From NCBI GenBank assembly GCA_035697515.1, contig DASSCS010000038.1, positions 3,400-67,399 of the forward strand: 64,000 nt of DNA. Reading direction: 5' to 3'. Positions 1 to 64,000 of this stretch are shown one piece after another. Both the position numbers and the translations under genes were made by a program. The notes below the pieces were generated by a model that was not told the origin of the DNA, ran no database searches, and was given only the letters and a program-made list of their open reading frames with translations. Within the stretch, counting starts at the first letter, position 1, and each line of letters begins with the position of its first letter. The DNA comes from Acidimicrobiales bacterium. Lineage in GTDB: Bacteria; Actinomycetota; Acidimicrobiia; Acidimicrobiales; VFJN01.

Positions 1-96
1 GGCCTCGTGCCTGGCAAGGGAACCATCAACCCCGGACCGAGCTGGGACGATGCCGAATTCCTGCGCCCCATCGTCCAATCGCTCACCGACGCCTAG
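1..96 (+). CDS. 3' end of an unidentified CDS entering from the left edge (partial)
   Basis: Frame 1 is open from base 1 to TAG at 94-96 (GLVPGKGTINPGPSWDDAEFLRPIVQSLTDA) with mostly G/C-ending codons. Too short to assign a function. Confidence 0.35.
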   Translation, partial: GLVPGKGTINPGPSWDDAEFLRPIVQSLTDA

Positions 97-246
97 CCCC
101 ATTGGCGTCGCTTGAGGTGCGTCGCTGCTACCGGCGCCGCGACCATGACGGTCCCGCCCCCGGGCCCCACGAGCGCCGAGACGATCAACCGGCCACGACG
201 GCTCGCACGCCCGACCTCGCCAAGCCTGCCGCACCGGTCAGCGGCG

Positions 247-729
247 CTAGGCAGGGTCGGGTCGGCCCTCGGCCCACCGCTTCTTGACCTCGTCGGTGAT
301 CTCTGCCGGCTCGAGCGCCGGCTGGGTGATGCGGCCCTGGTTGCCGAACGGGTCGCGGAAGCCGCAGTCGACGCCGTAGGGCTGCTGGGTCGGCTCGTCG
401 GTGAACTCGACGCCTTTGGCCTTGAGCTCCTCGTAGGTCTTGCGGCAGTCGTCGGTGGTGAGGATGAGCGACAGGCCCAGAGCGCCCTTGGAGACCAGGT
501 CACGGATCTGGGCCGCGACCTCGTCTGTCATCAGCGGCGGTCCGGGCTTCTGCAGCAGGATGTGGTGATCGGGGTTCCCCGGCACGTTGACCGTGAGCCA
601 GCGCATGAAGCCGAGGTCTACGTCGGCGCTGACCTCGAGGCCGAGCTTGCCGACGTAGAAGTCGATGGCTTCGTCCTGGTCGAGCACGTAGATGCCGGAG
701 TGGCTGATGCTGTTGAACATGGCGGGCAC
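247..729 (-). CDS. VOC (glyoxalase/bleomycin-resistance/dioxygenase) family protein
   Basis: 160-aa ORF. N-terminus FNSISHSGIYVLDQDEAIDFYVGKLGLEV and C-terminus FRDPFGNQ are typical of the VOC fold. Start is GTG at 729 or ATG at 720. Lies directly after the AraC stop. Confidence 0.85.
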   Translation of the reverse strand: MPAMFNSISHSGIYVLDQDEAIDFYVGKLGLEVSADVDLGFMRWLTVNVPGNPDHHILLQKPGPPLMTDEVAAQIRDLVSKGALGLSLILTTDDCRKTYEELKAKGVEFTDEPTQQPYGVDCGFRDPFGNQGRITQPALEPAEITDEVKKRWAEGRPDPA

Positions 730-730
730 C

Positions 731-1174
731 CTAGGCAGGTGCTCGGACGGTGACTTCTCCGAAACTGCTCGGTCGGGCCCAGCTCATGGTGAAGCAGGTC
801 GGCACCGGGTACGGCGCCGTCGCCTGCCGGCGGAAGCCCGACGGTGACCGGCCCACGATGTCCCGGAAGGTTCTGCTGAACGTGCCGAGGCTCGAGAAGC
901 CGACCGCGAGACAGATGTCCGTCACGCTGCGGTCGGTGCTGCGGAGCAGCGCCATGGCTCGCTCCACCCGCCGGCGCTGCAGGTAGCGGTGGGGCGTCTC
1001 GCCGAAGGTGGCCCGGAAGGTGCGGATGAAATGAGCCTCGGAGACCAGCGCGATTCGTGCCAGGGCCGGGATGTCCAGCGGCCGGGCGTAGTCGCGGTCG
1101 ATGGCGTCGCGGGCCCGCAGCATCCAGCGGTTCCGCTCCTCGTTCGACCCGGCAGGGATCGCCGCAGCGGCCAT
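731..1174 (-). CDS. AraC family transcriptional regulator
   Basis: 147-aa ORF with the double HTH signature (IALVSEAHFIRTFRATFGETPHRYLQRRRVERAMALL ... ICLAVGFSSLGTFSRTFRDIVGRSP). Confidence 0.85.
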   Translation of the reverse strand: MAAAAIPAGSNEERNRWMLRARDAIDRDYARPLDIPALARIALVSEAHFIRTFRATFGETPHRYLQRRRVERAMALLRSTDRSVTDICLAVGFSSLGTFSRTFRDIVGRSPSGFRRQATAPYPVPTCFTMSWARPSSFGEVTVRAPA

Positions 1175-1459
1175 CGCCTCAGCCTAGGCAGCTCAACGGA
1201 CCGCACGCCCTGGAGTGCGGTGCCCCGCGGCTGGTGTCCCTCAGCCCCTTCGCCGCCCGCGGCGCGCCACGCGCCGCCGGTGCCGGCCGTCGGTGGATCG
1301 ATCGGGCCGCCGGCGCGGCGGGTCCTGCGTCCAGATCAACGCGAACATCAGCGGGTCCATGGTTGCCTCCTGCAGCTCGGGCTCTTCGTGGTGTCTCTGG
1401 CTGTCCCTCACCACGATCAGCCAGAGCGCCGCCGGAGTCCAACACCTGTTCGCCCCCCG

Positions 1460-1480
1460 TTGACGCATTCACGGTGTCAA
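1460..1480. promoter_or_regulatory. Candidate LysR-type (T-N11-A) binding box TTGAC-N11-GTCAA
   Basis: TTGACgcattcacggtGTCAA sits in the gap between the divergent AraC and LysR genes, about 70 nt upstream of the LysR GTG at 1548. It matches the generic LTTR T-N11-A dyad. Confidence 0.35.
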
Positions 1481-1547
1481 TCCTCCGGGCCTCTCCCGCC
1501 GGCGCTCACTAACGTGGCCCCGCCCGCCCGACCCGCTGGAGTGGCTC

Positions 1548-2531
1548 GTGCGCAACATCGACCCCCGGCTGTTCCGGAACTTCCTCGCCGTCGCCCAGGA
1601 GCTGCACTTCGGGCGGGCCGCAGCCCGCGTGTACGTCGCCCAGCAGGCGCTCAGTCGCGACATCGCCCGGCTCGAACGCGAGCTCGGGGTGCCGCTCTTC
1701 GTTCGATCGACCCGCCGGGTCGCGCTCACCGCGGAGGGGGAGCGGCTGGTGCCCCGGGCGGCCGAGTTCCTCGCCCTGCACGACCGGATCCTCGACGAGA
1801 TGCGCGGCAGCGACCAACCGCTCATGGTGGACGCCCTGCGCGACCGGTCGACTGCGTCCCGGGTGCTGTCGCTGGCTCGGGAGCTGGCGCCCGATCTGGA
1901 GATCGAAGGGCGCTTCCACGGCGGCTTCGGTGCCGCCTATCCCGAGTTGTTGGCGCACCGGCTCGACGTGATCTTCGGTCGGAGCACCGGCTTCGGCCTG
2001 CCCTTCCCCGACCACCTGACCCGCCGGCTCGTGCGCCTGGAGCCCGTCGGGCTACTCATGCCCGAAGACCACCCACTGTCAGCGCAGCCCACCATCCCGC
2101 TCACCGCCGTGGCCGGGCTCACCCTCGACACCAGCGCCGGCAACATCGCCGCCCCCGAGTGGGTCCAGCTCGCGACCGAGTTGGTGGTCGACCACGGCGC
2201 CATCCCCTCCCCCGAACACCACCCGGGCATGCCGGCAGTGGCCGCGGCCGGACCCGACGAGACCGCCTACCACCTCCGAGCCACGGGTTGGCCGATCGTG
2301 AGCCTGCTCGACGTGCCGGCGATCCCCGGAGCCGTGGTGCGGCCCTTCACCGATCCCATCCCCCTCTACCCATGGACGATGGTGCACCGCCGCAACCTGG
2401 AGCACCCGGCGCTCGCCGCCCTGGATCAGGCCATCGACCAGCTGTCCACCGCCGAGGGCTGGTGGGAGATGCCGGCGTCGGGCTGGCTGGCCTCCGCCGA
2501 CCGCGAGGTCCTGGCCGCGCTCCAACCGTGA
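1548..2531 (+). CDS. LysR family transcriptional regulator
   Basis: 327 aa. N-terminal HTH (LFRNFLAVAQELHFGRAAARVYVAQQALSRDIARLERELGVPLFVRSTRRVALTAEGERL) followed by a substrate-binding domain. Confidence 0.9.
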   Translation: MRNIDPRLFRNFLAVAQELHFGRAAARVYVAQQALSRDIARLERELGVPLFVRSTRRVALTAEGERLVPRAAEFLALHDRILDEMRGSDQPLMVDALRDRSTASRVLSLARELAPDLEIEGRFHGGFGAAYPELLAHRLDVIFGRSTGFGLPFPDHLTRRLVRLEPVGLLMPEDHPLSAQPTIPLTAVAGLTLDTSAGNIAAPEWVQLATELVVDHGAIPSPEHHPGMPAVAAAGPDETAYHLRATGWPIVSLLDVPAIPGAVVRPFTDPIPLYPWTMVHRRNLEHPALAALDQAIDQLSTAEGWWEMPASGWLASADREVLAALQP

Positions 2532-2538
2532 GGCACGT

Positions 2539-2736
2539 GTGTGCGCAGGAGCTGACCGGCACGAGGTCGACGGCGTGACACATCTGCTCGTGGTCACCGT
2601 CGGTGACGTCGATGCCCATCACGCTCGCGCTGCGGCGGCGGGCGCAGAGATCCTGGTCCCGCCAGCTGATCGGCCTTGGGGACGCGACTACGAGCTCCGA
2701 GACGGCGAGGGTTACGTGTTCTCGTTCTTCTCGTAG
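2539..2736 (+). pseudogene. C-terminal half of a VOC/glyoxalase domain (65 codons), probable remnant
   Basis: The ORF encodes only the second beta-alpha-beta-beta-beta module (THLLVVTVGDVDAHHARAAAAGAEILVPPADRPWGRDYELRDGEGYVFSFFS). It starts 8 nt after the LysR stop, so there is no room for the N-terminal half. Confidence 0.4.
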
Positions 2737-2802
2737 CCGCGCGCGGCCGCGTCGGGGGGATCATCTGCCGTTGAATCCTGTTCGCGAGCCGGAGGGTCGG
2801 TC

Positions 2803-3180
2803 ATGTCAACCTTCATCCACAACGTCACCTTCGACGCCAACGACCCGCGGCTGCTTGGTCGCTTCTGGTCTCGAGTGACCGGCTACGCCGTGGTCGACGA
2901 CCGTGACGAGTTCGTGAGGCTGCGTGCGCCCGACGCTCGAGGCGTTCGGCAGATCCTGTTCCTTCGGGTCGATGATCCCACGCCCGGCAAGAACCGGGTG
3001 CACGTGGACCTCGCCGCCCCGCAACCGCAGGACGAGATCGAACGCCTGGTCGGGCTCGGCGCCTCACTCGCCGACGAGCTCGTCGACGGCCGGCCCCGCT
3101 GGCGCGAAGGGAACGGCATCAGGTGGGTCGTTCTGCGCGACCCTGAGGGGAACGAGTTCTGCGTCGGGGCCGTCCCCTAG
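2803..3180 (+). CDS. VOC/glyoxalase-like domain protein
   Basis: 125 aa. FDANDPRLLGRFWSRVTGY ... VHVDLAA ... VVLRDPEGNEFCV is typical of the glyoxalase-like small-domain family. Confidence 0.8.
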   Translation: MSTFIHNVTFDANDPRLLGRFWSRVTGYAVVDDRDEFVRLRAPDARGVRQILFLRVDDPTPGKNRVHVDLAAPQPQDEIERLVGLGASLADELVDGRPRWREGNGIRWVVLRDPEGNEFCVGAVP

Positions 3181-3292
3181 GCACCGGTCGGATAGGCACG
3201 CGGGCTACTCGAGCGTGAAGGGTCAGCGAAGGGAGTCCGACGGTCCCTTGCAGGTGTGCCCGGTTCGGCGGGCGTCAGGATTCACACTTGAC

Positions 3293-3307
3293 TATCGAAG
3301 TTCGATA
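3293..3307. promoter_or_regulatory. Perfect 15-bp palindrome TATCGAAGTTCGATA, candidate PadR operator
   Basis: Located in the only AT-rich patch upstream of the PadR gene. It abuts a TTGACT hexamer (3288-3293) and ends 16 nt before the GTG at 3323. Confidence 0.4.
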
Positions 3308-3322
3308 TATCAGGCTTCGAGC

Positions 3323-3661
3323 GTGTCCCGGTCGAAGCCGCTCCCCGGAGCGTCGTTGCACGTGGTGCTCGCCCTCCTCGACGGCGAGCTCCACGGCTAC
3401 GCCCTCATGCGCCGCGTCGAGGAGCTCAGCGACGGTGCCGTCCGCATGGGCCCCGGCACGCTCTACGGCACGCTCAACCGCCTGCTCGACACCGGCCTGA
3501 TCGAGGAGACGACCGACCGGTCGCTCCGTGGCGACAACGAACGGCGTCGCTACTACCAGCTCACCCCGAACGGCCGGCTCGTCGCGGTCGACGAGCTCGC
3601 CCGGCTCCACGCCCTGGTCAACCGGACCGCCGGTCACCTGCCCGGCGGAGCACCGGCATGA
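3323..3661 (+). CDS. PadR family transcriptional regulator
   Basis: LHVVLALLDGELHGYALMRRVEELSDGAVRMGPGTLYGTLNRLLDTGLIEE ... RRYYQLTPNGR is the PadR winged-helix signature. The long ORF 2924..3661 is trimmed to the in-frame GTG at 3323. Confidence 0.85.
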   Translation: MSRSKPLPGASLHVVLALLDGELHGYALMRRVEELSDGAVRMGPGTLYGTLNRLLDTGLIEETTDRSLRGDNERRRYYQLTPNGRLVAVDELARLHALVNRTAGHLPGGAPA

Positions 3662-4251
3662 CCACGGCATCAGCCACCCTCCGCGCCTACCGGCTGCTCG
3701 TCCGCCTGTACCCGAAGAGGTTCCGCGACGAGTACGGCCCCGACCTCGTCGGGCTCGTCGCCGACCAGCTCCGCGACGAACCCACCTGGCGCGTGCTGGG
3801 CCGCAGCGCCGTCGATCTCGCTCTCACCGTGCCCACCCGACACCTGGAGGCCCACATGGACCGCGCACCGACCCCCCTCGTCCCCGCCCTGTTCGGTGCG
3901 CTTGCGCTCAGCGCGGTCATCGTCGGGGTGACCGTCGGTCATCCCATCGTTCTCCTCACCTGCATCGTCGTCGGGGTCACCGCCGGATGGCTCGGGCTGC
4001 TCGCCGCACATCGGGCTCGCCCCCTCGACCAGCCCCGTCAGGTGACCGCCCACTGGTGGAAGGTCCTGGCGTCCGGCGCCGGGTTGCTGGCCGCGCTGGT
4101 AGCGATCACCACCGCCACCGGTGAGCTCCCTGACGGTGGCTGGCTCATCGCCATGATCACCGGGCTCACCTCCCTCGTGCTCCTCGCGACCGGCGTCGTG
4201 CTCGGTATCGCCCACCTCGTCGCCCGACCTCGACGACGCGCCGCCGCCTAG
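3658..4251 (+). CDS. Membrane protein co-transcribed with PadR
   Basis: ATGA overlap with the PadR stop. 197 aa with about four hydrophobic helices (ALFGALALSAVIVGVTV, IVLLTCIVVGVTAGWLGLLAA, LASGAGLLAALVAITTA, ITGLTSLVLLATGVVLGIA). Confidence 0.7.
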   Translation: MTTASATLRAYRLLVRLYPKRFRDEYGPDLVGLVADQLRDEPTWRVLGRSAVDLALTVPTRHLEAHMDRAPTPLVPALFGALALSAVIVGVTVGHPIVLLTCIVVGVTAGWLGLLAAHRARPLDQPRQVTAHWWKVLASGAGLLAALVAITTATGELPDGGWLIAMITGLTSLVLLATGVVLGIAHLVARPRRRAAA

Positions 4252-4284
4252 GAGGGGAGTGCTGGGGGCGCGCCTGGCGACGGG

Positions 4285-4863
4285 TCAGTCCTCGGGCGCC
4301 ACGAACTGGAGCTCGAGCTCGACCGCGATCTTCTTGCCGAGGGCGAAGCGGTCCATGCCCAGCGGCATGTTGAAGTCGACGCCGAAGTCGTCGCGGTTCA
4401 CCGTGGTGGTGGCCGAGAAGCCGGCGCGGGTCGAGCCGTCGAGGGGGTACGTCTCGACGCCGTGGAACTCGACGTCGAGGGTGACCGGCCGGGTGATGCC
4501 GTTCAGGCTCAGCTCGCCGTCGAGCTGATACTCGCCCTCGCCCGCGGCACGGACCCCACCGGAGCGAAACGTCATCGCCGGGTGCTGCTCGGCGGAGAAG
4601 AAGTCGGTGCCGAGCAGGTGCGCGTCGCGGTCGGGCTGGCTGGTGTCGACCGACGACATCTCGATCGTCGCCTCGACCCGGGTGTCGGCCAGGGACCTGC
4701 CGACGGTGAGCGTGGCGTCATAGCGGTTGAACCGGCCGCGCACGTTGGACAGGCCGATGTGGCGGACCTTGAAGTGCACGCCCGAGTGGTCGGGGTCGAC
4801 GGCCCAGGTGCCGGCGGCCAGGGGAAGGTTGGCGGCAGTCGTGGTGGCGGACTCGGTGCTCAT
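4285..4863 (-). CDS. YceI family protein
   Basis: WAVDPDHSGVHFKVRHIGLSNVRGRF ... LNGITRPVTLDVEF is the YceI signature. Start trimmed to ATG 4863, which has GAGG upstream; the ORF is open to 4914. Confidence 0.85.
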   Translation of the reverse strand: MSTESATTTAANLPLAAGTWAVDPDHSGVHFKVRHIGLSNVRGRFNRYDATLTVGRSLADTRVEATIEMSSVDTSQPDRDAHLLGTDFFSAEQHPAMTFRSGGVRAAGEGEYQLDGELSLNGITRPVTLDVEFHGVETYPLDGSTRAGFSATTTVNRDDFGVDFNMPLGMDRFALGKKIAVELELQFVAPED

Positions 4864-5001
4864 GGATCTACCTCGCGATGTCGGGATGGATACGTGTGTC
4901 AGTACCGATGACACCCCGCGACGAGAAGATGTGACCGATGAGCGACACAGTCTCTGGCCCTGGCCGGACGACGTCCCGCTGCTCGACCCGGTCCGGGCCG
5001 C

Positions 5002-7653
5002 TCAGGTCCCGATCGCCTCGCGGCAACGGGCCGCGTCGAGCGTCTGCCCGGCTTCGTCGAACAGGCGGGCTGCGCGGGCGAGGAGCCGGTCGGTCTCGAC
5101 CCGGTCACCCTCCACGCGCGCCAGGCACGCCTTCGCCTCGGTGACGCTGCCCTCCCAGGCGGTGCCCTCCCAGAGAGACGCCGACATCTCGGCGACGGCC
5201 AGGTGGCGCCGCGCCTGGTCGAGGCGGCCACCCTCGGCGCACGCCACCGCCGACGGCACGGCCACCATCACCTCGCAGAACCGGCATGAGCCCGGCTCGT
5301 CGAGCGTCTCGCCCGCCTCGTCGACCACCGCCAGCGCGGACTCGGCGTCGGGCGCCGCCGAGATCAGCGTGCCGTAGGTGCGCTGCAGGATGTGGCGCGC
5401 GAGCGGCGACCAGCGGGCCAGCACCAGCGCCTCGCGGGCCGTTCGCTCGGCCTCGGCGCGGTCGCCCGCCGCCAGCTCGGCCTCGGCCAACCGCTGGAGC
5501 GAGTGGGCGGTCCCGGTCTCGGCGCCCAGCTCGCGGTGCAACGCCACGGCGTCGAGCAGGTCCCGCCGTGCGGCGTCGATCTCGCCCCCGAGCAGCTCGG
5601 CCTCGCCGGCGACGCACGCGGCGAAGGCCACGGCGCGACGGGCTCCCGCCCGCTCGGCGTTGGCTCTCAGTTCGTGCGCCAACATCACCACCTCGGTGTA
5701 CGGCGTGGGGCCGTACAGGAGGTACTCGGCGACGCAGATGTGACAGTCGAGGATCTTCGACGCCAGGGCCGGGCTCTCACGCGTCGCCCGCAACTCGCGC
5801 AGCAGCCGGTCGAACCACTCGCCCCGGTTGTGGGCGATCATGCCCTCGAGCGTGATGATGTCGAGCAGGACGTTGGGCGCGTCCGGGGCCAGGGCCATCC
5901 CGCGGGTGTTCTCGACGATCTGCTGCGCAGCGGCGATGTCGCCGGTGAAGTAGGCGTGCATGCCCAGGGCGACGAGGATCTCGCTGTCATCGGGCCCCCC
6001 GTCGGGGCTCAGCCCGTCGAGCGCCTCGGTCGCCGTCGCCAGGTCCCCCGAGACCATCGCCGCCCGCGCCAGGCGGGCGCGCAGGCCGGCGACCTGGTGA
6101 GGTGCCGCCAGCGACAGTGCCGTGCGGTAGGCGGGCACCGCACTCGGATCGCCCGACGCCACGAGGGCGTCGCCCCGCAGCCGGAGGAGCTCGAGGCGCT
6201 CGGCCCGGGGAGCGTGATCCACGAGGGCCGCGGTCCAGCGGAGCACCTCGAGGTGGAGCTGTGCTGCGGCGGCGCGGCGCGCCGCCTCGAGTCCCGGCGC
6301 GATGGCCGCCTCCGTCTCCCCGGCCGCCAGCAGATGGGTCGCCACACGGTCGGGCGGCGCGCCCAGGACCTCGAGCTCGCGGGCGGCCGAGCGATGGACC
6401 TCGGACCGCCGGTGCGGTGGCAACGACCCCGCGAGGCGCGCCGCGTCGTCGGGGTCGGCGAAGCGGAAGCCACCGTGCACCACCGGCACGATCACCCCGC
6501 TCGCGAGCGCCAGGTCGAGCAACCGGTCACCGCGGGCGGCGTCGACACCCGCGGTGGCCCGGAACTCCAGCAGGTCGAAGCTCGGACCGCCCGACGCGAC
6601 GCGTGCCAGCGCCTCACGGACCTCGGCGGGTGCGGCGTGCAGCCCCTCCGTGGCGCCGGCCGACGCCGGTGCGTCGAGCGTCAGCCGCTGGAAGTCGGGG
6701 CCGACCACGACACCCGGACGGTGCGCGCACAGCAGCGCCAGCGGGTGGCGGTGCGCCAGGCGGGCGACGTGGCGGACGAGGGCCAGCGTCTCGTCGTCGG
6801 CGAGCTCGAGGTCGTCGAGCGCGATCAGGGTCGGGCGCCGCGCCGCGGCCTGCACCACCAGCTCGCGGACGGCGACGAACAGGCGTTGGCGCGTCGTGGG
6901 GCCTTCGCCTGCCAGGCAGCGCTCGAGCTCGGCCCGAGCTCCGGGCGGCAGGTGGTCGAGCAGCTCCGCCTCGCGCTGGACCAGCTCGTCGACCGCGTCC
7001 AGCACGCACCCGAAGGTCCGCGCCCCGGTTCCCGCCGCGCTGCCGGTCCCGACCAGGCACCCGCGGGCGGCGGCGAGGTCGACCGCCTGGTCGATCAGCG
7101 CGGTCTTGCGCGAGGCGTGCGGGCCCTGGATGTCGAGCAGGTGGCCGTGACCGGCGCCGAGGGCGCGGACGAGCCCCGCCACGCGATCGTCGGCGGCGCG
7201 CCGGGCGTCGCCGGGCATGCCGGGGGCGCCGGTGGGGGTGAGGAAAGGCGCAAGTCCCTCGGCGGCCGGGCCGGCGACGCTCGGGTCCGTGGCCACTGCC
7301 TCCCCGATCGTCGCGTCCACGACCGGGGCCACGAAGCGGTAGCCGCGACCGTGGATCGTGCGGATGATGCGCTGATCGCGACCGGTGTCGCCGACGGCGC
7401 GCCGGGCCGACTTGATGCGGCTCGTCAGCGCTGACTCCGACACGAACCGGTCACCCCAGACCTCGTCGAGCAGCTCGTGCTTGGTCACCAGCCGGTCGCT
7501 GTTGCGCGCCAGGAAGGCGAGCACGTCCAGCACCTGTGGTTCGACCGCCACCACCTGTCCCGCCCGCCGGAGCTCGTGCCGCCCGACGTCCAGCTCACAA
7601 TCGGAGAACGCCACCCGCACGTCAGCATGATCGCACGCAGCCGCCGCTCGCAC
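5002..7653 (-). CDS. Large transcriptional regulator: OmpR/PhoB-type winged helix, then STAND/AAA ATPase-like domain, then TPR-like helical repeats
   Basis: The N-terminus ELDVGRHELRRAGQVVAVEPQVLDVLAFLARNSDRLVTKHELLDEVWG ... IRTIHGRGYRF is a trans_reg_C domain. It is followed by a P-loop-like GPHASRKT, a Walker B LIALDDLE and a long helical C-terminus. Alternative GTG starts at 7620 and 7614. Confidence 0.85.
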   Translation of the reverse strand: MRAAAACDHADVRVAFSDCELDVGRHELRRAGQVVAVEPQVLDVLAFLARNSDRLVTKHELLDEVWGDRFVSESALTSRIKSARRAVGDTGRDQRIIRTIHGRGYRFVAPVVDATIGEAVATDPSVAGPAAEGLAPFLTPTGAPGMPGDARRAADDRVAGLVRALGAGHGHLLDIQGPHASRKTALIDQAVDLAAARGCLVGTGSAAGTGARTFGCVLDAVDELVQREAELLDHLPPGARAELERCLAGEGPTTRQRLFVAVRELVVQAAARRPTLIALDDLELADDETLALVRHVARLAHRHPLALLCAHRPGVVVGPDFQRLTLDAPASAGATEGLHAAPAEVREALARVASGGPSFDLLEFRATAGVDAARGDRLLDLALASGVIVPVVHGGFRFADPDDAARLAGSLPPHRRSEVHRSAARELEVLGAPPDRVATHLLAAGETEAAIAPGLEAARRAAAAQLHLEVLRWTAALVDHAPRAERLELLRLRGDALVASGDPSAVPAYRTALSLAAPHQVAGLRARLARAAMVSGDLATATEALDGLSPDGGPDDSEILVALGMHAYFTGDIAAAQQIVENTRGMALAPDAPNVLLDIITLEGMIAHNRGEWFDRLLRELRATRESPALASKILDCHICVAEYLLYGPTPYTEVVMLAHELRANAERAGARRAVAFAACVAGEAELLGGEIDAARRDLLDAVALHRELGAETGTAHSLQRLAEAELAAGDRAEAERTAREALVLARWSPLARHILQRTYGTLISAAPDAESALAVVDEAGETLDEPGSCRFCEVMVAVPSAVACAEGGRLDQARRHLAVAEMSASLWEGTAWEGSVTEAKACLARVEGDRVETDRLLARAARLFDEAGQTLDAARCREAIGT

Positions 7654-7698
7654 CCCGTCCGACCTCGTGCGCAGCCTCGTTCGCGCGCGGCGGGCCGG

Positions 7699-9513
7699 TC
7701 ACCCGCGGCCGGCGCTCGTCGCCCCGGCGACCCCGGTCGGTCGGGACCCCGCCGCCTCGGACCGGCGCTCGAGCGAGCGCAGGCCCGGCGCCCGCCGGCG
7801 CAGCACCGCGACCGTCGCGGCCAGCGGCAGCGCCACGAAGCCGGCCAGCACGGCCCAGCCTTCGACCGGGCTCCCGGCGAACGCGGCATGGTGCGGCGAC
7901 GACGATGACAGGGACAGCGCCAGGTGGTCGAGGTCGAGTGCCCGCCCGAGCGACTCGAACGCCCAGCGGTTGGCCAGCCAGAGGCTCATAGCTCGGCCCG
8001 GGCCCGCCATGTCGGGGACCGGGACGATCGCCCCGGCGAACAGGACCTGCGGAAAGCACAGCATCGGCAACGCCAAGGTGGCCTGCGCCGCGTCGGTGAC
8101 CGCGGCCGAGGCGAGCAGACCGAGGGCGAGCGCGGCCAGTGCCTCCAGCACGAGCGTCACCAGAAGTGCGACGTACACGCTCCCGGCCGCCGGCGGCAAC
8201 CGGTCGAGGACGCGCAGCACGGCGAGCATCCCACCGGCCACCACCAGGAGGATCGGCGCGAGGACGGCCACCTTCGAGCCGACGTACGCCGTGAGGTGCA
8301 GGCCCGCCAGCCTCTCCCGCCGGAGGATGGCCATCTCGCCGACGACCTGGAGCAGCCCGTAGGTCAACCCGAAGAAGAACCCGGCGAACGCCAGCCAGAA
8401 CACCGTCTGCGTCGCCTCGCCCGGCGACAGCGCGGCGGCGTCGAACGCGCCCGGGCGGAACAGCACGGCCATCATCGTGATCACCAGCGCCGGCGACCCG
8501 ACGAGCACCGCGAGCGTCAGCCGGTTCCGGAGCAGCAGGTCGGCGCTGCGCCGGGTGAGCACGGCCCACTGGCGGAGCGGTCCCGGTCGCCGGTCGGCCC
8601 GCGGGTCACGCGGGCCGGGTCGGCCGCCCCGACCGGGCCGGCCCGGCACGGACGGCGGCGGTACCGGCGTCGGCGCGCCGGGCACGTGCCGCGCGTCGCT
8701 GGGCCGCCGGACCGACGCGAACCGCTGCGCCCATGCCTGGGGGGTGTCCTCGAGCGCGAGGCGCTCGTAGGCGACGGTGAGGTCGCCGGTCGCGAAGTGT
8801 CGCCGCGCGTCGGCGGGGGTTCCCACGAAGGCCAGGTACCCGTCGCGGGCGAGGAACACGATCCGGTCGCACAGGTCGATGTCGCTCGGGCTGTGCGTGG
8901 TGAGGACGATCGTCGTGCCGGCACCAGCCAGCCGCCGCAGGAGCCTGAGCACCTCGCGGGCGGTCGCCGGGTCGAGGCCGGAGGTCGGCTCGTCCAGGAA
9001 GAACACCGCGGGGCGCGTGAGCAGCTCCACCGCGATGCTCGCCCGCTTGCGCTGCCCGCCCGACAGCGACCCCACGCGGACGGTCGCCCGCTCGGTGAGG
9101 CCGAGGGCGGCGAGCGTCTCGTCGACGATCCGGTCCACTGCGTCCGCTGCCGTGCCCGCGGGGAGCCGGAGCTGCGCCGCGTACCGGAGCGTCTGGGCCA
9201 GCGGCAGGTCCCGGTGGACGATGTCGTCCTGGGGGACGTAGCCGACGTCGGACCGGTCGTGAGCGCCGGCGATGCGCACCTCGCCCCCGGCGGGCGGTCG
9301 GATGCCCACCATCGTCTCGAGCAGCGTGGTCTTCCCCGCCCCGCTGCCCCCGACGATCGCGACGACCTCGCCCGGCGCCACCGAGAACGAGACGTCGTGC
9401 AGCGTGGGGCGACCCTGCGTGACCTGCGTGACCTCGACCACCTCGACGGCGGCGCCGCTCGAACGGCGGCTGCCGGCGACGCTGGCGGTGGTCGGGTCGG
9501 CGGCTGTGCGCAT
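7699..9513 (-). CDS. ABC transporter, fused ATP-binding and ABC-2-type permease (ABCG-like half transporter)
   Basis: Walker A GGSGAGKTT, signature LSGGQRKR and Walker B FFLDEPTSGLD, then a Pro-rich linker and about six TM helices. Start set at ATG 9513, preceded by AGGAGGG. Confidence 0.85.
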   Translation of the reverse strand: MRTAADPTTASVAGSRRSSGAAVEVVEVTQVTQGRPTLHDVSFSVAPGEVVAIVGGSGAGKTTLLETMVGIRPPAGGEVRIAGAHDRSDVGYVPQDDIVHRDLPLAQTLRYAAQLRLPAGTAADAVDRIVDETLAALGLTERATVRVGSLSGGQRKRASIAVELLTRPAVFFLDEPTSGLDPATAREVLRLLRRLAGAGTTIVLTTHSPSDIDLCDRIVFLARDGYLAFVGTPADARRHFATGDLTVAYERLALEDTPQAWAQRFASVRRPSDARHVPGAPTPVPPPSVPGRPGRGGRPGPRDPRADRRPGPLRQWAVLTRRSADLLLRNRLTLAVLVGSPALVITMMAVLFRPGAFDAAALSPGEATQTVFWLAFAGFFFGLTYGLLQVVGEMAILRRERLAGLHLTAYVGSKVAVLAPILLVVAGGMLAVLRVLDRLPPAAGSVYVALLVTLVLEALAALALGLLASAAVTDAAQATLALPMLCFPQVLFAGAIVPVPDMAGPGRAMSLWLANRWAFESLGRALDLDHLALSLSSSSPHHAAFAGSPVEGWAVLAGFVALPLAATVAVLRRRAPGLRSLERRSEAAGSRPTGVAGATSAGRG

Positions 9514-9621
9514 GACATCCCTCCTGGAGGACGAGGATCGATGCCCTGATCGTCCGCCCGCCACGGGGCCCAAGCTTGGAGGGAGTGAGGAGAATCCGGG
9601 GAGGTCCCGACCGTGCTGACG

Positions 9622-10626
9622 CTACGAGCGCGCGTCCGGCCCGTAGGACGGCGGGATGCTGCGGGCGACGGCATATCCCGTGCACTGGAAGCCGGCGCCC
9701 ACCCAGAAGGGACGCGACAACGGGTTGGCCGGCATGAAGTCGACGGACACCGAGTGGAAGCCGTGACGATCCGCCCAGTCCAGGGCGGCCTCGACCAGCG
9801 CGCCGGCGACGCCCCGTCCCCTGGCCGAGGGATGCGTCGCCGTGGCGCCGATGAACGGCTGCCCGCCGGGGCACAGCCGCGGCGCCGAGTAGTCGAGCTC
9901 CAGCGTGAGGAGGCCGACGTCTTCGGCGCCGGCGCGGGCGAGGAGGTGCACGGCACCGGCATCCAGCAGGCGCTGGTGACGCTCGCGGACCTCGTCGAGG
10001 CTCGAGGGCCGCTGAGGCGAGTAGATGGGCGGTGTGGAGCGATGCACCATCTCGATGTGCGACAGGCTCGCGATCGCGCCGAGATCGTCGCCGTCGGCGA
10101 TCCGGACCTCGACGTCGGGCTCCGGCTCCCGGCGCCGCGCCGGCTGCGTGCCGAAGACTGCGGTGCGCCCGAAGCCGAGGTTGGCGAACGCTTCTCCCAG
10201 AGGAGCGCGATCGACATGCGTCGCGTGGTGGTACAGCGCACCACTGTCGACGAGCTGCGGGGCCAGCTGCGCATAGAGGCCGACGAGCACGCTCGTCGGA
10301 TCGCCCTCGGTGGGATCGACGGCCAGGCCGTGGGCAGGCAGGACCGCCAACTGGGAGCCGAGGGCCCGCCCACACAGGACGCCGACACAACGGCCGCCGC
10401 GGCGGGCCACGAAGCCGCGACCCCCGTCGGCGACCAACGCGTCCAGCGCGCGGTGGCAGCGCTCCGGGTCGTCGCCCTCGGGGGGGAGGGCGGGGCATCG
10501 AGCCCGCGCCGCGGTGTGCTCCCGGGCGATGAGCGCCGCAGCGGCAGCCAACGAGTTGGCGTCCAGCACCTCGATGTCCGGCGTCGCCTGGTCGGCGGCG
10601 GGGCGACGGGGACGGTCCGCGGACAC
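9622..10626 (-). CDS. GNAT family N-acetyltransferase (two-lobed)
   Basis: 334 aa. The C-terminal lobe carries the acetyl-CoA motif HPSARGRGVAGALVEAALDWA. Confidence 0.75.
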   Translation of the reverse strand: MSADRPRRPAADQATPDIEVLDANSLAAAAALIAREHTAARARCPALPPEGDDPERCHRALDALVADGGRGFVARRGGRCVGVLCGRALGSQLAVLPAHGLAVDPTEGDPTSVLVGLYAQLAPQLVDSGALYHHATHVDRAPLGEAFANLGFGRTAVFGTQPARRREPEPDVEVRIADGDDLGAIASLSHIEMVHRSTPPIYSPQRPSSLDEVRERHQRLLDAGAVHLLARAGAEDVGLLTLELDYSAPRLCPGGQPFIGATATHPSARGRGVAGALVEAALDWADRHGFHSVSVDFMPANPLSRPFWVGAGFQCTGYAVARSIPPSYGPDARS

Positions 10627-10638
10627 GCGATCGCCCCC

Positions 10639-10842
10639 CTAGAGGTCGAGCTCGGGCGGGTGCGCCAGGCGCAGCCGGATCGGGCCCGTGACGAGGCCGT
10701 CGGCGGCGACGCGGACATGGTTCTCGTCGGGGATCTGCGTGACGGGATCGTACCGGCAGACGTCCAGCACGACGATGGCGCAGCCCGGTCGCCCGGCCGC
10801 GCGGCGTCGGACCACGGCCGCCGCACCGCCGCGTTGGAGCAA
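10639..10842 (-). CDS. Small hypothetical protein (start uncertain)
   Basis: 67-codon ORF between the M28 and GNAT genes on the same strand. Nearly all codons end in G/C, as in real genes here. TTG start and no recognisable family. Confidence 0.25.
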   Translation of the reverse strand: MLQRGGAAAVVRRRAAGRPGCAIVVLDVCRYDPVTQIPDENHVRVAADGLVTGPIRLRLAHPPELDL

Positions 10843-10873
10843 CGAAGCGGTGTCGGCGGCCGCCGTCCGAGCG

Positions 10874-12133
10874 TCACTTGATGGCGCGGTTGCCCTTCAG
10901 CGTGAAGTCGATGGTGCCGCTGCCGCCGCCCTGCGCGGTGCCGTTGACGGCCGAGGTGGTCTCGGCGAACGTCAGCGTCGCATGGGCGATGGCGTCGGAC
11001 ATCTGGTCGAGGGCGTCGTCGCTCAGGTTGTCGATGGTGTCACAGGCCTGGTGGTAGCAGGGGTCGTAGGCCACCCCGGCGGTGCCGCCGTAGACGGCGG
11101 CCTGCTCCGCGGTCTTGATGCCCTCGGCCCCGGTGAACAGGCCTCCGGCGGGGATGCCGTTGTTGATGAAGGCGAAGTAGTCGGAGCGACCGTCGAACTC
11201 CGCCGGTTCGGTGGCCAGACCCTGTGAGGCGAAGTAGTCGAGGAACACCTGCTCGACGCGGGCCGAGCCGTTGGGGCCGGTGACGCCGAAGGCCGAGCCG
11301 TCGCCGTCGTACACGAAGCGGACGAAGTTCGGTGAGCCGACCATGTCGAAGTTGAGGTTGACCGCGTGCTCCTTGAGGGCGCGGGCGTCGAGCTGGGAGA
11401 CGTAGTACTCCGAGCCGATGAGGCCGTCCTCCTCGCCGCCCCAGAAGGCGAAGCGCACCCGGTTGGTCGGCTCGATGTCGAGCGCGGCCATCTGCAGCGC
11501 CGTCTCCAGGATGGCCGACGAGCCGCTGCCGTTGTCGTTGATGCCCGGCCCCTCGGCCACCGAGTCCAGGTGAGCGCCGACGACCACCGTGCGGTCGGTC
11601 CGTCCGCCAGGGGTGTCGGCGAGGACGTTGAAGGTGGTGGTCGACCTGACCGTGGCGTCGACGGCGACACGCATCGACAGCCCGGTGGTGGTCGCCAGCT
11701 CAGCACCGAGGGCGAAGCTGGTGCTCAGGGCGGGGATGGCGGCCACCGGCGGGTCGAGCGTGCCGAAGAATAGGCCGAGCCGGTCGTCGCCGGGAACGAC
11801 GTTGCCCTGGTTGAACACGATCACCGCGCTGGCACCGGCCGCGGCGGCGTTGTCGACCTTGTCGCGGAAGAAGCAGGTGCCCCGCTGGATGAGGGCGATG
11901 CTTCCCGGGGTGAACCCGGCGAAGTCGGTGGCCTCGCAGCCACTCGTCGAGGCCCGGTCGCCCGCGAGGTTGACGTCGACGACCTGCACGGGAGCGGTGA
12001 CGTCAGCGGAGCCCGAGTAGTCCATCGCCGCGAAATCCTCATCCGCGACGTAGACGGTGGGCGTGGGTGCCGTCTGCTCCATGGCGCTGGAGTTGAGGAT
12101 GAACTGCTCGTAGGTGAACTCCTGCCTGCTCAC
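10874..12133 (-). CDS. M28 family aminopeptidase with PA domain, apparently 5'-truncated (possible pseudogene)
   Basis: Metal and active-site motifs are present (VVVGAHLDSV, NDNGSGS, FAFWGGEEDGLIGS, NFDMVGSPN), as is a PA domain (GSIALIQRGTCFFRDKV). The first usable start is GTG 12133, but homologous in-frame sequence continues upstream to a TAG at 12326-12328. There is no start codon or signal peptide in that stretch. Confidence 0.75.
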   Translation of the reverse strand: MSRQEFTYEQFILNSSAMEQTAPTPTVYVADEDFAAMDYSGSADVTAPVQVVDVNLAGDRASTSGCEATDFAGFTPGSIALIQRGTCFFRDKVDNAAAAGASAVIVFNQGNVVPGDDRLGLFFGTLDPPVAAIPALSTSFALGAELATTTGLSMRVAVDATVRSTTTFNVLADTPGGRTDRTVVVGAHLDSVAEGPGINDNGSGSSAILETALQMAALDIEPTNRVRFAFWGGEEDGLIGSEYYVSQLDARALKEHAVNLNFDMVGSPNFVRFVYDGDGSAFGVTGPNGSARVEQVFLDYFASQGLATEPAEFDGRSDYFAFINNGIPAGGLFTGAEGIKTAEQAAVYGGTAGVAYDPCYHQACDTIDNLSDDALDQMSDAIAHATLTFAETTSAVNGTAQGGGSGTIDFTLKGNRAIK

Positions 12134-12413
12134 CAGGTACCCGGCATCGTCGAGCAGACCCTCGACGTAGGCGCCCGAGGCCTCGTAGCCGGGCGTTCCC
12201 GCGGCGCGCGTGCCGCCGTTGGCGTTCGCGATCGCCTGGAAGGCCTGCTCGTGGGCGAGGATGCCGTCGACCGTGACGGCGTCACGCAGCGCGCTCGAAT
12301 CGGTGCCGTTGTGGTGGTGCAGTCGCTACGTGTGACTCCCTGCCCTCCGCACGGGGGTGTCGTTCCGCCGACGTGGCACCACTCAGGGCGGCCGTGCGGG
12401 ATACGGTTCCTGC

Positions 12414-12443
12414 TGCACTGTGTGGTGACACCCACACAGTGCA
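12414..12443. promoter_or_regulatory. 12-bp perfect inverted repeat TGCACTGTGTGG-N6-CCACACAGTGCA
   Basis: Read directly. It is the only long mixed-composition dyad in the gap between the truncated M28 gene and the sugar dehydrogenase gene, 37 nt before the ATG at 12480. Confidence 0.45.
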
Positions 12444-12450
12444 TGGGGAA

Positions 12451-12479
12451 GCGGGGGAGGACGGACGCGGGGGAGGACG
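12451..12479 (+). repeat. Tandem duplication of a 13-nt Shine-Dalgarno-containing unit (GCGGGGGAGGACG x2, period 16)
   Basis: The sequence reads gcgggggaggacg-gac-gcgggggaggacg-ATG. The second copy abuts the start codon at 12480. Confidence 0.6.
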
Positions 12480-14777
12480 ATGCCAGGTCTGCGGGAACCA
12501 TGCGGGCGGCATCGAGGCCGGTGGGCACCCTCGCGGCGGCGCGCGGCGCTGTCGGCCGCGATGACGCTCTGCCTGATCGCGCTGGCGGGATGCGACCTGC
12601 CCGACGGCTTCCACGACTACGTCGTCTTCTCCGATCTGTCCCGCCCGACCGCGATCGAGTTCTCACCCGACGGCCGCATCTTCGTGGCCGAGAAGCGCGG
12701 CGTCGTCAAGGTCTTCGACGGGATCACCGACCGCACGCCCACGGTGGTGGCCGACCTGCGGACCAACGTCTACAACAGCTGGGACCGTGGCCTGCTGGGC
12801 CTGGCGCTGCATCCCGACTTCCCGGCCACCCCCGAGATCTTCGTCTCGTACACCTACGATGCCGAGCCCGGCGGGACCGCTCCCCGGTGGGGGCAACCCG
12901 GCGCCGACGCCGACACCTGTCCCACCCCGCCCGGGCCCACCGACGGCGGCTGCGTGGTCGGGGCCCGCGTGTCGCGGCTGCGCCTCCACAAGCAGGACGG
13001 CGTCATGACCGGTGGCGAGCACGTGCTGGTCGAGGACTGGTGCCAGCAGTACCCCAGCCACTCGATCGGCACCCTCGTGTTCGGCGCCGACGGGGCGCTC
13101 TACGCGGGTGGGGGCGAGGGCGCCAGCTTCGACTGGGCCGACTACGGCCAGGGCGGCAGCCCGCCGAACCCGTGCGGCGACCCCGGGGCCGGCCCCGACG
13201 GCGTGATGCGCCCGCCGACCGCCGAGGGGGGCGCGCTGCGATCGCTGGACCTGCTCACCCCCGGCGACCCCGCAGGGCTCGGCGGCACGATCATCCGCAT
13301 CGACCCCCGCACCGGCGACGCACTGCCCGACAACCCGCTCGCCGGCGCAACGGACCCGAACGCCCGGCGCATCGTCGCCCAGGGCATGCGCAACCCCTTC
13401 CGCTTCACGGTGCGGCCCGGCACCAGCGAGCTCTGGGTGGGTGACGTCGGCTGGCGCACGTGGGAGGAGATCAACGTCACCCGGGGCGACGACGGGCAGG
13501 TCGACAACTTCGGCTGGCCGTGCTTCGAGGGTGCCGCGCGCACACGCGCCTACGACCTGCTCGACCTCGACATGTGCGAGGACCTCTACGCCGAGGGCGG
13601 CGTGACCGCGCCGCGCTACCAGTTCCAGCACGGCCGGCAGGTCGCCGGTGAACGCTGCCCGACCGACCGCGGCTCGTCGATCACCGGGCTGGCGTTCACC
13701 CCGCCGGGCAGCCCCTACCCCGGCGAGTACGACGGCTCGCTCTTCTTCGCCGACTCCAGCCGCAGGTGCATCTTCGTCATGCTCGCGGGCGGCGACGGGC
13801 TGCCCGACCCCGGCCGGGTCACGTGGTTCCACCACAACGCGGGAACGCCGGTCGAGCTCGAGACCGGGCCCGGTGGCGAGCTCTGGTACGTCGACCTGCT
13901 GGCGGGGACGATCCACCGGATCGGCTACTCGGCCAGCAACGCACCGCCCCAGGCGGCGTTCAGCGCCTCGCCCACCGCCGGAGACCCGCCGCTGACCGTC
14001 ACGTTCGACGCCAGCGCGTCGGGCGACACCGACCCCGGCGACGTCCTCAGGTACGCCTGGGACCTCGACGGCGACGGCGAGCTCGACGACGGCGACGGCC
14101 GCACCGCCACCGCAACCTACGACTCGGTGGGCACGCGGACCGTGCGCCTCGCGGTGACCGACGCCGCGGGGGCCACCGACACGGCAGAGGCGACGATCTG
14201 GGTGGGGACCGCACCGGCTGTGCCGACCATCGCGACGCCGGCGGAGGGCACGACCGCGGCCGTGGGCGCGACCGTGCCCTTCTCCGGCGGCGCCGCCGAG
14301 CCCGGCGGGGGAGACCTGCCGCCGTCCGCCCTGTCGTGGTCGGTCGACATGATGCACTGCATGTCGGTCGATGCCTGCCACCGGCATCCCGATGTGGCCA
14401 CCTTCGACGGCGTGGCATCGGGGTCGTTCGTCATGCCCGACCACGAGTACCCCGCGTACGTCGAGCTGCGCCTGGTCGCCACCTGGGAGGGCGAGACGGT
14501 CACCGCCACCCGGCGGGTCGACTACCGCACAGTCGACGTGACGCTGGCTGCCGACACCGGTGGCGTCGCCCTCACCCTGGCCGGCGAGACGGCGCCCGCA
14601 CCCTTCGCCCGCCCTCTGCCCGAGGGCAGCACGGTGACCGTGTCGGCGCCCGAGGCCGTGACGAACGCGAGCGGCACGTTCGCCTTCGCCTCGTGGTCGG
14701 ACGGGGGCGCCCGCACCCACGAGATCGTCGTCCCCGCCGCGGCGCCGACGCTGACCGCCCACTACGTGCCCGGGTAG
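12480..14777 (+). CDS. PQQ-dependent sugar (glucose/sorbosone) dehydrogenase-like beta-propeller lipoprotein with PKD domain
   Basis: RR-containing signal with lipobox LIALAGC. GSDH-type motifs are present (PTAIEFSPDGRIFVAEKRGVVKVF, GLLGLALHPDF, HSIGTLVFGADGALY, GMRNPFRF). A PKD repeat (LTVTFDASASGDTDPGDVLRYAWDLDGDG) is followed by an Ig-like tail. Confidence 0.85.
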   Translation: MPGLREPCGRHRGRWAPSRRRAALSAAMTLCLIALAGCDLPDGFHDYVVFSDLSRPTAIEFSPDGRIFVAEKRGVVKVFDGITDRTPTVVADLRTNVYNSWDRGLLGLALHPDFPATPEIFVSYTYDAEPGGTAPRWGQPGADADTCPTPPGPTDGGCVVGARVSRLRLHKQDGVMTGGEHVLVEDWCQQYPSHSIGTLVFGADGALYAGGGEGASFDWADYGQGGSPPNPCGDPGAGPDGVMRPPTAEGGALRSLDLLTPGDPAGLGGTIIRIDPRTGDALPDNPLAGATDPNARRIVAQGMRNPFRFTVRPGTSELWVGDVGWRTWEEINVTRGDDGQVDNFGWPCFEGAARTRAYDLLDLDMCEDLYAEGGVTAPRYQFQHGRQVAGERCPTDRGSSITGLAFTPPGSPYPGEYDGSLFFADSSRRCIFVMLAGGDGLPDPGRVTWFHHNAGTPVELETGPGGELWYVDLLAGTIHRIGYSASNAPPQAAFSASPTAGDPPLTVTFDASASGDTDPGDVLRYAWDLDGDGELDDGDGRTATATYDSVGTRTVRLAVTDAAGATDTAEATIWVGTAPAVPTIATPAEGTTAAVGATVPFSGGAAEPGGGDLPPSALSWSVDMMHCMSVDACHRHPDVATFDGVASGSFVMPDHEYPAYVELRLVATWEGETVTATRRVDYRTVDVTLAADTGGVALTLAGETAPAPFARPLPEGSTVTVSAPEAVTNASGTFAFASWSDGGARTHEIVVPAAAPTLTAHYVPG

Positions 14778-14781
14778 CCGG

Positions 14782-17700
14782 GTGGCTCGACACACGCGGG
14801 ACGGAACTCGCGTGGCTGGGGTGGGAGCACGGCGCGAAGATCGGCGGGTGCCGTTGACCGGCAGATCGCCACCCCCGACGACCAGGTCGTTCGTCGGGCG
14901 CGCGCGGGAACGGACGCTCGTGCGGCACCTGCTCGCCGGAGCGCAGAGCGGACAGGCGTGCATCCTGGTGATCTCCGGCGTCCCAGGGTCGGGCAAGACC
15001 GCCTTCCTCCACTGGATCGGTGAGCAGCTCAGGTCCGCGGGCGCCCAGGTCCTGCGAACGTCCGGTACCGACGCTGCGCTGCCGCTGGCGGCGGTGTCAC
15101 GGCTCTGCGCCGATCTGCCCGAGACGCTCGATGCCATCCGGGGCGAGACGGCACCAGGGCCGCTCGCCGCGGCTGGCGTCGGCCTCGATCGTGCCCACGA
15201 CGGCGTCTCGCATCCCGGGCGCGTGGCGACGGTCGTGTCCGACGCCGTGCTGGCCCGCTCCCGCCGCCGGCTGACGGGGGTGCTGATCGATGACGCCGAC
15301 GAGCTGGAGGCGGCATCGCGGGAGGTCCTGCGCCACGTGCTGAGCGCGGTCGACGATGCGGCGGTCGCTGAGCTGCACCTGTTCGCCGTCGTCACGACCC
15401 ACGCCTCAGGAGGGCTCGGCGAGCATGCCGCTCGCATGCAGGTCGCGCGGTACGTCGAGTTGAGCGGCCTCGACGAGCACGACGTGTTCGAGCTGACCCA
15501 CCGGGCCGGCCTGGCGCCCACCCCACAACTCGTCGCCGCCTTGATGGACGACACCGGCGGGTTGCCGCTGCTCCTCGACGCCGAGCTCGCCCGGCGGGTC
15601 GACGCGCGCGATCACGCTGGGCGGACTCCCGACATCCGCGCGGACAGCGGCCGGGTGCGGACGGCGTCCCAAGCGGTCGCCTCGCGGCTGGGCACGCTCG
15701 ATCCGGAGGCTCGGGAGGTGCTCGCTCGTGCTGCCGCGCTCGGCGAGCCGTGGGACGTCGATCAGCTCGTCCTCGTGGGCGATCGTACGAGATTGCACGT
15801 CGAGCGGACGCTGGAGTCAGCCGAGCACGCTGGTCTCGTCCACGCCGGACCCGACGGGCACCGGTTCTCGCACCCGTTGGTGCGGGTGGAGCTGCTTGCG
15901 GGCCTGTCAGGGCCTGCTCGGAGGAGCTTGCACCGCGCGATCGGGGAACGGTTGCTGCAGCAGGATCCCCACCACGACGAACTGATCGTCCGGGGGGCGA
16001 TGCAGCTACTGAGGGCCCTGCCGGACGTCGCCATGCCGGAGTTCGCGACGATCGCGTGCCGCGCCGGCGAGGTTGCCATGCAGTGGGGCGCATGGCACCA
16101 GGCGTCGCGACTCCTGGGCGCCGCCGCCGAGGCGCACGACGAGCTCGGATCGCCACTCGGCACGGTGGCCGCCTGCTACCTCGAGGCCGGCCGAGCCGCC
16201 TTCCTCGACCATGACACCGAGGCCAGCGAGCCGCGGCTCCGGCACGCCCATGCGCTCGCACAGAAGGCCGATCGGGTCGACCTGACCGTCGAGGCGGCGC
16301 TGCTGGCGCTCCGCCTGCAGCTCGCGGAAGGGTGGGCCGGCCCGGGCGACAAGCTCGACACGGCGGATCTGGAGTTGGCCAGGGACCAGCCCGGCGTCGA
16401 TCCGGTGGCGGCGGCAGAGGCCGACGCCATCCTCGCCGAGGCGCTGTTCCTCACCGGCGAGACGGACCGGGCGCTGGCGCTCGTGGCCTCGGGTCGCGAG
16501 CGGCTCAGGGATGCACGCACCGAGCCGGAGGCCGACTACGTCTTGGCACGGATCGAGATCTCGGAGGGCCTGCACCGCTTCGGCCGGCTCGAGCTCGGTC
16601 CGGCGGATGCGTGCTTCGGTCGAGCCGCCGACCATGCCGCCCGCGGCGGAGCCACCGTGGCGGACATCGGCGCCCGCTCTCGACGCCAGCTCATCCGCAT
16701 GCTGCGAGGCGACGTCACCGGGGCTGCCAAGGACCTCGACCGGCTCGAGCGCTGGGCCCTCGACGCCCGCTGCTGGGGTGAGGCCGGTTTCGCAGCAGCG
16801 CTCCGGGCGGTCGCCAAGACCCTCGCCGGCGACGACGACGCGGAGCTCCAGATCGAGCGGGCTGCGCGGCTCCTTCGCCGCAGCGGCCACGCGTACACCG
16901 CCACCATCCTCGCTCCCACCCGGTCGGCTCTGGAGGCTCGCAGTCTGGGGCTGCGCAGCCAACGTTCCGACATGGGCCCGGTCTCCTCGGCGGCACGCGC
17001 CCTGGCGGCGGTCGAGGCAAACGATCCGACCGCCGCGCGAACCGCCCTCTACTCCGCGCACTGGCGCGACGGGTTCGTCGGACCGGTCTCGGCCAACAAC
17101 ATCGCGATCGCCGTCGCCCTGGTGGAGGTGGGAGACCTGTTGGGGGTCAGCGACCTCGTCGCGGTCGGCGGGGCCCCGCTCGCCGAAGCGCAGCGCGCCG
17201 GGCTGGTCGCCGCGCTGGGCTGGCCGGCGACGGTCCCACGCTTGCTGGGCACGGTGGCGCGGCACGGCGGGGATCTTCGCCTGGCGCACCATTGGCTGGA
17301 GCGGGCGCGGGCACTCGCCGAGCGCGAAGGCCTCAGACCCGAGCGGGCGCGGGTGCTGCTGGAGCTCGCCAGGGTGACGGCGGCGGAGGGTTCGCCCCTC
17401 GAGGCCGTCGAGGCACTGCTGGGCGCGGCGGCCCGTGATTTCGACGAGCTGTCCATGCATGGGTGGGTGGCGCGTTGTGAGAGCACGGCCCGTGCGCTCG
17501 GCGTCGCCAGCGCGCTTGCGGCCATCGGAGCATCGATGGAGCGGACGATCCTGACCACCGACATCGTCGGCTCCACGATGACGAACTCCCGCCTCGGCGA
17601 CGCCCTCTACCTCGAACAGCTGCGGATCCATGACCACCTGCTCCGCGCCCGCATCCGTGAGTTCGCCGGCAAGGAGATCAAGCACACCGGTGACGGCCTC

Positions 17701-18036
17701 AACGTCGCGTTCGACGATCCCGCGGACGCGGTTCGCTGCTCCCTCGCCGCGCAACACGACTTCGCTCGATGGGACGACACCGAGCCCGAGCTCGCGCTGC
17801 AGATCCGCTGCGGGGTCGCCAGCGGAGTGCTCATCCCGTCGGGTGGTGACTTCTTCGGACTGGTGCAGTCCGAGGCTGCCCGCTTGTGCGCGCTCGCGGG
17901 CGGCGGTCAGGTGCTCGTGTCGAGCGCGGTGGCGACCACGGTGACGTCGGCCGGGCTTCAGGTGGAGGCCTGCGGTGCCCGAGAGCTGCGCGGCTTCCCG
18001 AGCCCGCTACCCGTGTTCCGGGTCACCGGGCCGTGA
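14782..18036 (+). CDS. STAND/AAA ATPase, helical (TPR-like) repeats and a C-terminal class III adenylate/guanylate cyclase domain
   Basis: FVGRARE ... Walker A GVPGSGKT and Walker B VLIDDAD, then a long helical region. The cyclase domain begins about 17536 (LTTDIVGST, IKHTGDGLNVAF, IRCGVASG, FFGLVQSEAARL). The true start may be a downstream GTG such as 14848. Confidence 0.85.
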   Translation: MARHTRDGTRVAGVGARREDRRVPLTGRSPPPTTRSFVGRARERTLVRHLLAGAQSGQACILVISGVPGSGKTAFLHWIGEQLRSAGAQVLRTSGTDAALPLAAVSRLCADLPETLDAIRGETAPGPLAAAGVGLDRAHDGVSHPGRVATVVSDAVLARSRRRLTGVLIDDADELEAASREVLRHVLSAVDDAAVAELHLFAVVTTHASGGLGEHAARMQVARYVELSGLDEHDVFELTHRAGLAPTPQLVAALMDDTGGLPLLLDAELARRVDARDHAGRTPDIRADSGRVRTASQAVASRLGTLDPEAREVLARAAALGEPWDVDQLVLVGDRTRLHVERTLESAEHAGLVHAGPDGHRFSHPLVRVELLAGLSGPARRSLHRAIGERLLQQDPHHDELIVRGAMQLLRALPDVAMPEFATIACRAGEVAMQWGAWHQASRLLGAAAEAHDELGSPLGTVAACYLEAGRAAFLDHDTEASEPRLRHAHALAQKADRVDLTVEAALLALRLQLAEGWAGPGDKLDTADLELARDQPGVDPVAAAEADAILAEALFLTGETDRALALVASGRERLRDARTEPEADYVLARIEISEGLHRFGRLELGPADACFGRAADHAARGGATVADIGARSRRQLIRMLRGDVTGAAKDLDRLERWALDARCWGEAGFAAALRAVAKTLAGDDDAELQIERAARLLRRSGHAYTATILAPTRSALEARSLGLRSQRSDMGPVSSAARALAAVEANDPTAARTALYSAHWRDGFVGPVSANNIAIAVALVEVGDLLGVSDLVAVGGAPLAEAQRAGLVAALGWPATVPRLLGTVARHGGDLRLAHHWLERARALAEREGLRPERARVLLELARVTAAEGSPLEAVEALLGAAARDFDELSMHGWVARCESTARALGVASALAAIGASMERTILTTDIVGSTMTNSRLGDALYLEQLRIHDHLLRARIREFAGKEIKHTGDGLNVAFDDPADAVRCSLAAQHDFARWDDTEPELALQIRCGVASGVLIPSGGDFFGLVQSEAARLCALAGGGQVLVSSAVATTVTSAGLQVEACGARELRGFPSPLPVFRVTGP

Positions 18037-18141
18037 CGGCAAACACGCACCGTCGGGATGCGATCACCACCTGTGCGACGTGCGCCACCGATGGTAAGTT
18101 TCGCTCCGGGCACGTGGGCGGCCCGGGAAAGGCAGACGGTC

Positions 18142-19050
18142 ATGCCGATCGGGATGCCATACCACCTCGAGAAGGGCCCCACGCTCCGCATCCTCGAGCT
18201 GCACCTCAACCGCAGCCGGGATGAGATGCGCCACATCCTCGGGAGGCTGCGGGCGTCGCAGGGTGCGAGCGCGGCGGCGGGCACGGTCGGCATCGACTGG
18301 CTCCTCGACGACCCGGCCACCGGCGGCGTGCCGTCGTGGTGGAGCCATCCCGCCATCCAGGCACGGGATACCGCGGGTACCGGCGGCCGGGCCATCCGTG
18401 ACCAGCTGATCGAGAAGTGGTTCGGCTGGTCGAACACGACGACCGGGTGGAAGCCCCCCGATCCGGGGGCGCTCACGACGGGCTATTGGATCGCTTACCG
18501 CGGCGATGTGGAGGGCATCGTCCGGCGGGCATTGACGTGGACGCTCGAGCTGGCTCTCGGGTTGGAGCCGGGGGACGAGGGCCAGGGGCATCCCGATCCT
18601 TGGACCATCGAGCTGTTCTGGAAGTGCCCATCGCCGTGGTTCGAGGCGTGGGTCGTCCCACGACCGTCTCAGCGCCTGGTGACGCTTACGCTCGTCACGC
18701 CGTCACACAGGGGTTCGAACGTTTCCGAGACTCCGCTGGCCGCGAGCGAGACGACCACGCTGGCCGCGGTGAGCCATCCCGTCCCGAGCACCCAGCGCGA
18801 CTATGCGGTTCTGGGGACCGCAAACCCCCCGGGGGCGGCGAAGCGGCGGCGCGCCATGTGGGTGGTCACGCACTCGAACCACGTAGCGGACACCGCGCAT
18901 CCACCGATCACCACCAACACCGTCGAGTCCGCCGACCTCGCCGAGTGGGGCATCCCCCAACTCAGGATCTACGTCGGATCGAGCCCTGTCGTCGTCGTCT
19001 CCCCGTCCATGGAGGCCGGCGGTGTCCGGGAGGATGGAACGGTGTCGTGA
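18142..19050 (+). CDS. Hypothetical Trp-rich protein, no recognisable family
   Basis: ATG 18142 is preceded by GGGAAAGG. 302 aa with no TM segment or signal peptide. The stop overlaps the next start (GTGA). Codon bias is coding-like but relaxed. Confidence 0.6.
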   Translation: MPIGMPYHLEKGPTLRILELHLNRSRDEMRHILGRLRASQGASAAAGTVGIDWLLDDPATGGVPSWWSHPAIQARDTAGTGGRAIRDQLIEKWFGWSNTTTGWKPPDPGALTTGYWIAYRGDVEGIVRRALTWTLELALGLEPGDEGQGHPDPWTIELFWKCPSPWFEAWVVPRPSQRLVTLTLVTPSHRGSNVSETPLAASETTTLAAVSHPVPSTQRDYAVLGTANPPGAAKRRRAMWVVTHSNHVADTAHPPITTNTVESADLAEWGIPQLRIYVGSSPVVVVSPSMEAGGVREDGTVS

Positions 19051-19532
19051 GCGACGGTTCCCATGAGACGTTCCGCGAGACGTTTCTCGACGAGTTGCGG
19101 GCGCGCGATCAGGAGGACTTGTACCTCAGACTCGAAGGATCGCCCGGCGACCTCCTGGATCTGGTGACGTCCGACGACGGGTTCCGAGAGGATCTCTCCC
19201 GCGCCGACGCCCTGTCGTTCCTGAAGACGCTGTTCGAGCCGCAGCGCGGCGAGGAGAGTTGGCAGGCCACCGCCGAGCGCTCCGGCCGACTCGGCGAGGC
19301 GGCTGCGGGCACCGAGTGGTCGTTCGAAGGGCTGCATGTGCACGACGACGTGTTCAACGGCATCCGTGCGACCGGCCGGCCGGTCGTCGTGCGGGGGTTC
19401 ACGATCATGAGCCTCGAGGAGGAGCGGTTCAAGGTCCGCCGCTACGTCGATTGGGCCGGCCTGTACGGGCAGCTCGGCCTGACGGTCAACTGGCGCGTCC
19501 CGCTCGAGAACCCCTTGCCTCCCGAGTGGTGA
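19047..19532 (+). CDS. SnoaL-like / NTF2-fold (ester-cyclase-like) protein
   Basis: The GTG at 19047 overlaps the upstream stop. The C-terminal part (GIRATGRPVVVRGFTIMSLEEERFKVRRYVDWAGLYGQLGL) resembles SnoaL/ester cyclase family proteins. Confidence 0.6.
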   Translation: MSDGSHETFRETFLDELRARDQEDLYLRLEGSPGDLLDLVTSDDGFREDLSRADALSFLKTLFEPQRGEESWQATAERSGRLGEAAAGTEWSFEGLHVHDDVFNGIRATGRPVVVRGFTIMSLEEERFKVRRYVDWAGLYGQLGLTVNWRVPLENPLPPEW

Positions 19533-19549
19533 GGGCTTCCAATCGGGTC

Positions 19550-19747
19550 ATGAGGATCGAGGTCGACCCCGGCGTCTGCGCCGGTCACGGTCGCTGCTAC
19601 TCGCTGGCGCCCGAGGTGTACGAGCCGGACGAGGACGGCTACTGCGCCACGCGCTCGCTACAGGTGCCGGCGGGGCTCGAGCGGCAGGCGCGCGTCGGTG
19701 CGTCGAACTGCCCCGAGCGCGCCATCACCGTGGTCGACGACGACTGA
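19550..19747 (+). CDS. Small single-cluster ferredoxin (CxxHxxC...CP type)
   Basis: MRIEVDPGVCAGHGRCYSLAPEVYEPDEDGY ... SNCPERAITV. 65 aa, the actinobacterial Fdx pattern usually partnered with P450s. Confidence 0.85.
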   Translation: MRIEVDPGVCAGHGRCYSLAPEVYEPDEDGYCATRSLQVPAGLERQARVGASNCPERAITVVDDD

Positions 19748-19856
19748 TCCGAGGAACCGCAGCACGATCCGGGGACGCCGCGGTACTGTCGGCACGTCAT
19801 CGAACAGTCGTGTCACTTTCGCGAACGACAGCCACGCCACGACCACGGGGGGAACC

Positions 19857-21233
19857 GTGTCACGATCCAGCCGGGTCATCGCTGCCGTGCTGGTCCTCGT
19901 CCTCGGGCTGGCGGCGTGCGGCAACTCGGGCGACGACGCCGAGGGCCCCGCAACGACCGAGACCGGCGACGACGGTGCGACTGCGTCCGGCGACGGGGGC
20001 GAGAGCCAGCGGGACGAGTTCGTCCCCATCAGCGGCGTGCCCGGCGTCTCCGACGAGGAGATCTCCTTCGCCGTCATCGGCACGAAGACCGGCAACCCCC
20101 TCGGCACCTGCATCCTCGACTGCTATCTGCAGGGCGTCGAGGCATACTTCGCCTACCGCAACTCCGAGGGTGGCATCTACGGCCGTGACCTGGTGGTGGG
20201 CCAGACCCTCGACGACGAGCTGGCCCAGAACCAGGTCCAGTCGCTCGACGTGATCTCGGGCGACGCGGCCTTCGGCGTGTTCCAGGCCACCCTCCTCGCC
20301 AGCGGCTGGGGTGCGCTCGACGACGCAGGCGTGCCCACCTACGCCTGGGGCATCCACGCCGCCGACGCCGCCAACCGCTCGCACATCTTCCCGAGCGCCG
20401 TCGTCCGCTGCGACCACTGCACCGGCCGGGCCGTCCCGTACGCCGCCGAGATCTCGGACGCGCGCCGCGCGGCCGCCATCGGCTACGGCGTCAGCGAGAA
20501 CTCGAAGCGGTGCACCCAGGCGACCGCCGACTCGATCGAGCTCTACGCGGACGACACCGGCGTCGAACTGGCCTACACCAACGACGACCTCGCCTACGGC
20601 CTGTCCAACGGCATCGGTCCCGAGGTGACGGCGATGAAGGAGGCGGGGGTCGACTTCATCTCCACCTGCATCGACCTGAACGGCATGAAGACGCTGGCCC
20701 AGGAGCTGCGGCGCCAAGGGATGGACGACGTCGTCCTCTACCATCCGAACACGTACAACCAGCAGTTCGTGGCAGACGCGGGCGACCTGTTCGAGGGCGA
20801 CGTCGTCGCGGTGCAGTTCCGGCCCTTCGAGGCCGACGCCGAGGGCACGGCCCTGGACGCGTACCTCGAGTGGATGGACAACCAGGGCGACACGCCGTCC
20901 GAGTTGGCCATGGTCGGCTGGATCAACGCCACGCTCGCCTACGAGGGCCTCCTGGCCGCCGGCCCCGACTTCGACCGCGACAAGGTCACCGCGGCGACGA
21001 ACGCCATGACCGACTTCGACGCGGGCGGGCTGGTCGAACCCGTGAACTGGTCGGAGGCCCACAGCCCCTACACGCAGGAGACGCGCGACCAGGACTCCAG
21101 CCAGGAGTGCACCGTCCTCGTGCGGGTGGAGGGAGGCGAGTTCGCCACCGTTGGCCCGCCGGACGAGCCCTGGCTGTGCTGGAGCCAGGTCGACCTCGCC
21201 TGGTCGGAGCCGGAGCCCACCGAGTTCGACTGA
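19857..21233 (+). CDS. ABC transporter substrate-binding lipoprotein (Liv/branched-chain amino acid family type)
   Basis: GTG 19857 follows GGGGGAA. Lipoprotein signal VLVLVLGLAACG. Periplasmic-binding-protein type 1 fold, followed by Liv-type permease and ATPase genes. Confidence 0.8.
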   Translation: MSRSSRVIAAVLVLVLGLAACGNSGDDAEGPATTETGDDGATASGDGGESQRDEFVPISGVPGVSDEEISFAVIGTKTGNPLGTCILDCYLQGVEAYFAYRNSEGGIYGRDLVVGQTLDDELAQNQVQSLDVISGDAAFGVFQATLLASGWGALDDAGVPTYAWGIHAADAANRSHIFPSAVVRCDHCTGRAVPYAAEISDARRAAAIGYGVSENSKRCTQATADSIELYADDTGVELAYTNDDLAYGLSNGIGPEVTAMKEAGVDFISTCIDLNGMKTLAQELRRQGMDDVVLYHPNTYNQQFVADAGDLFEGDVVAVQFRPFEADAEGTALDAYLEWMDNQGDTPSELAMVGWINATLAYEGLLAAGPDFDRDKVTAATNAMTDFDAGGLVEPVNWSEAHSPYTQETRDQDSSQECTVLVRVEGGEFATVGPPDEPWLCWSQVDLAWSEPEPTEFD

Positions 21234-21255
21234 CCGTGATGCACCGCCCCCGCCC

Positions 21256-23364
21256 ATGATCGTCGCCGCCTCGGTCGGTGAGGACCTGTTCCGCGGTCTC
21301 CTCCAGGGCACGCCGCCGGGGACGGTGTACGCACTCGTGGCGCTGGGCTTCGTCCTGGCGTACAAGACGAGCGGCGTGTTCAACCTGGCGTTCGGCGCCC
21401 AGGCCTATGTGTCCGCCGCCATGTACTTCCAGGCCAGGGTCGAGTGGGGGTGGGCCATCGTCCCCGCGCTGGTGGTCTCGGTCTTCGTCCTGGCGCCCGC
21501 CCTGGGGCTGGTCCTCGAGCGGCTGATCTTCCGCCACCTGCGCACCAGCTCGGCGGTGGCGAAGCTGGTCGTGGCCATCGGGCTCACCGTGGCGATCCCC
21601 AGCCTCTTCGAGGTGCTCGTCGGGTTCGAGCCCGTCGCCGGTCGGACCCCCGAGGGCATCGTGCCCGGCGGGGCGACCGTCTTCTACGACCCCTTCGGCG
21701 TCTACCAGTTCAGCCGCGACGAGCTGGTGGCGATGGCCGTGGCGCTGGTGGCGATGAGCGCCCTGGCCGCGCTCTTCCGCTACAGCGGCATCGGGCTGCA
21801 GATGCGGGCGGTCGTCGAGAGCCCGCGCATGACCGAGCTCAGCGGCATCCGGGCCGATCGGGTGTCGGCCTTCAGCTGGGCGCTCTCCAGCCTTTTCGCC
21901 GGCCTGGCGGGCGTGCTGATCGCGCCCCGCTTCAACACCCTCGCCGCCCCCGACTTCTTCAACATCGTCGTGGTGGCGATCGCCGCCGCGGCCGTCGGCC
22001 GGCTGGTCAGCCTGCCTCGGGCGCTCGCCGGTGGACTGGGTCTCGGGGTCCTGATCGCCCTGGCCAACACGTTCCTGCCGCGCTGGTCGGGCGACCACCC
22101 GCTGCTGGCCACGATCCAGGACAACGTCACCCCGGCCATGCCGTTCGTCGTCCTGTTCGGCCTGCTGGTCCTCTGGCCGGCCGTGCGCGGCACGCGCGAG
22201 CAGGCCGACCCGCTGGCGGGCGTTGACCCGCCGCCGCCGTCGCTGGCGGCGCTCACGCGGAGCCCGGCGCTCACGCGCGCGACGCAGGTCTTCGCGGTGG
22301 CGTTCTTCGCCATCGTCGGCGTGGTGGTGTTCACGGGGGCCGACGCAGCGTGGCTCTTCCTCGTCACCCAGGCGGTGATCCTCTCCACGATCTACCTGTC
22401 CATCACCGTCATCACCGGGCTGGCCGGCCAGATCTCCCTCTGCCAGGGCGCCTTCGCCGCCATCGGCGCGTTCACCGCGTTCCAGCTGACCGACCGGGCG
22501 GGCGTTCCCGTGCTGCTCGCCGGCCTCGTCGGCGCGGGGCTGGCGGCCGGGGCCGGCGCGATCCTGTCGCTCCCCGTGCTGCGGCTGGGCGGCGTGTGGG
22601 TGGCCATCGCCACGCTGGCGTTCGCGTTCTTCTTCGATGCCGTGATGGTCAAGCTGCCCTGGATCGGCGGCGGTGACACCGCGCTGCTCCAGGGCACCCG
22701 GGTGCCCCGGCCCACGATCGGGCCCTGGGACCTCGCGGACGACAAGAAGTTCCTGGTCCTGGCGTTGCTGGTGTTCGTGCTGGTGTCGCTGGCGGTGATC
22801 CGGGTGCGCGAGGGCACGGTGGGGCGCACGCTCCGGGCGGTGCGGGGTAGCGAGGTGGCGGCCCAGTCGATCGGCATCTCGCCCTCCCGGGCCCGCATCA
22901 CGGCGTTCGCGGTGTCCGCCTTCATCGCCGGCCTCGGCGGCGCCCTGCTGGCCATGCACCAGCAGAACGTGAACTACAGCAGCAACTTCGCGCCGTTCGC
23001 CGCCCTGTTCTGGCTGGTGCTCGTGGTGTCGCTCGGCCCACGCACGGTGGAGGGCGCGGCCCAGGCGGGCGCGGCGTTCGCCCTCTTCGACGCGGTCCTG
23101 CTCAAGGGGGCCGCCTTCGGGTGGATCCTCCGCAGCCCGGACCGCATCCCCGGGTTCCTCCCCCTTTCGCCGAAGTGGCGGTTCATCCTCTTCGGCCTGG
23201 CGGCGATCCAGTTCGCGCGCCATCCCGAGGGGCTGGTGGAGCACGGCAAGCGGCGCGCCCACGAGCGCGTCGAGCGGATCCTGGCCCGGCGGAGACGTGC
23301 CGGCGACCGGCCGGCGCCCACGGCGCCCGAGGCGGCGACCGCCGTCGAGGAGACCGTCGCATGA
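21256..23364 (+). CDS. Fused LivH-LivM type branched-chain amino acid ABC permease
   Basis: 702 aa. The LivH-like half (TVYALVALGFVLAYKTSGVFNLAFGAQ) and the LivM-like half (STIYLSITVITGLAGQISLCQGAFAAIGAF) are in one frame. Confidence 0.9.
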   Translation: MIVAASVGEDLFRGLLQGTPPGTVYALVALGFVLAYKTSGVFNLAFGAQAYVSAAMYFQARVEWGWAIVPALVVSVFVLAPALGLVLERLIFRHLRTSSAVAKLVVAIGLTVAIPSLFEVLVGFEPVAGRTPEGIVPGGATVFYDPFGVYQFSRDELVAMAVALVAMSALAALFRYSGIGLQMRAVVESPRMTELSGIRADRVSAFSWALSSLFAGLAGVLIAPRFNTLAAPDFFNIVVVAIAAAAVGRLVSLPRALAGGLGLGVLIALANTFLPRWSGDHPLLATIQDNVTPAMPFVVLFGLLVLWPAVRGTREQADPLAGVDPPPPSLAALTRSPALTRATQVFAVAFFAIVGVVVFTGADAAWLFLVTQAVILSTIYLSITVITGLAGQISLCQGAFAAIGAFTAFQLTDRAGVPVLLAGLVGAGLAAGAGAILSLPVLRLGGVWVAIATLAFAFFFDAVMVKLPWIGGGDTALLQGTRVPRPTIGPWDLADDKKFLVLALLVFVLVSLAVIRVREGTVGRTLRAVRGSEVAAQSIGISPSRARITAFAVSAFIAGLGGALLAMHQQNVNYSSNFAPFAALFWLVLVVSLGPRTVEGAAQAGAAFALFDAVLLKGAAFGWILRSPDRIPGFLPLSPKWRFILFGLAAIQFARHPEGLVEHGKRRAHERVERILARRRRAGDRPAPTAPEAATAVEETVA

Positions 23365-24134
23365 CCCCGCCCGTGCTCGAGGCGACCGGCATCGCCAAGT
23401 CGTTCACCGGCATCGTGGCGCTCAACGACGTGTCGCTGCACGCGGGGGCGGGGGAGCGTGTCGGCCTCATCGGGCCGAACGGCGCCGGCAAGACCACGTT
23501 CTTCAACTGCGTGCTCGGGGTCCACCGTGCCGACCGCGGCACGGTGCGGCTCGACGGCGACGACATCAGCGGGCTCACGGTGCACGCCCGGGCCCGGCGC
23601 GGCATCGGCCGGTCGTTCCAGCGGATCGAGCTGTTCCCCGAGTCCACCGTGCACGAGCACCTGCTCATCGCCGAGCGGACCCGCCGCGCCGACGGGCGCC
23701 TGTGGCGCGACCTCCTCGGCCTCGGCCGTCCCCGGCCCGACGAGCTGGCCGCGTGCGACGAGGTTCTGGGGCTCCTGGGCCTCGGGGAGCTCGCCGACGA
23801 GCCGATCGAGCACCTGAGCCTCGGGCAGGGTCGGCTGGTCGAGGTGGGGCGGGCGCTCATGACGCGGCCCCGGCTGCTGTTGCTGGACGAGCCGTCGTCG
23901 GGCCTCGACAGGCAGGAGACGGCCGACCTCGCGGCCACGCTGCGGGCGGTGCAGGCGGAGCAGGGGTTCGCCATCCTCCTCGTGGAGCACGACGTGGAGC
24001 TGGTCGAGGGCTTCACCGAGCGGGTCTACGTGCTCGACTTCGGCAGCCTGATCGCCGAGGGCCCCACGCGCGAGGTGCTCGACAGCGCCGCAGTACGCAC
24101 GGCATACCTCGGCGACATGGAGCTCCGGGCGTGA
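23361..24134 (+). CDS. ABC transporter ATP-binding protein (LivG-like)
   Basis: ATGA overlap with the permease stop. Walker A GPNGAGKTT, signature LSLGQGR and Walker B LLLLDEPSSGLD. Confidence 0.9.
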   Translation: MTPPVLEATGIAKSFTGIVALNDVSLHAGAGERVGLIGPNGAGKTTFFNCVLGVHRADRGTVRLDGDDISGLTVHARARRGIGRSFQRIELFPESTVHEHLLIAERTRRADGRLWRDLLGLGRPRPDELAACDEVLGLLGLGELADEPIEHLSLGQGRLVEVGRALMTRPRLLLLDEPSSGLDRQETADLAATLRAVQAEQGFAILLVEHDVELVEGFTERVYVLDFGSLIAEGPTREVLDSAAVRTAYLGDMELRA

Positions 24135-24856
24135 CCCCGCTCCTCGAGCTCGACGGCGTCTCCGCGGCCTACGGCCCGTTCCGCGCCGTCTTCGACGTGT
24201 CGCTGGTCGTCCGGCCCGGCGAGGCCGTGGCGCTGCTCGGCCCCAACGGCGTGGGCAAGACCACCGTCGCCCGGCTCGCCACCGGCCTCGTCAGCCCCAC
24301 ACAGGGCGCCGTGCGGGTCGACGGCGACGACCTCACCGGCGCGCCGGTGCACCGCTTCGTCCGGGCCGGCATCGCGCACGCCCCCGAGGGCCGTTCGGTG
24401 TTCGCCACCCTCACGGTCGAGGAGAACCTGCGGCTGTCGTTCCGCCGCTCGAAGGGCCGCCGCGCCGTGCCCGCCGCGCTCGACCAGGCCTTCGCCCAGT
24501 TCCCCGCCCTCGCCGGCCGCCGGCGCCAGCCCGCCGGCACCCTCTCCGGCGGCGAGCAGCGGATGCTGTCACTGGCCCGGGTCCTCGTCGAGGCCCCGAA
24601 GCTGCTCGTCGCCGACGAGCTCTCCCTGGGCCTGGCCCCGATCATCGTGGACGAGATCTACACGGAGCTGGCCCGCCTGCGGGAGGAGGGGACGGCACTG
24701 CTGATCATCGAGCAGCACGTCGCCTCCGCTCTGGCGCTGTGCGACCGGGTGGTCCTGCTCGGCCACGGATCGGTCACCTGGGAGGGTCCCGCCGCCGACG
24801 CCGAGCACCGCGTGGTCGCCAGGGCATTCGATCAGGCCCCGACCGCCGAGCCCTGA
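24131..24856 (+). CDS. ABC transporter ATP-binding protein (LivF-like)
   Basis: GTGA overlap. Walker A GPNGVGKTT, signature LSGGEQRML and Walker B LLVADELSLGLAP. Confidence 0.9.
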   Translation: MTPLLELDGVSAAYGPFRAVFDVSLVVRPGEAVALLGPNGVGKTTVARLATGLVSPTQGAVRVDGDDLTGAPVHRFVRAGIAHAPEGRSVFATLTVEENLRLSFRRSKGRRAVPAALDQAFAQFPALAGRRRQPAGTLSGGEQRMLSLARVLVEAPKLLVADELSLGLAPIIVDEIYTELARLREEGTALLIIEQHVASALALCDRVVLLGHGSVTWEGPAADAEHRVVARAFDQAPTAEP

Positions 24857-24879
24857 CCACCCCGGGCCGGCACGACCCG

Positions 24880-25587
24880 TCAGAGGGCGGCGAGCACGGC
24901 GGCGATCGCCGCATCGGCCGCCCGGTCGGCGGCGAGCCTGGCGCCCCTCGCCAGCCGCGCGAGGCCGGGTAGGCGGCCGGGGTGGCGCAGGACGTAGCGG
25001 GCGACCGCCCGGGGGTTCGGACCGCCGTCCGGGTTGCTGAGGTGGAACACCTCCTCGTCGACGCTCCCGTCGGTCGCCCGGTCGCTGACGGCCCGGAACA
25101 CCGTCCACGGCACGCGCCGCTGCTCGCAGGCCAGGGCGACGGCGGCCGTCTCCATGTCGAGCGCGACGACGCCCCTGGCCCGCAGCGCCGGCAGCTCGGA
25201 GGCCGGCGTGACGACGTCGGTGGTCCACAGGGCGCCGTGCGCCGCGCCCGGGCCCAGGAGGTGGTGCTCGTGCTCGCGGCCCGAGGCGTGATCGACCACC
25301 CGCGCCGGGAGGACCACGGCGCCGATCGGCGTCTCGTCGTCCACGGCGCCGGCGATGCCGACCACCAGCACGTGGCGGGGTGTGACGGCGCCGAGCAGCC
25401 GTCGCATGCCGGACGCGGCGCGGCGGGTGCCGATGCCGGTGACCACCGCGACCACCGGCCGGCCGTCGAGGGTGCCCGTCCGTGCCGTGCCGCCGCCGAG
25501 CGCAGAGGGCCGAAGGCCCAGCCGCTTCGTCAGCGGCTTCAGCTCCAGGGGCATGGCGCAGACGAAGGCGATGGGGGCGTCAGCCAT
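24880..25587 (-). CDS. Nucleoside phosphorylase superfamily protein (PNP_UDP_1 / MTA-SAH nucleosidase-like)
   Basis: 235 aa. IAFVCAMPLELKPL ... VVTGIGTRRA ... VALDMETAAVA ... FRAVSD pattern. The start overlaps the amine oxidase stop by 8 nt. Confidence 0.7.
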   Translation of the reverse strand: MADAPIAFVCAMPLELKPLTKRLGLRPSALGGGTARTGTLDGRPVVAVVTGIGTRRAASGMRRLLGAVTPRHVLVVGIAGAVDDETPIGAVVLPARVVDHASGREHEHHLLGPGAAHGALWTTDVVTPASELPALRARGVVALDMETAAVALACEQRRVPWTVFRAVSDRATDGSVDEEVFHLSNPDGGPNPRAVARYVLRHPGRLPGLARLARGARLAADRAADAAIAAVLAAL

Positions 25588-27427
25588 CGCAGTGGTCTGG
25601 CGGCGGGACGTCGAGCGCCGGGTTCCGGTCGAAGAACCCGATGGGGAGGAGCTGGAAGCCGGTGGTCTCCACGGGCATGACCGGCCAGTCCTCCGGCCGG
25701 GGGACGTGGGTGACGCCGAACGTGTGCCACACGACCACCTCGGTGCCGACGAGCGACCGGTCGGCCGCCGTCCAGCCGGGCAGGCCCGCCCCGCCGGGGT
25801 GCTGGTTGGGGAAGTCGCCGGCGGCCCGGCGCTCGCCGGGGTCGTACGGGGTGACCCACAGGTTCCGGGTGGCGAACCCGGCGCGGGCGGCGATGCTCGA
25901 TCGCTCCCCGGCCAGGAGGGCGGGCGTGGCGCGCGGCGCCAGCCGGTAGGCGACGGGCTGGCCGACGGCGTTGCGCACCGCCGGGTTCACGACCGCCCAC
26001 GAGCGGCTGCGGGCCGGGTCGGCGAGCCGCCGGGCCTTGCGCTCCGACGTCAAGCGGGTGGCGACGGGGGCGAAGCCGTTGGCCCACGGGTTGCCCGCGC
26101 CGGCCGGCAGCGGCGCCACGTCAACCTCGTGCACCTCGTTGACGGGCCCGTCGACCGCCACATCGAGCCGGGCGCAGAACAGGTGCTGGTGCACCGGTGC
26201 CGCCAGCCCGGGCGCGATCGCCGGCGAGTGGGGCTCCGGCCAGCCGTCGCCGGTGCCCTTGGTGGACATGATCCCGGTGAGCTTCACCTCGAGCTCGAGG
26301 GAGGCATCCTGGTGGAAGTACCAGTAGAACCCGTACTCGTAGTTGCCCACCGTGGCGATGGAGGACACCACCAGCCGGCGCTTGCGGCGCACCTCCGTCC
26401 GGCCCGTGAACAGGTCGTGGTGCTTCCAGAGGATGCCGGCGTCCTCCTCGTGCAGGCAGATGGCGTTGGCGATGGTGCCGGCGCCGCCCTGCTCGTCCGC
26501 GATCACGGCGTCGAGGTAGCGGATCTCGCCCAGGCAGTCGCAACCCAGGGTGAGCGAGTTGGCGAGGCGGCCGAGGCCCCACTCGCCGGCGTCGAAGGCG
26601 TTCTTCCAGCCGTGCAGCGGCCCGGGGTCGCCGTAGGGCACGACCATCTCGCTGATGGACGCCCGCCGCAGGATCGACCGCCCGTCGTAGGCGACGTCCC
26701 GCAGCACGATCCCCTCGAGCGGGTCGAGGCTGACGTGGAGGGACCAGCCCTGCCAGCGCAGCTCGTGGCCGTCGACCGCGAAGCCGACACCCTGCGGCTG
26801 CGCGATCGTCAGGGGCGCCAGGCCGGCACGTGGCGGGTGGTCCTCCGGGAAGTAGCTGCCGGGGTCGTCCGGCAGGGGGACGATCCCCGTGTCGAGCAGC
26901 TCCAGCACCTCCCCGCGAGCCATGTCGACGAGCGCCTGCAGGCCCTCGATCGGGCGGGCGTAGCCGTTGTCGCCGGGGTCCTCCCGGTAGAAGCAGATGC
27001 AGCGGGCCACCCGTCGGCCCTCCTCGGCGGCGACGCCGAAGCTGCCGGTCGGCCACGGATCGACCTGCACCTTGCCGAGGTCGGTGATACCCCGGGCGGC
27101 CAGGGCGGCGCGGAAGCCTTCGTGCTCGTGCAGGGCGGCGATGGCCCCGAGGCTCTCCTCGAAGCCGAGGGCCGGGCGGACGCCGTCGTGCGACTCCCAG
27201 CCGACGACCTCGCCGGTCGCCAGCACCACCGTCGCCTCGACCAGCGAGGCCTCCGGTCCGGGGACGATCACCAGCCGGGCGCGGCGGCCGGCGGTGCCGG
27301 GCCGCCGGGCGTCGTCGAGCGTGACGGTCGAGAAGCGGGCGTCATCGGTCAGGCGCCCCGTGGCCCGCACGGCCGCCACGGCGACGCCGATCTCCTCGGG
27401 GGTCAGCGGGTCGAGGGGATGGGCCAC
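25580..27427 (-). CDS. Copper-containing primary amine oxidase (topaquinone enzyme)
   Basis: TPQ precursor motif VGNYEYGFYWYF and His ligands (HQHLF, VWHTFGVTHVPRPEDWPVMP). The N-terminus VAHPLDPLTPEEI is typical of cytoplasmic actinobacterial CuAOs. The long ORF 25580..28639 is trimmed to GTG 27427. Confidence 0.9.
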   Translation of the reverse strand: MAHPLDPLTPEEIGVAVAAVRATGRLTDDARFSTVTLDDARRPGTAGRRARLVIVPGPEASLVEATVVLATGEVVGWESHDGVRPALGFEESLGAIAALHEHEGFRAALAARGITDLGKVQVDPWPTGSFGVAAEEGRRVARCICFYREDPGDNGYARPIEGLQALVDMARGEVLELLDTGIVPLPDDPGSYFPEDHPPRAGLAPLTIAQPQGVGFAVDGHELRWQGWSLHVSLDPLEGIVLRDVAYDGRSILRRASISEMVVPYGDPGPLHGWKNAFDAGEWGLGRLANSLTLGCDCLGEIRYLDAVIADEQGGAGTIANAICLHEEDAGILWKHHDLFTGRTEVRRKRRLVVSSIATVGNYEYGFYWYFHQDASLELEVKLTGIMSTKGTGDGWPEPHSPAIAPGLAAPVHQHLFCARLDVAVDGPVNEVHEVDVAPLPAGAGNPWANGFAPVATRLTSERKARRLADPARSRSWAVVNPAVRNAVGQPVAYRLAPRATPALLAGERSSIAARAGFATRNLWVTPYDPGERRAAGDFPNQHPGGAGLPGWTAADRSLVGTEVVVWHTFGVTHVPRPEDWPVMPVETTGFQLLPIGFFDRNPALDVPPPDHCDG

Positions 27428-27432
27428 GGCAG

Positions 27433-28674
27433 CTAACGAGCGGGGTCGAGGGCGACCTTGACGGCGCCGCTGTGCTCCTGGTCGGCGAGGGCGAGGAAGG
27501 CGTCCCGCCAGGCCGACAGCGCGAACGTGTGGGTGAGCAGGCCGGTGAGGTCCACCCGGCCGGCGGCGGCGAGGTCGAGGTAGTGCTCCAGCCCGTGCTT
27601 GCGGACGCCCTCCACCTCCTCGATGCCGAAGGCGTTGGAGCCGACCCAGCTGATCTCTTTGAAGTACAGGGGGCTCCACTCCCAGCGGCCGGGGGCGTGC
27701 ACGCCGCTCTTCACCAGCGTGCCGCGGGCCCTCAGGACCCGCACCTCCGCCTCGAACGTCTCCGGCTTGCCGACCGTGTCGTAGGCGACGTCGATGCCGC
27801 CCGGGTGGCACATGGGGATGCCGTCGAGCCCCTCCATCGTCGGCCGCAGCACGCCGCCCGACCACGCCGCCAGCTGCTCGACGAGCTCGAGCTGGCCGGC
27901 CGGGCGGAAGACCACGTCGGCGCCCAGCCGGGCGGCGAGGTCGGCCTGGGCGTCGAACCGGGCGACGACGGCCACCTGGACGTCCGGGTGGAGCGCCCGC
28001 AGGATGGCGACGGCGCACGAGCCGAGGGCGCCCGCACCCCACACCAGCGCGCGGCCGCCGGGGGGTGGAGGGTGCCGGGTGACGCTGTGCAACGACACGG
28101 CGAAGGGGTCGGCGAGGATGGCGTGCTCGTCGTCGACGGGGTCGGGGACGGGGAACAGCATCGAGGAGTGGGCCGGCATCAGCTCGGCGAAGCCCCCGGT
28201 GGCGTCGCTGGACACGCCCGTGTGGATGCCCGGGCTGAGGGTCCCCGTGGTGAAGCTCCAGCACAGGCTGTAGTCGCCGGCCTCGCACGCAGGGCAGACG
28301 GGCGCGATGCCCCGCGGCGCGCACGACAGCCACGGGTTGAGCACGACCCGCTGGCCCACGCCGAAGCCCTCGGCCTGCGGCCCGGGCTCGACCACCTCGG
28401 CGACGACCTCGTGGCCCAGCACCTGCGGGAACGAGCAGAAGCCGCTCATCGCGCTGTCGCTGTCGCCGCCGAAGTCGAGCAGGACCTGCTTGGCGTCCGA
28501 GCCGCAGATGCCCGTGAGGATCGGCCGGATCACGAACCAGTCGGGCCGCAGGGGCTGGGCGTCGGGCACGTCGAGCAGGGCGCAGGGCGTGGCGGCGAGG
28601 TTCCGGACGAGCCGGTTGCCGCCGGTCGGCGGCGTCCACGGCTCGGCCTCCGTGCCGAAGACGAGCGCCCTCAC
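27433..28674 (-). CDS. Zinc-dependent medium-chain alcohol dehydrogenase family protein
   Basis: ILTGICGSDAKQ, GHEVVAEVVE and the structural-zinc Cys cluster (CAPRGIAPVCPACEAGDYSLC). The GTG at 28674 overlaps the SDR stop (GTGA). Confidence 0.8.
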   Translation of the reverse strand: MRALVFGTEAEPWTPPTGGNRLVRNLAATPCALLDVPDAQPLRPDWFVIRPILTGICGSDAKQVLLDFGGDSDSAMSGFCSFPQVLGHEVVAEVVEPGPQAEGFGVGQRVVLNPWLSCAPRGIAPVCPACEAGDYSLCWSFTTGTLSPGIHTGVSSDATGGFAELMPAHSSMLFPVPDPVDDEHAILADPFAVSLHSVTRHPPPPGGRALVWGAGALGSCAVAILRALHPDVQVAVVARFDAQADLAARLGADVVFRPAGQLELVEQLAAWSGGVLRPTMEGLDGIPMCHPGGIDVAYDTVGKPETFEAEVRVLRARGTLVKSGVHAPGRWEWSPLYFKEISWVGSNAFGIEEVEGVRKHGLEHYLDLAAAGRVDLTGLLTHTFALSAWRDAFLALADQEHSGAVKVALDPAR

Positions 28675-29462
28675 CGTCGCCGCCGATCCTCGCCGATCTG
28701 ACGGGCGAAGCTCCGCTTCGTCCCCCAGCGGAACAGCGGCGGCACCAGGTGGCGGATCGTCACCGCCGGTCGCAGGTACCCCGGCACGTACTGCTCGTAC
28801 CGGTCCCCCTCGACCGCCCTGATGACGGCGTGGGCCACCTGGGTGGCCGGCACCGGCTTCGGGCGCTCCCGGTCGTAGGGGTGGCCCCGGGCGGCGCCGA
28901 AGTCGGACGCCACCGGACCGGGGTGCACCATCGACACGCCGATGCCGTAGGGCTCGAGCTCCACCACCAGCGCCTCCGTCAGGCCCACACCGGCGAACTT
29001 GGTCGCGGAATAGATGGCCTCGAACGGCGTGCCGATGCGCCCGGCGATCGAGCCGATCGTCACCAGGTGCCCCCTGCGGCGCTCGATCATCCCGGGAACC
29101 ACCGCCCGCAGGGCGTGGACCGTGCCGAGCACGTTCACCCGCACGAGCCGCTCGGCCTGCTCGGCACGGAGGTCGGCGAAGGCGCCGTAGGCGCCGATGC
29201 CGGCGTTGGCCACCATGACGTCGGCGGGCCCGAGGTCGGCCTCCAAGCGCGCGATGGCGCCGGCGAGCGCGTCCGGGTCGGCGACGTCGGCGACCGCGTA
29301 CCCGGCCTCGCCGGGCAGGCCGGCCACGACGCGTCGCAGGTCGCCCTCGCTGCGGGCGATCACCCCGACCCGTGCGCCGTGGGCGGAGGCCGCCTCCGCG
29401 ACCGCCCGCCCGATGCCGCGCGATGCCCCCGTGACGATCGTCGTGGCGCCACCCCATTGCAC
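28671..29462 (-). CDS. SDR family oxidoreductase
   Basis: TGASRGIG, NAG and YSATKFA motifs. GTG start at 29462. Confidence 0.9.
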   Translation of the reverse strand: MQWGGATTIVTGASRGIGRAVAEAASAHGARVGVIARSEGDLRRVVAGLPGEAGYAVADVADPDALAGAIARLEADLGPADVMVANAGIGAYGAFADLRAEQAERLVRVNVLGTVHALRAVVPGMIERRRGHLVTIGSIAGRIGTPFEAIYSATKFAGVGLTEALVVELEPYGIGVSMVHPGPVASDFGAARGHPYDRERPKPVPATQVAHAVIRAVEGDRYEQYVPGYLRPAVTIRHLVPPLFRWGTKRSFARQIGEDRRRR

Positions 29463-29469
29463 GGGATCG

Positions 29470-29475
29470 ACCGTA
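29470..29475 (-). promoter_or_regulatory. -10 hexamer (TACGGT) of a leaderless promoter for the SDR/ADH/amine-oxidase operon
   Basis: The reverse strand reads TACGGT-cgatccc-GTG: a TANNNT hexamer exactly 7 nt before the start codon, with no SD. Confidence 0.5.
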
Positions 29476-29484
29476 CCGCGAGAG

Positions 29485-29500
29485 GTGACGCAAGTGTTAG
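29485..29500. promoter_or_regulatory. Recurring palindromic box, copy 1 (GTGACGCAAGTGTTAG)
   Basis: Lies in the divergent gap between the SDR operon and the FGGY kinase. It matches yCTrAC-N6-GTyAs on the reverse strand and shares the spacer GCAAGT with copy 4. Confidence 0.5.
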
Positions 29501-29572
29501 GAGACCGCCTACGCTCCTGTCGGTGTCACGGGCCCCTTGCACCACGTCTCGGCCCCATGCGTGGGAGCCCGC

Positions 29573-30967
29573 ATGAGCGACGTCACGGTCGGCATCGACA
29601 TCGGCACGACAGCGGTCAAGGCGGTCGCGGCCGCCGGCGACGGCACCGTGCTCGCCCGGGCGCGGGTGCCTCACGAGGTGCGGACACCGGCGCCGGGGTC
29701 GTTCGAGCACGACATCGGCCAGGCGTGGCGGGCCAACGTCCTCGCCGCCCTGGGGCAGGTCGCGACCGGGCTCGACCTCGCCGCCGTGAACGTGTCGGCG
29801 ATGGTGCCGTCGCTCGGCGCCGTGCGGGCGGACGGCACGGCCGCCGGTCCCGGCCTCCTCTACGGCGACCGCCGCGGCGAGCGCGAGGGTCACGACGCCA
29901 GCCGGCCGGGCGACAGCGGCGAGCTGCTCGCGTTCCTCGCCTGGCACGCCCGCAACTCCCCTGGGGCGGTTGCCTTCTGGCCTGCCCAGGCCGTCGCCAA
30001 CCACGCCCTCGCCGGCCGCGGCGCCATCGACTCCACCACCGCCATGACGGCCCACCCCCTGTTCGACTTCGTCGGCTGGGACGAGCGGCTGGCCGCCGAG
30101 GCGGGCGTCACGCCGGGCGCGCTTCCCGAGATCGTCGCCGGGGTCGACCCCGTGGGCCGGGTGCGGGACGGCGTTCCGGGGGCCGGCGCCCTCGTGGGCG
30201 GCGGCACCATCGACGCCCTCGCCGAGCAGTTGGTGGCGGGCGCCGACACCTCCGGGGACGTCCTCGTCCTCTGCGGCACGACGCTGATCACCTGGGGTGT
30301 GCTCGACGAGTGGCAGGAGGTCGCCGGCCTGTGGACCGTCCCCCACACGGCGGCGGGCAAGAGCCTCATCGGCGGGCCGAGCAACGCGGGCGGCCTGTTC
30401 CTCGATTCGGTCCGGGGGTGGCTGGGCGCCCCGGCGGGCATGGACGACGTCGACCCGCGGGACCTGCCGGTGTGGCTGCCCTACGTGCGGGGCGAGCGGA
30501 CGCCGCTGCACCGGCGCGACCTGCGCGCCGCGGTGGAGGGGATCGCCCTCCACCACTCGCCGGGCCACCTCCTGCGGGGGGCGTACGAGGCCGCGGGGTT
30601 CGTCGTCCGCCACCACCTCGACCTGGCCCGCCCGGCCGGCCTGGCGCCCCGGCGCATCGTGGCCACCGGCGGCGGGACCCAGGACCCGGTGTGGATGCGG
30701 GCGCTGGCCGACTGCACGGGCCTCCCGGTGCACGTCGCCGCCGTCCCGGAGGGGGCCGCCCTGGGCTCGGCGTTCGTGGCCCGCTGCGTGGCCGGCCTCG
30801 AGGCGTCGATCGCCGAGGGGGCCCGCTGGGCGCGGACCGCCCGCACCGTCGAGCCGGAGCCGGCCTGGGCCGACGCCGCCGGGGAACGCTACCGCCGGTT
30901 CCGGGCCCACACTGCGGCCGCGTTGGAGGCTCGGGCGGAGCGCTCGGAGCTCTCGCCGAGGGGCTAG
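29573..30967 (+). CDS. FGGY family carbohydrate kinase
   Basis: MSDVTVGIDIGTTAVKAV N-terminal ATPase motif and a C-terminal GGG(T)QD motif (IVATGGGTQDPVWMRALAD). ATG 29573 follows GGGAG. Confidence 0.85.
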   Translation: MSDVTVGIDIGTTAVKAVAAAGDGTVLARARVPHEVRTPAPGSFEHDIGQAWRANVLAALGQVATGLDLAAVNVSAMVPSLGAVRADGTAAGPGLLYGDRRGEREGHDASRPGDSGELLAFLAWHARNSPGAVAFWPAQAVANHALAGRGAIDSTTAMTAHPLFDFVGWDERLAAEAGVTPGALPEIVAGVDPVGRVRDGVPGAGALVGGGTIDALAEQLVAGADTSGDVLVLCGTTLITWGVLDEWQEVAGLWTVPHTAAGKSLIGGPSNAGGLFLDSVRGWLGAPAGMDDVDPRDLPVWLPYVRGERTPLHRRDLRAAVEGIALHHSPGHLLRGAYEAAGFVVRHHLDLARPAGLAPRRIVATGGGTQDPVWMRALADCTGLPVHVAAVPEGAALGSAFVARCVAGLEASIAEGARWARTARTVEPEPAWADAAGERYRRFRAHTAAALEARAERSELSPRG

Positions 30968-30989
30968 CGGCCGCGCCGGGTCGGAGCCG

Positions 30990-31439
30990 TCAGACCAGGT
31001 ACTCGAAGTGCTGCGTCTCGACCATCAGCGGCAGGCGGTAGCGCACGTAGAAGCTGTGGAGCCGCAAGGCTCCGGCGTACTCCTCGACGGTCGGCTCGAT
31101 GAGGTCGACGTCGTCCGGCTCCCGCACCTTCCAGGCCGCCGCCCGCCGGGCCACCTCCTCGAACTCGGCGAGCGACGAGACGGACAGCCCGAAGTGGTCG
31201 AGGCGGGGGGCGGTCATCGGCCGGTCGGCGGCGACGAGGAAGACGAACTGCTCGTGGGAGTGGGCGCGGAAGACGAGGCGCCCGCGGTCCCGGGTGAGCT
31301 CGGGATACTCCTCGAAGCCGAACACGTCGCCGTAGAAGTCCGCCAGGGCGCGTCGGCCGCCGGCGTCGAGCTGGGCGGCGGGAACCGACAGAGCCACGTG
31401 GTTGAGGCGCGGGGGTCTGGCGAAGTCAGGTCCGGTCAC
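30990..31439 (-). CDS. VOC family protein
   Basis: RLNHVALSVP ... LDHFGLSV double-module pattern. The GTG at 31439 overlaps the upstream ADH stop (GTGA). Confidence 0.75.
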   Translation of the reverse strand: MTGPDFARPPRLNHVALSVPAAQLDAGGRRALADFYGDVFGFEEYPELTRDRGRLVFRAHSHEQFVFLVAADRPMTAPRLDHFGLSVSSLAEFEEVARRAAAWKVREPDDVDLIEPTVEEYAGALRLHSFYVRYRLPLMVETQHFEYLV

Positions 31440-32497
31440 GGTCGCACCAGCACCTTTCCCGCGAGCCGGCCCTCGGCGAGGCCGACCATCGCGTCGAGGA
31501 GGCCGTCCAGTGCGACGACCCCCGGTTCGAGGAGCTCGTCGACGGGCACGCCTCCGGAGGCCAGGAGGTCGAGCGCCTGCTCGAGCCCGCCTTGGTCGTA
31601 GGTGAACGCCCCGGTGACGACCAGCTCGTTGAGCAGGATGCGGTTCGGGTCGAACCGGGGCGGCTCCATGCCGGCGCCGACGAGCACCAGCGTGCCGCCC
31701 CGTGCCAGCTGGGCCAGGCCCGCCTCCATGGCCGCCGCCGTGCCCGAGCACTCCAGCGCCACGTCGACGGCGCCCTCGACCACCAGACCCGGCTCGGCGA
31801 CGGTCGGCACCACGAGGTCGGCGGGGTGGCGGACGGCCGCGGCACCGACCGCCCGTGCCAGCGCCCGGCGGGGTTCGGCGGGCTCGGCGCAGGCGACGTC
31901 GTCCACGCCCATGGCCCGCAGCGCGGCGATGGTCAGCGCGCCGATCGGCCCGGCGCCCAGCACCAGGGCGCGCTGGCCGGGACGGATGCCCGACCGGGTG
32001 ATGCCGTGGAGCGCCACGGCCAGGGGCTCGGCGAGGGTGGCGGCCCGGGGCTCCAGGCCCGCGGGGAGGGGCAGGAGCGCGTCGGCTGCGGTGACCATGT
32101 AGGTGGCGAACGCCCCTCTCTCCGGCCCGAGGCCGGGGGTGTCGCGGGTGGCGCACAGCGACGGCCGGCCTGCCCGGCACATGGCGCAGGTGCCGCAGCG
32201 GGGTGCCGGCCCGCCCACGACCGCATCGCCCGGAGCCCAGCGCGTGACCGCCTCGCCGACCGTCGCGACCCGCCCGGTCCACTCGTGGCCCTGCCAGCTG
32301 CCGCGCTCGCCCCAGCCGTCGAGGACCATGTGGAGGTCCGTGCCGCAGACGCCGCAGAGGTCCACGGCCACCAGCACGTCGTGGTCGCCGACCAGCGGCA
32401 CCGCCACGTCCTCGACCACGAGCCGGCCCGGCCCCCTGAGCACCGCCGCGACCATGCGCTCCGGCACGCCCCTCACCGTAGGCACGGTGCTCGTCAT
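31436..32497 (-). CDS. Zinc-binding alcohol dehydrogenase (MDR family)
   Basis: CGVCGTDLH, GHEWTG, structural Cys cluster (CGTCAMCRAGRPSLC) and a GAGPIG Rossmann motif. Confidence 0.85.
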   Translation of the reverse strand: MTSTVPTVRGVPERMVAAVLRGPGRLVVEDVAVPLVGDHDVLVAVDLCGVCGTDLHMVLDGWGERGSWQGHEWTGRVATVGEAVTRWAPGDAVVGGPAPRCGTCAMCRAGRPSLCATRDTPGLGPERGAFATYMVTAADALLPLPAGLEPRAATLAEPLAVALHGITRSGIRPGQRALVLGAGPIGALTIAALRAMGVDDVACAEPAEPRRALARAVGAAAVRHPADLVVPTVAEPGLVVEGAVDVALECSGTAAAMEAGLAQLARGGTLVLVGAGMEPPRFDPNRILLNELVVTGAFTYDQGGLEQALDLLASGGVPVDELLEPGVVALDGLLDAMVGLAEGRLAGKVLVRP

Positions 32498-32570
32498 CCG
32501 GCGCCGCCGCCGAGGAGGGAGGTGGCGCCGGGGGCGGCGGTGGCCGGCGTGAGGGTGGCGTTGTCGCCGG

Positions 32571-33224
32571 TCACGGGTTGTCCCTGAGGTAGCGGTAGAC
32601 CCCGGCCATGTCCGTGCCTACCTTGTCCGGCAGGGGGTGGACCGTCGCCCCCATCGCCCGGGCGCCCCATACGATCTTGGCCGTCCGCTCGGCGAGGGCG
32701 GCGTTGTGCAGCGCGGTCTCTGGCGACCGCCCGCAGGTGACCAGGCCGTGGTTGGCGAGCAGCGCGGCACCCCGGTCGGCCAGGTGGGCGGCGACCTCGT
32801 CGCCGAGCGCAGCGGTGCCCGTGCCCTCGTACCGGCAGCACGGGACGTCGCCGCCGAGGTAGACGACGACCTCCTCGATCACCGCCGGGATCGGCTCGTG
32901 GGCGAGGGCGAACATGGTGGCGTAGACGGCGTGGGTGTGGATCACCGCGCCCAGCTCCGGATAGCGCCGGAGGGTCGCGAGGTGCAGGTCCTTCTCGGTG
33001 GTGGGCGAGCGGGTGCCCTCCACGACGGCGCCGTCGAGATCGACGACCACCAGGTCGTCGAGCGCCATCGTCTCGTAGTCGACCGATGACGGGGTCAGGC
33101 ACACCAGCCCGTCCGGCAGCCGCCCCGAGATGTTGCCCGACGTCCCTTCGACGAGGCCCGCCGCGAGCATCCGCTTGGCGGTGGCGAGCACCGCGTCCCG
33201 CGTGGTGGTGGGCGAGTCAGCCAC
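32571..33224 (-). CDS. Class II aldolase/adducin family protein
   Basis: GTSGNISGR, LHLATL and VIHTHAVYAT motifs. 217 aa. The GTG start overlaps the upstream stop by 8 nt. Confidence 0.85.
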   Translation of the reverse strand: MADSPTTTRDAVLATAKRMLAAGLVEGTSGNISGRLPDGLVCLTPSSVDYETMALDDLVVVDLDGAVVEGTRSPTTEKDLHLATLRRYPELGAVIHTHAVYATMFALAHEPIPAVIEEVVVYLGGDVPCCRYEGTGTAALGDEVAAHLADRGAALLANHGLVTCGRSPETALHNAALAERTAKIVWGARAMGATVHPLPDKVGTDMAGVYRYLRDNP

Positions 33225-34197
33225 GGCCGAGGACCTCCCGGTTGGCGAGGTTGGCCGGCGCCTCGCCGCGCAGCAGCGCGGCGAGCCCCTCGGCCATGAG
33301 GGTGGTGTGGTTGGCCTCGGTGTCGTAGGTGGCGCCGCCGATGTGCGGCGTGAGCACCACGTTCGGCATCGACGCGAGCGGGTGGCCGGTCGGTAGCACC
33401 TCTCCCTCGAAGTGGTCGAGCGCGGCCGCGGCCAGGTGGCCCGACTGCAGGGCGGCGGTGAGCGCGTCGAGGTCGTGGAGGCCGGCCCGGGCCGAGTTCA
33501 CGTACACGGCGCCCTGCCTCATGGCGGCGAACCGGTCGCTCGACATGAGGCCGACGGTGTCTGGCGCGACGGCCGCGTGCATCGACACCACGTCGGCCTC
33601 GGCGAGCAGGTCGTCGAGGCCGTGGGTGGCCGCGGCCACGTTGGGGTCGCTGGCGATGACCCGCATGCCGAGCCCCTCGAGCCGCCACCTGGTGGCCCGA
33701 CCCACGGCGCCCAACCCGACCAGCCCGGCGGTCCGGCCCATCAACTGCCAGGCCCGGAAGCGCTGGTAGGGGATCGAGCCGTCCCGGTACACCTGCCCCT
33801 CCCGCACGTCCCGGTCGGCGGCGACCAGGCCGCGGGTGGCGGCGAGCAGCAGGCCCACGGTCAGCTCGGCCACGGCGTCGGCATTGCGCCCGGGCGCCCG
33901 CAGCACAGGGATGCCGGCGGCGGTGGCGCCGGCCACGTCGACGTTGGTGGGATCGCCACGGGTGGCGCAGATGGCCTCGAGCGGGAGGTCGAGCACCGGG
34001 CCCGAGCACTGGTCCGCCTCGCAGATCACCACGGACGCGCCGAGCGCGGCCGCCCGCTGGGCCAGCTGGTCGGCGTCGTAGATGCGCAGCGGGCGATGGT
34101 CGATCCACGGATCGAGGACGACCTCGCCCAGCGCGCGGAGGGCGGCGAGGCCCGGGCCCCGCAGCGGGGCCGTGGAGAGGATGACGCGATCAGCCAT
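33217..34197 (-). CDS. D-isomer-specific 2-hydroxyacid dehydrogenase family protein
   Basis: NAD motif GLVGLGAVGRATRWRLEGLGMRV and catalytic region TPHIGGAT. Start trimmed to ATG 34197 (MADRVILS). Confidence 0.85.
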   Translation of the reverse strand: MADRVILSTAPLRGPGLAALRALGEVVLDPWIDHRPLRIYDADQLAQRAAALGASVVICEADQCSGPVLDLPLEAICATRGDPTNVDVAGATAAGIPVLRAPGRNADAVAELTVGLLLAATRGLVAADRDVREGQVYRDGSIPYQRFRAWQLMGRTAGLVGLGAVGRATRWRLEGLGMRVIASDPNVAAATHGLDDLLAEADVVSMHAAVAPDTVGLMSSDRFAAMRQGAVYVNSARAGLHDLDALTAALQSGHLAAAALDHFEGEVLPTGHPLASMPNVVLTPHIGGATYDTEANHTTLMAEGLAALLRGEAPANLANREVLGRG

Positions 34198-34297
34198 CGG
34201 CGCCGGGCAGCTCGACCTCGACGGTGGCCGTGGCCACGACGGTGCCGTCCTGGTCGCGCAGGCTGTCCCCGGCGGCCTGGGCATCGGTTTCGCTCAT
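34190..34297 (-). CDS. Candidate 35-aa acidic small ORF translationally coupled to the dehydrogenase
   Basis: Reverse strand: GGAGG-ctg-ATG, giving MSETDAQAAGDSLRDQDGTVVATATVEVELPGADG. 32 of 35 codons end in G/C. Its TGA overlaps the downstream ATG (ATGGCTGA). It is below the ORF-track length cutoff. Confidence 0.35.
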   Translation of the reverse strand: MSETDAQAAGDSLRDQDGTVVATATVEVELPGADG

Positions 34298-34337
34298 CAG
34301 CCTCCGCTCGTCCCAGGTCGAAGCCCATGGTCCGTAC

Positions 34338-34353
34338 CTGACACCAACGTTAG
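34338..34353. promoter_or_regulatory. Recurring palindromic box, copy 2 (CTGACACCAACGTTAG)
   Basis: Lies in the divergent gap on the side of the minus-strand small-ORF/dehydrogenase/aldolase operon. It is preceded by CCGTAC, as are copies 4 and 5. Confidence 0.5.
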
Positions 34354-34408
34354 TCGGCCGACCACGTTCGTCTCCGATGCACCTCGCCCCTCCGTCTCGA
34401 TGGGTAAT

Positions 34409-34424
34409 CTGACACTCGAGTCAT
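34409..34424. promoter_or_regulatory. Recurring palindromic box, copy 3 (CTGACACTCGAGTCAT)
   Basis: Overlaps a TAATCT -10-like hexamer (34405-34410), 20 nt upstream of the M24 ATG. The flank GTAATCTrACA is the same as in copy 6. Confidence 0.5.
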
Positions 34425-34443
34425 CTTTGGCCGCGGGAGGGGC

Positions 34444-35652
34444 ATGACGGTCGACGGACGGCAGGTGCCTGCGGAGGCCGACCGCGCCCGCATGCGGGCC
34501 GAGCGTCATGCGAAGCTCCAACACGAGCTCGCCGCCCAGGGCCTCGACGGGCTCCTCCTGCTCGGCACCAGCGCCGTCACCTACGCCACCGGCGCCGAGT
34601 CCCCCGGCTGCGACAGCGGGCGGGCGGCGCTCCTGCGCCCGGTCGCCGTCGTCGTGGCGGGCGCCGAGCACCCGCACCTGTTCACGCCCTACCCCGAGGG
34701 GGTGCCCGCCGAGCTGCCGTCCGACCACCTGCACCCCGCCGTCGTGCCGGATCTGGACGACGGCGCCGCCACCCTCGCCGGCGAGCTGCGGGCCCTCTTC
34801 GCCGGGAGCTCCCGGCTGGGTTGCGACGAGGTGCCCCACGCCGTCGCCCGTGCCCTCGGGGGTGTCCGGCTCCTGCCGGCGTCGGGTGTGCTGGGACCGG
34901 CGAAGCTGTGCAAGACCGTCGACGAGCTGGCCTGCATCCGCCGGGCGCAGCGCGTCAACGAGCAGGCGATGCTCGACGTTCGGCCGCTGCTGCGCCCTGG
35001 CGTCACCCAGACCGACCTGAGCGCGCGGTTCCTCCGCCGCGTGGTCGAGCTGGGAGCCGAGCAGATCGGCATCGACCCCATCTGGCAGCCGATGCCGCCC
35101 TCCAGGGCCGACGGTCCCTGGACGGTCCACGGCGATCTCGCGTTCCCCCTCCCGAGCGCCCCGCGCCAGCTGGCGGAGGGCGATGTCGTCTGGGTCGACA
35201 CCGGCATCCACGTCGGCGGCTATGCCTCGGACTTCGGCCGCACCTGGATCGTCGGCGACGACCCCACGCCGACGCCGCGCCAGCAGGCGCAGTTCGAGCG
35301 GTGGCGGAACGTGGTGGACGCCGTGCTCGCGCTGTGCAAGCCGGGCGTCTCGGCCCTCGAGCTGGGCCGGGCGGCGAGGGCCGCCGAAGGCGGCGGCAGG
35401 CCCTGGATCGAGCACTTCTACCTGGCGCACGGCGTCGGGACCGACAGCGCCGAGATGCCGCTGATCGGTACCGACCTCGGCGATGCGTTCGACGAGACGC
35501 TGGTGATGGCCGCCGGCATGGTCCTCGTGCTCGAGCCGGTGATCTGGGACGACGGCGCCGCCGGCTACCGCTCCGAGGACATCGTGGCCATCACTGACGA
35601 CGGCTGGATGCCCCTCAGCGACCACCCCTACGACCCGTTCGTCGCCGCATGA
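34444..35652 (+). CDS. M24 family metallopeptidase-fold protein (creatinase/Xaa-Pro peptidase-like)
   Basis: Pita-bread motifs are present with all five metal-ligand positions: VDTG, GYASDFGRT, AHGVG, VLVLEP and YRSEDIV. Confidence 0.8.
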   Translation: MTVDGRQVPAEADRARMRAERHAKLQHELAAQGLDGLLLLGTSAVTYATGAESPGCDSGRAALLRPVAVVVAGAEHPHLFTPYPEGVPAELPSDHLHPAVVPDLDDGAATLAGELRALFAGSSRLGCDEVPHAVARALGGVRLLPASGVLGPAKLCKTVDELACIRRAQRVNEQAMLDVRPLLRPGVTQTDLSARFLRRVVELGAEQIGIDPIWQPMPPSRADGPWTVHGDLAFPLPSAPRQLAEGDVVWVDTGIHVGGYASDFGRTWIVGDDPTPTPRQQAQFERWRNVVDAVLALCKPGVSALELGRAARAAEGGGRPWIEHFYLAHGVGTDSAEMPLIGTDLGDAFDETLVMAAGMVLVLEPVIWDDGAAGYRSEDIVAITDDGWMPLSDHPYDPFVAA

Positions 35653-36791
35653 CCACGCTCGCCGAGCCCTCGCGCGTCGACGACGTCGAGGTGCGTGCCG
35701 ACCGTCGGCGGCGCCTGTTCGCCGCCATGGCCGAGCGCCACCTCGACGTGCTCGTTCTCGGGCGGCCCGCCGAGGTGGCCTTCGCCTCCGGGGCCCGCCA
35801 GCTCTGGACCGCCGGATCGCGCCCCTTCGGTCCCGCGTGCGTCGCGGTGCGGACGACCGGTCACACCCACCTGCTGTCGGTGTCCGACCACGACGTGCCG
35901 CCCGAGGTCGTCCACGACGACCTCTTCGGCCTGTCGTGGAACCCCGCCAACATCGCCGCCTCGCTGGGCCGCATCCCCGGTCTACGCGAGGCGAGGCGGG
36001 TGGGGACCACCTCGTCGACCCCCGGGTTCCCGCGCCTCCTGGCCGCCGTGGCGCCCGTGGCCGAGGTCGTCGACGGCAGCGAGGCCGTCTGGGCGGCGCG
36101 GTCGCCCAAGAGCGCCGCCGAGGTCGCTCGCATCACCGCCGCCGTCGCGATCGCCCAGGCCGCGCTCGCCGCCATGGTCGACGCCCTCCGCCCGGGCGCC
36201 ACCGAGCGGGGCCTGGTCGCCGCCTACCTCGAGGCCATCGCGTCCGTCGGTGCGCCGACCCCGCCGACCGAGGGCGTGGCGTGCGCCACCCCGAGCCGCG
36301 GCCCGGTCGGGCTGCGGCGCATCGCCACGGGTGCCCCGATCGAAGCCGGGCAGCTCGTCGTGCTCGATCCGGGCGGCCACTACCGGGGCTACGAGGGCGG
36401 GCTCGGCCGCACCTGGGTGGCGGGGGGCGCCGCCTCCGATCGCCAGCGGGCGCTGGCACGCCGCTGCCGCGCCGCCCTCGACGCCGTCCTCGCCGCCTGC
36501 CGGGCGGGCGCCACCGGCGGCGACCTCGTCGCCGCCTGGGCGTCGTGCGGCGAGGCGCTCCCGGCTGTGCCGCTGGCCCACGGGGTGGGGCTGGGCGTCG
36601 AACCGCCGATCATCGGCGCGGGCGTCGGTGCCGCGAGCGCGCTGGGGCCGGACACGGTCCTCGCCGTCACCGGGTGGGTCGCCGAAGAGGGCGTCGGTGG
36701 GTTCCTCGAACGGGACCTGGTGCTCGTCACCGAGGGGGACCCCCGGGTGCTGACCACGAGTGGCCGGGGCCCGGCCGGGAACGGGGCGTGA
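35649..36791 (+). CDS. M24-fold paralogue with degenerate metal site
   Basis: ATGA overlap with the first M24 gene. Same fold markers (LDPG, GLGRTW, AHGVG), but by-eye alignment puts Gly and Thr where the second Asp and one Glu ligand should be. Confidence 0.75.
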   Translation: MTTLAEPSRVDDVEVRADRRRRLFAAMAERHLDVLVLGRPAEVAFASGARQLWTAGSRPFGPACVAVRTTGHTHLLSVSDHDVPPEVVHDDLFGLSWNPANIAASLGRIPGLREARRVGTTSSTPGFPRLLAAVAPVAEVVDGSEAVWAARSPKSAAEVARITAAVAIAQAALAAMVDALRPGATERGLVAAYLEAIASVGAPTPPTEGVACATPSRGPVGLRRIATGAPIEAGQLVVLDPGGHYRGYEGGLGRTWVAGGAASDRQRALARRCRAALDAVLAACRAGATGGDLVAAWASCGEALPAVPLAHGVGLGVEPPIIGAGVGAASALGPDTVLAVTGWVAEEGVGGFLERDLVLVTEGDPRVLTTSGRGPAGNGA

Positions 36792-36793
36792 CC

Positions 36794-38044
36794 ATGGCCG
36801 AGCGGGTCACCGTCGACTTCGACCACCACGACCGGGCATGGCACGCCGACCGGGCCGAGAGGTGGCGCGAGCTACGGCGTTGCCCCGTCGCCTTCAACGA
36901 GCGCTACGGCGGCTTCTGGGTGGTGAGCGGCTACGACGAGGTGGCGACCGTGTCCCGCGACGGCGAGACGTTCTCCAGCAGGCACGCCCCCGAGCCCGAG
37001 GACGGCGTCCGCTACCTCGGCATCGCCGGCATCCCCCGCGGCAAGGCCATCCCCACCGCCGGCATCGCCGAGGTGGAGGGTCCCACGCACACGGCACTGC
37101 GGCGGGTGATGAACCCGTTCCTGGTGCCCAACGCCGTCGCCCGGATGCGGCCCCTCATGCAGGCGGCCAGCACCTGGTTCCTCGATCAGCGGATCGAGCG
37201 CGGCACCCTGGACCTGGTGCTCGACCTGGCGAACCCTGTGCCCGCGATCCTCACCATGGAGCTCGTCGGCCTTCCACTCGACGACTGGAAGGCGTACGCC
37301 GACCTGTTCCACGGCACGATCGCCCACCGCCCCGGCGACCCCGAGTTCGACCAGGCAGTGGCCAACGTGCCCGTCATGCTCGCCCGGCTCGGCGAGGTCG
37401 CCACCGAACGCCGGGCGCACCCGGGCGACGACGTGCTCAGCGCGCTCGTGCAGGCGGACGTGGGCGGCCGCCGCCTCACCGACGGCGAGGTGCAGAGCGT
37501 GCTGTGGAACCTGATCGGCGGCGGGCTCGACACCACGACCTCCCTGACCTCGCTCTCGCTCCACCACCTCGACGCCCACCCCGAGCTCCGCGCCCAGCTC
37601 ATCGACCATCCCGAGCTGATCGGTGCCGCCACCGAGGAGTTCCTGCGCTTCTTCTCGGTGAACGAGACCCTCACCCGCACGATCACCCACGACACCGAGC
37701 TGGGCGGACAGCAGCTCCGTCGCGGCGAGCACCTGATGCTCAGCTGGCTGTCGGCCAACCGCGACGAGTCGGTGTTCGACCGGGCCGACGAGGTCGTGCT
37801 CGATCGCGCCGCCAACCCCCACCTCGCCTTCGGCGTCGGGCCCCACCGCTGCATCGGCATGCACATGGCCCGGACGATGTTCCAGGTGCTGCTCGCCGAG
37901 GTCCTCACGCGCCTTCCCGACTACGCGGTCGACCGCGAGGCCACCCGGTTCTACGCCGGGAACCCCGAGCTCAACGGCGTGGTGACCATGCCGGCGACGT
38001 TCACCCCCGGCCCGAGGATTGGGCCCCGCCAGCGGCCGTTCTGA
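36794..38044 (+). CDS. Cytochrome P450
   Basis: I-helix LIGGGLDTTTS, ExxR (EEFLRF) and heme loop FGVGPHRCIGMHMA. The ATG lies 2 nt after the M24 stop. Confidence 0.9.
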   Translation: MAERVTVDFDHHDRAWHADRAERWRELRRCPVAFNERYGGFWVVSGYDEVATVSRDGETFSSRHAPEPEDGVRYLGIAGIPRGKAIPTAGIAEVEGPTHTALRRVMNPFLVPNAVARMRPLMQAASTWFLDQRIERGTLDLVLDLANPVPAILTMELVGLPLDDWKAYADLFHGTIAHRPGDPEFDQAVANVPVMLARLGEVATERRAHPGDDVLSALVQADVGGRRLTDGEVQSVLWNLIGGGLDTTTSLTSLSLHHLDAHPELRAQLIDHPELIGAATEEFLRFFSVNETLTRTITHDTELGGQQLRRGEHLMLSWLSANRDESVFDRADEVVLDRAANPHLAFGVGPHRCIGMHMARTMFQVLLAEVLTRLPDYAVDREATRFYAGNPELNGVVTMPATFTPGPRIGPRQRPF

Positions 38045-38104
38045 GACGGCATCCACCGACGCCGCGCCAAGCTCGCCCAGTCAGCCACACATCGGGGGAA
38101 CGCC

Positions 38105-40384
38105 ATGGAGCAGCACGAGTTCGCCGGGACGATCTCGCCGTACCACTGGGATGCCGTGGCCCACTGGCCCGACCCGCCCCACCCGCCCGCCGGCGCCCCG
38201 AACGTGGTCGTCGTGCTGCTCGACGACGTCGGGTTCGCCCAGCTGGGGTGCTTCGGCTCCGACATCGCGACCCCGCACCTCGATCGTCTCGCCGCGCGTG
38301 GGCTGCGCTACACGAACTTCCACACGACCGCGCTGTGCTCGCCCACCAGGGCCTGTGTGCTCACGGGCCGCAACCATCACAGCGCCGGCATGGGCCGCAT
38401 CATCGAGCTCGCAACCGGGTTCCCCGGCTACGACGCCCGCATCCCGCCCTCGGTCGGGTTCCTCCCCGAGATGCTGACCCCGCACGGCTACGCCGCCTAC
38501 GCGGTGGGCAAGTGGCACCTCACCCCGGAGGAGGAGACCCATCTCGGTGCCAGCCGCGCGCGCTGGCCGCTCGGGCGCGGCTTCGAGCGCTTCTACGGCT
38601 TCTTCGGCGGCGAGACCCACCAGAACGCGCCCGCCCTCGTGTACGACAGCCATCAGGTCACCCCGCCCCGCTCGATCGCCGAGGGCTACCACCTCACCGA
38701 GGACCTCGTCGACCGGGCCGTCGAGTTCCTCGTCGACCTGCGTCACGGCGACCACGACAAGCCCTTCCTGCTCTACCTGGCCACCGGGGCGTGCCACTCG
38801 CCCCACCAGGCGCCGCGCCAGTGGATCGACCGCTACCGCGGTGCGTTCGACGGCGGCTGGGACGAGTGGCGCGACCGCACGCTGGCCCGCCAGGTCGAGA
38901 TGGGGCTGCTGCCCGAGGGCACCCGGCTCTCGCCCCGGCCCGACTGGGTGCCGGCCTGGGCCTCGCTGCCCGACCGGGCCCGGGCGGTCTACGCCCGGTA
39001 CATGGAGGCCTTCGCCGGGTTCCTCTCCCACACGGACCACCACCTCGGCCGCCTGGTCGACCACCTCGAGCGCACCGGAGAGGACGAGTCCACCCTGTTG
39101 ATGGTCCTGTCGGACAACGGGGCCAGCTCCGAGGGCGGGCCGGTCGGGTCGCTCAACGACGTCCGCACCTGGAACGCGGTGCCGCACGACGTGGACGAGG
39201 CGTGGGCGCGGCTCGACGAGATCGGCGGCCCGACGATCCACAACAACTACCCGTGGGGGTGGACGGTGGCCGGCAACACGCCGTTCCGGCGGTGGAAGCG
39301 CGAGGTCCACGAGGGCGGCGTGGCCGATCCCCTGATCGTGCACTGGCCGGCCCGGGTACCACCCGGTGACGGTGCCGCGCTGCGCCGCCAGTACGTGCAC
39401 GCGATCGACCTGGTGCCCACCATCCTCGAGGCCGTTGGCGTCGAGGCGCCGCAGGAGATCCGGGGCGTGGCCCAGCGGCCGATCGAGGGTGTGAGCTTCC
39501 TCGACACGCTCACCGACCCGCAGGCGCCCGACCGTCACGTCACCCAGTACTACGAGATGTTCGGGTGCCGGGCCATCTACCAGGACGGCTGGAAGGCGGT
39601 GGTGTACCACCCGATCCAGGACGATCGGCCCGGCCTCGACCGCGCGCCCTGGGAGCTCTACGACCTGCGGACCGATCCGACGGAGTGCGACGACCGGGCG
39701 GCGGCCGAGCCCGAACGGCTGGCGAGCATGATCGAGGCCTGGTGGGTCGAGGCCGCCCGCCACCAGGTGCTCCCCCTCGACAACCGGCCGTTCTCCGACC
39801 TGGTGCTCGAACGCCCCAGCGGCGTCCGGCCACGCCGGCGGTACGTGTACCACCCGCACACGGCGATGACGCCCGAGGCGGCGGCGGTGAACGTGCGCAA
39901 CCGTCCGCACGTCGTACGGGCCAGCATCGACGTGCCCCCCGGCGGGGCACGAGGCGTGATCATCTCGCAGGGGTCGGTGCTCGGCGGCTGGGCCCTCTAC
40001 CTCACCGACGACGGCCGCCCCTGCTACGTGCACAACCTCTGCGGCAGGGAGCAGCACCGTGTCGCGTCACCGGTCGCCGCCGCACCCGGGAGGCACCGGG
40101 TCGAGCTCGACTACGGGCACGTGGCCGCCGCCGCCAAGCGGGCCGAGCTCCTGGTCGACGGCGCGGTCGTCGCCGCGGCCGACATCCCGACGTTCACCTG
40201 GAGCCGCTTCTCGCTCACGGGTGCGGGGCTGTGCTGCGGCTGGTCGATGGCACCAGCGGTGGCCGACGACGTCGTGGCGCCCGCCCGGTTCACCGGCGGG
40301 CTCGACCCGGTGGTGGTGGAGGTCGACGGTGACCCGGTCGTCGACCCGATCGCCGAGGCGATCGACGTGATCACGAGCCAGTGA
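38105..40384 (+). CDS. Arylsulfatase (Cys-type, formylglycine-dependent) with large C-terminal extension
   Basis: VVVLLDDVGF ... CSPTRACVLTGRNHH (C-x-P-x-R motif), GKWHL and LSDNGAS motifs. 759 aa. Confidence 0.9.
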   Translation: MEQHEFAGTISPYHWDAVAHWPDPPHPPAGAPNVVVVLLDDVGFAQLGCFGSDIATPHLDRLAARGLRYTNFHTTALCSPTRACVLTGRNHHSAGMGRIIELATGFPGYDARIPPSVGFLPEMLTPHGYAAYAVGKWHLTPEEETHLGASRARWPLGRGFERFYGFFGGETHQNAPALVYDSHQVTPPRSIAEGYHLTEDLVDRAVEFLVDLRHGDHDKPFLLYLATGACHSPHQAPRQWIDRYRGAFDGGWDEWRDRTLARQVEMGLLPEGTRLSPRPDWVPAWASLPDRARAVYARYMEAFAGFLSHTDHHLGRLVDHLERTGEDESTLLMVLSDNGASSEGGPVGSLNDVRTWNAVPHDVDEAWARLDEIGGPTIHNNYPWGWTVAGNTPFRRWKREVHEGGVADPLIVHWPARVPPGDGAALRRQYVHAIDLVPTILEAVGVEAPQEIRGVAQRPIEGVSFLDTLTDPQAPDRHVTQYYEMFGCRAIYQDGWKAVVYHPIQDDRPGLDRAPWELYDLRTDPTECDDRAAAEPERLASMIEAWWVEAARHQVLPLDNRPFSDLVLERPSGVRPRRRYVYHPHTAMTPEAAAVNVRNRPHVVRASIDVPPGGARGVIISQGSVLGGWALYLTDDGRPCYVHNLCGREQHRVASPVAAAPGRHRVELDYGHVAAAAKRAELLVDGAVVAAADIPTFTWSRFSLTGAGLCCGWSMAPAVADDVVAPARFTGGLDPVVVEVDGDPVVDPIAEAIDVITSQ

Positions 40385-40469
40385 TCGACCTGGCGGCGAT
40401 TGGGACCAACGGCCCTGGCCACTGGCACCTCCGAGGCCCACGATCGTCACAACGACGAGGAGGCGACCC

Positions 40470-40853
40470 ATGCTGCAGCGCTCGACCACAGTCAACCCGC
40501 CACCGTTGCCGACTCGCCCCCTGCGGGTGCTCATCGAAGACCCCGCGCTGGTTGCCGACGACCTGGCCACCCCGACCGCCGCCATCGACGTCACGGCGTG
40601 CAGCGGGCCGTGTGACGAACGAGAGCCGTGCCCGCTCGTCATGGACGGCCGCTGCCCGCTCGGGCCGTGCGACATCGTCGTCTCGGCGCTCACCGGGCCG
40701 TGGGCGCCCGCCGTGCGCGCGGCGTGGGCCGAGACGTCCACGCCGGTGGTCGACGCCGCCGGCCTCACCGCCACCGATCCGGCGGAACGGTTGCGGCACC
40801 ACATCGGCGCTGCGATCAAGCGCCTCTGGCCGACGTACAGCGCGATCGAGTAG
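40470..40853 (+). CDS. Small Cys-rich hypothetical protein
   Basis: GAGGAGG lies 6 nt before the ATG, and third-position GC is high. 127 aa with a five-Cys cluster, ACSGPCDEREPCPLVMDGRCPLGPC. No family recognised. Confidence 0.55.
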   Translation: MLQRSTTVNPPPLPTRPLRVLIEDPALVADDLATPTAAIDVTACSGPCDEREPCPLVMDGRCPLGPCDIVVSALTGPWAPAVRAAWAETSTPVVDAAGLTATDPAERLRHHIGAAIKRLWPTYSAIE

Positions 40854-40874
40854 CTCGGTGCGCAGCTGAGGGCC

Positions 40875-41723
40875 TCACCGCCGACCTCGCTGCCCGAGGA
40901 TCCGGTGGGCAGCGCCGCCGAGGAACAGGCCCATGCCCTCCTCGGACAGGGGCAGCCGGCGCGCCGCGTCGAGGGCCTTGCGGGCGGGGATCACGGGATG
41001 GTCGGAGGCGAACAGGACCCGGCCACGGCCGCGGGACGAGTCCATGAACCGCACCAGCGCGGGATCCATGTACGTGGCGAGGTAGGCCGAGGTCATCAGG
41101 TGCAGCTGCGGCCACTTGAGCATGTACTGGATCAGGAGCGCCTCGTAGGGGTGGCCCATGTGGGCGCCCACCACGGTGAGGCCCGGGAAGTCGATGAGCA
41201 CGTCCTCGAGGAGCACCGGATCCTGGCAGCGCGAGCGCACCTGCGGACCGGGCACGCCGATGTTGATCGACACCGGCAGCCCCAGCTCCTCGCAGGTGGC
41301 GTACACGGGGTAGTAGAGGCGGTGGTTCAGTTCGTACTGCTCGACGAGCGGCGTGACCCGCACCGTCGCCACCGCCGGGTGCCGGGCCAGCTCGCGGATG
41401 CGGGCGCAGTTGCGGCCCGGCCTGGCGGCCCGCTCGACGGTGGGCGCGACGAGGAACCGGCCCGGATGCTCGTCGGCGATGGCGATGGCGTCCTCGGCGG
41501 CGTGGCCTCCCGCGCGGCGCGACCGCTCGGGCTCCGACAGGCCGGTCGTGAGCACGCCGAGGTCGATGCCGGCGTCGTCCATGGCCCCGAGCAGGCCCTC
41601 GACCGTGGGGCTCGTGGCCAGGTCGGCGCCGAACAGCTCCACCACGCCCTGCTGGGGCTCCTGCGCCACCCACTGCGCGGCGAACCCCTCGGGGATCAGG
41701 TTCACCCACCCGTCCACGATCAT
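40875..41723 (-). CDS. Amidohydrolase_2 (ACMSD/LigW-type TIM-barrel metal hydrolase) family protein
   Basis: 282 aa. MIVDGWVNL start, GAHMGHPY and the C-terminal LFASDHP motif. Confidence 0.8.
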   Translation of the reverse strand: MIVDGWVNLIPEGFAAQWVAQEPQQGVVELFGADLATSPTVEGLLGAMDDAGIDLGVLTTGLSEPERSRRAGGHAAEDAIAIADEHPGRFLVAPTVERAARPGRNCARIRELARHPAVATVRVTPLVEQYELNHRLYYPVYATCEELGLPVSINIGVPGPQVRSRCQDPVLLEDVLIDFPGLTVVGAHMGHPYEALLIQYMLKWPQLHLMTSAYLATYMDPALVRFMDSSRGRGRVLFASDHPVIPARKALDAARRLPLSEEGMGLFLGGAAHRILGQRGRR

Positions 41724-41730
41724 GGGGCGG

Positions 41731-41736
41731 ACAGTA
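41731..41736 (-). promoter_or_regulatory. -10 hexamer (TACTGT) of a leaderless promoter
   Basis: The reverse strand reads TACTGT-ccgcccc-ATG (start 41723). 7-nt spacing and no SD. Confidence 0.5.
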
Positions 41737-41737
41737 C

Positions 41738-41753
41738 CTGACGCAAGTGTCAG
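41738..41753. promoter_or_regulatory. Recurring palindromic box, copy 4 (CTGACGCAAGTGTCAG, perfect dyad)
   Basis: Sits 1 nt beyond the minus-strand -10 and 16 nt before the plus-strand -10, in a 60-nt gap between two divergent amidohydrolase genes. Confidence 0.55.
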
Positions 41754-41769
41754 AAGCTGCGGTCGAGAC

Positions 41770-41775
41770 TACGAT
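41770..41775 (+). promoter_or_regulatory. -10 hexamer (TACGAT) of a probable leaderless promoter
   Basis: TACGAT-cctgggcc-ATG (start 41784). 8-nt spacing and no SD. Confidence 0.4.
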
Positions 41776-41783
41776 CCTGGGCC

Positions 41784-42986
41784 ATGGTGGAGCTCGGGTT
41801 CCGGGCGTTCGACGCCGACAACCACTACTACGAGGCCGAGGACGCCTTCATCCGCCACATCGAGCCCTCGATGGCGAAGCGCTGCATGCAGTGGGCCGAG
41901 GTCGACGGCAAGAGGCGCCTGCTGGTGGCGGGGAAGATCAACAGGTTCATCCCCAACCCCACGTTCGACCCGATCGCCCGGCCCGGCAGCCTCGAGGACT
42001 ACTTCCGCGGCCGCAACGAGGCCGGCCTCGACCTCAAGACGATGTTCGGCGAGCTGGAGCCCCTCGATCGCCATCCCGGCTTCCGCGACCGCGACGCCCG
42101 CCTCGCGCTGCTCGACGAGCAGGGCATGGAGGGGGCCCTGCTGTTCCCGACGCTCGGAGTCGGTATGCAGGAGGCCCTTCGGCGCGACCTCCCCGCCCTC
42201 CACGCGGCCTTCACGGCGTTCAACACCTGGCTCGACGAGGACTGGGGCTTCGACCGCGGCGACGGCCGCCTCTACGCCGCGCCGCTGGTCACGTTCGCCG
42301 ACCCCGACCGGGCGGCCGCCGAGGTGGCGCGGGTGCTCGACGCCGGGGCACGCATCCTCGTGACGATCCCCGGTCCGGTCCCCGACGGCGACGGCGGCTA
42401 CTTGTCACCCGGCCATCACCGGTTCGACAAGGTGTGGCGCCTGATCGACGAGTCGGGCGTTCCGCTCGCCATCCACGCCGGGCTCAGCGGGGTGAGCCAC
42501 TACGGCAGCTTCTGGCGGGCGGGAGGCGAGCCCGGCGGCGGCTTCGAGGGCTTCCGGCACGCGGCGTTCCCGCTGGTGGCCTTCCAGGACCGCGGCATCT
42601 CCGACACGTTCGCCGCCCTCATCTGCCACGGTGTGCTGGAGCGGTTCCCCCGCCTGAGGCTGGCGTCCATCGAGAACGGTGCGATGTGGGTGCCCGACCT
42701 GCTCAGGAACCTCGCGGACGCCTGGGGCAAGATGCCGTTCGCGTTCAAGGACCACCCGGTCGAGCAGTTCACGCGCCACGTGTGGGTCGCCCCGTACTAC
42801 GAGGACGACATGGCGATGCTGAAGGACACCCTCGGCGTCGAGCGGCTGCTCTTCGGCTCCGACTTCCCGCACACCGAGGGCCTGGCCGAGCCGACGGCGT
42901 TCGTGAAGGACATCCCGACCTTCACCGCGGCCGAGACCCGCACGGTCATGCGCGACAACGTCCTCGAGCTCATCGGCGCGGCCTGA
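41784..42986 (+). CDS. Amidohydrolase_2 family protein (400-aa class)
   Basis: FDADNHYYE N-terminus, IPNPTFDP and LLFGSDFPHTEG. A clear paralogue of 53571..54764. Confidence 0.8.
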   Translation: MVELGFRAFDADNHYYEAEDAFIRHIEPSMAKRCMQWAEVDGKRRLLVAGKINRFIPNPTFDPIARPGSLEDYFRGRNEAGLDLKTMFGELEPLDRHPGFRDRDARLALLDEQGMEGALLFPTLGVGMQEALRRDLPALHAAFTAFNTWLDEDWGFDRGDGRLYAAPLVTFADPDRAAAEVARVLDAGARILVTIPGPVPDGDGGYLSPGHHRFDKVWRLIDESGVPLAIHAGLSGVSHYGSFWRAGGEPGGGFEGFRHAAFPLVAFQDRGISDTFAALICHGVLERFPRLRLASIENGAMWVPDLLRNLADAWGKMPFAFKDHPVEQFTRHVWVAPYYEDDMAMLKDTLGVERLLFGSDFPHTEGLAEPTAFVKDIPTFTAAETRTVMRDNVLELIGAA

Positions 42987-43019
42987 CCCGCTCGGGCCGC
43001 CGGTGGCCCGGCCGCTAAC

Positions 43020-43035
43020 GTGACGTGATCGTTAG
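43020..43035. promoter_or_regulatory. Recurring palindromic box, copy 5 (GTGACGTGATCGTTAG)
   Basis: Lies 27 nt upstream of the acyl-CoA dehydrogenase GTG. An extra CTAAC half-site abuts it at 43015-43019. Confidence 0.45.
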
Positions 43036-43061
43036 ACGGGTGCGCGCCCAGAGGGAGGCAC

Positions 43062-45290
43062 GTGAGCATCGCCATCGGTGAGGACCACCTGGCCCTCCGC
43101 GAGACCGCTCGTCGCTTCACCGCCGACCGCTGCGCGCCCGCGGTCGCGCGCGCGGCCATGGACGCCGACGCCGAGTCGCTCCCGCCGTTCTGGGCCAAGC
43201 TGGCCGAGCTCGGCTGGCTCGGCCTCGCCGTCGCCGAGGCCGACGGCGGCCAGGGCTTCGGCTACGCCGAGCTCGCGGTGGTCCTCGAAGAGCTGGGCCG
43301 CACCGTGGCACCGGGCCCGATGCTCCCCACCGCATGGGCGGCGGCCGTCATCGGCGAGGGCGCCCGCGACGGGCCCGCATCCGATCTCCTCCACGACCTG
43401 GCGTGCGGCCGGCGGGCCGGCACCGTCTCCCTCGGCGGCGCGATCCAGGCGACCCCGATGTCAGGCGGCGCCGGCCGGCTGCGCCTCAGCGGCACCGCCG
43501 GCCCGGTGCTGTGCGGCCTGATCGCCGACGTCGTGGTCGTGCCGGTGACCGTCAACGGCGACGAGCGGTGGGCGGTGCTCGCGGGAGCCGGCGCGGCGGG
43601 CGCCGGGGTCAGCGCCACCGCGCTCGACGCGCTCGACCCCACCCGGCGTCTCGCCCGGCTCGACCTGGCCGACGCGCCCGCCACGCTGTTGGCGGGCCTC
43701 ACCCGGGCGCGGGTCGAGACGCTGGGCGTGGCCCTGGCGGCCGCGGAGTGCTCCGGCGGGGCGGCGTGGTGCGTGGACACCGCCGCCGCCTACGCCAGCG
43801 ACCGGCGGCAGTTCGGTCGCCCGATCGGTCAGTTCCAGGCCGTGAAGCACCGCTGCGCCGACATGCTCGTGCACCTGGAACAGGTGCGGGGGGTGGCGTG
43901 GGACGCTACGGCGGCCCTCGACGGCGGCGACCCGGGGAGTCCCGAGGCGGCGCTGTCGGCAACCGCGGCCGGTGCGATCGCCTTCGAGAGCTTCGCCGCC
44001 GTCGCCAAGGACTGCATCCAGGTGCTGGGCGGCATCGGCTTCACCTGGGAGCACGACGCCCACCTCTACCTCCGCCGGGCCGCGGCGCTCCGCCAGCTCT
44101 TCGGCGGCGCCGCCCCGTGGCGGGTGGCGACGGCGCGCGCGGCGCTCGACGGGGTCCGCCGGCACCTCGGCCTCGAGCTGCCGGCGGACGCCGAGTCGTT
44201 CCGCGCCGAGGTGAGGACGACCGTGGAGGAGATAGCGGAGCTCCCGCGGGACGAGCGGCGCGGCCGGCTCGCCGACACCGGGCTCCTCGTGCCGCACTGG
44301 GCGCCCCCGTGGGGTCGGAACGCAGGCGCCGCCCAACAGCTCGTGATCGACCAGGAGCTGCGCCGGGCGAAGGTGCGGGCGCCCCACCTCCAGGTGGGCG
44401 CGTGGGCCGCCCCGACCATCGCCGCCCACGGCACGCCCGAGCAGCAGGAGCGCTGGGTGGGCCCGACCCTCCACGGCGAGATCGCCTGGTGCCAGCTCTT
44501 CAGCGAGCCCGACGCGGGCTCGGACCTGGCGTCGCTCACCACCACCGCCACACGCTCCGACGGCGGCTGGCTCCTCGACGGCCAGAAGGTGTGGACCACG
44601 ATGGCCGCGGAGGCCGACTGGGGGATCTGCCTGGCCCGCACCGACGCCGAGGCGCCGAAGCACCTCGGCATCACGTACTTCGTCGTCGACATGACGGCGC
44701 CGGGGATCGAGATCCGGCCGTTGCGCGAGCTCACTGGGCTGGCCATGTTCAACGAGGTGTTCCTCGACGGCGTGTTCGTGCCCGACGACTGCGTCGTGGG
44801 CGAGGTGAACGGCGGCTGGCCACTGGCCCGCACGACCCTGGCCAACGAGCGGGTGTCGATGGGCAACGGCTCGTCGTTCGGCGGCGGGATCGAGGCCCTC
44901 GTCGGCCTGGTGGCCCAGCGCATCGGCACCGGCGAGCTGGCCGCCGACCCCCTGCTGCTGGACCGGCTGGGGGCCCTCGTCGCCGAGGCGCACTCGGTCG
45001 CCGCCATCGGCGTGCGCGCCACCGCCCGGTCGCTCGCGGGCGCCGCGCCCGGCGCCGAGGCGAGCGTCCGCAAGCTCCTCGGCGTGGAGCACGACCAGCG
45101 CACCCAGGAGCTGGGGCTGCTGCTGCTCGGCCCCGAGGGCGCCACCACCGTCGGCACGGCCGGGCAGTGGACCTTCGGGTTCCTCGCCAATCGCTGCCTC
45201 ACCATCGCCGGGGGGACCAGCGAGATCCAGCGCAACGTCATCGGCGAGCGGCTCCTCGGCCTGCCGCGGGACCCGGAGCCGTCGCCGTGA
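43062..45290 (+). CDS. Fused double acyl-CoA dehydrogenase (two ACAD-like halves in one chain)
   Basis: 742 aa. The N-terminal half (FWAKLAELGWLGLAV ... DRRQFGRPIGQFQAVKHRCADM) and the C-terminal half (WCQLFSEPDAGSDLASL ... DGQKVWTT ... IAGGTSEIQRNVIGERLLGLP) each resemble a complete ACAD. Confidence 0.85.
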   Translation: MSIAIGEDHLALRETARRFTADRCAPAVARAAMDADAESLPPFWAKLAELGWLGLAVAEADGGQGFGYAELAVVLEELGRTVAPGPMLPTAWAAAVIGEGARDGPASDLLHDLACGRRAGTVSLGGAIQATPMSGGAGRLRLSGTAGPVLCGLIADVVVVPVTVNGDERWAVLAGAGAAGAGVSATALDALDPTRRLARLDLADAPATLLAGLTRARVETLGVALAAAECSGGAAWCVDTAAAYASDRRQFGRPIGQFQAVKHRCADMLVHLEQVRGVAWDATAALDGGDPGSPEAALSATAAGAIAFESFAAVAKDCIQVLGGIGFTWEHDAHLYLRRAAALRQLFGGAAPWRVATARAALDGVRRHLGLELPADAESFRAEVRTTVEEIAELPRDERRGRLADTGLLVPHWAPPWGRNAGAAQQLVIDQELRRAKVRAPHLQVGAWAAPTIAAHGTPEQQERWVGPTLHGEIAWCQLFSEPDAGSDLASLTTTATRSDGGWLLDGQKVWTTMAAEADWGICLARTDAEAPKHLGITYFVVDMTAPGIEIRPLRELTGLAMFNEVFLDGVFVPDDCVVGEVNGGWPLARTTLANERVSMGNGSSFGGGIEALVGLVAQRIGTGELAADPLLLDRLGALVAEAHSVAAIGVRATARSLAGAAPGAEASVRKLLGVEHDQRTQELGLLLLGPEGATTVGTAGQWTFGFLANRCLTIAGGTSEIQRNVIGERLLGLPRDPEPSP

Positions 45291-45309
45291 GCCCGGGCGG
45301 GCAGGGCTG

Positions 45310-46842
45310 ATGGCGGACCTCCTGCCCGACCAGCTCCGGCTCATGGCCGCGGCGCTGCCGGACGAGGTGGCGTTCAGCGACGTCGTCGCCAACCGCGACA
45401 TGACCTTCCGCCAGTGGGAGTCGCGGTCGAACCGGCTGGCGCGCTGGCTCGTGGGCCAGGGGGTCGCCAAGGGCGACCGGGTGGCCATCCACGTGCCGCC
45501 CGAGGAGGGCGACCGCTTCCTGCTCACGTACTCGGCCATCCACAAGGCCGGCGCGGTCGCCGTCCCCACCAGCACCCGCTTGGTGTCCCGCGAGCTCGGG
45601 TACGTGCTCGCCCACGCCGGCGCCGCCGTCGCCGTCAGCGGCGCCACCACTACGCCGGCGCTGGCGGCGGCGCGGGCCGACCTGCCCGACCTGCGCGCCG
45701 TCGTGACCACCGGCCCGGCCGGCACGAGCGAGGGCCTCGTCAGCTGGGACGACGCCACCGACGAGGACGACTCGGCCATCCAGATCCCCGTCACCGGCGA
45801 CGACATGGCCGACATCATGTACACCTCGGGCACCACCGGCCTCCCGAAGGGCGTGGTCGTCCGGCACCGGACCGTGGCCATGGTGCCGAACGGCCTGCCC
45901 CGCTGGGGGCGCAGCGGCTGGCTCCACTCGTCGCCGATGTTCACGTTCGCGGGCATCGCGTCGACGCACAACCCGATGAAGCTCGGCATGCCGCTGCTCT
46001 ACCTGCCCCGCTTCGACGTCGAGCGCTGGTTCGACGCGGTCGAGCAGCGCCGGCCGCGCGCCACCTTCCTCGTGCCGGCCATGGCCGAGCTGCTCGTCGC
46101 CAGCCCCCGCTTCGACGACGCCGACCTCTCGTCGATCACGCTGTGCTCGCTGGGCAGCGCGCCGGTGGCCCCGGGCACCCTCGCCCGGCTCCAGGACAAG
46201 CTCCCGCACGCGATGGTCTCCAACTCGTGGGGCATGACCGAGGCCGGGCCGGCCTTCTGCTTCATGCCGCCCGAGGAGCAGGCCGAGCGGGTCGGCTCGG
46301 TGGGCCGACCGGTGCCGCCCACCGAGTTCCGCGTCGTGGACGAGCACGGCGCGGCGCTCGGCGCGGGCGAGATCGGCGAGCTGATCGTCCGGAACCCCGG
46401 ACGCGAGCGCGAGTACTTCCGGGATCCCGAGGCCACCGCCAGCACCTGGCGCGGCGGGTGGCTGCACTCCGGCGACCTCGCCTACCTCGACGAGGCCGGC
46501 TTCCTCTACATCGTGGGTCGCCAGAAGGACGTGATCATCCGCGGCGGCAACAACGTGCACGCCACCGACGTCGAGGCCGTCCTGTACGAGCACCCGGGGG
46601 TGCAGGAGGCGGCGGTCGCCGGTGTCACCCACGCCGTGCTGGGCGAGGACGTCGGCGCCTGGATCGTCCGCGCCCCCGGCGCCCAGGTCACCACCGGGGA
46701 GCTGCAGGCGTTCTGCGCCGAGCGCCTCAGCGACTACAAGGTCCCCCGCGTGGTGACGTTCGTCGACGAGTTGCCCCGCAACGCGACGGGCAAGGTGCTC
46801 AAGCGCGACCTCCCCGGCCGGGGCTCGACGGCGTGGACGTGA
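45310..46842 (+). CDS. AMP-dependent acyl-CoA synthetase/ligase
   Basis: YTSGTTGLPKGV, GWLHSGDLAYLDEAGFLYIVGRQKD and a C-terminal PRNATGKVLK motif. Confidence 0.9.
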   Translation: MADLLPDQLRLMAAALPDEVAFSDVVANRDMTFRQWESRSNRLARWLVGQGVAKGDRVAIHVPPEEGDRFLLTYSAIHKAGAVAVPTSTRLVSRELGYVLAHAGAAVAVSGATTTPALAAARADLPDLRAVVTTGPAGTSEGLVSWDDATDEDDSAIQIPVTGDDMADIMYTSGTTGLPKGVVVRHRTVAMVPNGLPRWGRSGWLHSSPMFTFAGIASTHNPMKLGMPLLYLPRFDVERWFDAVEQRRPRATFLVPAMAELLVASPRFDDADLSSITLCSLGSAPVAPGTLARLQDKLPHAMVSNSWGMTEAGPAFCFMPPEEQAERVGSVGRPVPPTEFRVVDEHGAALGAGEIGELIVRNPGREREYFRDPEATASTWRGGWLHSGDLAYLDEAGFLYIVGRQKDVIIRGGNNVHATDVEAVLYEHPGVQEAAVAGVTHAVLGEDVGAWIVRAPGAQVTTGELQAFCAERLSDYKVPRVVTFVDELPRNATGKVLKRDLPGRGSTAWT

Positions 46843-47492
46843 TCGCCCACATCCTGGCGCAACGGGCCTGCCGGGCGTTCGCCGACAGCCCGGTCCCCGA
46901 CGGCGACCTGGTCACGATGGTGCGGGCCGCCACCCACGCGCCGAGCGCCGAGAACCGCCAGCCGTGGGTCTTCGTCGTCGTGCGCGAGGCGGCGACCCGG
47001 GAGGCGATCGCCGAGATCACCCGGCGGGTCTGGGCCGGCGGCGGCCGCCGGCACGCGCAGCGGAGCCTCGCACCCCCGTTCTTCGCCGCGGTGGACGAGT
47101 TCGTCGAGCGGGGCTACGGCGGCGCACCCGTGCTCGTCGTCGTCGCCGCGGACGGCCGGGGCGGGGTGCCCGCCGCCGTCCTCGCGTCGTCGGTGTTCCC
47201 CGCCGCCCAGAACCTGCTGCTCGCGGCGGGCGCGCTCGGTTACGGCTCGTCGATGACCACGCTGGCCGCGCAGGACCCGGACGCCCTCGCCGCCGCCGTG
47301 GGACTGCCCGCCGGCGTCCGCCCGCTGGCCGTCGTACCCGTCGGCCGGCCGGCGAGGCCACTCGGGCGGCCGCGACGGCGACCCGTCGACGAGGTCGCCC
47401 ACCTCGACGCGTTCGGCACGCCGTTCGGGCCGGTCACGAGCCCGGGGAGCGACGCCGCAGCGCCGCCACGCCCCGCTCCACCGCCTGCCTGA
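46839..47492 (+). CDS. Nitroreductase family protein
   Basis: GTGA overlap with the ligase stop. HAPSAENRQPW motif. A low-complexity Pro/Ala tail overlaps the convergent gene by 59 nt. Confidence 0.75.
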   Translation: MIAHILAQRACRAFADSPVPDGDLVTMVRAATHAPSAENRQPWVFVVVREAATREAIAEITRRVWAGGGRRHAQRSLAPPFFAAVDEFVERGYGGAPVLVVVAADGRGGVPAAVLASSVFPAAQNLLLAAGALGYGSSMTTLAAQDPDALAAAVGLPAGVRPLAVVPVGRPARPLGRPRRRPVDEVAHLDAFGTPFGPVTSPGSDAAAPPRPAPPPA

Positions 47493-47925
47493 CGAGGACG
47501 TCGTTGCCGGCCGAGATGAACCGGTGGACCCGGGCTTCGAGGGCGCGGCGGGCGAGGGGGTTGAACGCCTCGTACGTCTCCCCGAAGGTGACCCTCGTCC
47601 GCCCGCCGCTCACGCCCTCGATGCGGTGCCAGCCGCTGGCTCGCGACCACAGCGGCTTGCCCACGGCCTCGTAGCGCGACCACTCGCCGGGGCGGGACTC
47701 CGTGACGACCTCCCACGAGCGCCCGACGCCCCCGCTGAGGAGGTAGCGGGGCACCCGGAACGTGCACTGCCGGACCAGGCCGAGGCCGTGCTCGTCGCCG
47801 GGGTGGACGATCTCGATGCGGACGTCGCCGTGCTCGATCACACCCCGCCCGAGCCGCGGATGCAGCGACCGCCACACCTCCGCCGGCGTGGCGTCGACCT
47901 CGAACGAGAACTCGTGCTCCTGCAC
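47434..47925 (-). CDS. SRPBCC (START / polyketide cyclase-dehydrase-like) family protein
   Basis: 163 aa. The FEVDATPAEVWRSL opening and overall pattern are typical of the SRPBCC fold. Confidence 0.7.
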   Translation of the reverse strand: MQEHEFSFEVDATPAEVWRSLHPRLGRGVIEHGDVRIEIVHPGDEHGLGLVRQCTFRVPRYLLSGGVGRSWEVVTESRPGEWSRYEAVGKPLWSRASGWHRIEGVSGGRTRVTFGETYEAFNPLARRALEARVHRFISAGNDVLVRQAVERGVAALRRRSPGS

Positions 47926-47935
47926 GGCCGGCCAC

Positions 47936-48349
47936 CTACCGCGGGAGCAGCTCGAGGAGCTGGCCGTCGGGGTCGCGGACCATGATCGCCTGTCCGCCGA
48001 CGTCGGTGTCGGCGAGCACCTCGCCGCCCAGGCCGGCGACCTTGGCGCAGGTGGCGGCGATGTCGTCGACCGAGAAGGAGATGTGGGTGAGCCCCGGCTC
48101 GGTGAAGGACCGGTCGCGCCGGGGTTCGTTGCCGTCGCGGGCGAAGTGCAGCAGCTCGAGCACGAAGCCGTCCCGCTCGAGGTACGCGGCGGTCAGGTGC
48201 ACCGGCTCGGGCACCCGCAGCAGCCGGGAGGCGGCGGCATCGGGAACGCGCAGGTCATCGCGGTGGGCGCACCCGAAGACCTCCTCGTAGAAGCGCCGCG
48301 AGCGGTCGAGGTCGGTGACGCAGAGGCCGACGTGGTTGACGACGCTCAT
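47936..48349 (-). CDS. VOC family protein
   Basis: VNHVGLCVTDLDRSRRFYEEVFG ... LTHISFSVDD ... VRDPDGQLLEL. ATGA overlap with the SDR stop. Confidence 0.85.
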   Translation of the reverse strand: MSVVNHVGLCVTDLDRSRRFYEEVFGCAHRDDLRVPDAAASRLLRVPEPVHLTAAYLERDGFVLELLHFARDGNEPRRDRSFTEPGLTHISFSVDDIAATCAKVAGLGGEVLADTDVGGQAIMVRDPDGQLLELLPR

Positions 48350-49125
48350 GGCCGGCGGTCCCGGGCGAAGGCGACCACGCCGGCGAGGAACCCGTCCACG
48401 TCGCCGGTCTTCAGCTCGACGATGGGCTTCATGTCGGGCAGGTAGTGCTCGAACCGGTCGCCCTCGATGGCGTCGACGATGCCGGCGGCGACGTCCTCGG
48501 CCGGCTCGAAGGGACCGTCGTACAGCGGCGGGTCGTTGCCGGGCTGGTCCCAGATCTCCGTGGCCACGGCGCCGGGGAGGACGAGCCTGACATCCACCGG
48601 CGTGTCCCACAGATCGAGCTGCATCGCCTCCGACCAGCCGGCCAGGGCGAACTTCGACGCGCAGTAGGCGGCCTCGCCGGGGATGCCCACCCGGCCGCCG
48701 AAGCTGGACACGTTGACGATGACCCCGCGGCCCCGCTCGAGCATGCAGGGGAGGACCGCCAACGACATCCGGACCGGCGACTCGAAGTTCACCGCCATGG
48801 TGTGGCGGATCTCGTCGAGGGTGAGGTCGGTGACGGCGCGGCGCTTGGGGACGGCGGCGTTGTTCACGAGGACGTCGATGCCGTCGAGCTCGGCCCACGC
48901 CCGGCGGGCGAGCGCCTCGGCCGCATCGGTGTCGCCCAGGTCGGCCACCCACATGCGCGAACCGGGCCGGTGCCGCCGGCAGCGCTCGAGCACCTCGGCG
49001 AGGCGGTCCGCGCGTCGGGCGACGATGCCGACCGTGGCCCCCCGCTCCGCCAGCAGGGGAGCGAGCGCCGCCCCGATGCCGGACGACGCCCCCGTGACCA
49101 CGACTCTCGCCTCGGCGACCTGCAT
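48346..49125 (-). CDS. SDR family oxidoreductase
   Basis: TGASSGIG, NNAA and YCASKFA motifs. Start trimmed to ATG 49125. Confidence 0.9.
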   Translation of the reverse strand: MQVAEARVVVTGASSGIGAALAPLLAERGATVGIVARRADRLAEVLERCRRHRPGSRMWVADLGDTDAAEALARRAWAELDGIDVLVNNAAVPKRRAVTDLTLDEIRHTMAVNFESPVRMSLAVLPCMLERGRGVIVNVSSFGGRVGIPGEAAYCASKFALAGWSEAMQLDLWDTPVDVRLVLPGAVATEIWDQPGNDPPLYDGPFEPAEDVAAGIVDAIEGDRFEHYLPDMKPIVELKTGDVDGFLAGVVAFARDRRP

Positions 49126-49132
49126 GGCGCGC

Positions 49133-49138
49133 ACCGTA
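49133..49138 (-). promoter_or_regulatory. -10 hexamer (TACGGT) of a leaderless promoter
   Basis: The reverse strand reads TACGGT-gcgcgcc-ATG (start 49125). 7-nt spacing. Confidence 0.5.
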
Positions 49139-49139
49139 C

Positions 49140-49155
49140 CTGACGCCACTGTCAG
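49140..49155. promoter_or_regulatory. Recurring palindromic box, copy 6 (CTGACGCCACTGTCAG, perfect half-sites)
   Basis: Sits 1 nt beyond the -10 of the SDR/VOC/SRPBCC operon, the same geometry as copy 4. It is 10 nt downstream of the TetR stop. Confidence 0.55.
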
Positions 49156-49165
49156 ACGGCTGCCG

Positions 49166-50428
49166 TCAGGCGGACAGGCCGAGGAACCCGCGCCGGATGG
49201 CCACGAGCATGTTCTCCACCGCATCGTCCTCGGTCGTGAACCGCAGGGTGTAGACGCTGTACGGCACCCGCTCGATGAGCGCGAGGAGGGTCGTGGCGTC
49301 GACCACGGGGTTGCCGAAGTCACGCCCCTCCAGCATCCGCACCAGCCGCGTGAACACCGACGCGGCCACCCGCTGGGAGAAGGCGACCAGCTCGTCGCTG
49401 GTCCGCATCTCCTGCCAGGTGCTGATGACGCCGCCGTCGGCCCTGTACGCGCCCAGCCACGTGCGCAGCCACGCACGGAGCTCGTCGGGCGGGGCGTCCA
49501 GGCGAAGCTCGTCGACGAGGTCGATCATGCGCGCCGCCGCCGCCTGCGCCAGCACGCGGAAGAAGTCGTCCTTGTTCTCGAAGTACCGGTAGAAGGTGCC
49601 GTGGCTGACACCGGCGGCGGCGACGATGTCGTCGACCCGCGTGTCGTGGTAGCCCCGCGCCGGCAGCACGGAGGCACCCGCGTCGAGCAGCCGCAGGCGG
49701 GTCTTCTCGCCCCGGGGCCGGAGGAGGCGGGCGTCGGGGGTGGGCTCGGGGGCGGTGACCGGCGCACCGCGCCCGCGGGTGGCGCCGGAGCGGACCACGT
49801 TCACGCCCTCGATCGGGCCCTCGAGGATGCGGTGGAAGAGCTGGGCCACGCCGTCGACGAGGGGCTGCGGGCTGGTGTCGGCTGGTGTCCGCTCGGCATA
49901 GAAGCTGCAGCGGATCAGCACCGAGACGAGGTTGTTCACCAGCGTCGCGTTCCGGGTCGTGTCCTCCAGCCCGAAGGCGCGCAGGAGCGCCAGGCCGGTG
50001 CGGTCGGCGACGCCGCTCGAGCTGCGGGCCTCGGGCTGATGGTCGCGGCTGGCGGCCTGGAACGAGGCGAAGACCGGCGACCACGCCTCGTGCAGGGCCA
50101 TGAACTCGCCGATCCAGTCGGTGAGGTGGGCCAGGCCGTCTCGGTCGGGCGTGATGCGGCCCAGCCGCTCGGCCAGCGCCACCATCTCCCGGCCGAGCTC
50201 GCCGGCGAGGAGCCAGAACACGGCGTCCTTGCTGGAGAAGTACTGGTAGAAGGCGGGGCGTGAGCAGCCGGCGCGCTCGGTGATGAGCTCGACGCGGGAC
50301 TCGGCGAAGCCGACCTGACCGAACACCTCGAGCGCGGCGCCGAGGATGCGGCGCTGCGTGTCGGTGCCGCGCTCGCCGACCAGCGGGTTGCGCCCGAAGG
50401 GCGGCCTCCGCACGACGCTCGTGTCCAT
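49166..50428 (-). CDS. Tandem (double) TetR family transcriptional regulator
   Basis: 420 aa with two complete TetR_N HTH units: RRILGAALEVFGQVGFAESRVELITERAGCSRPAFYQYFSSKDAVF, and RLRLLDAGASVLPARGYHDTRVDDIVAAAGVSHGTFYRYFENKDDFF about 220 aa later. Each is followed by its own helical ligand domain. Confidence 0.85.
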   Translation of the reverse strand: MDTSVVRRPPFGRNPLVGERGTDTQRRILGAALEVFGQVGFAESRVELITERAGCSRPAFYQYFSSKDAVFWLLAGELGREMVALAERLGRITPDRDGLAHLTDWIGEFMALHEAWSPVFASFQAASRDHQPEARSSSGVADRTGLALLRAFGLEDTTRNATLVNNLVSVLIRCSFYAERTPADTSPQPLVDGVAQLFHRILEGPIEGVNVVRSGATRGRGAPVTAPEPTPDARLLRPRGEKTRLRLLDAGASVLPARGYHDTRVDDIVAAAGVSHGTFYRYFENKDDFFRVLAQAAAARMIDLVDELRLDAPPDELRAWLRTWLGAYRADGGVISTWQEMRTSDELVAFSQRVAASVFTRLVRMLEGRDFGNPVVDATTLLALIERVPYSVYTLRFTTEDDAVENMLVAIRRGFLGLSA

Positions 50429-50435
50429 CGCCGGA

Positions 50436-50441
50436 ACGCTA
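50436..50441 (-). promoter_or_regulatory. -10 hexamer (TAGCGT) of a leaderless promoter for the TetR gene
   Basis: The reverse strand reads TAGCGT-tccggcg-ATG (start 50428). 7-nt spacing. Confidence 0.45.
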
Positions 50442-50570
50442 CCCAGCGCTTCTCGCTCGCCGGGTGACCGGTGCGGGGCCACCACCACGTCGCCCACCCG
50501 ACGGTGGTGGACCCTGGAGCGACCCCGGCGCCGCCTCCACGCAGTTGCACGATCGCATCCCGACAGTAAT

Positions 50571-50586
50571 CTAACAGCAACGTCAC
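50571..50586. promoter_or_regulatory. Recurring palindromic box, copy 7 (CTAACAGCAACGTCAC)
   Basis: Overlaps a TAATCT hexamer (50567-50572), 25 nt upstream of the amidohydrolase ATG at 50611 and divergent from the TetR gene. Confidence 0.5.
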
Positions 50587-50610
50587 ATCTCATCGTCCGG
50601 GGGACGGGGC

Positions 50611-51894
50611 ATGCGCGTCGACGATCTGGTCCTGGTGAGCGTGGACGACCACGTCGTCGAGCCTCCCGACCTGTTCGAGGGGCGCCTGTCGGCGAAGGCG
50701 GCCGAGCGCGCGCCGTTCGTCCGGAAGCTGGAGAACGGGCGCGAGGTCTGGATGTTCGAGGGCACGGCCCTGCCGAACGTCGGCCTCAACGCCGTGGCGG
50801 GCCGGGTGCCGGAGGAGTACGGCCTCGACCCGCTGGCGTTCTCGGAGATGCGGCCCGGCTGCTACGACATCCATGAGCGCATCCGCGACATGAACGTCAA
50901 CGGAGTGCTCGGCTCGCTCAACTTCCCCAGCCTGGCCGGCTTCACCGGGCAGCTCTTCTCCACCTGCGACGACCGGGACATCGCCATCGAGCTGCTGCGC
51001 GCCTACAACGACTGGCACGTGGAGGACTGGTGCGGCACCTATCCGGGCCGCATGATCCCTCTGGCCGTTCCCCCCATCTGGGACGCCGAGCTCATGGCGG
51101 CCGAGGTCCGGCGCATGGCCGGGAAGGGCTGCCACGCGGTCACCTTCTCCGAGAACCCCGAGAAGCTCGGCCGGCCCAGCTGGCACAGCGACCACTGGGA
51201 CCCGTTCCTCGCCGCCTGCGAGGAGGTGGGCACCGTCATCTGCCTGCACATCGGCTCGTCGTCGCAGACCGTCATCACGGCCATGGACGCGCCGATCGAC
51301 ACGATGATCACGCTGCAGCCGATGAACATCGTCCAGTGCGCGGCCGACCTCGTGTGGTCGCCGGTGTTCCGGAAGTTCCCGCGCCTGAAGGTGGCGCTCA
51401 GCGAGGGGGGCATCGGGTGGGTGCCCTACTTCCTCGAGCGGCTCGACTACGTCTACCAGCACCACCGGGCGTGGACGAACCAGGACTTCGGCGACAAGCT
51501 GCCGAGCCAGGTCTTCAACGAGCACGTCCTCACCTGCTTCATCGACGACGCCGTGGGCATGGAGGTGCGCCACCACCTCAACCCCGACCACATCCACTGG
51601 GAGTGCGACTACCCCCACTCCGACTCCACCTGGCCGCACGCCCCCGAGCTGGCGATGAAGTACCTCGAGGGCCTGCCCGACGAGGACATCGACCGCATCA
51701 CGCACCGCAACGCCATCGCCAACTTCAGCTTCGACCCCTTCGCCCACACCCCGCGGGAGCAGGCCACGGTGGGGGCGCTCCGGGCGCAGGCCACCGACGT
51801 CGACACCACGCCGGTGAGCCACGGCACCGGGAAGTTCCAGGAAGAGGGCATCGTGACCGCGATGACGCTCGCCGAGCGCCTGGCCCGCAAGTGA
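50611..51894 (+). CDS. Amidohydrolase_2 family protein
   Basis: 427 aa. LVSVDDHVVEPPDLF opening, AVTFSENP and the HWECDYPHSDSTWP motif. Confidence 0.8.
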   Translation: MRVDDLVLVSVDDHVVEPPDLFEGRLSAKAAERAPFVRKLENGREVWMFEGTALPNVGLNAVAGRVPEEYGLDPLAFSEMRPGCYDIHERIRDMNVNGVLGSLNFPSLAGFTGQLFSTCDDRDIAIELLRAYNDWHVEDWCGTYPGRMIPLAVPPIWDAELMAAEVRRMAGKGCHAVTFSENPEKLGRPSWHSDHWDPFLAACEEVGTVICLHIGSSSQTVITAMDAPIDTMITLQPMNIVQCAADLVWSPVFRKFPRLKVALSEGGIGWVPYFLERLDYVYQHHRAWTNQDFGDKLPSQVFNEHVLTCFIDDAVGMEVRHHLNPDHIHWECDYPHSDSTWPHAPELAMKYLEGLPDEDIDRITHRNAIANFSFDPFAHTPREQATVGALRAQATDVDTTPVSHGTGKFQEEGIVTAMTLAERLARK

Positions 51895-52295
51895 GCAGCG
51901 CACCCTTCCGGGTGCAGCCCGCGCTGGACGACGACAACCGCTTCTTCTGGACGTCCGGCGCAGACGGCCGCCTCCGGTTCCTCCGCTGCCAGGCCTGCGG
52001 CTACTACCTGCACCCGCCGCTGCCCCGCTGCCCCGAGTGCGGCAGCCGCGACGTGGCGCCCGAGGCCGTGAGCGGCCGCGGCGAGGTGTACTCGTACACG
52101 GTGAACCACCAGCCCTGGGACGGTGGCACCGAGCCCTACGCCATCGTGATCGTCACCTTCCCCGAGCAGGAGGGCCTCCGCCTCACGAGCAACCTCGTCA
52201 ACTGCCCGCCCGACGACGCCCGCATCGGCCTGCCGGTGCGGGCGGTGTTCGAGCAGCACGGCCTCGTGTGGTTCCCGCTCTTCGAGCCGACATGA
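51891..52295 (+). CDS. DUF35 OB-fold/zinc-ribbon protein (thiolase-associated)
   Basis: GTGA overlap. Rubredoxin-like CQACGYYLHPPLPRCPECGS followed by the OB-fold segment GEVYSYTVNH. Confidence 0.85.
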   Translation: MSSAPFRVQPALDDDNRFFWTSGADGRLRFLRCQACGYYLHPPLPRCPECGSRDVAPEAVSGRGEVYSYTVNHQPWDGGTEPYAIVIVTFPEQEGLRLTSNLVNCPPDDARIGLPVRAVFEQHGLVWFPLFEPT

Positions 52296-53509
52296 CGGAC
52301 GTCGAGCGGCGATCGATCATCTCCGGCGTCGGCCAGTCCGACGTGGGCCGGCGGCTGGGCCGGTCCGGGCTCGACCTCACGCTCGACGCCGCCCTCGAGG
52401 CCATCGCCGACGCCGGACTCACCCCGGCCGACATCGACGGCATCGCCACCTACCCGGGGGCGGGCGGGGGCGCCGGCGCCGGGTTCAGCGGTCCGGGCAC
52501 GCCCGAGGTGCAGGACGCCCTGCGCCTGGAGGTGAACTGGCACACGGGCGGCATCGAGGGTGCGGCCCAGCTGGCCGCGGTCGTCAACGCGGTGCTGGCA
52601 GTGAGCGCCGGCCTGGCCCGCCACGTGCTGGTGTACCGCACCGTGACCGAGTCGACCGAGCAGGGCAGCGGTGGCCGCCAGGGCATCGGCATCGGTGGTG
52701 GGGCCGGCGGGGGAGGGGGTGGCGGCGCGCCGCGCATGAGCGGCGTCATGCAGTGGAGCATCCCCTTCCGGGCCTACTCGGCGGCCAACTGGCTGGCGAT
52801 GATCGCCCACCGCCACTTCCACGAGTACGGCACCACGCCCGAGCAGATGGCGATGATCGCCGTGAACGGCCGCCGCAACGCCGGGCTCAACCCCAAGGCC
52901 GTATACCGCGACCCGATGACCCTGGACGACTACTTCGCCTCCCGCATGGTCACCTCGCCCTTCCGCCTGTACGACTGCGACGCCCCCGTCGACGGCTCCA
53001 CCGCCGTCGTCGTCTCGGTGGCCGGCCACGCGTCCGCCGTCGACCACCCGGTGGCCCGGGTCGAGGCGGTGGGGACCGCGCTGCGCGGGCGGCCGTCGTG
53101 GGACCAGTTCGACGACCTCACGACGATGGCCGCTCGTGACGCCGGTGCCCAGCTGTGGACCCGCACCGATCTGAAGCCGGCGGACGTCGACGTGGCCGAG
53201 CTCTACGACGGGTTCAGCTTCCTCGCCATGGTCTGGCTGGAGGCGCTCGGCTTCTGCGGCAAGGGCGAGTCGGGCCCCTTCGTCGAGGGCGGCCACCGGA
53301 TCGCGCTCGACGGCGAGCTCCCGCTCAACACGCAGGGGGGCCAGCTGTCGGCCGGGCGCTTGCACGGGTTCGGGTTCATCCACGAGGCCTGCCTCCAGCT
53401 CCGGGGCGAGGCCGGCGACCGCCAGGTGGGCGCAGACGTGGAGGTGGCGGCGGTCGCCAACGGCGGGGGGCCCATCGCCGGCGCGCTCCTGCTCACCCGC
53501 GCGGGCTGA
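52292..53509 (+). CDS. Thiolase-like protein (SCP-x / lipid-transfer / Ltp-type, non-acetoacetyl)
   Basis: ATGA overlap with DUF35. ISGVGQSDVGRR, LYDCDAPVDGSTAVVV, AELYDGFSF and NTQGGQLSAGRLHGFG are typical of DUF35-partnered thiolase-fold proteins. Contains a Gly-run insertion. Confidence 0.8.
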   Translation: MTDVERRSIISGVGQSDVGRRLGRSGLDLTLDAALEAIADAGLTPADIDGIATYPGAGGGAGAGFSGPGTPEVQDALRLEVNWHTGGIEGAAQLAAVVNAVLAVSAGLARHVLVYRTVTESTEQGSGGRQGIGIGGGAGGGGGGGAPRMSGVMQWSIPFRAYSAANWLAMIAHRHFHEYGTTPEQMAMIAVNGRRNAGLNPKAVYRDPMTLDDYFASRMVTSPFRLYDCDAPVDGSTAVVVSVAGHASAVDHPVARVEAVGTALRGRPSWDQFDDLTTMAARDAGAQLWTRTDLKPADVDVAELYDGFSFLAMVWLEALGFCGKGESGPFVEGGHRIALDGELPLNTQGGQLSAGRLHGFGFIHEACLQLRGEAGDRQVGADVEVAAVANGGGPIAGALLLTRAG

Positions 53510-53570
53510 GCCGCGACGTTTGTCGCGACGGTCACCCGGTCGCCAGGATCACCACGCATGCCGCAGTGGA

Positions 53571-54764
53571 TCAGCCGACGCCCATCAGCCGAGCCAGGTT
53601 GCCGCCCATCACCTTGGCGGTCTCCTCGTGCGACAGCCCGTCGAGGTCGTCGACGAAGCTGAGCGGGTCGGCCATGCCCTCCGGGTGCGGGTAGTCCGAG
53701 CCGAACACGACGTTGTCGGCGCCGATGGCCCGGCACAGCCCGACCGGGTCGTCCTCGTGGAACGGGTGCACGAAGATGTTCCGCTTGAACACCGCCACCG
53801 GGTCCTCCTCGAAGAGGTGCGGGCTGAAGGCGTAGGCCGACGCCATGTCGTGCAGCAGCGGGCGCACCCAGGCGCTGCCGTTCTCGACCGGCACGATCTT
53901 CAGGCCGGGGAAGCGGGTGCAGAGGCCGTGGCCGATGGCCGACGCCACCGTGTCGGTGATCGAGCGGTGCTGGGCCTGGGTGATGGCGGCGAAGGCGCTG
54001 CCGCCCTTGAACGGGGTGAACTCGCCGTCCCGGACACCCTCCCACTCGTCGAGGTAGCGCTGGTAGCCGCTGTCGGACGCGTGCATGCCGACCACGACAT
54101 CCTTCTCCTGGACGAGCTCCCAGAACGGGTCGAACTCCGGCAGGGCGAACGAGCGTGGCCCCCGGAAGCCCGGCACCGGCGCGGGGCGCACGAGGATGAT
54201 CCGCGCACCGCGCTCGGCCACCCACTCGAGCTCGTCGACGGCCTTCTCGACGATCGGCAGCGTGATCACCGGCGTGGGGAAGATCCGGCCCTCGTAGTCG
54301 AACGTCCACTGCTCGTGCATCCACTGGTTGAGCGCATGGATCAACGCGTGGGTGGCGTCGGGGTCGTCGCGCAGGCGCTCCTCGACCAGGCTCGCCAGCG
54401 TGGGCCACATGAGGGCCCGGTCGAGGCCGAGCTCGTCCATCAGCTCGAGGCGCGGCCCGGGCTCGCGGAAGGCGGGGATCGCGTCGATGGCCTTGCCCAT
54501 GATCTCCCGCCGGCTCTTGCCCTCGGGGTTGCCGACCTTGAAGTACTCCTCCTGCGCGCCGGGGGCGGCCACGCGGTCGAAGGTCGGGTTCGGGATGTAG
54601 TTGCTGATGTGCCCCTTGACGGCGATCTTGGTGCGACCCCGCACCTCGACGAAGTCGATGACCCCCTGGTAGCGATCGGGCACGAACTTCGTGAGCGCGT
54701 CCTTCGTCTCGTACATGTGGTTGTCGGCGTCGAAGACGGGAAAGTCGAGCTGACGAGACGGCAT
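53571..54764 (-). CDS. Amidohydrolase_2 family protein (400-aa class)
   Basis: FDADNHMYE, IPNPTFD and VVFGSDYPHPEG. Paralogue of 41784..42986. Start trimmed to ATG 54764 (MPSRQLDF). Confidence 0.8.
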   Translation of the reverse strand: MPSRQLDFPVFDADNHMYETKDALTKFVPDRYQGVIDFVEVRGRTKIAVKGHISNYIPNPTFDRVAAPGAQEEYFKVGNPEGKSRREIMGKAIDAIPAFREPGPRLELMDELGLDRALMWPTLASLVEERLRDDPDATHALIHALNQWMHEQWTFDYEGRIFPTPVITLPIVEKAVDELEWVAERGARIILVRPAPVPGFRGPRSFALPEFDPFWELVQEKDVVVGMHASDSGYQRYLDEWEGVRDGEFTPFKGGSAFAAITQAQHRSITDTVASAIGHGLCTRFPGLKIVPVENGSAWVRPLLHDMASAYAFSPHLFEEDPVAVFKRNIFVHPFHEDDPVGLCRAIGADNVVFGSDYPHPEGMADPLSFVDDLDGLSHEETAKVMGGNLARLMGVG

Positions 54765-54785
54765 CGGTGGCCCCCTGCCGAGCAA

Positions 54786-54801
54786 GTGACATGGCTGTTA
54801 G
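54786..54801. promoter_or_regulatory. Recurring palindromic box, copy 8 (GTGACATGGCTGTTAG)
   Basis: Lies 22 nt upstream of the amidohydrolase start on the minus strand. The reverse strand reads TATGGT-GATCTAACAGCCATGTCAC. Confidence 0.5.
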
Positions 54802-54819
54802 ATCACCATACAAGAGCGA

Positions 54820-56040
54820 TCAGAGGATGGCGCCCGCCTCCTTCAGCGCGGTGATCCGGTCCCAGTCGTAGCCGGCGTCGAGGAGCACCTGCTCGGTGTG
54901 CTCGCCGTGCTCGGGGGCGCGCTCGACCTGGATCGGTTGCTCGTTGAACTGGGCGGGGCTGGCCACCAGCGCCACGTCCTCGCCGTTGCCGGCCGTCATG
55001 GTCGGGAGGTAGCCGTTGGCCTGCACCTGCACGTCGTCGTAGAGCTCGTCAAGGGTCTGGAACGGGCTCCACACGCCGTCGAAGCTTTCGAGCACCTTCC
55101 TCCAGTGCGCCAGCGGCTGGCTGCCGAACGCCTCGTCCAGCCGCGCGATGCACGCCGCGGCGTTCTGGGCCCTGGCGGCCGAGTCGGCGAACCGCGGGTC
55201 GGTGGCCATGTCGGGCACGCCCAGGCGCTCGACGAAGTCGGCCCAGTGCTTGTCGCTCTGCAGCAGGATGAGGCTGACGAAGCGGCCGTCGGCGGTGCGG
55301 TAGGTGCCCACCCCCGGGTTGGCGGACTGGGCCCGGTCGCCCTGGGGGATCTTGGAGAAGCCGAACAGCTTCGCGGCGATGATCATGGGCGAGATCTGCC
55401 ACATCGCGGTGGCCAGCAGCGACACGTCGACCACGCTGGCCTCGCCGGTGCGCTCGCGCTTCACCAGGGCGGCGGCGATGGCCCCCGCGGTGGCGAGCCC
55501 GCCCATCACGTCGCCGAAGGCGGGCGTCGGCTGACTCGGCGGCCAGCCGTCCGGGCGCTCGGGCATGGTCGTGCCGACCCCGCCCCGGGCCCAGAACGAG
55601 GCCCCGTCGTAGCCGCCCTTCTCGGCCTCGGGGCCCTTGGGCCCGGCGCCCGAGCCGCGGGCGATGACGATGTCCGGGTTGCGGCCCCGGATGTCGTCGG
55701 TGTCGATCCGGAGCCTGCGGCGCACGGGCGGCATGTAGTTGGTGAGGAAGACGTCGGCGGTCTCCACCAGGGTGAGCAGCGCCTCGCGGCCGTCGGGATG
55801 GGCGAGATCGAGCGCCACGGAGCGCTTGCCGCGGTTGGGCTGCTCGATCATGAAGTTGACCCCGCCCGGCCCGCCGGGCAGCAGGCCCGACGTCACCAGG
55901 CCCCGCTGGGGGTCGCCGGTCACCGGGTGCTCGACCTTGATGACGTCGGCCCCCCAGTCGACGAGCACCGACCCGCCGGACGGGATGAACATCCAGCTGG
56001 CGACCTCGATGACGCGGATGCCGTCGAGCGGTCCGGACAC
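54820..56040 (-). CDS. Family III CoA-transferase (CaiB/BaiF; includes alpha-methylacyl-CoA racemase-like enzymes)
   Basis: LDGIRVIEVASWMFIPSGGSVLVDWGADVIKVEHP and NRGKRSVALDL motifs. 406 aa. Confidence 0.85.
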   Translation of the reverse strand: MSGPLDGIRVIEVASWMFIPSGGSVLVDWGADVIKVEHPVTGDPQRGLVTSGLLPGGPGGVNFMIEQPNRGKRSVALDLAHPDGREALLTLVETADVFLTNYMPPVRRRLRIDTDDIRGRNPDIVIARGSGAGPKGPEAEKGGYDGASFWARGGVGTTMPERPDGWPPSQPTPAFGDVMGGLATAGAIAAALVKRERTGEASVVDVSLLATAMWQISPMIIAAKLFGFSKIPQGDRAQSANPGVGTYRTADGRFVSLILLQSDKHWADFVERLGVPDMATDPRFADSAARAQNAAACIARLDEAFGSQPLAHWRKVLESFDGVWSPFQTLDELYDDVQVQANGYLPTMTAGNGEDVALVASPAQFNEQPIQVERAPEHGEHTEQVLLDAGYDWDRITALKEAGAIL

Positions 56041-56067
56041 GCGCTGCCTCCTCGTGGGTGTGGCCGG

Positions 56068-57540
56068 TCAGGCCGGCCAGCCGACCGTCTTGGTCTCGGT
56101 GAAGATCTCCAGGCCCTCGATGCCGCACTGCCGGCCGATGCCCGACTGCTTGTAACCGCCGAACGGGGCATCGGCGCCGTACCAGATGCCCCCGTTGAGG
56201 CCGAGGGTGCCGGTGCGGATGCGGCGGGCGACGGCCTTGGCCCGCTCGAGGTCGCCGGAGGTGATCATCCCCGACAGGCCGTAGGGGCTGTCGTTGGCGA
56301 TGCGCACGGCGTCGTCGTCGTCCTCGTAGGCGATCATCACGAGAACCGGCCCGAAGATCTCCTCCTGGGCGATGGTCATCGAGTTGTCGACGTCCACGAA
56401 CAGGGTGGGCTCCACGTACCAGCCGGTGGGCAGGTGCTCGGGCCGGCCGCCGCCGCAGACCAGGCGGGCCCCCTGCTCCCTGCCGGACTCGATGTAGCCG
56501 AGCACGCGGTCCCGCTGCCGCTCGGAGACGAGCGGCCCCATGAGGTTGGCGGGATCGGTGGGGTCGCCGTAGCTCACGCCGGCGAACCCCGCGGCCGCCA
56601 GCTCGACCGCCTCGTCGTAGCGCGAGCGGGGGACCAGCAGGCGGGTCGGCATGGCGCAGCCCTGGCCGGCGTGGAAGCACACCGACGATGCGCCCGGGAT
56701 GGTGGCCGCGAAGTCGGCGTCGTCGAGCACGAGGTTGACGGACTTGCCACCCAGCTCGAGGAACACCGGCTTCAGGCTCGCGGACGCGGCCTGCATGATC
56801 CGCCGACCGGTGGCGGTCGAGCCGGTGAACGCCACCATGTCGACCTGCGGCGAGGTCGTGAGCACCTCGCCCACGAGGTGGTCGCTCGACGTGACGACGT
56901 TGACCACACCCCGCGGGAAGTCGGTCCGCTCCGCGATGAGCCGGCCGATGCGGGTGGCGTTCCAGGGCGTGTCGGGGGCCGGCTTCAGCACGCACGTGTT
57001 GCCCATCGCGAGCACCGGGCCCAGCTTGTTGAGGATGATCTCGACCGGGAAGTTCCACGGCACGATCACGCCGACCACGCCGACGGGCTCCTTCCACACC
57101 TCGCGCGTGGTGTCCACGCCCATGCCGAACGGGTCCTTGGTGCCGAGGTCGCGGCTCCAGGAGAACCGGTCGATCATCTCGGCGGGCCAGGTGAGGGCCT
57201 CGCGCAGCGGCGCGTCGAGCTGGGGTCCGTAGGTGATGAGGACCGGGCAACCCACCTCGGCGACGAGCTCGGCTCGGAGCTCCTCCCGCTCCGCCTCGAG
57301 GGCCGCCTGCAGCTGCAGCAGGCAGTGACGACGGAAGGCGTGGTCGCCGCCCCAGGTGGTGGTGTCGAAGGCCCGGCGGGCGGCCCCGATGGCAGCCTCC
57401 ATGTCCGCCGACGTGCCGTCGGCCACGGGGCCGAGCACCTCCTCGGTGGCCGGGTTGACGTTGTCGAAGGTGGCGTCGCCACGGGCGTCGACGAGCTTGC
57501 CGTCGATCAGCATCCGCCGCTCGCCCGCCGTCGCGCTCAC
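56068..57540 (-). CDS. Aldehyde dehydrogenase family protein
   Basis: VIVPWNFP, FLELGGKS, catalytic Cys in HAGQGCAMPTR and EEIFGPV. The GTG at 57540 overlaps the P450 stop. Confidence 0.9.
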   Translation of the reverse strand: MSATAGERRMLIDGKLVDARGDATFDNVNPATEEVLGPVADGTSADMEAAIGAARRAFDTTTWGGDHAFRRHCLLQLQAALEAEREELRAELVAEVGCPVLITYGPQLDAPLREALTWPAEMIDRFSWSRDLGTKDPFGMGVDTTREVWKEPVGVVGVIVPWNFPVEIILNKLGPVLAMGNTCVLKPAPDTPWNATRIGRLIAERTDFPRGVVNVVTSSDHLVGEVLTTSPQVDMVAFTGSTATGRRIMQAASASLKPVFLELGGKSVNLVLDDADFAATIPGASSVCFHAGQGCAMPTRLLVPRSRYDEAVELAAAGFAGVSYGDPTDPANLMGPLVSERQRDRVLGYIESGREQGARLVCGGGRPEHLPTGWYVEPTLFVDVDNSMTIAQEEIFGPVLVMIAYEDDDDAVRIANDSPYGLSGMITSGDLERAKAVARRIRTGTLGLNGGIWYGADAPFGGYKQSGIGRQCGIEGLEIFTETKTVGWPA

Positions 57541-58706
57541 CACACCAGCTCCAGGTTCTCGACGGCGCGGACGCCCTGTGAGTACAGGAGCTCGACGCCG
57601 TCGCGCAGACGGTACTCGGGGATGGCCCTGTGCCACTCGTCGAGCGCCACCCGCAGCTCCATGCGGGCGAGGTGCGACCCCAGGCAGCGGTGCGCGCCGG
57701 CGCCGAACGCGATGTGCCGGTTCCCGGCCCGTTCGAAGTCGACGGTGTCGACGTCGTCCCACGCCCGCTCGTCGGTGTTGGCCGACCCGAGCATCACCGA
57801 GACGACCTGTCCCTTCGTCACCGGGCAACCGCCGATCTCCGTGTCCGCGGTCGCGATGCGCACGACGCCCTGCACCGGGGTCTCCCAGCGCAGCAGCTCC
57901 TCGATGGCGTGCTGGATGAGCGACGGGTCGTCCACCAGCCGGCGGCGGTGGTCGGCGTGCTGGGCGAGGTAGCTCATGATGCAGTCGAGCGAGGCCGTCA
58001 CGGTGTCGAGGCCGGCGAGGAAGAAGAGGTAGCCGATGTCGAGCACGTCGTCGTCGGTGAGGCGGTGGCCGTCCACCTCGGCGTCGAGGAAGAGGGAGAG
58101 GAAGTCGTCCGAACGCTCGCGCCTGCGCTCGTCGATGGCCTCCTGCAGGACCGCGTAGATCTCCTGGCCCACCCGGGCGGTGTACTCGACCCGTTCGCCC
58201 CGGGTGGAGACCGGCGGGCGGATGATGCCGTCCTTGAGCCTCAGGAACTCCTGTGCCCGGCTCACCGGCAGGCCGAGGAGCCGCAGGAACACGGTGGTGG
58301 GCAGCGGCTCGGCGACCGCGGTGTGGAAGTTGCACCCGCCCTGGTGAGCCACGGCAGCGACGAGCTCCCGCACCAGGTCGCGGGTCTGGTCCTCGAGCAG
58401 GGCGATCTGCCGGGGGGCGAAGATGGGGTCGAGCAGCTTGCGGTAGTTGCGGTGCTGGGGTGGGTCGATCTGGAGGGGGATGAGCGGCCGCACCTGACCG
58501 ATCGTGACGGCGTCGATCCCGGAGCTGAACACGTCCGGGTGCTGCAGCACGTGGCGGACCTCGGCGTCGCCGCAGACGATCACCATGCCCACCTCTCCGC
58601 CCAGGTCGATGACCGGCCCGGCGTCGCGCATCTGCTTCAACAGGGGCTGCGGGTGGGCGAGCACCTCCGGCTCGGGCTCGCCCCCGAACAGGCTCGACTC
58701 GGACAT
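57537..58706 (-). CDS. Cytochrome P450
   Basis: I-helix FFLAGLDTVTAS, ExxR (EELLRW) and heme loop FGAGAHRCLGSHLA. Confidence 0.9.
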   Translation of the reverse strand: MSESSLFGGEPEPEVLAHPQPLLKQMRDAGPVIDLGGEVGMVIVCGDAEVRHVLQHPDVFSSGIDAVTIGQVRPLIPLQIDPPQHRNYRKLLDPIFAPRQIALLEDQTRDLVRELVAAVAHQGGCNFHTAVAEPLPTTVFLRLLGLPVSRAQEFLRLKDGIIRPPVSTRGERVEYTARVGQEIYAVLQEAIDERRRERSDDFLSLFLDAEVDGHRLTDDDVLDIGYLFFLAGLDTVTASLDCIMSYLAQHADHRRRLVDDPSLIQHAIEELLRWETPVQGVVRIATADTEIGGCPVTKGQVVSVMLGSANTDERAWDDVDTVDFERAGNRHIAFGAGAHRCLGSHLARMELRVALDEWHRAIPEYRLRDGVELLYSQGVRAVENLELVW

Positions 58707-58752
58707 TCGGACCCCCTCTGCGACCAGTGGAGGCCCCAGTTGTACTCCAAAT

Positions 58753-58768
58753 CTAACGTTGGCGTCAC
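58753..58768. promoter_or_regulatory. Recurring palindromic box, copy 9 (CTAACGTTGGCGTCAC)
   Basis: Lies 47 nt upstream of the P450 start on the minus strand, at the head of the P450/ALDH/CoA-transferase operon. It has the same ATCTAAC flank as copies 7 and 8. Confidence 0.5.
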
Positions 58769-58797
58769 CCCCCGGCCCGGGGCGGCTTCGCGTCCGG

Positions 58798-60585
58798 TCA
58801 GCGCGCGTAGAGGGCGTCGAAGACGCCCGCGTAGCGGTCGAAGATGACGTTGCGCCTGACCTTGAGCGTCGGCGTCAGCTCGCCGGTCTCGTGCGCGAAG
58901 TCGTGTCCGAGGATCGCGAAGCGCTTGATCTGCTCGACCTGCGAGTAGCGCGAGTTCACGCTGTCGAGCGCCTGCTGCACGAGGTCGTGGATGTCCGGGT
59001 GCTCCGCAAGGACATCCACGTCGCCAGGTAGGCCGCGCTGCTGCGCCCACGGGACGACCACCTCGACGTCGAGCGTCACGAGCGCCACGGGGTACGGCCG
59101 GCGGTCGCCGTACATCACCGCCTGCGAGATGAACGGCGAATGCTTGAGGTCGTTCTCGAGGTTCGCGGGGGTGATGTTCTTGCCGCCCGCGGTGATGATG
59201 ATGTCCTTCTTGCGCCCGGTGATGCTCAGGAACCCGTCGCCGTCGATCGCCCCGAGGTCGCCTGTGTGCAGCCAGCCGTCGTCGTCGAGCACCTCGCGCG
59301 TCGCCCGCTCGTTCCTCCAGTAGCCCGCGAAGATCTGCGGGCCGCGCATGAGGATCTCGCCGTCGTCGGCGATCCGGATCTCGACGCCCGGGGCAGCGGG
59401 CCCGACCGTCCCCAACCGGAACGCATCCGGGGAGTTCACCGTGCCCACGCCCATGGTCTCGGTCATGCCGTAGCCCTCCATCACGGGGACCCCGGCGGCG
59501 TAGAAGAACTCGAGGATCCCGGGTTCTATCGGCGCGCCACCGGACAGGGCTTCGCGGAGGTTGCCGCCGAAGAGCATGCGGATCTTCGAGAACACGGTCT
59601 CGTCGGCGTGCCGGTCGACCTCGGCCAGCTCGTCCGGGACCGGCTCGCCGCGGGCCTGGAGCGCCCGCACCTGCGACCCGACGTGAACCGCGCGATCGAG
59701 GTCGTCCTGCTGCTCGGGCGGGACCTGCGCCATCGCCAGCGAGTAGAGCTTCTCGAAGACGCGCGGCACGGACGGCAGGTAGTCGGGGTGCACCTCCATG
59801 AGCTCGGCGATGATCTGCTGCGTGTCGCCCCCGTAGTACGCGATCGCGGCTCCGACCTGGTAGGCGGCGAGCTGGACGATCTGTGCGAACACGTGCGCCA
59901 GTGGCAGGTACAGGTAGGCGACCTCGCCCGGCAGGAGCGTCCCCAGCTCCAGCACGATGGAGCAGACCGACATCGCGTTGCGGTGCGTCAACACGCAGCC
60001 CTTCGGCGGGCCCGTCGTGCCCGACGTGTAGATGATCAGGGCGGGATCGTCGGGGGCCACGGCCGCCCGCCGCCGCTCGAGCTCGTCGCTGTCGCCGCTG
60101 TCGCCGCCCGCAGCGGCGACCTCCTCGAGCGCGACGACGCCGTCGGAGGCGTCGCGGCCCTCCACGACGAAGGTCGCCCGCAGGGCCGGCAGCGCCGCGC
60201 GCACGGCGTCGATCTTGGCGAGCTGCCCGGCGTCCTCGACGACGACGGCGACCGCGCCGGAGTCCCCGGCGACCCACGCACACTCCTCGGGCGAGTTCGA
60301 GGGGTAGATCGGGACCACGACGGCGCCGATGCTCCAGATCGCATTGGACACGATCGACCACTCGGGCCGCGTGTCGGCGAGGATGCACACGCGGTCGCCG
60401 GGCTCGATGCCGTGCGCAAGGAGTCCCGTCGCAAGGCGCTCGATGTCCTCGCCGACGGCCGCGTAGGTCCGGTCCTCCCACACGCCGTCGTGCTTGGCGC
60501 GCACGGCGGTGCGGTCGCCGTGCCGCTGCGCCGCGAAGCCGGACAGTCGTGCAGCCGTCTGCGGTGCTGCGTCGATCCGCGTCAT
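58798..60585 (-). CDS. Long-chain-fatty-acid--CoA ligase (AMP-forming, FadD15-like)
   Basis: IYTSGTTGPPKGC, GYGMTET, GWLHTGDLGAIDGDGFLSITGRKKD and the FadD15-type tail RFAILGHDFAHETGELTPTLKVRR. ATG 60585 is preceded by AAGGAG. Confidence 0.9.
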   Translation of the reverse strand: MTRIDAAPQTAARLSGFAAQRHGDRTAVRAKHDGVWEDRTYAAVGEDIERLATGLLAHGIEPGDRVCILADTRPEWSIVSNAIWSIGAVVVPIYPSNSPEECAWVAGDSGAVAVVVEDAGQLAKIDAVRAALPALRATFVVEGRDASDGVVALEEVAAAGGDSGDSDELERRRAAVAPDDPALIIYTSGTTGPPKGCVLTHRNAMSVCSIVLELGTLLPGEVAYLYLPLAHVFAQIVQLAAYQVGAAIAYYGGDTQQIIAELMEVHPDYLPSVPRVFEKLYSLAMAQVPPEQQDDLDRAVHVGSQVRALQARGEPVPDELAEVDRHADETVFSKIRMLFGGNLREALSGGAPIEPGILEFFYAAGVPVMEGYGMTETMGVGTVNSPDAFRLGTVGPAAPGVEIRIADDGEILMRGPQIFAGYWRNERATREVLDDDGWLHTGDLGAIDGDGFLSITGRKKDIIITAGGKNITPANLENDLKHSPFISQAVMYGDRRPYPVALVTLDVEVVVPWAQQRGLPGDVDVLAEHPDIHDLVQQALDSVNSRYSQVEQIKRFAILGHDFAHETGELTPTLKVRRNVIFDRYAGVFDALYAR

Positions 60586-60660
60586 GGACGTCCTCTCCTT
60601 GGCGTGCGATGCCGCCCGGGCGGTCATGTCTGCTGCGATGATCTGGGGAGCCGTGGTGCT

Positions 60661-60692
60661 CGCAGCGCTTCGGGACGAGCCGAAGCGCTGCG
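60661..60692 (-). terminator. Strong stem-loop (13-bp perfect stem, 6-nt loop), candidate factor-independent terminator or 5'-UTR structure
   Basis: CGCAGCGCTTCGG-gacgag-CCGAAGCGCTGCG, in a 280-nt non-coding gap between the ADH stop (60866) and the ligase start (60585). No U-tract follows. Confidence 0.3.
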
Positions 60693-60865
60693 GCGATGCC
60701 AAGTCTGGCAAGAACGACCCGGCAGGTCACCCTTCAGCCGGCCCTCGGTCCGTCTGCACGGCGCCCGGACCCGACTCGTCGGTCACCTCATCGACACGCC
60801 ACGGCCGAGGGATGTGACCGGCGCCGCGAGGAGCTCGACGCTCGACGGTCGTTCCGTGCGCCGAT

Positions 60866-61897
60866 TCAGGAGGTCGTGCAGTCGATCACCAGCTTCATCG
60901 GTGGCTGCCGGAGCGCCTCGACGGCCTCGGTGCGGGGGACGACCGCCGAGGTGACCAGCGACGGATCGAAGCCGCCGCCGGCGACGAGCTCGAGGATCGG
61001 GGGGATGGCGGGGCGGGCATGCGCCCGGCCGGTGTGGAACGTGCAGCCGCGCGAGTACATCTGGAACAGCGGCAGCGCCGGGTCGTCGAGGTAGATGGAG
61101 GGGCTCGTGCAGGTGCCGTCGAAGGCGGTGCTGTTGAGGGCGCAGCGCAGGCCGTCGCTGCTGCCACTGGCGTCGACCGTGATGGGGAACGCGCCGGCCT
61201 TGCGGGGCGGTGGCCCGTCGACGACCTCGGCGCCTAGGGCCTCGGCGATGGCGAGCCGGTCGGGGTGCCGGTCGAGATACACGACCCGCGCCGCGCCGAG
61301 CGCCCGGGCGAGCCCGGCGGCGTACAGGCCGATCGAGCTCGGACCGGCGTCGCCGCCGACCACCAGGACCTCGGCGCCGGGCTCGACGGCGAGCTGCGGT
61401 CCGACCGTCCGCCACGCATCGGGCAGGTTGTCGCTCGCGCTGGCGACGGTGAGCGGGTCGACGCCGCCGGGCAGCGGCACCAGCATGGCGTCGGCGTGGG
61501 GCACGGCCACGAGGTCGGCGAGCAGGCCACCCCATTCGAGCCCGCCCATCGTCCCGAGACCGTAGGTCGACAGCGGAGGGTGCGTCGCGCAGTTGCCGGT
61601 GCGGCCCCGCCGGCACGGTGCGCACTCGCCACACGAGATCTGGAAGGTGACGACGGCACGGTCGCCGGGCGACACCGTGGTCACCGCGTCGCCGACGCGC
61701 ACGACCTCGACCACGCCCTCGTGCCCGAGAGGGTAGGGGCCCTCGAGCGGGAACCGCCCCCTCAGCACGCCGACGTCGAGGTCGCAGGTGGCCACCGCGA
61801 CGGGCCGCGCGAGGGCGGCGCCCGGCCCGGCCAGCTCTGGCTCGTCCGCCTCGTCCCAGCGCAGGCGCCCCGGCCCGTCGAGCATGAGTTGCTGCAT
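60866..61897 (-). CDS. Zinc-dependent alcohol dehydrogenase (MDR family)
   Basis: GHEGVVEVV, Cys cluster CGECAPCRRGRTGNC. ATG 61897 is preceded by GGGAG; the ORF is open to GTG 61933. Confidence 0.8.
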   Translation of the reverse strand: MQQLMLDGPGRLRWDEADEPELAGPGAALARPVAVATCDLDVGVLRGRFPLEGPYPLGHEGVVEVVRVGDAVTTVSPGDRAVVTFQISCGECAPCRRGRTGNCATHPPLSTYGLGTMGGLEWGGLLADLVAVPHADAMLVPLPGGVDPLTVASASDNLPDAWRTVGPQLAVEPGAEVLVVGGDAGPSSIGLYAAGLARALGAARVVYLDRHPDRLAIAEALGAEVVDGPPPRKAGAFPITVDASGSSDGLRCALNSTAFDGTCTSPSIYLDDPALPLFQMYSRGCTFHTGRAHARPAIPPILELVAGGGFDPSLVTSAVVPRTEAVEALRQPPMKLVIDCTTS

Positions 61898-62127
61898 GAT
61901 CGCTCCCGACCCTCGTTGTAGGACAACTCTCACAGTGCTGCTGCGCGACGGCCTTGCCGGCGTGCACCCGGCCGACTTCGTGGCGGGCTGGTCCCAGCTC
62001 GCAGCCGCCGAGCTCGAGGCGAGCGGCTGGGCCGACGGCTGCCCCGGCGCCGATGGCCAGCGACCGGCCTAGGGTGGGCCGCGTGCCGGGGGCGGCCGGC
62101 CGTGGACCCGACCCCGAGGAGGCGACC

Positions 62128-62694
62128 GTGGCAGCCACGTCGACGATGATGGCACTCGGCACCGAGGCGCCCGACTTCTCCCTGCCCGACCCCTCCGGGC
62201 GGGTGTGTCGCCGTGACGACTTCGCGGACGCGCCGGGCCTGCTGGTCATGTTCATCTGCAACCACTGCCCGTACGTGAAGCACATCCGCACCGAGCTGGC
62301 GAGCCTCACCGACGGCTGGCAGCAGCGGGGGCTCGCGGTCGTCGGGGTCCAGAGCAACGACTGGACGGCCTACCCCGACGACTCGCCCGAGCGGATGGCC
62401 GACGAGGTGCGCCAGGTGGGCTACACCTTCCCCTACCTGGTGGACGAGTCGCAGGACGTGGCCCGAGCGTACGGCGCCGCCTGCACGCCCGACTTCTTCC
62501 TGTTCGACGGCGACCGCCGCCTGGTCTACCGGGGCCAGCTCGACGGCAGCCGGCCGGGCAACGGCGTCGCCGTCACCGGCGCCGACCTCGGCGCGGCCGT
62601 CGACGCCCTGCTCGCGGGGACGCCCGTGCCCGCCGACCAGCGGCCCAGCATTGGCTGCAGCATCAAGTGGCGGGAGGCGCGACGCCGGGGATGA
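62128..62694 (+). CDS. Thioredoxin-fold (AhpC/TSA-redoxin-like) protein with CxxC
   Basis: APDFSLPD ... LLVMFICNHCPYVKH is typical of this redoxin family. GTG 62128 lies 5 nt after GAGGAGG; alternative ATG at 62146. Confidence 0.8.
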   Translation: MAATSTMMALGTEAPDFSLPDPSGRVCRRDDFADAPGLLVMFICNHCPYVKHIRTELASLTDGWQQRGLAVVGVQSNDWTAYPDDSPERMADEVRQVGYTFPYLVDESQDVARAYGAACTPDFFLFDGDRRLVYRGQLDGSRPGNGVAVTGADLGAAVDALLAGTPVPADQRPSIGCSIKWREARRRG

Positions 62695-63982
62695 CCGAGG
62701 GGTCGGCGTCGGCCAGCAGCGCGTCGCGGTCCTCCTCGAGCACGAACCCGGCGTCGATGGCGGCGTCGGCGGCCTCGGCGTAGGCGGCGAGGTAGGCGTC
62801 GACCGAGGGGTACAGCTGGGCCAGCCGACCGGGGTCGAGCGGCGTGGTCGAGCCCAGCAGCAGGCAGATGATCGACGGGGAGCCGCCGGGCTCTCCCGAC
62901 AGCGTCGCCACCGGCACGTCGACCTGCGGCGTGCGGACGCCGCCGAGCGCGTTGCCGTTGGCGTCCCGCACGAAGTCGGGCGAGCTGTCGGTCTCGAGCC
63001 GTGCGGCCTCGGGCGGCGCCTCGCCCGTGCGCACCCAGGTGTCCAGGCTGTGCAGCGCCGCCTTGGCCACGAAGTGGTGCGGGCCTGTGTTCACCGGTGC
63101 CGGGCAGTCGACCAAGTCCGCCAACGGGCCCAGCTGGTAGGCGTCGGCGTGGGCGGTGCCGGCCACCTCCCACAGCCGGAAGTTGCGGCTGTCGGGTTGC
63201 CGGGCCGGGTGGTAGTTGAGGAACGACAGCACGTCGGTCTCGGTCTCGAGCACCAGGACGGGGACGCCGAGGTCGGTGCGCACCCGGGTGGGTGGCCCGG
63301 CGATGGTGCCGGCGATGTCGATGCCCGCCCCGGCCTTGCCCAGCGGCGCCGCCGCCCCGCCCCGGCTGTGGATCAGGAATCCGTCGAACGCCTCGGTGAG
63401 CGGCTGCACGCCGTTGGCATAGGTGGTGAGCGCGAACGCCGACTGCGACTCGCCGACGGCCAGCAGGTGCTCGGCCTCGAGGCCATCGAGGGCGTCGACG
63501 TCGCCGGGGTCGCGCAGCGCGCGAGCGACCTGCGTGTAGATGTCGTAGGCGAAGGCGTCGCCCGGGTGGGTCAGCGAGCCGTAGCGCTCGCGGTCGAGGC
63601 GGCGCAGGCCGGTGCCCGCGGTGTCACCGCTGCCCGCGCCGGCCACCGCCACCGGTCCGCCCTCGATGCCCAGGTGCTGCGCGGACACGCCCACCCATGC
63701 GTAGCCGCCCCGCACCAACTCGTCCGCGGTGTAGCCGTAGTCGGGAGCCGCGTCGAGGCCCCAGCTGACGTTCAGCCACTCGACCACCACGGTGCCGTTG
63801 AAGTCCTCGGCGTCGGCGGGCCGGCGTACCACGATGCGGGTGCGGTAGCGGTCGGCCTCGTCCTTGACCAGCTCGTAGTGGCCGTCCGGGGGCAGCGCGC
63901 CCCGCGACCGGTACAGGACGGCCACCCCCTCGGCCGTGTACTCCTCCTCGACGTAGCCGGACGCGTCGAGGTCGGGCGTCAC
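62663..63982 (-). CDS. Alpha/beta hydrolase domain-containing protein (possibly continuing past the right edge)
   Basis: GYVEEEY opening, NGTVVVEWLNVS and a nucleophile elbow-like VGESQSAF. The frame stays open from 63982 to base 64000, so the start may lie outside the window. Confidence 0.7.
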   Translation of the reverse strand: MTPDLDASGYVEEEYTAEGVAVLYRSRGALPPDGHYELVKDEADRYRTRIVVRRPADAEDFNGTVVVEWLNVSWGLDAAPDYGYTADELVRGGYAWVGVSAQHLGIEGGPVAVAGAGSGDTAGTGLRRLDRERYGSLTHPGDAFAYDIYTQVARALRDPGDVDALDGLEAEHLLAVGESQSAFALTTYANGVQPLTEAFDGFLIHSRGGAAAPLGKAGAGIDIAGTIAGPPTRVRTDLGVPVLVLETETDVLSFLNYHPARQPDSRNFRLWEVAGTAHADAYQLGPLADLVDCPAPVNTGPHHFVAKAALHSLDTWVRTGEAPPEAARLETDSSPDFVRDANGNALGGVRTPQVDVPVATLSGEPGGSPSIICLLLGSTTPLDPGRLAQLYPSVDAYLAAYAEAADAAIDAGFVLEEDRDALLADADPSVIPGVAPPAT

Positions 63983-64000
63983 GGCGCCGGTGGCGGGCAG

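Follow-up and report, generated by a model that had tools for sequence, protein, structure and literature searches.

A block of functionally heterogeneous genes in an Acidimicrobiales bacterium (VFJN01), an organism known from metagenome assemblies only, raises the question of whether a short sequence box recurring in its intergenic gaps marks the operators of a single regulon and, if so, which protein binds it. The stretch of DNA analysed, hereafter the window, comprises 64,000 nt of contig DASSCS010000038.1 (GCA_035697515.1; positions 3,400 to 67,399). Coding and intergenic DNA were assigned by a codon-usage gene model, with the intergenic DNA making up 5.7% of the window and being slightly A+T-richer than the coding DNA (70.6% versus 73% G+C). 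An original prediction, made by reading the sequence, had proposed that nine copies of a 16-bp palindromic box represent the repressor operators of a 30-kb catabolic block. This single-regulon reading is supported by every proposed computational test that could be run, and we consider it probable that the boxes are the operators of an autoregulated double-TetR repressor, encoded within the block at 49166..50428.

Occurrence of the box in the window

All nine predicted 16-mers were recovered at their positions. Their core, TRAC-N6-GTYA, has nine exact matches when both strands of the window are searched, and all of these are intergenic (9/9; coding: 0), compared to a whole-window expectation of 0.97 (sd 1.06; maximum 5) in 100 dinucleotide-preserving shuffles and a mean of 0.044 (maximum 2) when the intergenic segments alone are shuffled. 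Spacings of N4, N5, N7 and N8 yield 0-1 matches each in the window. Furthermore, in an unbiased scan of the window for all 4-mer palindromic dyads with spacers of 0-12, TGAC-N6-GTCA is the sole A/T-containing dyad with 3/3 copies intergenic.

Core matches with one mismatch occur, as a class, at chance level (31 observed versus ~28 expected), and the assignment of one of them, at 19801, as a probable tenth box therefore rests on its position, flanks and orthologues. It is located 11 nt downstream of a -10-like hexamer (TACTGT, 19784-19789) and upstream of an ABC substrate-binding-protein gene, and reaches a score of 19.7 in a PWM scan, the next-best match scoring 10.5, and its mismatch falls at a position that is invariant in the other boxes. 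An exact box is found upstream of the substrate-binding-protein gene in 6/8 related loci carrying this gene, one of the two box-less loci ending before the upstream DNA. The original statement that the first 29 kb are free of boxes is therefore not entirely correct: inclusion of the one-mismatch site brings the number of copies from nine to ten and the extent of the block from 30 kb to ~39 kb (~19.8-58.8 kb), with 13 transcription units and ~34 genes. The boxes, to which no strand is assigned, are as follows:

19801..19816, probable tenth box CGAACAGTCGTGTCAC, intergenic, one mismatch (G for T in the left half)
29485..29500, box GTGACGCAAGTGTTAG, flanked by two divergent -10-like hexamers
34338..34353, box CTGACACCAACGTTAG, in a divergent gap, on the side facing the minus-strand 2-hydroxyacid dehydrogenase/aldolase operon
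34409..34424, box CTGACACTCGAGTCAT, upstream of the M24/M24/P450/sulfatase operon
41738..41753, box CTGACGCAAGTGTCAG, between two divergent Amidohydro_2 genes
43020..43035, box GTGACGTGATCGTTAG, overlapping TAACGT (43016-43021), upstream of the fused acyl-CoA dehydrogenase (ACAD)/CoA-ligase/nitroreductase operon
49140..49155, box CTGACGCCACTGTCAG, SDR/VOC/SRPBCC operon, directly downstream of the regulator gene
50571..50586, box CTAACAGCAACGTCAC, where the Amidohydro_2/DUF35/thiolase operon and the regulator gene diverge
54786..54801, box GTGACATGGCTGTTAG, 3 nt downstream of TATGGT (minus strand, 54805-54810)
58753..58768, box CTAACGTTGGCGTCAC, overlapping TAGATT (minus strand, 58750-58755), P450/ALDH/CoA-transferase operon

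Predicted regulated units

The gene functions listed in the original prediction were confirmed by Pfam. Besides the regulator gene itself, the following units are predicted to be regulated:

19887..24856, plus strand, Liv-type ABC transporter (substrate-binding protein, fused permease, two ATPases)
24880..29462, minus strand, SDR, Zn-dependent alcohol dehydrogenase, copper amine oxidase and PNP_UDP_1 phosphorylase-like protein
29573..30967, plus strand, FGGY-family kinase
30990..34297, minus strand, 2-hydroxyacid dehydrogenase, class II aldolase, Zn-dependent alcohol dehydrogenase and a 149-aa protein without known family
34444..40853, plus strand, two M24/creatinase-like proteins, P450, sulfatase and possibly a 108-aa ORF
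40875..41723, minus strand, Amidohydro_2 protein (282 aa), leaderless
41784..42986, plus strand, Amidohydro_2 protein (400 aa)
43062..47492, plus strand, fused two-module acyl-CoA dehydrogenase (742 aa), acyl-CoA ligase and nitroreductase
47434..49134, minus strand, SDR (true start probably the ATG at 49125), VOC/glyoxalase protein and SRPBCC protein
50611..53509, plus strand, Amidohydro_2 protein (427 aa), DUF35/ChsH2-type OB protein and thiolase-like lipid-transfer protein
53571..54764, minus strand, Amidohydro_2 protein (397 aa)
54820..58706, minus strand, P450 (389 aa), aldehyde dehydrogenase and family III CoA-transferase

Within the block, no box is present in the gaps at 38045-38104 and 40385-40526, both of which separate co-directional genes and are probably operon-internal.

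Predicted promoter geometry and symmetry of the box

A scan with the strict sigma-70 consensus returned no promoters between 40.8 and 59 kb, and the promoter positions given here are therefore inferred from TAnnnT hexamers and leaderless geometry, together with conservation. At a distance of up to 18 nt, 95% of the boxes have such a hexamer, compared to 12% of random intergenic positions, and the geometry suggests that several genes are leaderless. The box at 29485 is flanked by TACGGT (minus strand, 29470-29475), belonging to a leaderless SDR gene, and TACGCT (plus strand, 29510-29515), belonging to the FGGY-kinase gene, which it faces in addition to the operon originally assigned to it. Similarly, the box at 50571 also faces the regulator's own gene, and overlaps TAGATTA, which is -10-like in both directions (TAATCT, plus strand, 50567-50572; TAGATT, minus strand, 50568-50573). 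Of the two divergent Amidohydro_2 genes flanking the box at 41738, that on the minus strand has a leaderless start at 41723 and its TACTGT hexamer (41731-41736) at a distance of 1 nt from the box; on the other side, TACGAT (41770-41775) follows the box after 16 nt and precedes the ATG at 41784. The box at 34409 overlaps the final 2 nt of TAATCT (34405-34410), that at 49140 lies 1 nt from TACGGT (minus strand, 49133-49138), and that at 54786 would span ~+1 to +15 of the predicted promoter of the Amidohydro_2 gene at 53571..54764. Relative to the predicted -10, the boxes thus occupy the -35 region (29485), the spacer/-10 (41738, 49140, 50571 and 58753) or ~+1 to +15 (54786 and 19801), and this variation in distance fits an operator rather than a promoter element.

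The conserved unit extends beyond the 16 bp originally described, to ~20 bp (A-(T/C)-C-T-R-A-C-R-N4-Y-G-T-Y-A-G-(A/G)-T), and forms a quasi-palindrome, not a strict palindrome. Two-fold symmetry across the 20 bp is evident in a profile built from 183 distinct sites, the sole asymmetry being a preference for one TAAC and one TGAC half (TAAC+TGAC: 139; TGAC/TGAC: 42; TAAC/TAAC: 2).

Conservation across the Acidimicrobiales

The box was compared in 79 loci of other Acidimicrobiales (1.2 Mb; regulator identity 46-85%), which were retrieved with two recognition-helix peptides of the regulator and are phylogenetically non-independent. As these peptides served as query, the DNA-reading residues are identical in all related loci. 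The N6 spacing yields 211 matches in the 79 loci, compared to 3-11 for N3-N5 and N7-N9, with 182 of the 211 being intergenic and 29 coding. For 18 of the latter, a called gene end is no more than 150 nt away, suggesting that the start codon was miscalled.

In 64 of the 76 testable loci, the 250 bp preceding the orthologous regulator gene contain a box, invariably in one orientation, which backs the original suggestion of the tandem TetR protein as the regulator. The consensus at this position, TGACrnnnnyGTTAGATTAG, overlaps a -10-like TAGATT. In L035, L037, L071 and L074, the regulator gene follows a short-chain dehydrogenase gene, and it is the latter that has the box upstream.

The box has furthermore been kept upstream of the same gene families across the order, as the prediction required of orthologous clusters: the families AH2_427, AH2_397, AH2_400/282, ACAD, SDR_262, ABC substrate-binding protein, P450_389, ferredoxin and VOC are associated with it elsewhere too. 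Near-identical or orthologous sites were identified for the box at 43020 (near-identical in L004), that at 49140 (L004, L017 and L023) and that at 58753. In aligned promoter regions the conserved island comprises the box and the -10 hexamer, with the boxes at 41738 (alignment A2) and 54786 (alignment A3) forming such islands, and in the AH2_397 alignment the upstream intergenic sequence has diverged outside it. Within the sites, the half-sites are invariant while the N6 spacer and flanks vary. The conserved core of the locus consists of the 50611..53509 unit and the divergent regulator gene.

The double-TetR protein as candidate regulator

49166..50428, minus strand, candidate regulator, double TetR protein of 420 aa with two TetR_N domains

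As the box fronts the gene for this protein across the order, we regard it as the highly probable binding site of that protein; its roles as box binder and as repressor are both inferred. Pfam PF00440 (TetR_N) matches two separate stretches (E = 5.6e-30), with HTH regions near residues 25-71 and 247-291, such that two complete TetR units are contained in one polypeptide. The halves share 34% identity over 96 aa (E = 7e-14), and more than 100 TetR-family PDB chains match the protein, while no curated NCBIfam model reaches its cutoff. The AlphaFold model (pLDDT 78; pTM 0.77) shows nine helices per half, a predicted all-helical ligand-binding/dimerisation domain behind the HTH and a low-confidence linker at residues 214-237; each modelled half superposes on single-domain TetR structures (TMt 0.5-0.7), and the pTM suggests a defined arrangement between the halves. 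Conservation along the regulator is highest in the two recognition helices (CSRPAFYQ and SHGTFYRY), matching the invariance of the half-sites.

A genuine operator could alternatively be bound by another regulator encoded outside the window, the double-TetR gene being a mere member of the regulon. No more than 64 kb of the genome are represented in the window, and 5-N6-5 palindromes serve several regulator families. Against this stand the fixed orientation of the box directly upstream of the double-TetR gene in 64/76 genomes at 46-85% identity, the lack of any other transcription-factor gene in the block (the double-TetR gene is the sole one from about 8 kb to 62 kb), and synteny maps which, among the window gene families mapped, reveal no second conserved regulator family. 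TetR-family repressors, moreover, normally control their own genes from a divergent promoter (PMC1995591). An outside regulator therefore appears unlikely.

We consider it very unlikely that the box represents a promoter element or activator site, such as an alternative sigma-factor motif or class II activator box. The tight association with -10-like hexamers, and the fusion of the right half-site to TAGATT at the regulator's own promoter, are in keeping with such a role, and a few TetR-family proteins are activators. From promoter to promoter, however, the box differs in its placement and direction with respect to -10 and gene, which is incompatible with an element of fixed geometry, the two-fold symmetry of the 20-bp profile suits a dimer-like binder rather than a sigma factor, and boxes covering -10 to +15 would obstruct the polymerase. 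A chance pattern or small dispersed (REP/MITE-like) repeat without regulatory role, to which the slightly A+T-richer gaps and the initial restriction of the search to gaps might lend themselves, is effectively refuted by the unbiased whole-window search, which returns the identical nine sites and no extra ones, by the shuffles and intergenic enrichment, by the constancy of the half-sites beside variable spacers and flanks, by retention of the box at orthologous promoters throughout the order, including those of the regulator, and by the lack of tandem or long repeats and of Rfam matches.

Comparison with known TetR-family systems

Operators of the 5-N6-5 type are bound by the TetR-family regulators McbR (TAGAC-N6-GTCTA) and AmtR (CTAT-N6-ATAG) of Corynebacterium glutamicum, which share with the present system inverted repeats 6 bp apart and multi-operon regulons in Actinomycetota. 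Their half-sites differ, though, both are single-domain proteins, and their biosynthetic or nitrogen regulons are scattered over the genome, in contrast to the one contiguous catabolic island observed here.

In mycobacteria, the TetR-family repressor KstR (Rv3574) controls a large lipid/cholesterol catabolic regulon, with the palindrome TnnAACnnGTTnnA lying across the -10 of the repressor's promoter and occurring in 16 additional intergenic copies (PMC1995591). The present system is predicted to follow the same logic: a short palindrome lies on the -10 (here a -10-like hexamer) of the regulator's own divergent promoter across species, further copies are over-represented in intergenic DNA of a clustered catabolic regulon, often in divergent gaps and sometimes two per gap, and acyl-CoA-processing enzymes and P450s are among the regulated genes. 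KstR, however, is a single-domain TetR protein acting as a homodimer, its half-sites are 2 bp apart rather than separated by N6 as in TRAC-N6-GTYA, and it belongs to the Mycobacteriales rather than the Acidimicrobiales, with a different enzyme set and substrate.

The only structurally characterised double-TetR repressor is Mce3R (Rv1963c) of M. tuberculosis (PDB 9b7y; PMC11667970). Chain 9b7y_A is the sole PDB structure matching the predicted fold of the present regulator over its full length (419 columns; TM 0.60/0.65; rmsd 9.1 A; 19% identity). Both proteins carry two TetR units in ~400-420 aa, and Mce3R, as is predicted for the present regulator, controls adjoining operons, in its case of lipid metabolism, via intergenic operators, including a site pair in one gap. 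At 19% identity, however, and with both the N and the C half aligning in phmmer only to Mce3R residues ~9-133, its N-terminal DNA-binding domain, the regulator is not an Mce3R orthologue. While the halves of Mce3R have been described as weakly related (PMC3711444), those of the present regulator resemble each other (34% identity). Furthermore, the Mce3R operator is a non-palindromic site of 25 bp (PMC11667970), whereas the predicted operator is quasi-palindromic rather than asymmetric, which runs against the expectation from the Mce3R precedent.

Proposed mechanism and implications

A TetR repressor acting at a palindromic, promoter-overlapping operator is a textbook mechanism; it is the regulator that is unusual. 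We propose that the polypeptide would fold as an intramolecular pseudo-dimer, with its two similar HTH domains each reading one half-site (TGAC/TAAC ... GTCA/GTTA; centres 10 bp apart) in successive major grooves of the 20-bp quasi-palindrome A-Y-C-T-R-A-C-R-N4-Y-G-T-Y-A-G-R-T. Since each box is predicted to overlap a core promoter element, the bound protein would exclude RNA polymerase, and the 13 transcription units (~34 genes; 19.8-58.8 kb), including the regulator's own gene, would be repressed. The inducer may be a pathway metabolite, most likely a CoA thioester, which would occupy a single ligand pocket and free the protein from DNA. Uptake by the ABC transporter would then be turned on together with catabolism by the CoA ligases, CoA-transferase, acyl-CoA dehydrogenases, thiolase/DUF35 proteins, five Amidohydro_2 proteins, two P450s and dehydrogenases.

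A more tentative combined reading, which we regard as possible though doubtful, is that the regulator represents a second, independently evolved single-chain double-TetR lineage, derived by internal duplication rather than fusion of unrelated units, with a polar operator and the role of an order-wide master switch. Each HTH would have its own preferred half, ATCTAAC for one and sTGAC for the other, such that the protein would sit on every promoter in a defined orientation and might control the ~34-gene pathway across the Acidimicrobiales, including Microthrix relatives.

The predicted regulator would add to Mce3R a second double-TetR repressor, naturally occurring and highly conserved, and since the operator predicted here is of another kind than the Mce3R operator, it may serve as a useful test of DNA reading by single-chain TetR pseudo-dimers. 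The box defines, at the sequence level, a predicted regulon of ten operators and ~34 genes in a largely uncultured order of Actinomycetota. It links genes which their individual annotations do not, namely those for the ABC transporter, five Amidohydro_2 proteins, two P450s, acyl-CoA dehydrogenases, CoA ligases, sulfatase and copper amine oxidase, and renders the pathway and inducer experimentally approachable. Members of the Acidimicrobiales are abundant in soils and activated sludge. A tractable cultured relative is available in Aquihabitans sp. McL0605 (locus L019), the complete genome of which harbors the regulator gene and six boxes in 21 kb.

Occurrence of the box in the window

Each of the nine 16-mers of the original prediction, which were interpreted as operators of a catabolic regulon, was found at its coordinate (29485, 34338, 34409, 41738, 43020, 49140, 50571, 54786 and 58753). 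The prediction derived from inspection of the gaps only, yet a search of both strands of the whole window (73% G+C) with the core TRAC-N6-GTYA returned the same nine matches and no extra ones, and as such the result stands across the complete sequence. One hundred dinucleotide-preserving shuffles of the window gave a mean of 0.97 core matches (highest count: 5). Under a codon-usage log-odds gene model, which leaves 5.7% of the window non-coding, all nine exact boxes are intergenic, while shuffling of the intergenic segments alone gave a mean of 0.044 matches (maximum: 2). Spacers of 4, 5, 7 or 8 bp yielded 0-1 matches each in the window, N3-N5 and N7-N9 spacings and direct arrangements were without enrichment, and no rival A/T-containing motif emerged when every palindromic 4-mer dyad in the window was considered without bias. 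An RNA-based explanation of the boxes was rejected, as Rfam and tRNA scans of the window gave no match.

Conservation in other Acidimicrobiales

The candidate binder of the boxes is the double-TetR regulator encoded at 49166..50428 on the minus strand, whose close homologues (70-94% identity) occur in Acidimicrobiales metagenome-assembled genomes. By scanning one genome per species, 79 related loci (L001-L079; 1.2 Mb; regulator 46-85% identical) were retrieved via two recognition-helix peptides; their orthologous sites are non-independent observations. Microthrixaceae, Iamiaceae, Acidimicrobiaceae, Candidatus Microthrix parvicella and the cultured Aquihabitans sp. McL0605 are represented. The box occurs 211 times in these loci, compared with 3-11 times for other spacings, and 182 of the occurrences are intergenic, while 18 of the 29 "coding" boxes fall within 150 nt of a called gene end.

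Among the 76 loci with enough upstream DNA, 64 carry a box within 250 bp upstream of the regulator gene, in one orientation throughout (consensus: (A)T(G/C)TGACrnnnnyGTTAGATTAGc), which supports a link between the box and the double TetR. In four loci (L035, L037, L071 and L074), a short-chain dehydrogenase gene lies ahead of the regulator gene and the box is found upstream of the dehydrogenase instead. The conserved locus core consists of thiolase, DUF35 and Amidohydro_2 genes, the box and the double-TetR gene. Additional boxes precede members of gene families that also carry it in the window: AH2_397 and AH2_400/282 (Amidohydro_2 genes named by amino acid length), acyl-CoA dehydrogenases (ACAD), SDR_262, the substrate-binding protein of the ABC transporter, P450_389, ferredoxin and VOC. 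In both of two orthologous promoter regions aligned, the box and a -10-like hexamer form a conserved island, and for AH2_397 the upstream intergenic sequence has diverged apart from this island. The occurrence of the box is therefore confirmed, and its enrichment, conservation and position upstream of the orthologous regulator support the predicted operator and regulon.

An apparent excess of the everted arrangement GTYA-N6-TRAC (43 matches) was rejected as a second motif, as it originates from one conserved coding segment of AH2_427, a further Amidohydro_2 gene, counted once per ortholog. The repeat, GTCAT(C/G)G(C/T)(C/G)GTGAC, lies ~1280 bp into the coding sequence in ~30 loci (e.g., L004 at 8682) and is a conserved protein segment, not a regulatory motif, illustrating how orthologous sequences can swell motif counts.

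Two loci are atypical. L079 (CAMAYS010000007.1; 49.6% G+C) bears the label of a Bifidobacterium breve metagenome-assembled genome, probably owing to an error of binning or labelling. Its double TetR is 46% identical and is preceded by a box that matches the full consensus (GTGACAGCACTGTTAGATTAG), showing that the box persists against a far lower G+C background. L012 (CAWJGJ010000001.1) harbors two paralogous double-TetR genes within 10 kb, 77% and 61% identical to that of the window, the first of which lacks an exact box directly upstream.

A tenth site and the extent of the block

A position weight matrix built from the nine sites and scanned over the window identified one further clear candidate at 19801 (CGAACAGTCGTGTCAC; score: 19.7), while the next-best match (score: 10.5) is coding. 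The original statement that no box was seen in the gaps of the first 29 kb consequently requires amendment. A ferredoxin gene lies on one side of the candidate and a Liv-type ABC transporter operon on the other. Since the window contains no more one-mismatch matches than chance would give (31 observed; ~28 expected), the support for 19801 is confined to its position, flanks and orthologs: six of the eight related loci carrying the substrate-binding-protein gene have an exact box upstream of it, and one of the remaining two loci is truncated upstream of this gene. It is the only credible one-mismatch site in the window; matches at 60771, upstream of a 609-aa CoA ligase gene, and 53521 are not considered credible. 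In the distantly related L068, L069 and L072, an exact box abuts GGTACTGT in the transporter promoter, upstream of the substrate-binding-protein gene. At the corresponding place in the window (19765-19789), GGTACTGT is retained but preceded by degenerate sequence (ATCCGGGGACGCCGC), and the near-box is found 11 nt downstream instead; the transporter operator may have been relocated.

The box-marked block of the original prediction stands, but its size of 30 kb and ~30 genes does not: with the tenth site, it extends from ~19.8 to 58.8 kb and comprises 13 transcription units and ~34 genes. The promoter regions next outside the block (18.0-18.1, 60.6-60.9 and 61.9-62.1 kb) lack a box.

Box-flanked transcription units
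ABC transporter
SDR, alcohol dehydrogenase, copper amine oxidase and phosphorylase-like protein
FGGY kinase
2-hydroxyacid dehydrogenase, class II aldolase, alcohol dehydrogenase and a protein without assigned family
M24, M24, P450 and sulfatase
Two divergent Amidohydro_2 genes (two units)
Fused ACAD, CoA ligase and nitroreductase
SDR, VOC and SRPBCC
Double-TetR regulator
Amidohydro_2, DUF35 and thiolase-like protein
Amidohydro_2 (single gene)
P450, aldehyde dehydrogenase and CoA-transferase

Box position relative to predicted promoters

A scan for sigma-70 consensus promoters between 40.8 and 59 kb found nothing, as expected for DNA of 73% G+C. The -10 element of actinobacteria takes the form TAnnnT, and this hexamer was used as promoter criterion, with random intergenic positions as control. 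Such a hexamer lies within 18 nt of 95% of the boxes and 12% of the control positions, or 49% and 7%, respectively, when only hexamers wholly outside the box core are counted. A TAnnnT hexamer is present within 16 nt of the box for 12 of the window's 13 promoter directions. For four genes, with starts at 29462, 41723, 41784 and 49125, the -10 hexamer precedes the start codon by 7-8 nt, which suggests leaderless transcripts. The start call of the SDR gene (48346..49134) was revised to the ATG at 49125, which fits better than the GTG at 49134, as the latter overlaps the -10 hexamer.

Position of the box relative to the -10 hexamer
29485: covering both -35 regions, with one of two divergent -10 hexamers on either side
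34409, 41738, 43020, 49140, 50571 and 58753: directly upstream of, or overlapping, the -10
19801 and 54786: covering the likely start site, directly downstream of the -10

Such variation between promoters is in keeping with an operator and speaks against a sigma-factor element or the site of a fixed-geometry activator. Beside the box at 50571, the heptamer TAGATTA (50567-50573) is -10-like on both strands (TAGATT, TAATCT), and it occupies the same place upstream of the regulator gene in most of the 79 related loci (~60 genomes). This arrangement points to a symmetric, bidirectional promoter that serves both the regulator gene and the divergent Amidohydro_2 operon, such that one box could shut off transcription in both directions.

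In a symmetrised profile computed from 183 distinct intergenic sites, the motif lengthens to 20 bp, A(76%)-Y-C(67%)-T-R-A-C-R-N4-Y-G-T-Y-A-G-R-T. The half-sites pair as TAAC with TGAC in 139 of these sites, TGAC/TGAC in 42 and TAAC/TAAC in two. When collapsed to approximately nine promoter families (six heterotypic, three TGAC/TGAC, no TAAC/TAAC), the heterotypic excess is not significant. Furthermore, in several promoters the TAAC half also forms part of a -10-like TAG hexamer. As such, and given the phylogenetic non-independence of the sites, a built-in polarity of the half-sites is suggestive only.

The double-TetR regulator

The 420-aa regulator contains two TetR_N domains. Its two halves share 34% identity over 96 aa (e-value: 7e-14) and have similar but non-identical recognition helices (AGCSRPAFYQYFSSKD and AGVSHGTFYRYFENKD). 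This resemblance makes an origin by internal duplication plausible. The remaining regulator genes of the window (AraC, LysR, PadR and a SARP-type ATPase regulator) are all located below 8 kb. In a structure search with the AlphaFold model (pLDDT: 78; pTM: 0.77), Mce3R (9b7y) was the sole full-length PDB match (419 columns; TM: 0.60/0.65; 19% identity), all others being confined to one half. The regulator has the double-TFR architecture in common with Mce3R, but orthology was rejected on the basis of this low identity and because both halves match only the N-terminal DNA-binding domain of Mce3R in sequence searches. Mce3R further differs in that it binds non-palindromic 25-bp sites (PMC11667970) and its halves are weakly related (PMC3711444), whereas here the box is quasi-palindromic and the halves are mutually similar. 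The regulon logic is that of KstR. That regulator was defined through a palindrome that overlaps the -10 of the KstR promoter and is conserved across species, together with 16 additional intergenic copies in M. tuberculosis, which often lie between divergent genes (PMC1995591).

We consider it quite probable that the boxes are operators of the double TetR acting as a repressor. The protein would fold as a single-chain pseudo-dimer and place one HTH on each half-site of the 20-bp quasi-palindrome, the half-site centres being 10 bp apart, thereby occluding RNA polymerase at all 13 promoters, its own included, until released by a pathway metabolite. This inducer would most likely be a CoA thioester, as the regulon holds two CoA ligases, a CoA-transferase, acyl-CoA dehydrogenases and a thiolase/DUF35 pair, and the acyl-CoA-binding FadR, KstR and AibR are among the closest relatives of each half in sequence and structure. 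The putative system, predicted from sequence, belongs to a known kind, the TetR repressor/operator regulon. It is distinguished by a putatively duplicated single-chain TetR whose predicted operator is quasi-palindromic, a feature conserved across a hardly studied order. Literature searches on Acidimicrobiales retrieved nothing about this regulon or about regulators of this type.

Gene content of the block and its surroundings

An NCBIfam search of the regulon proteins yielded no model above cutoff by which to name the pathway; the best hints below cutoff relate the fused ACAD to PimC/PimD or IpdE and the thiolase/DUF35 pair to a lipid-transfer protein or BbsAB. Literature searches on this gene combination and on TetR regulators in Microthrix retrieved nothing relevant. 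The ACAD (43062-45290; 742 aa) consists of two fused ACAD modules, for which NCBIfam hints at PimC/PimD and IpdE2, and many related loci harbor two separate neighbouring ACAD genes in its place.

Outside the block, two ATPase-type regulator-like proteins are encoded, of 872 aa (5002-7620; Trans_reg_C, AAA_16 and TPR domains) and 1038 aa (14920-18036; NACHT/AAA-TPR), neither of which is related to the box finding. Within the block, a 35-codon ORF with good codon usage (34190-34297, minus strand) shares 8 nt, in another frame, with the 5' end of the 2-hydroxyacid dehydrogenase gene as called (33217-34197). A frameshift, a fault in the assembly or a wrong start call could explain this overlap, which bears on the distance between the box at 34338 and this gene.
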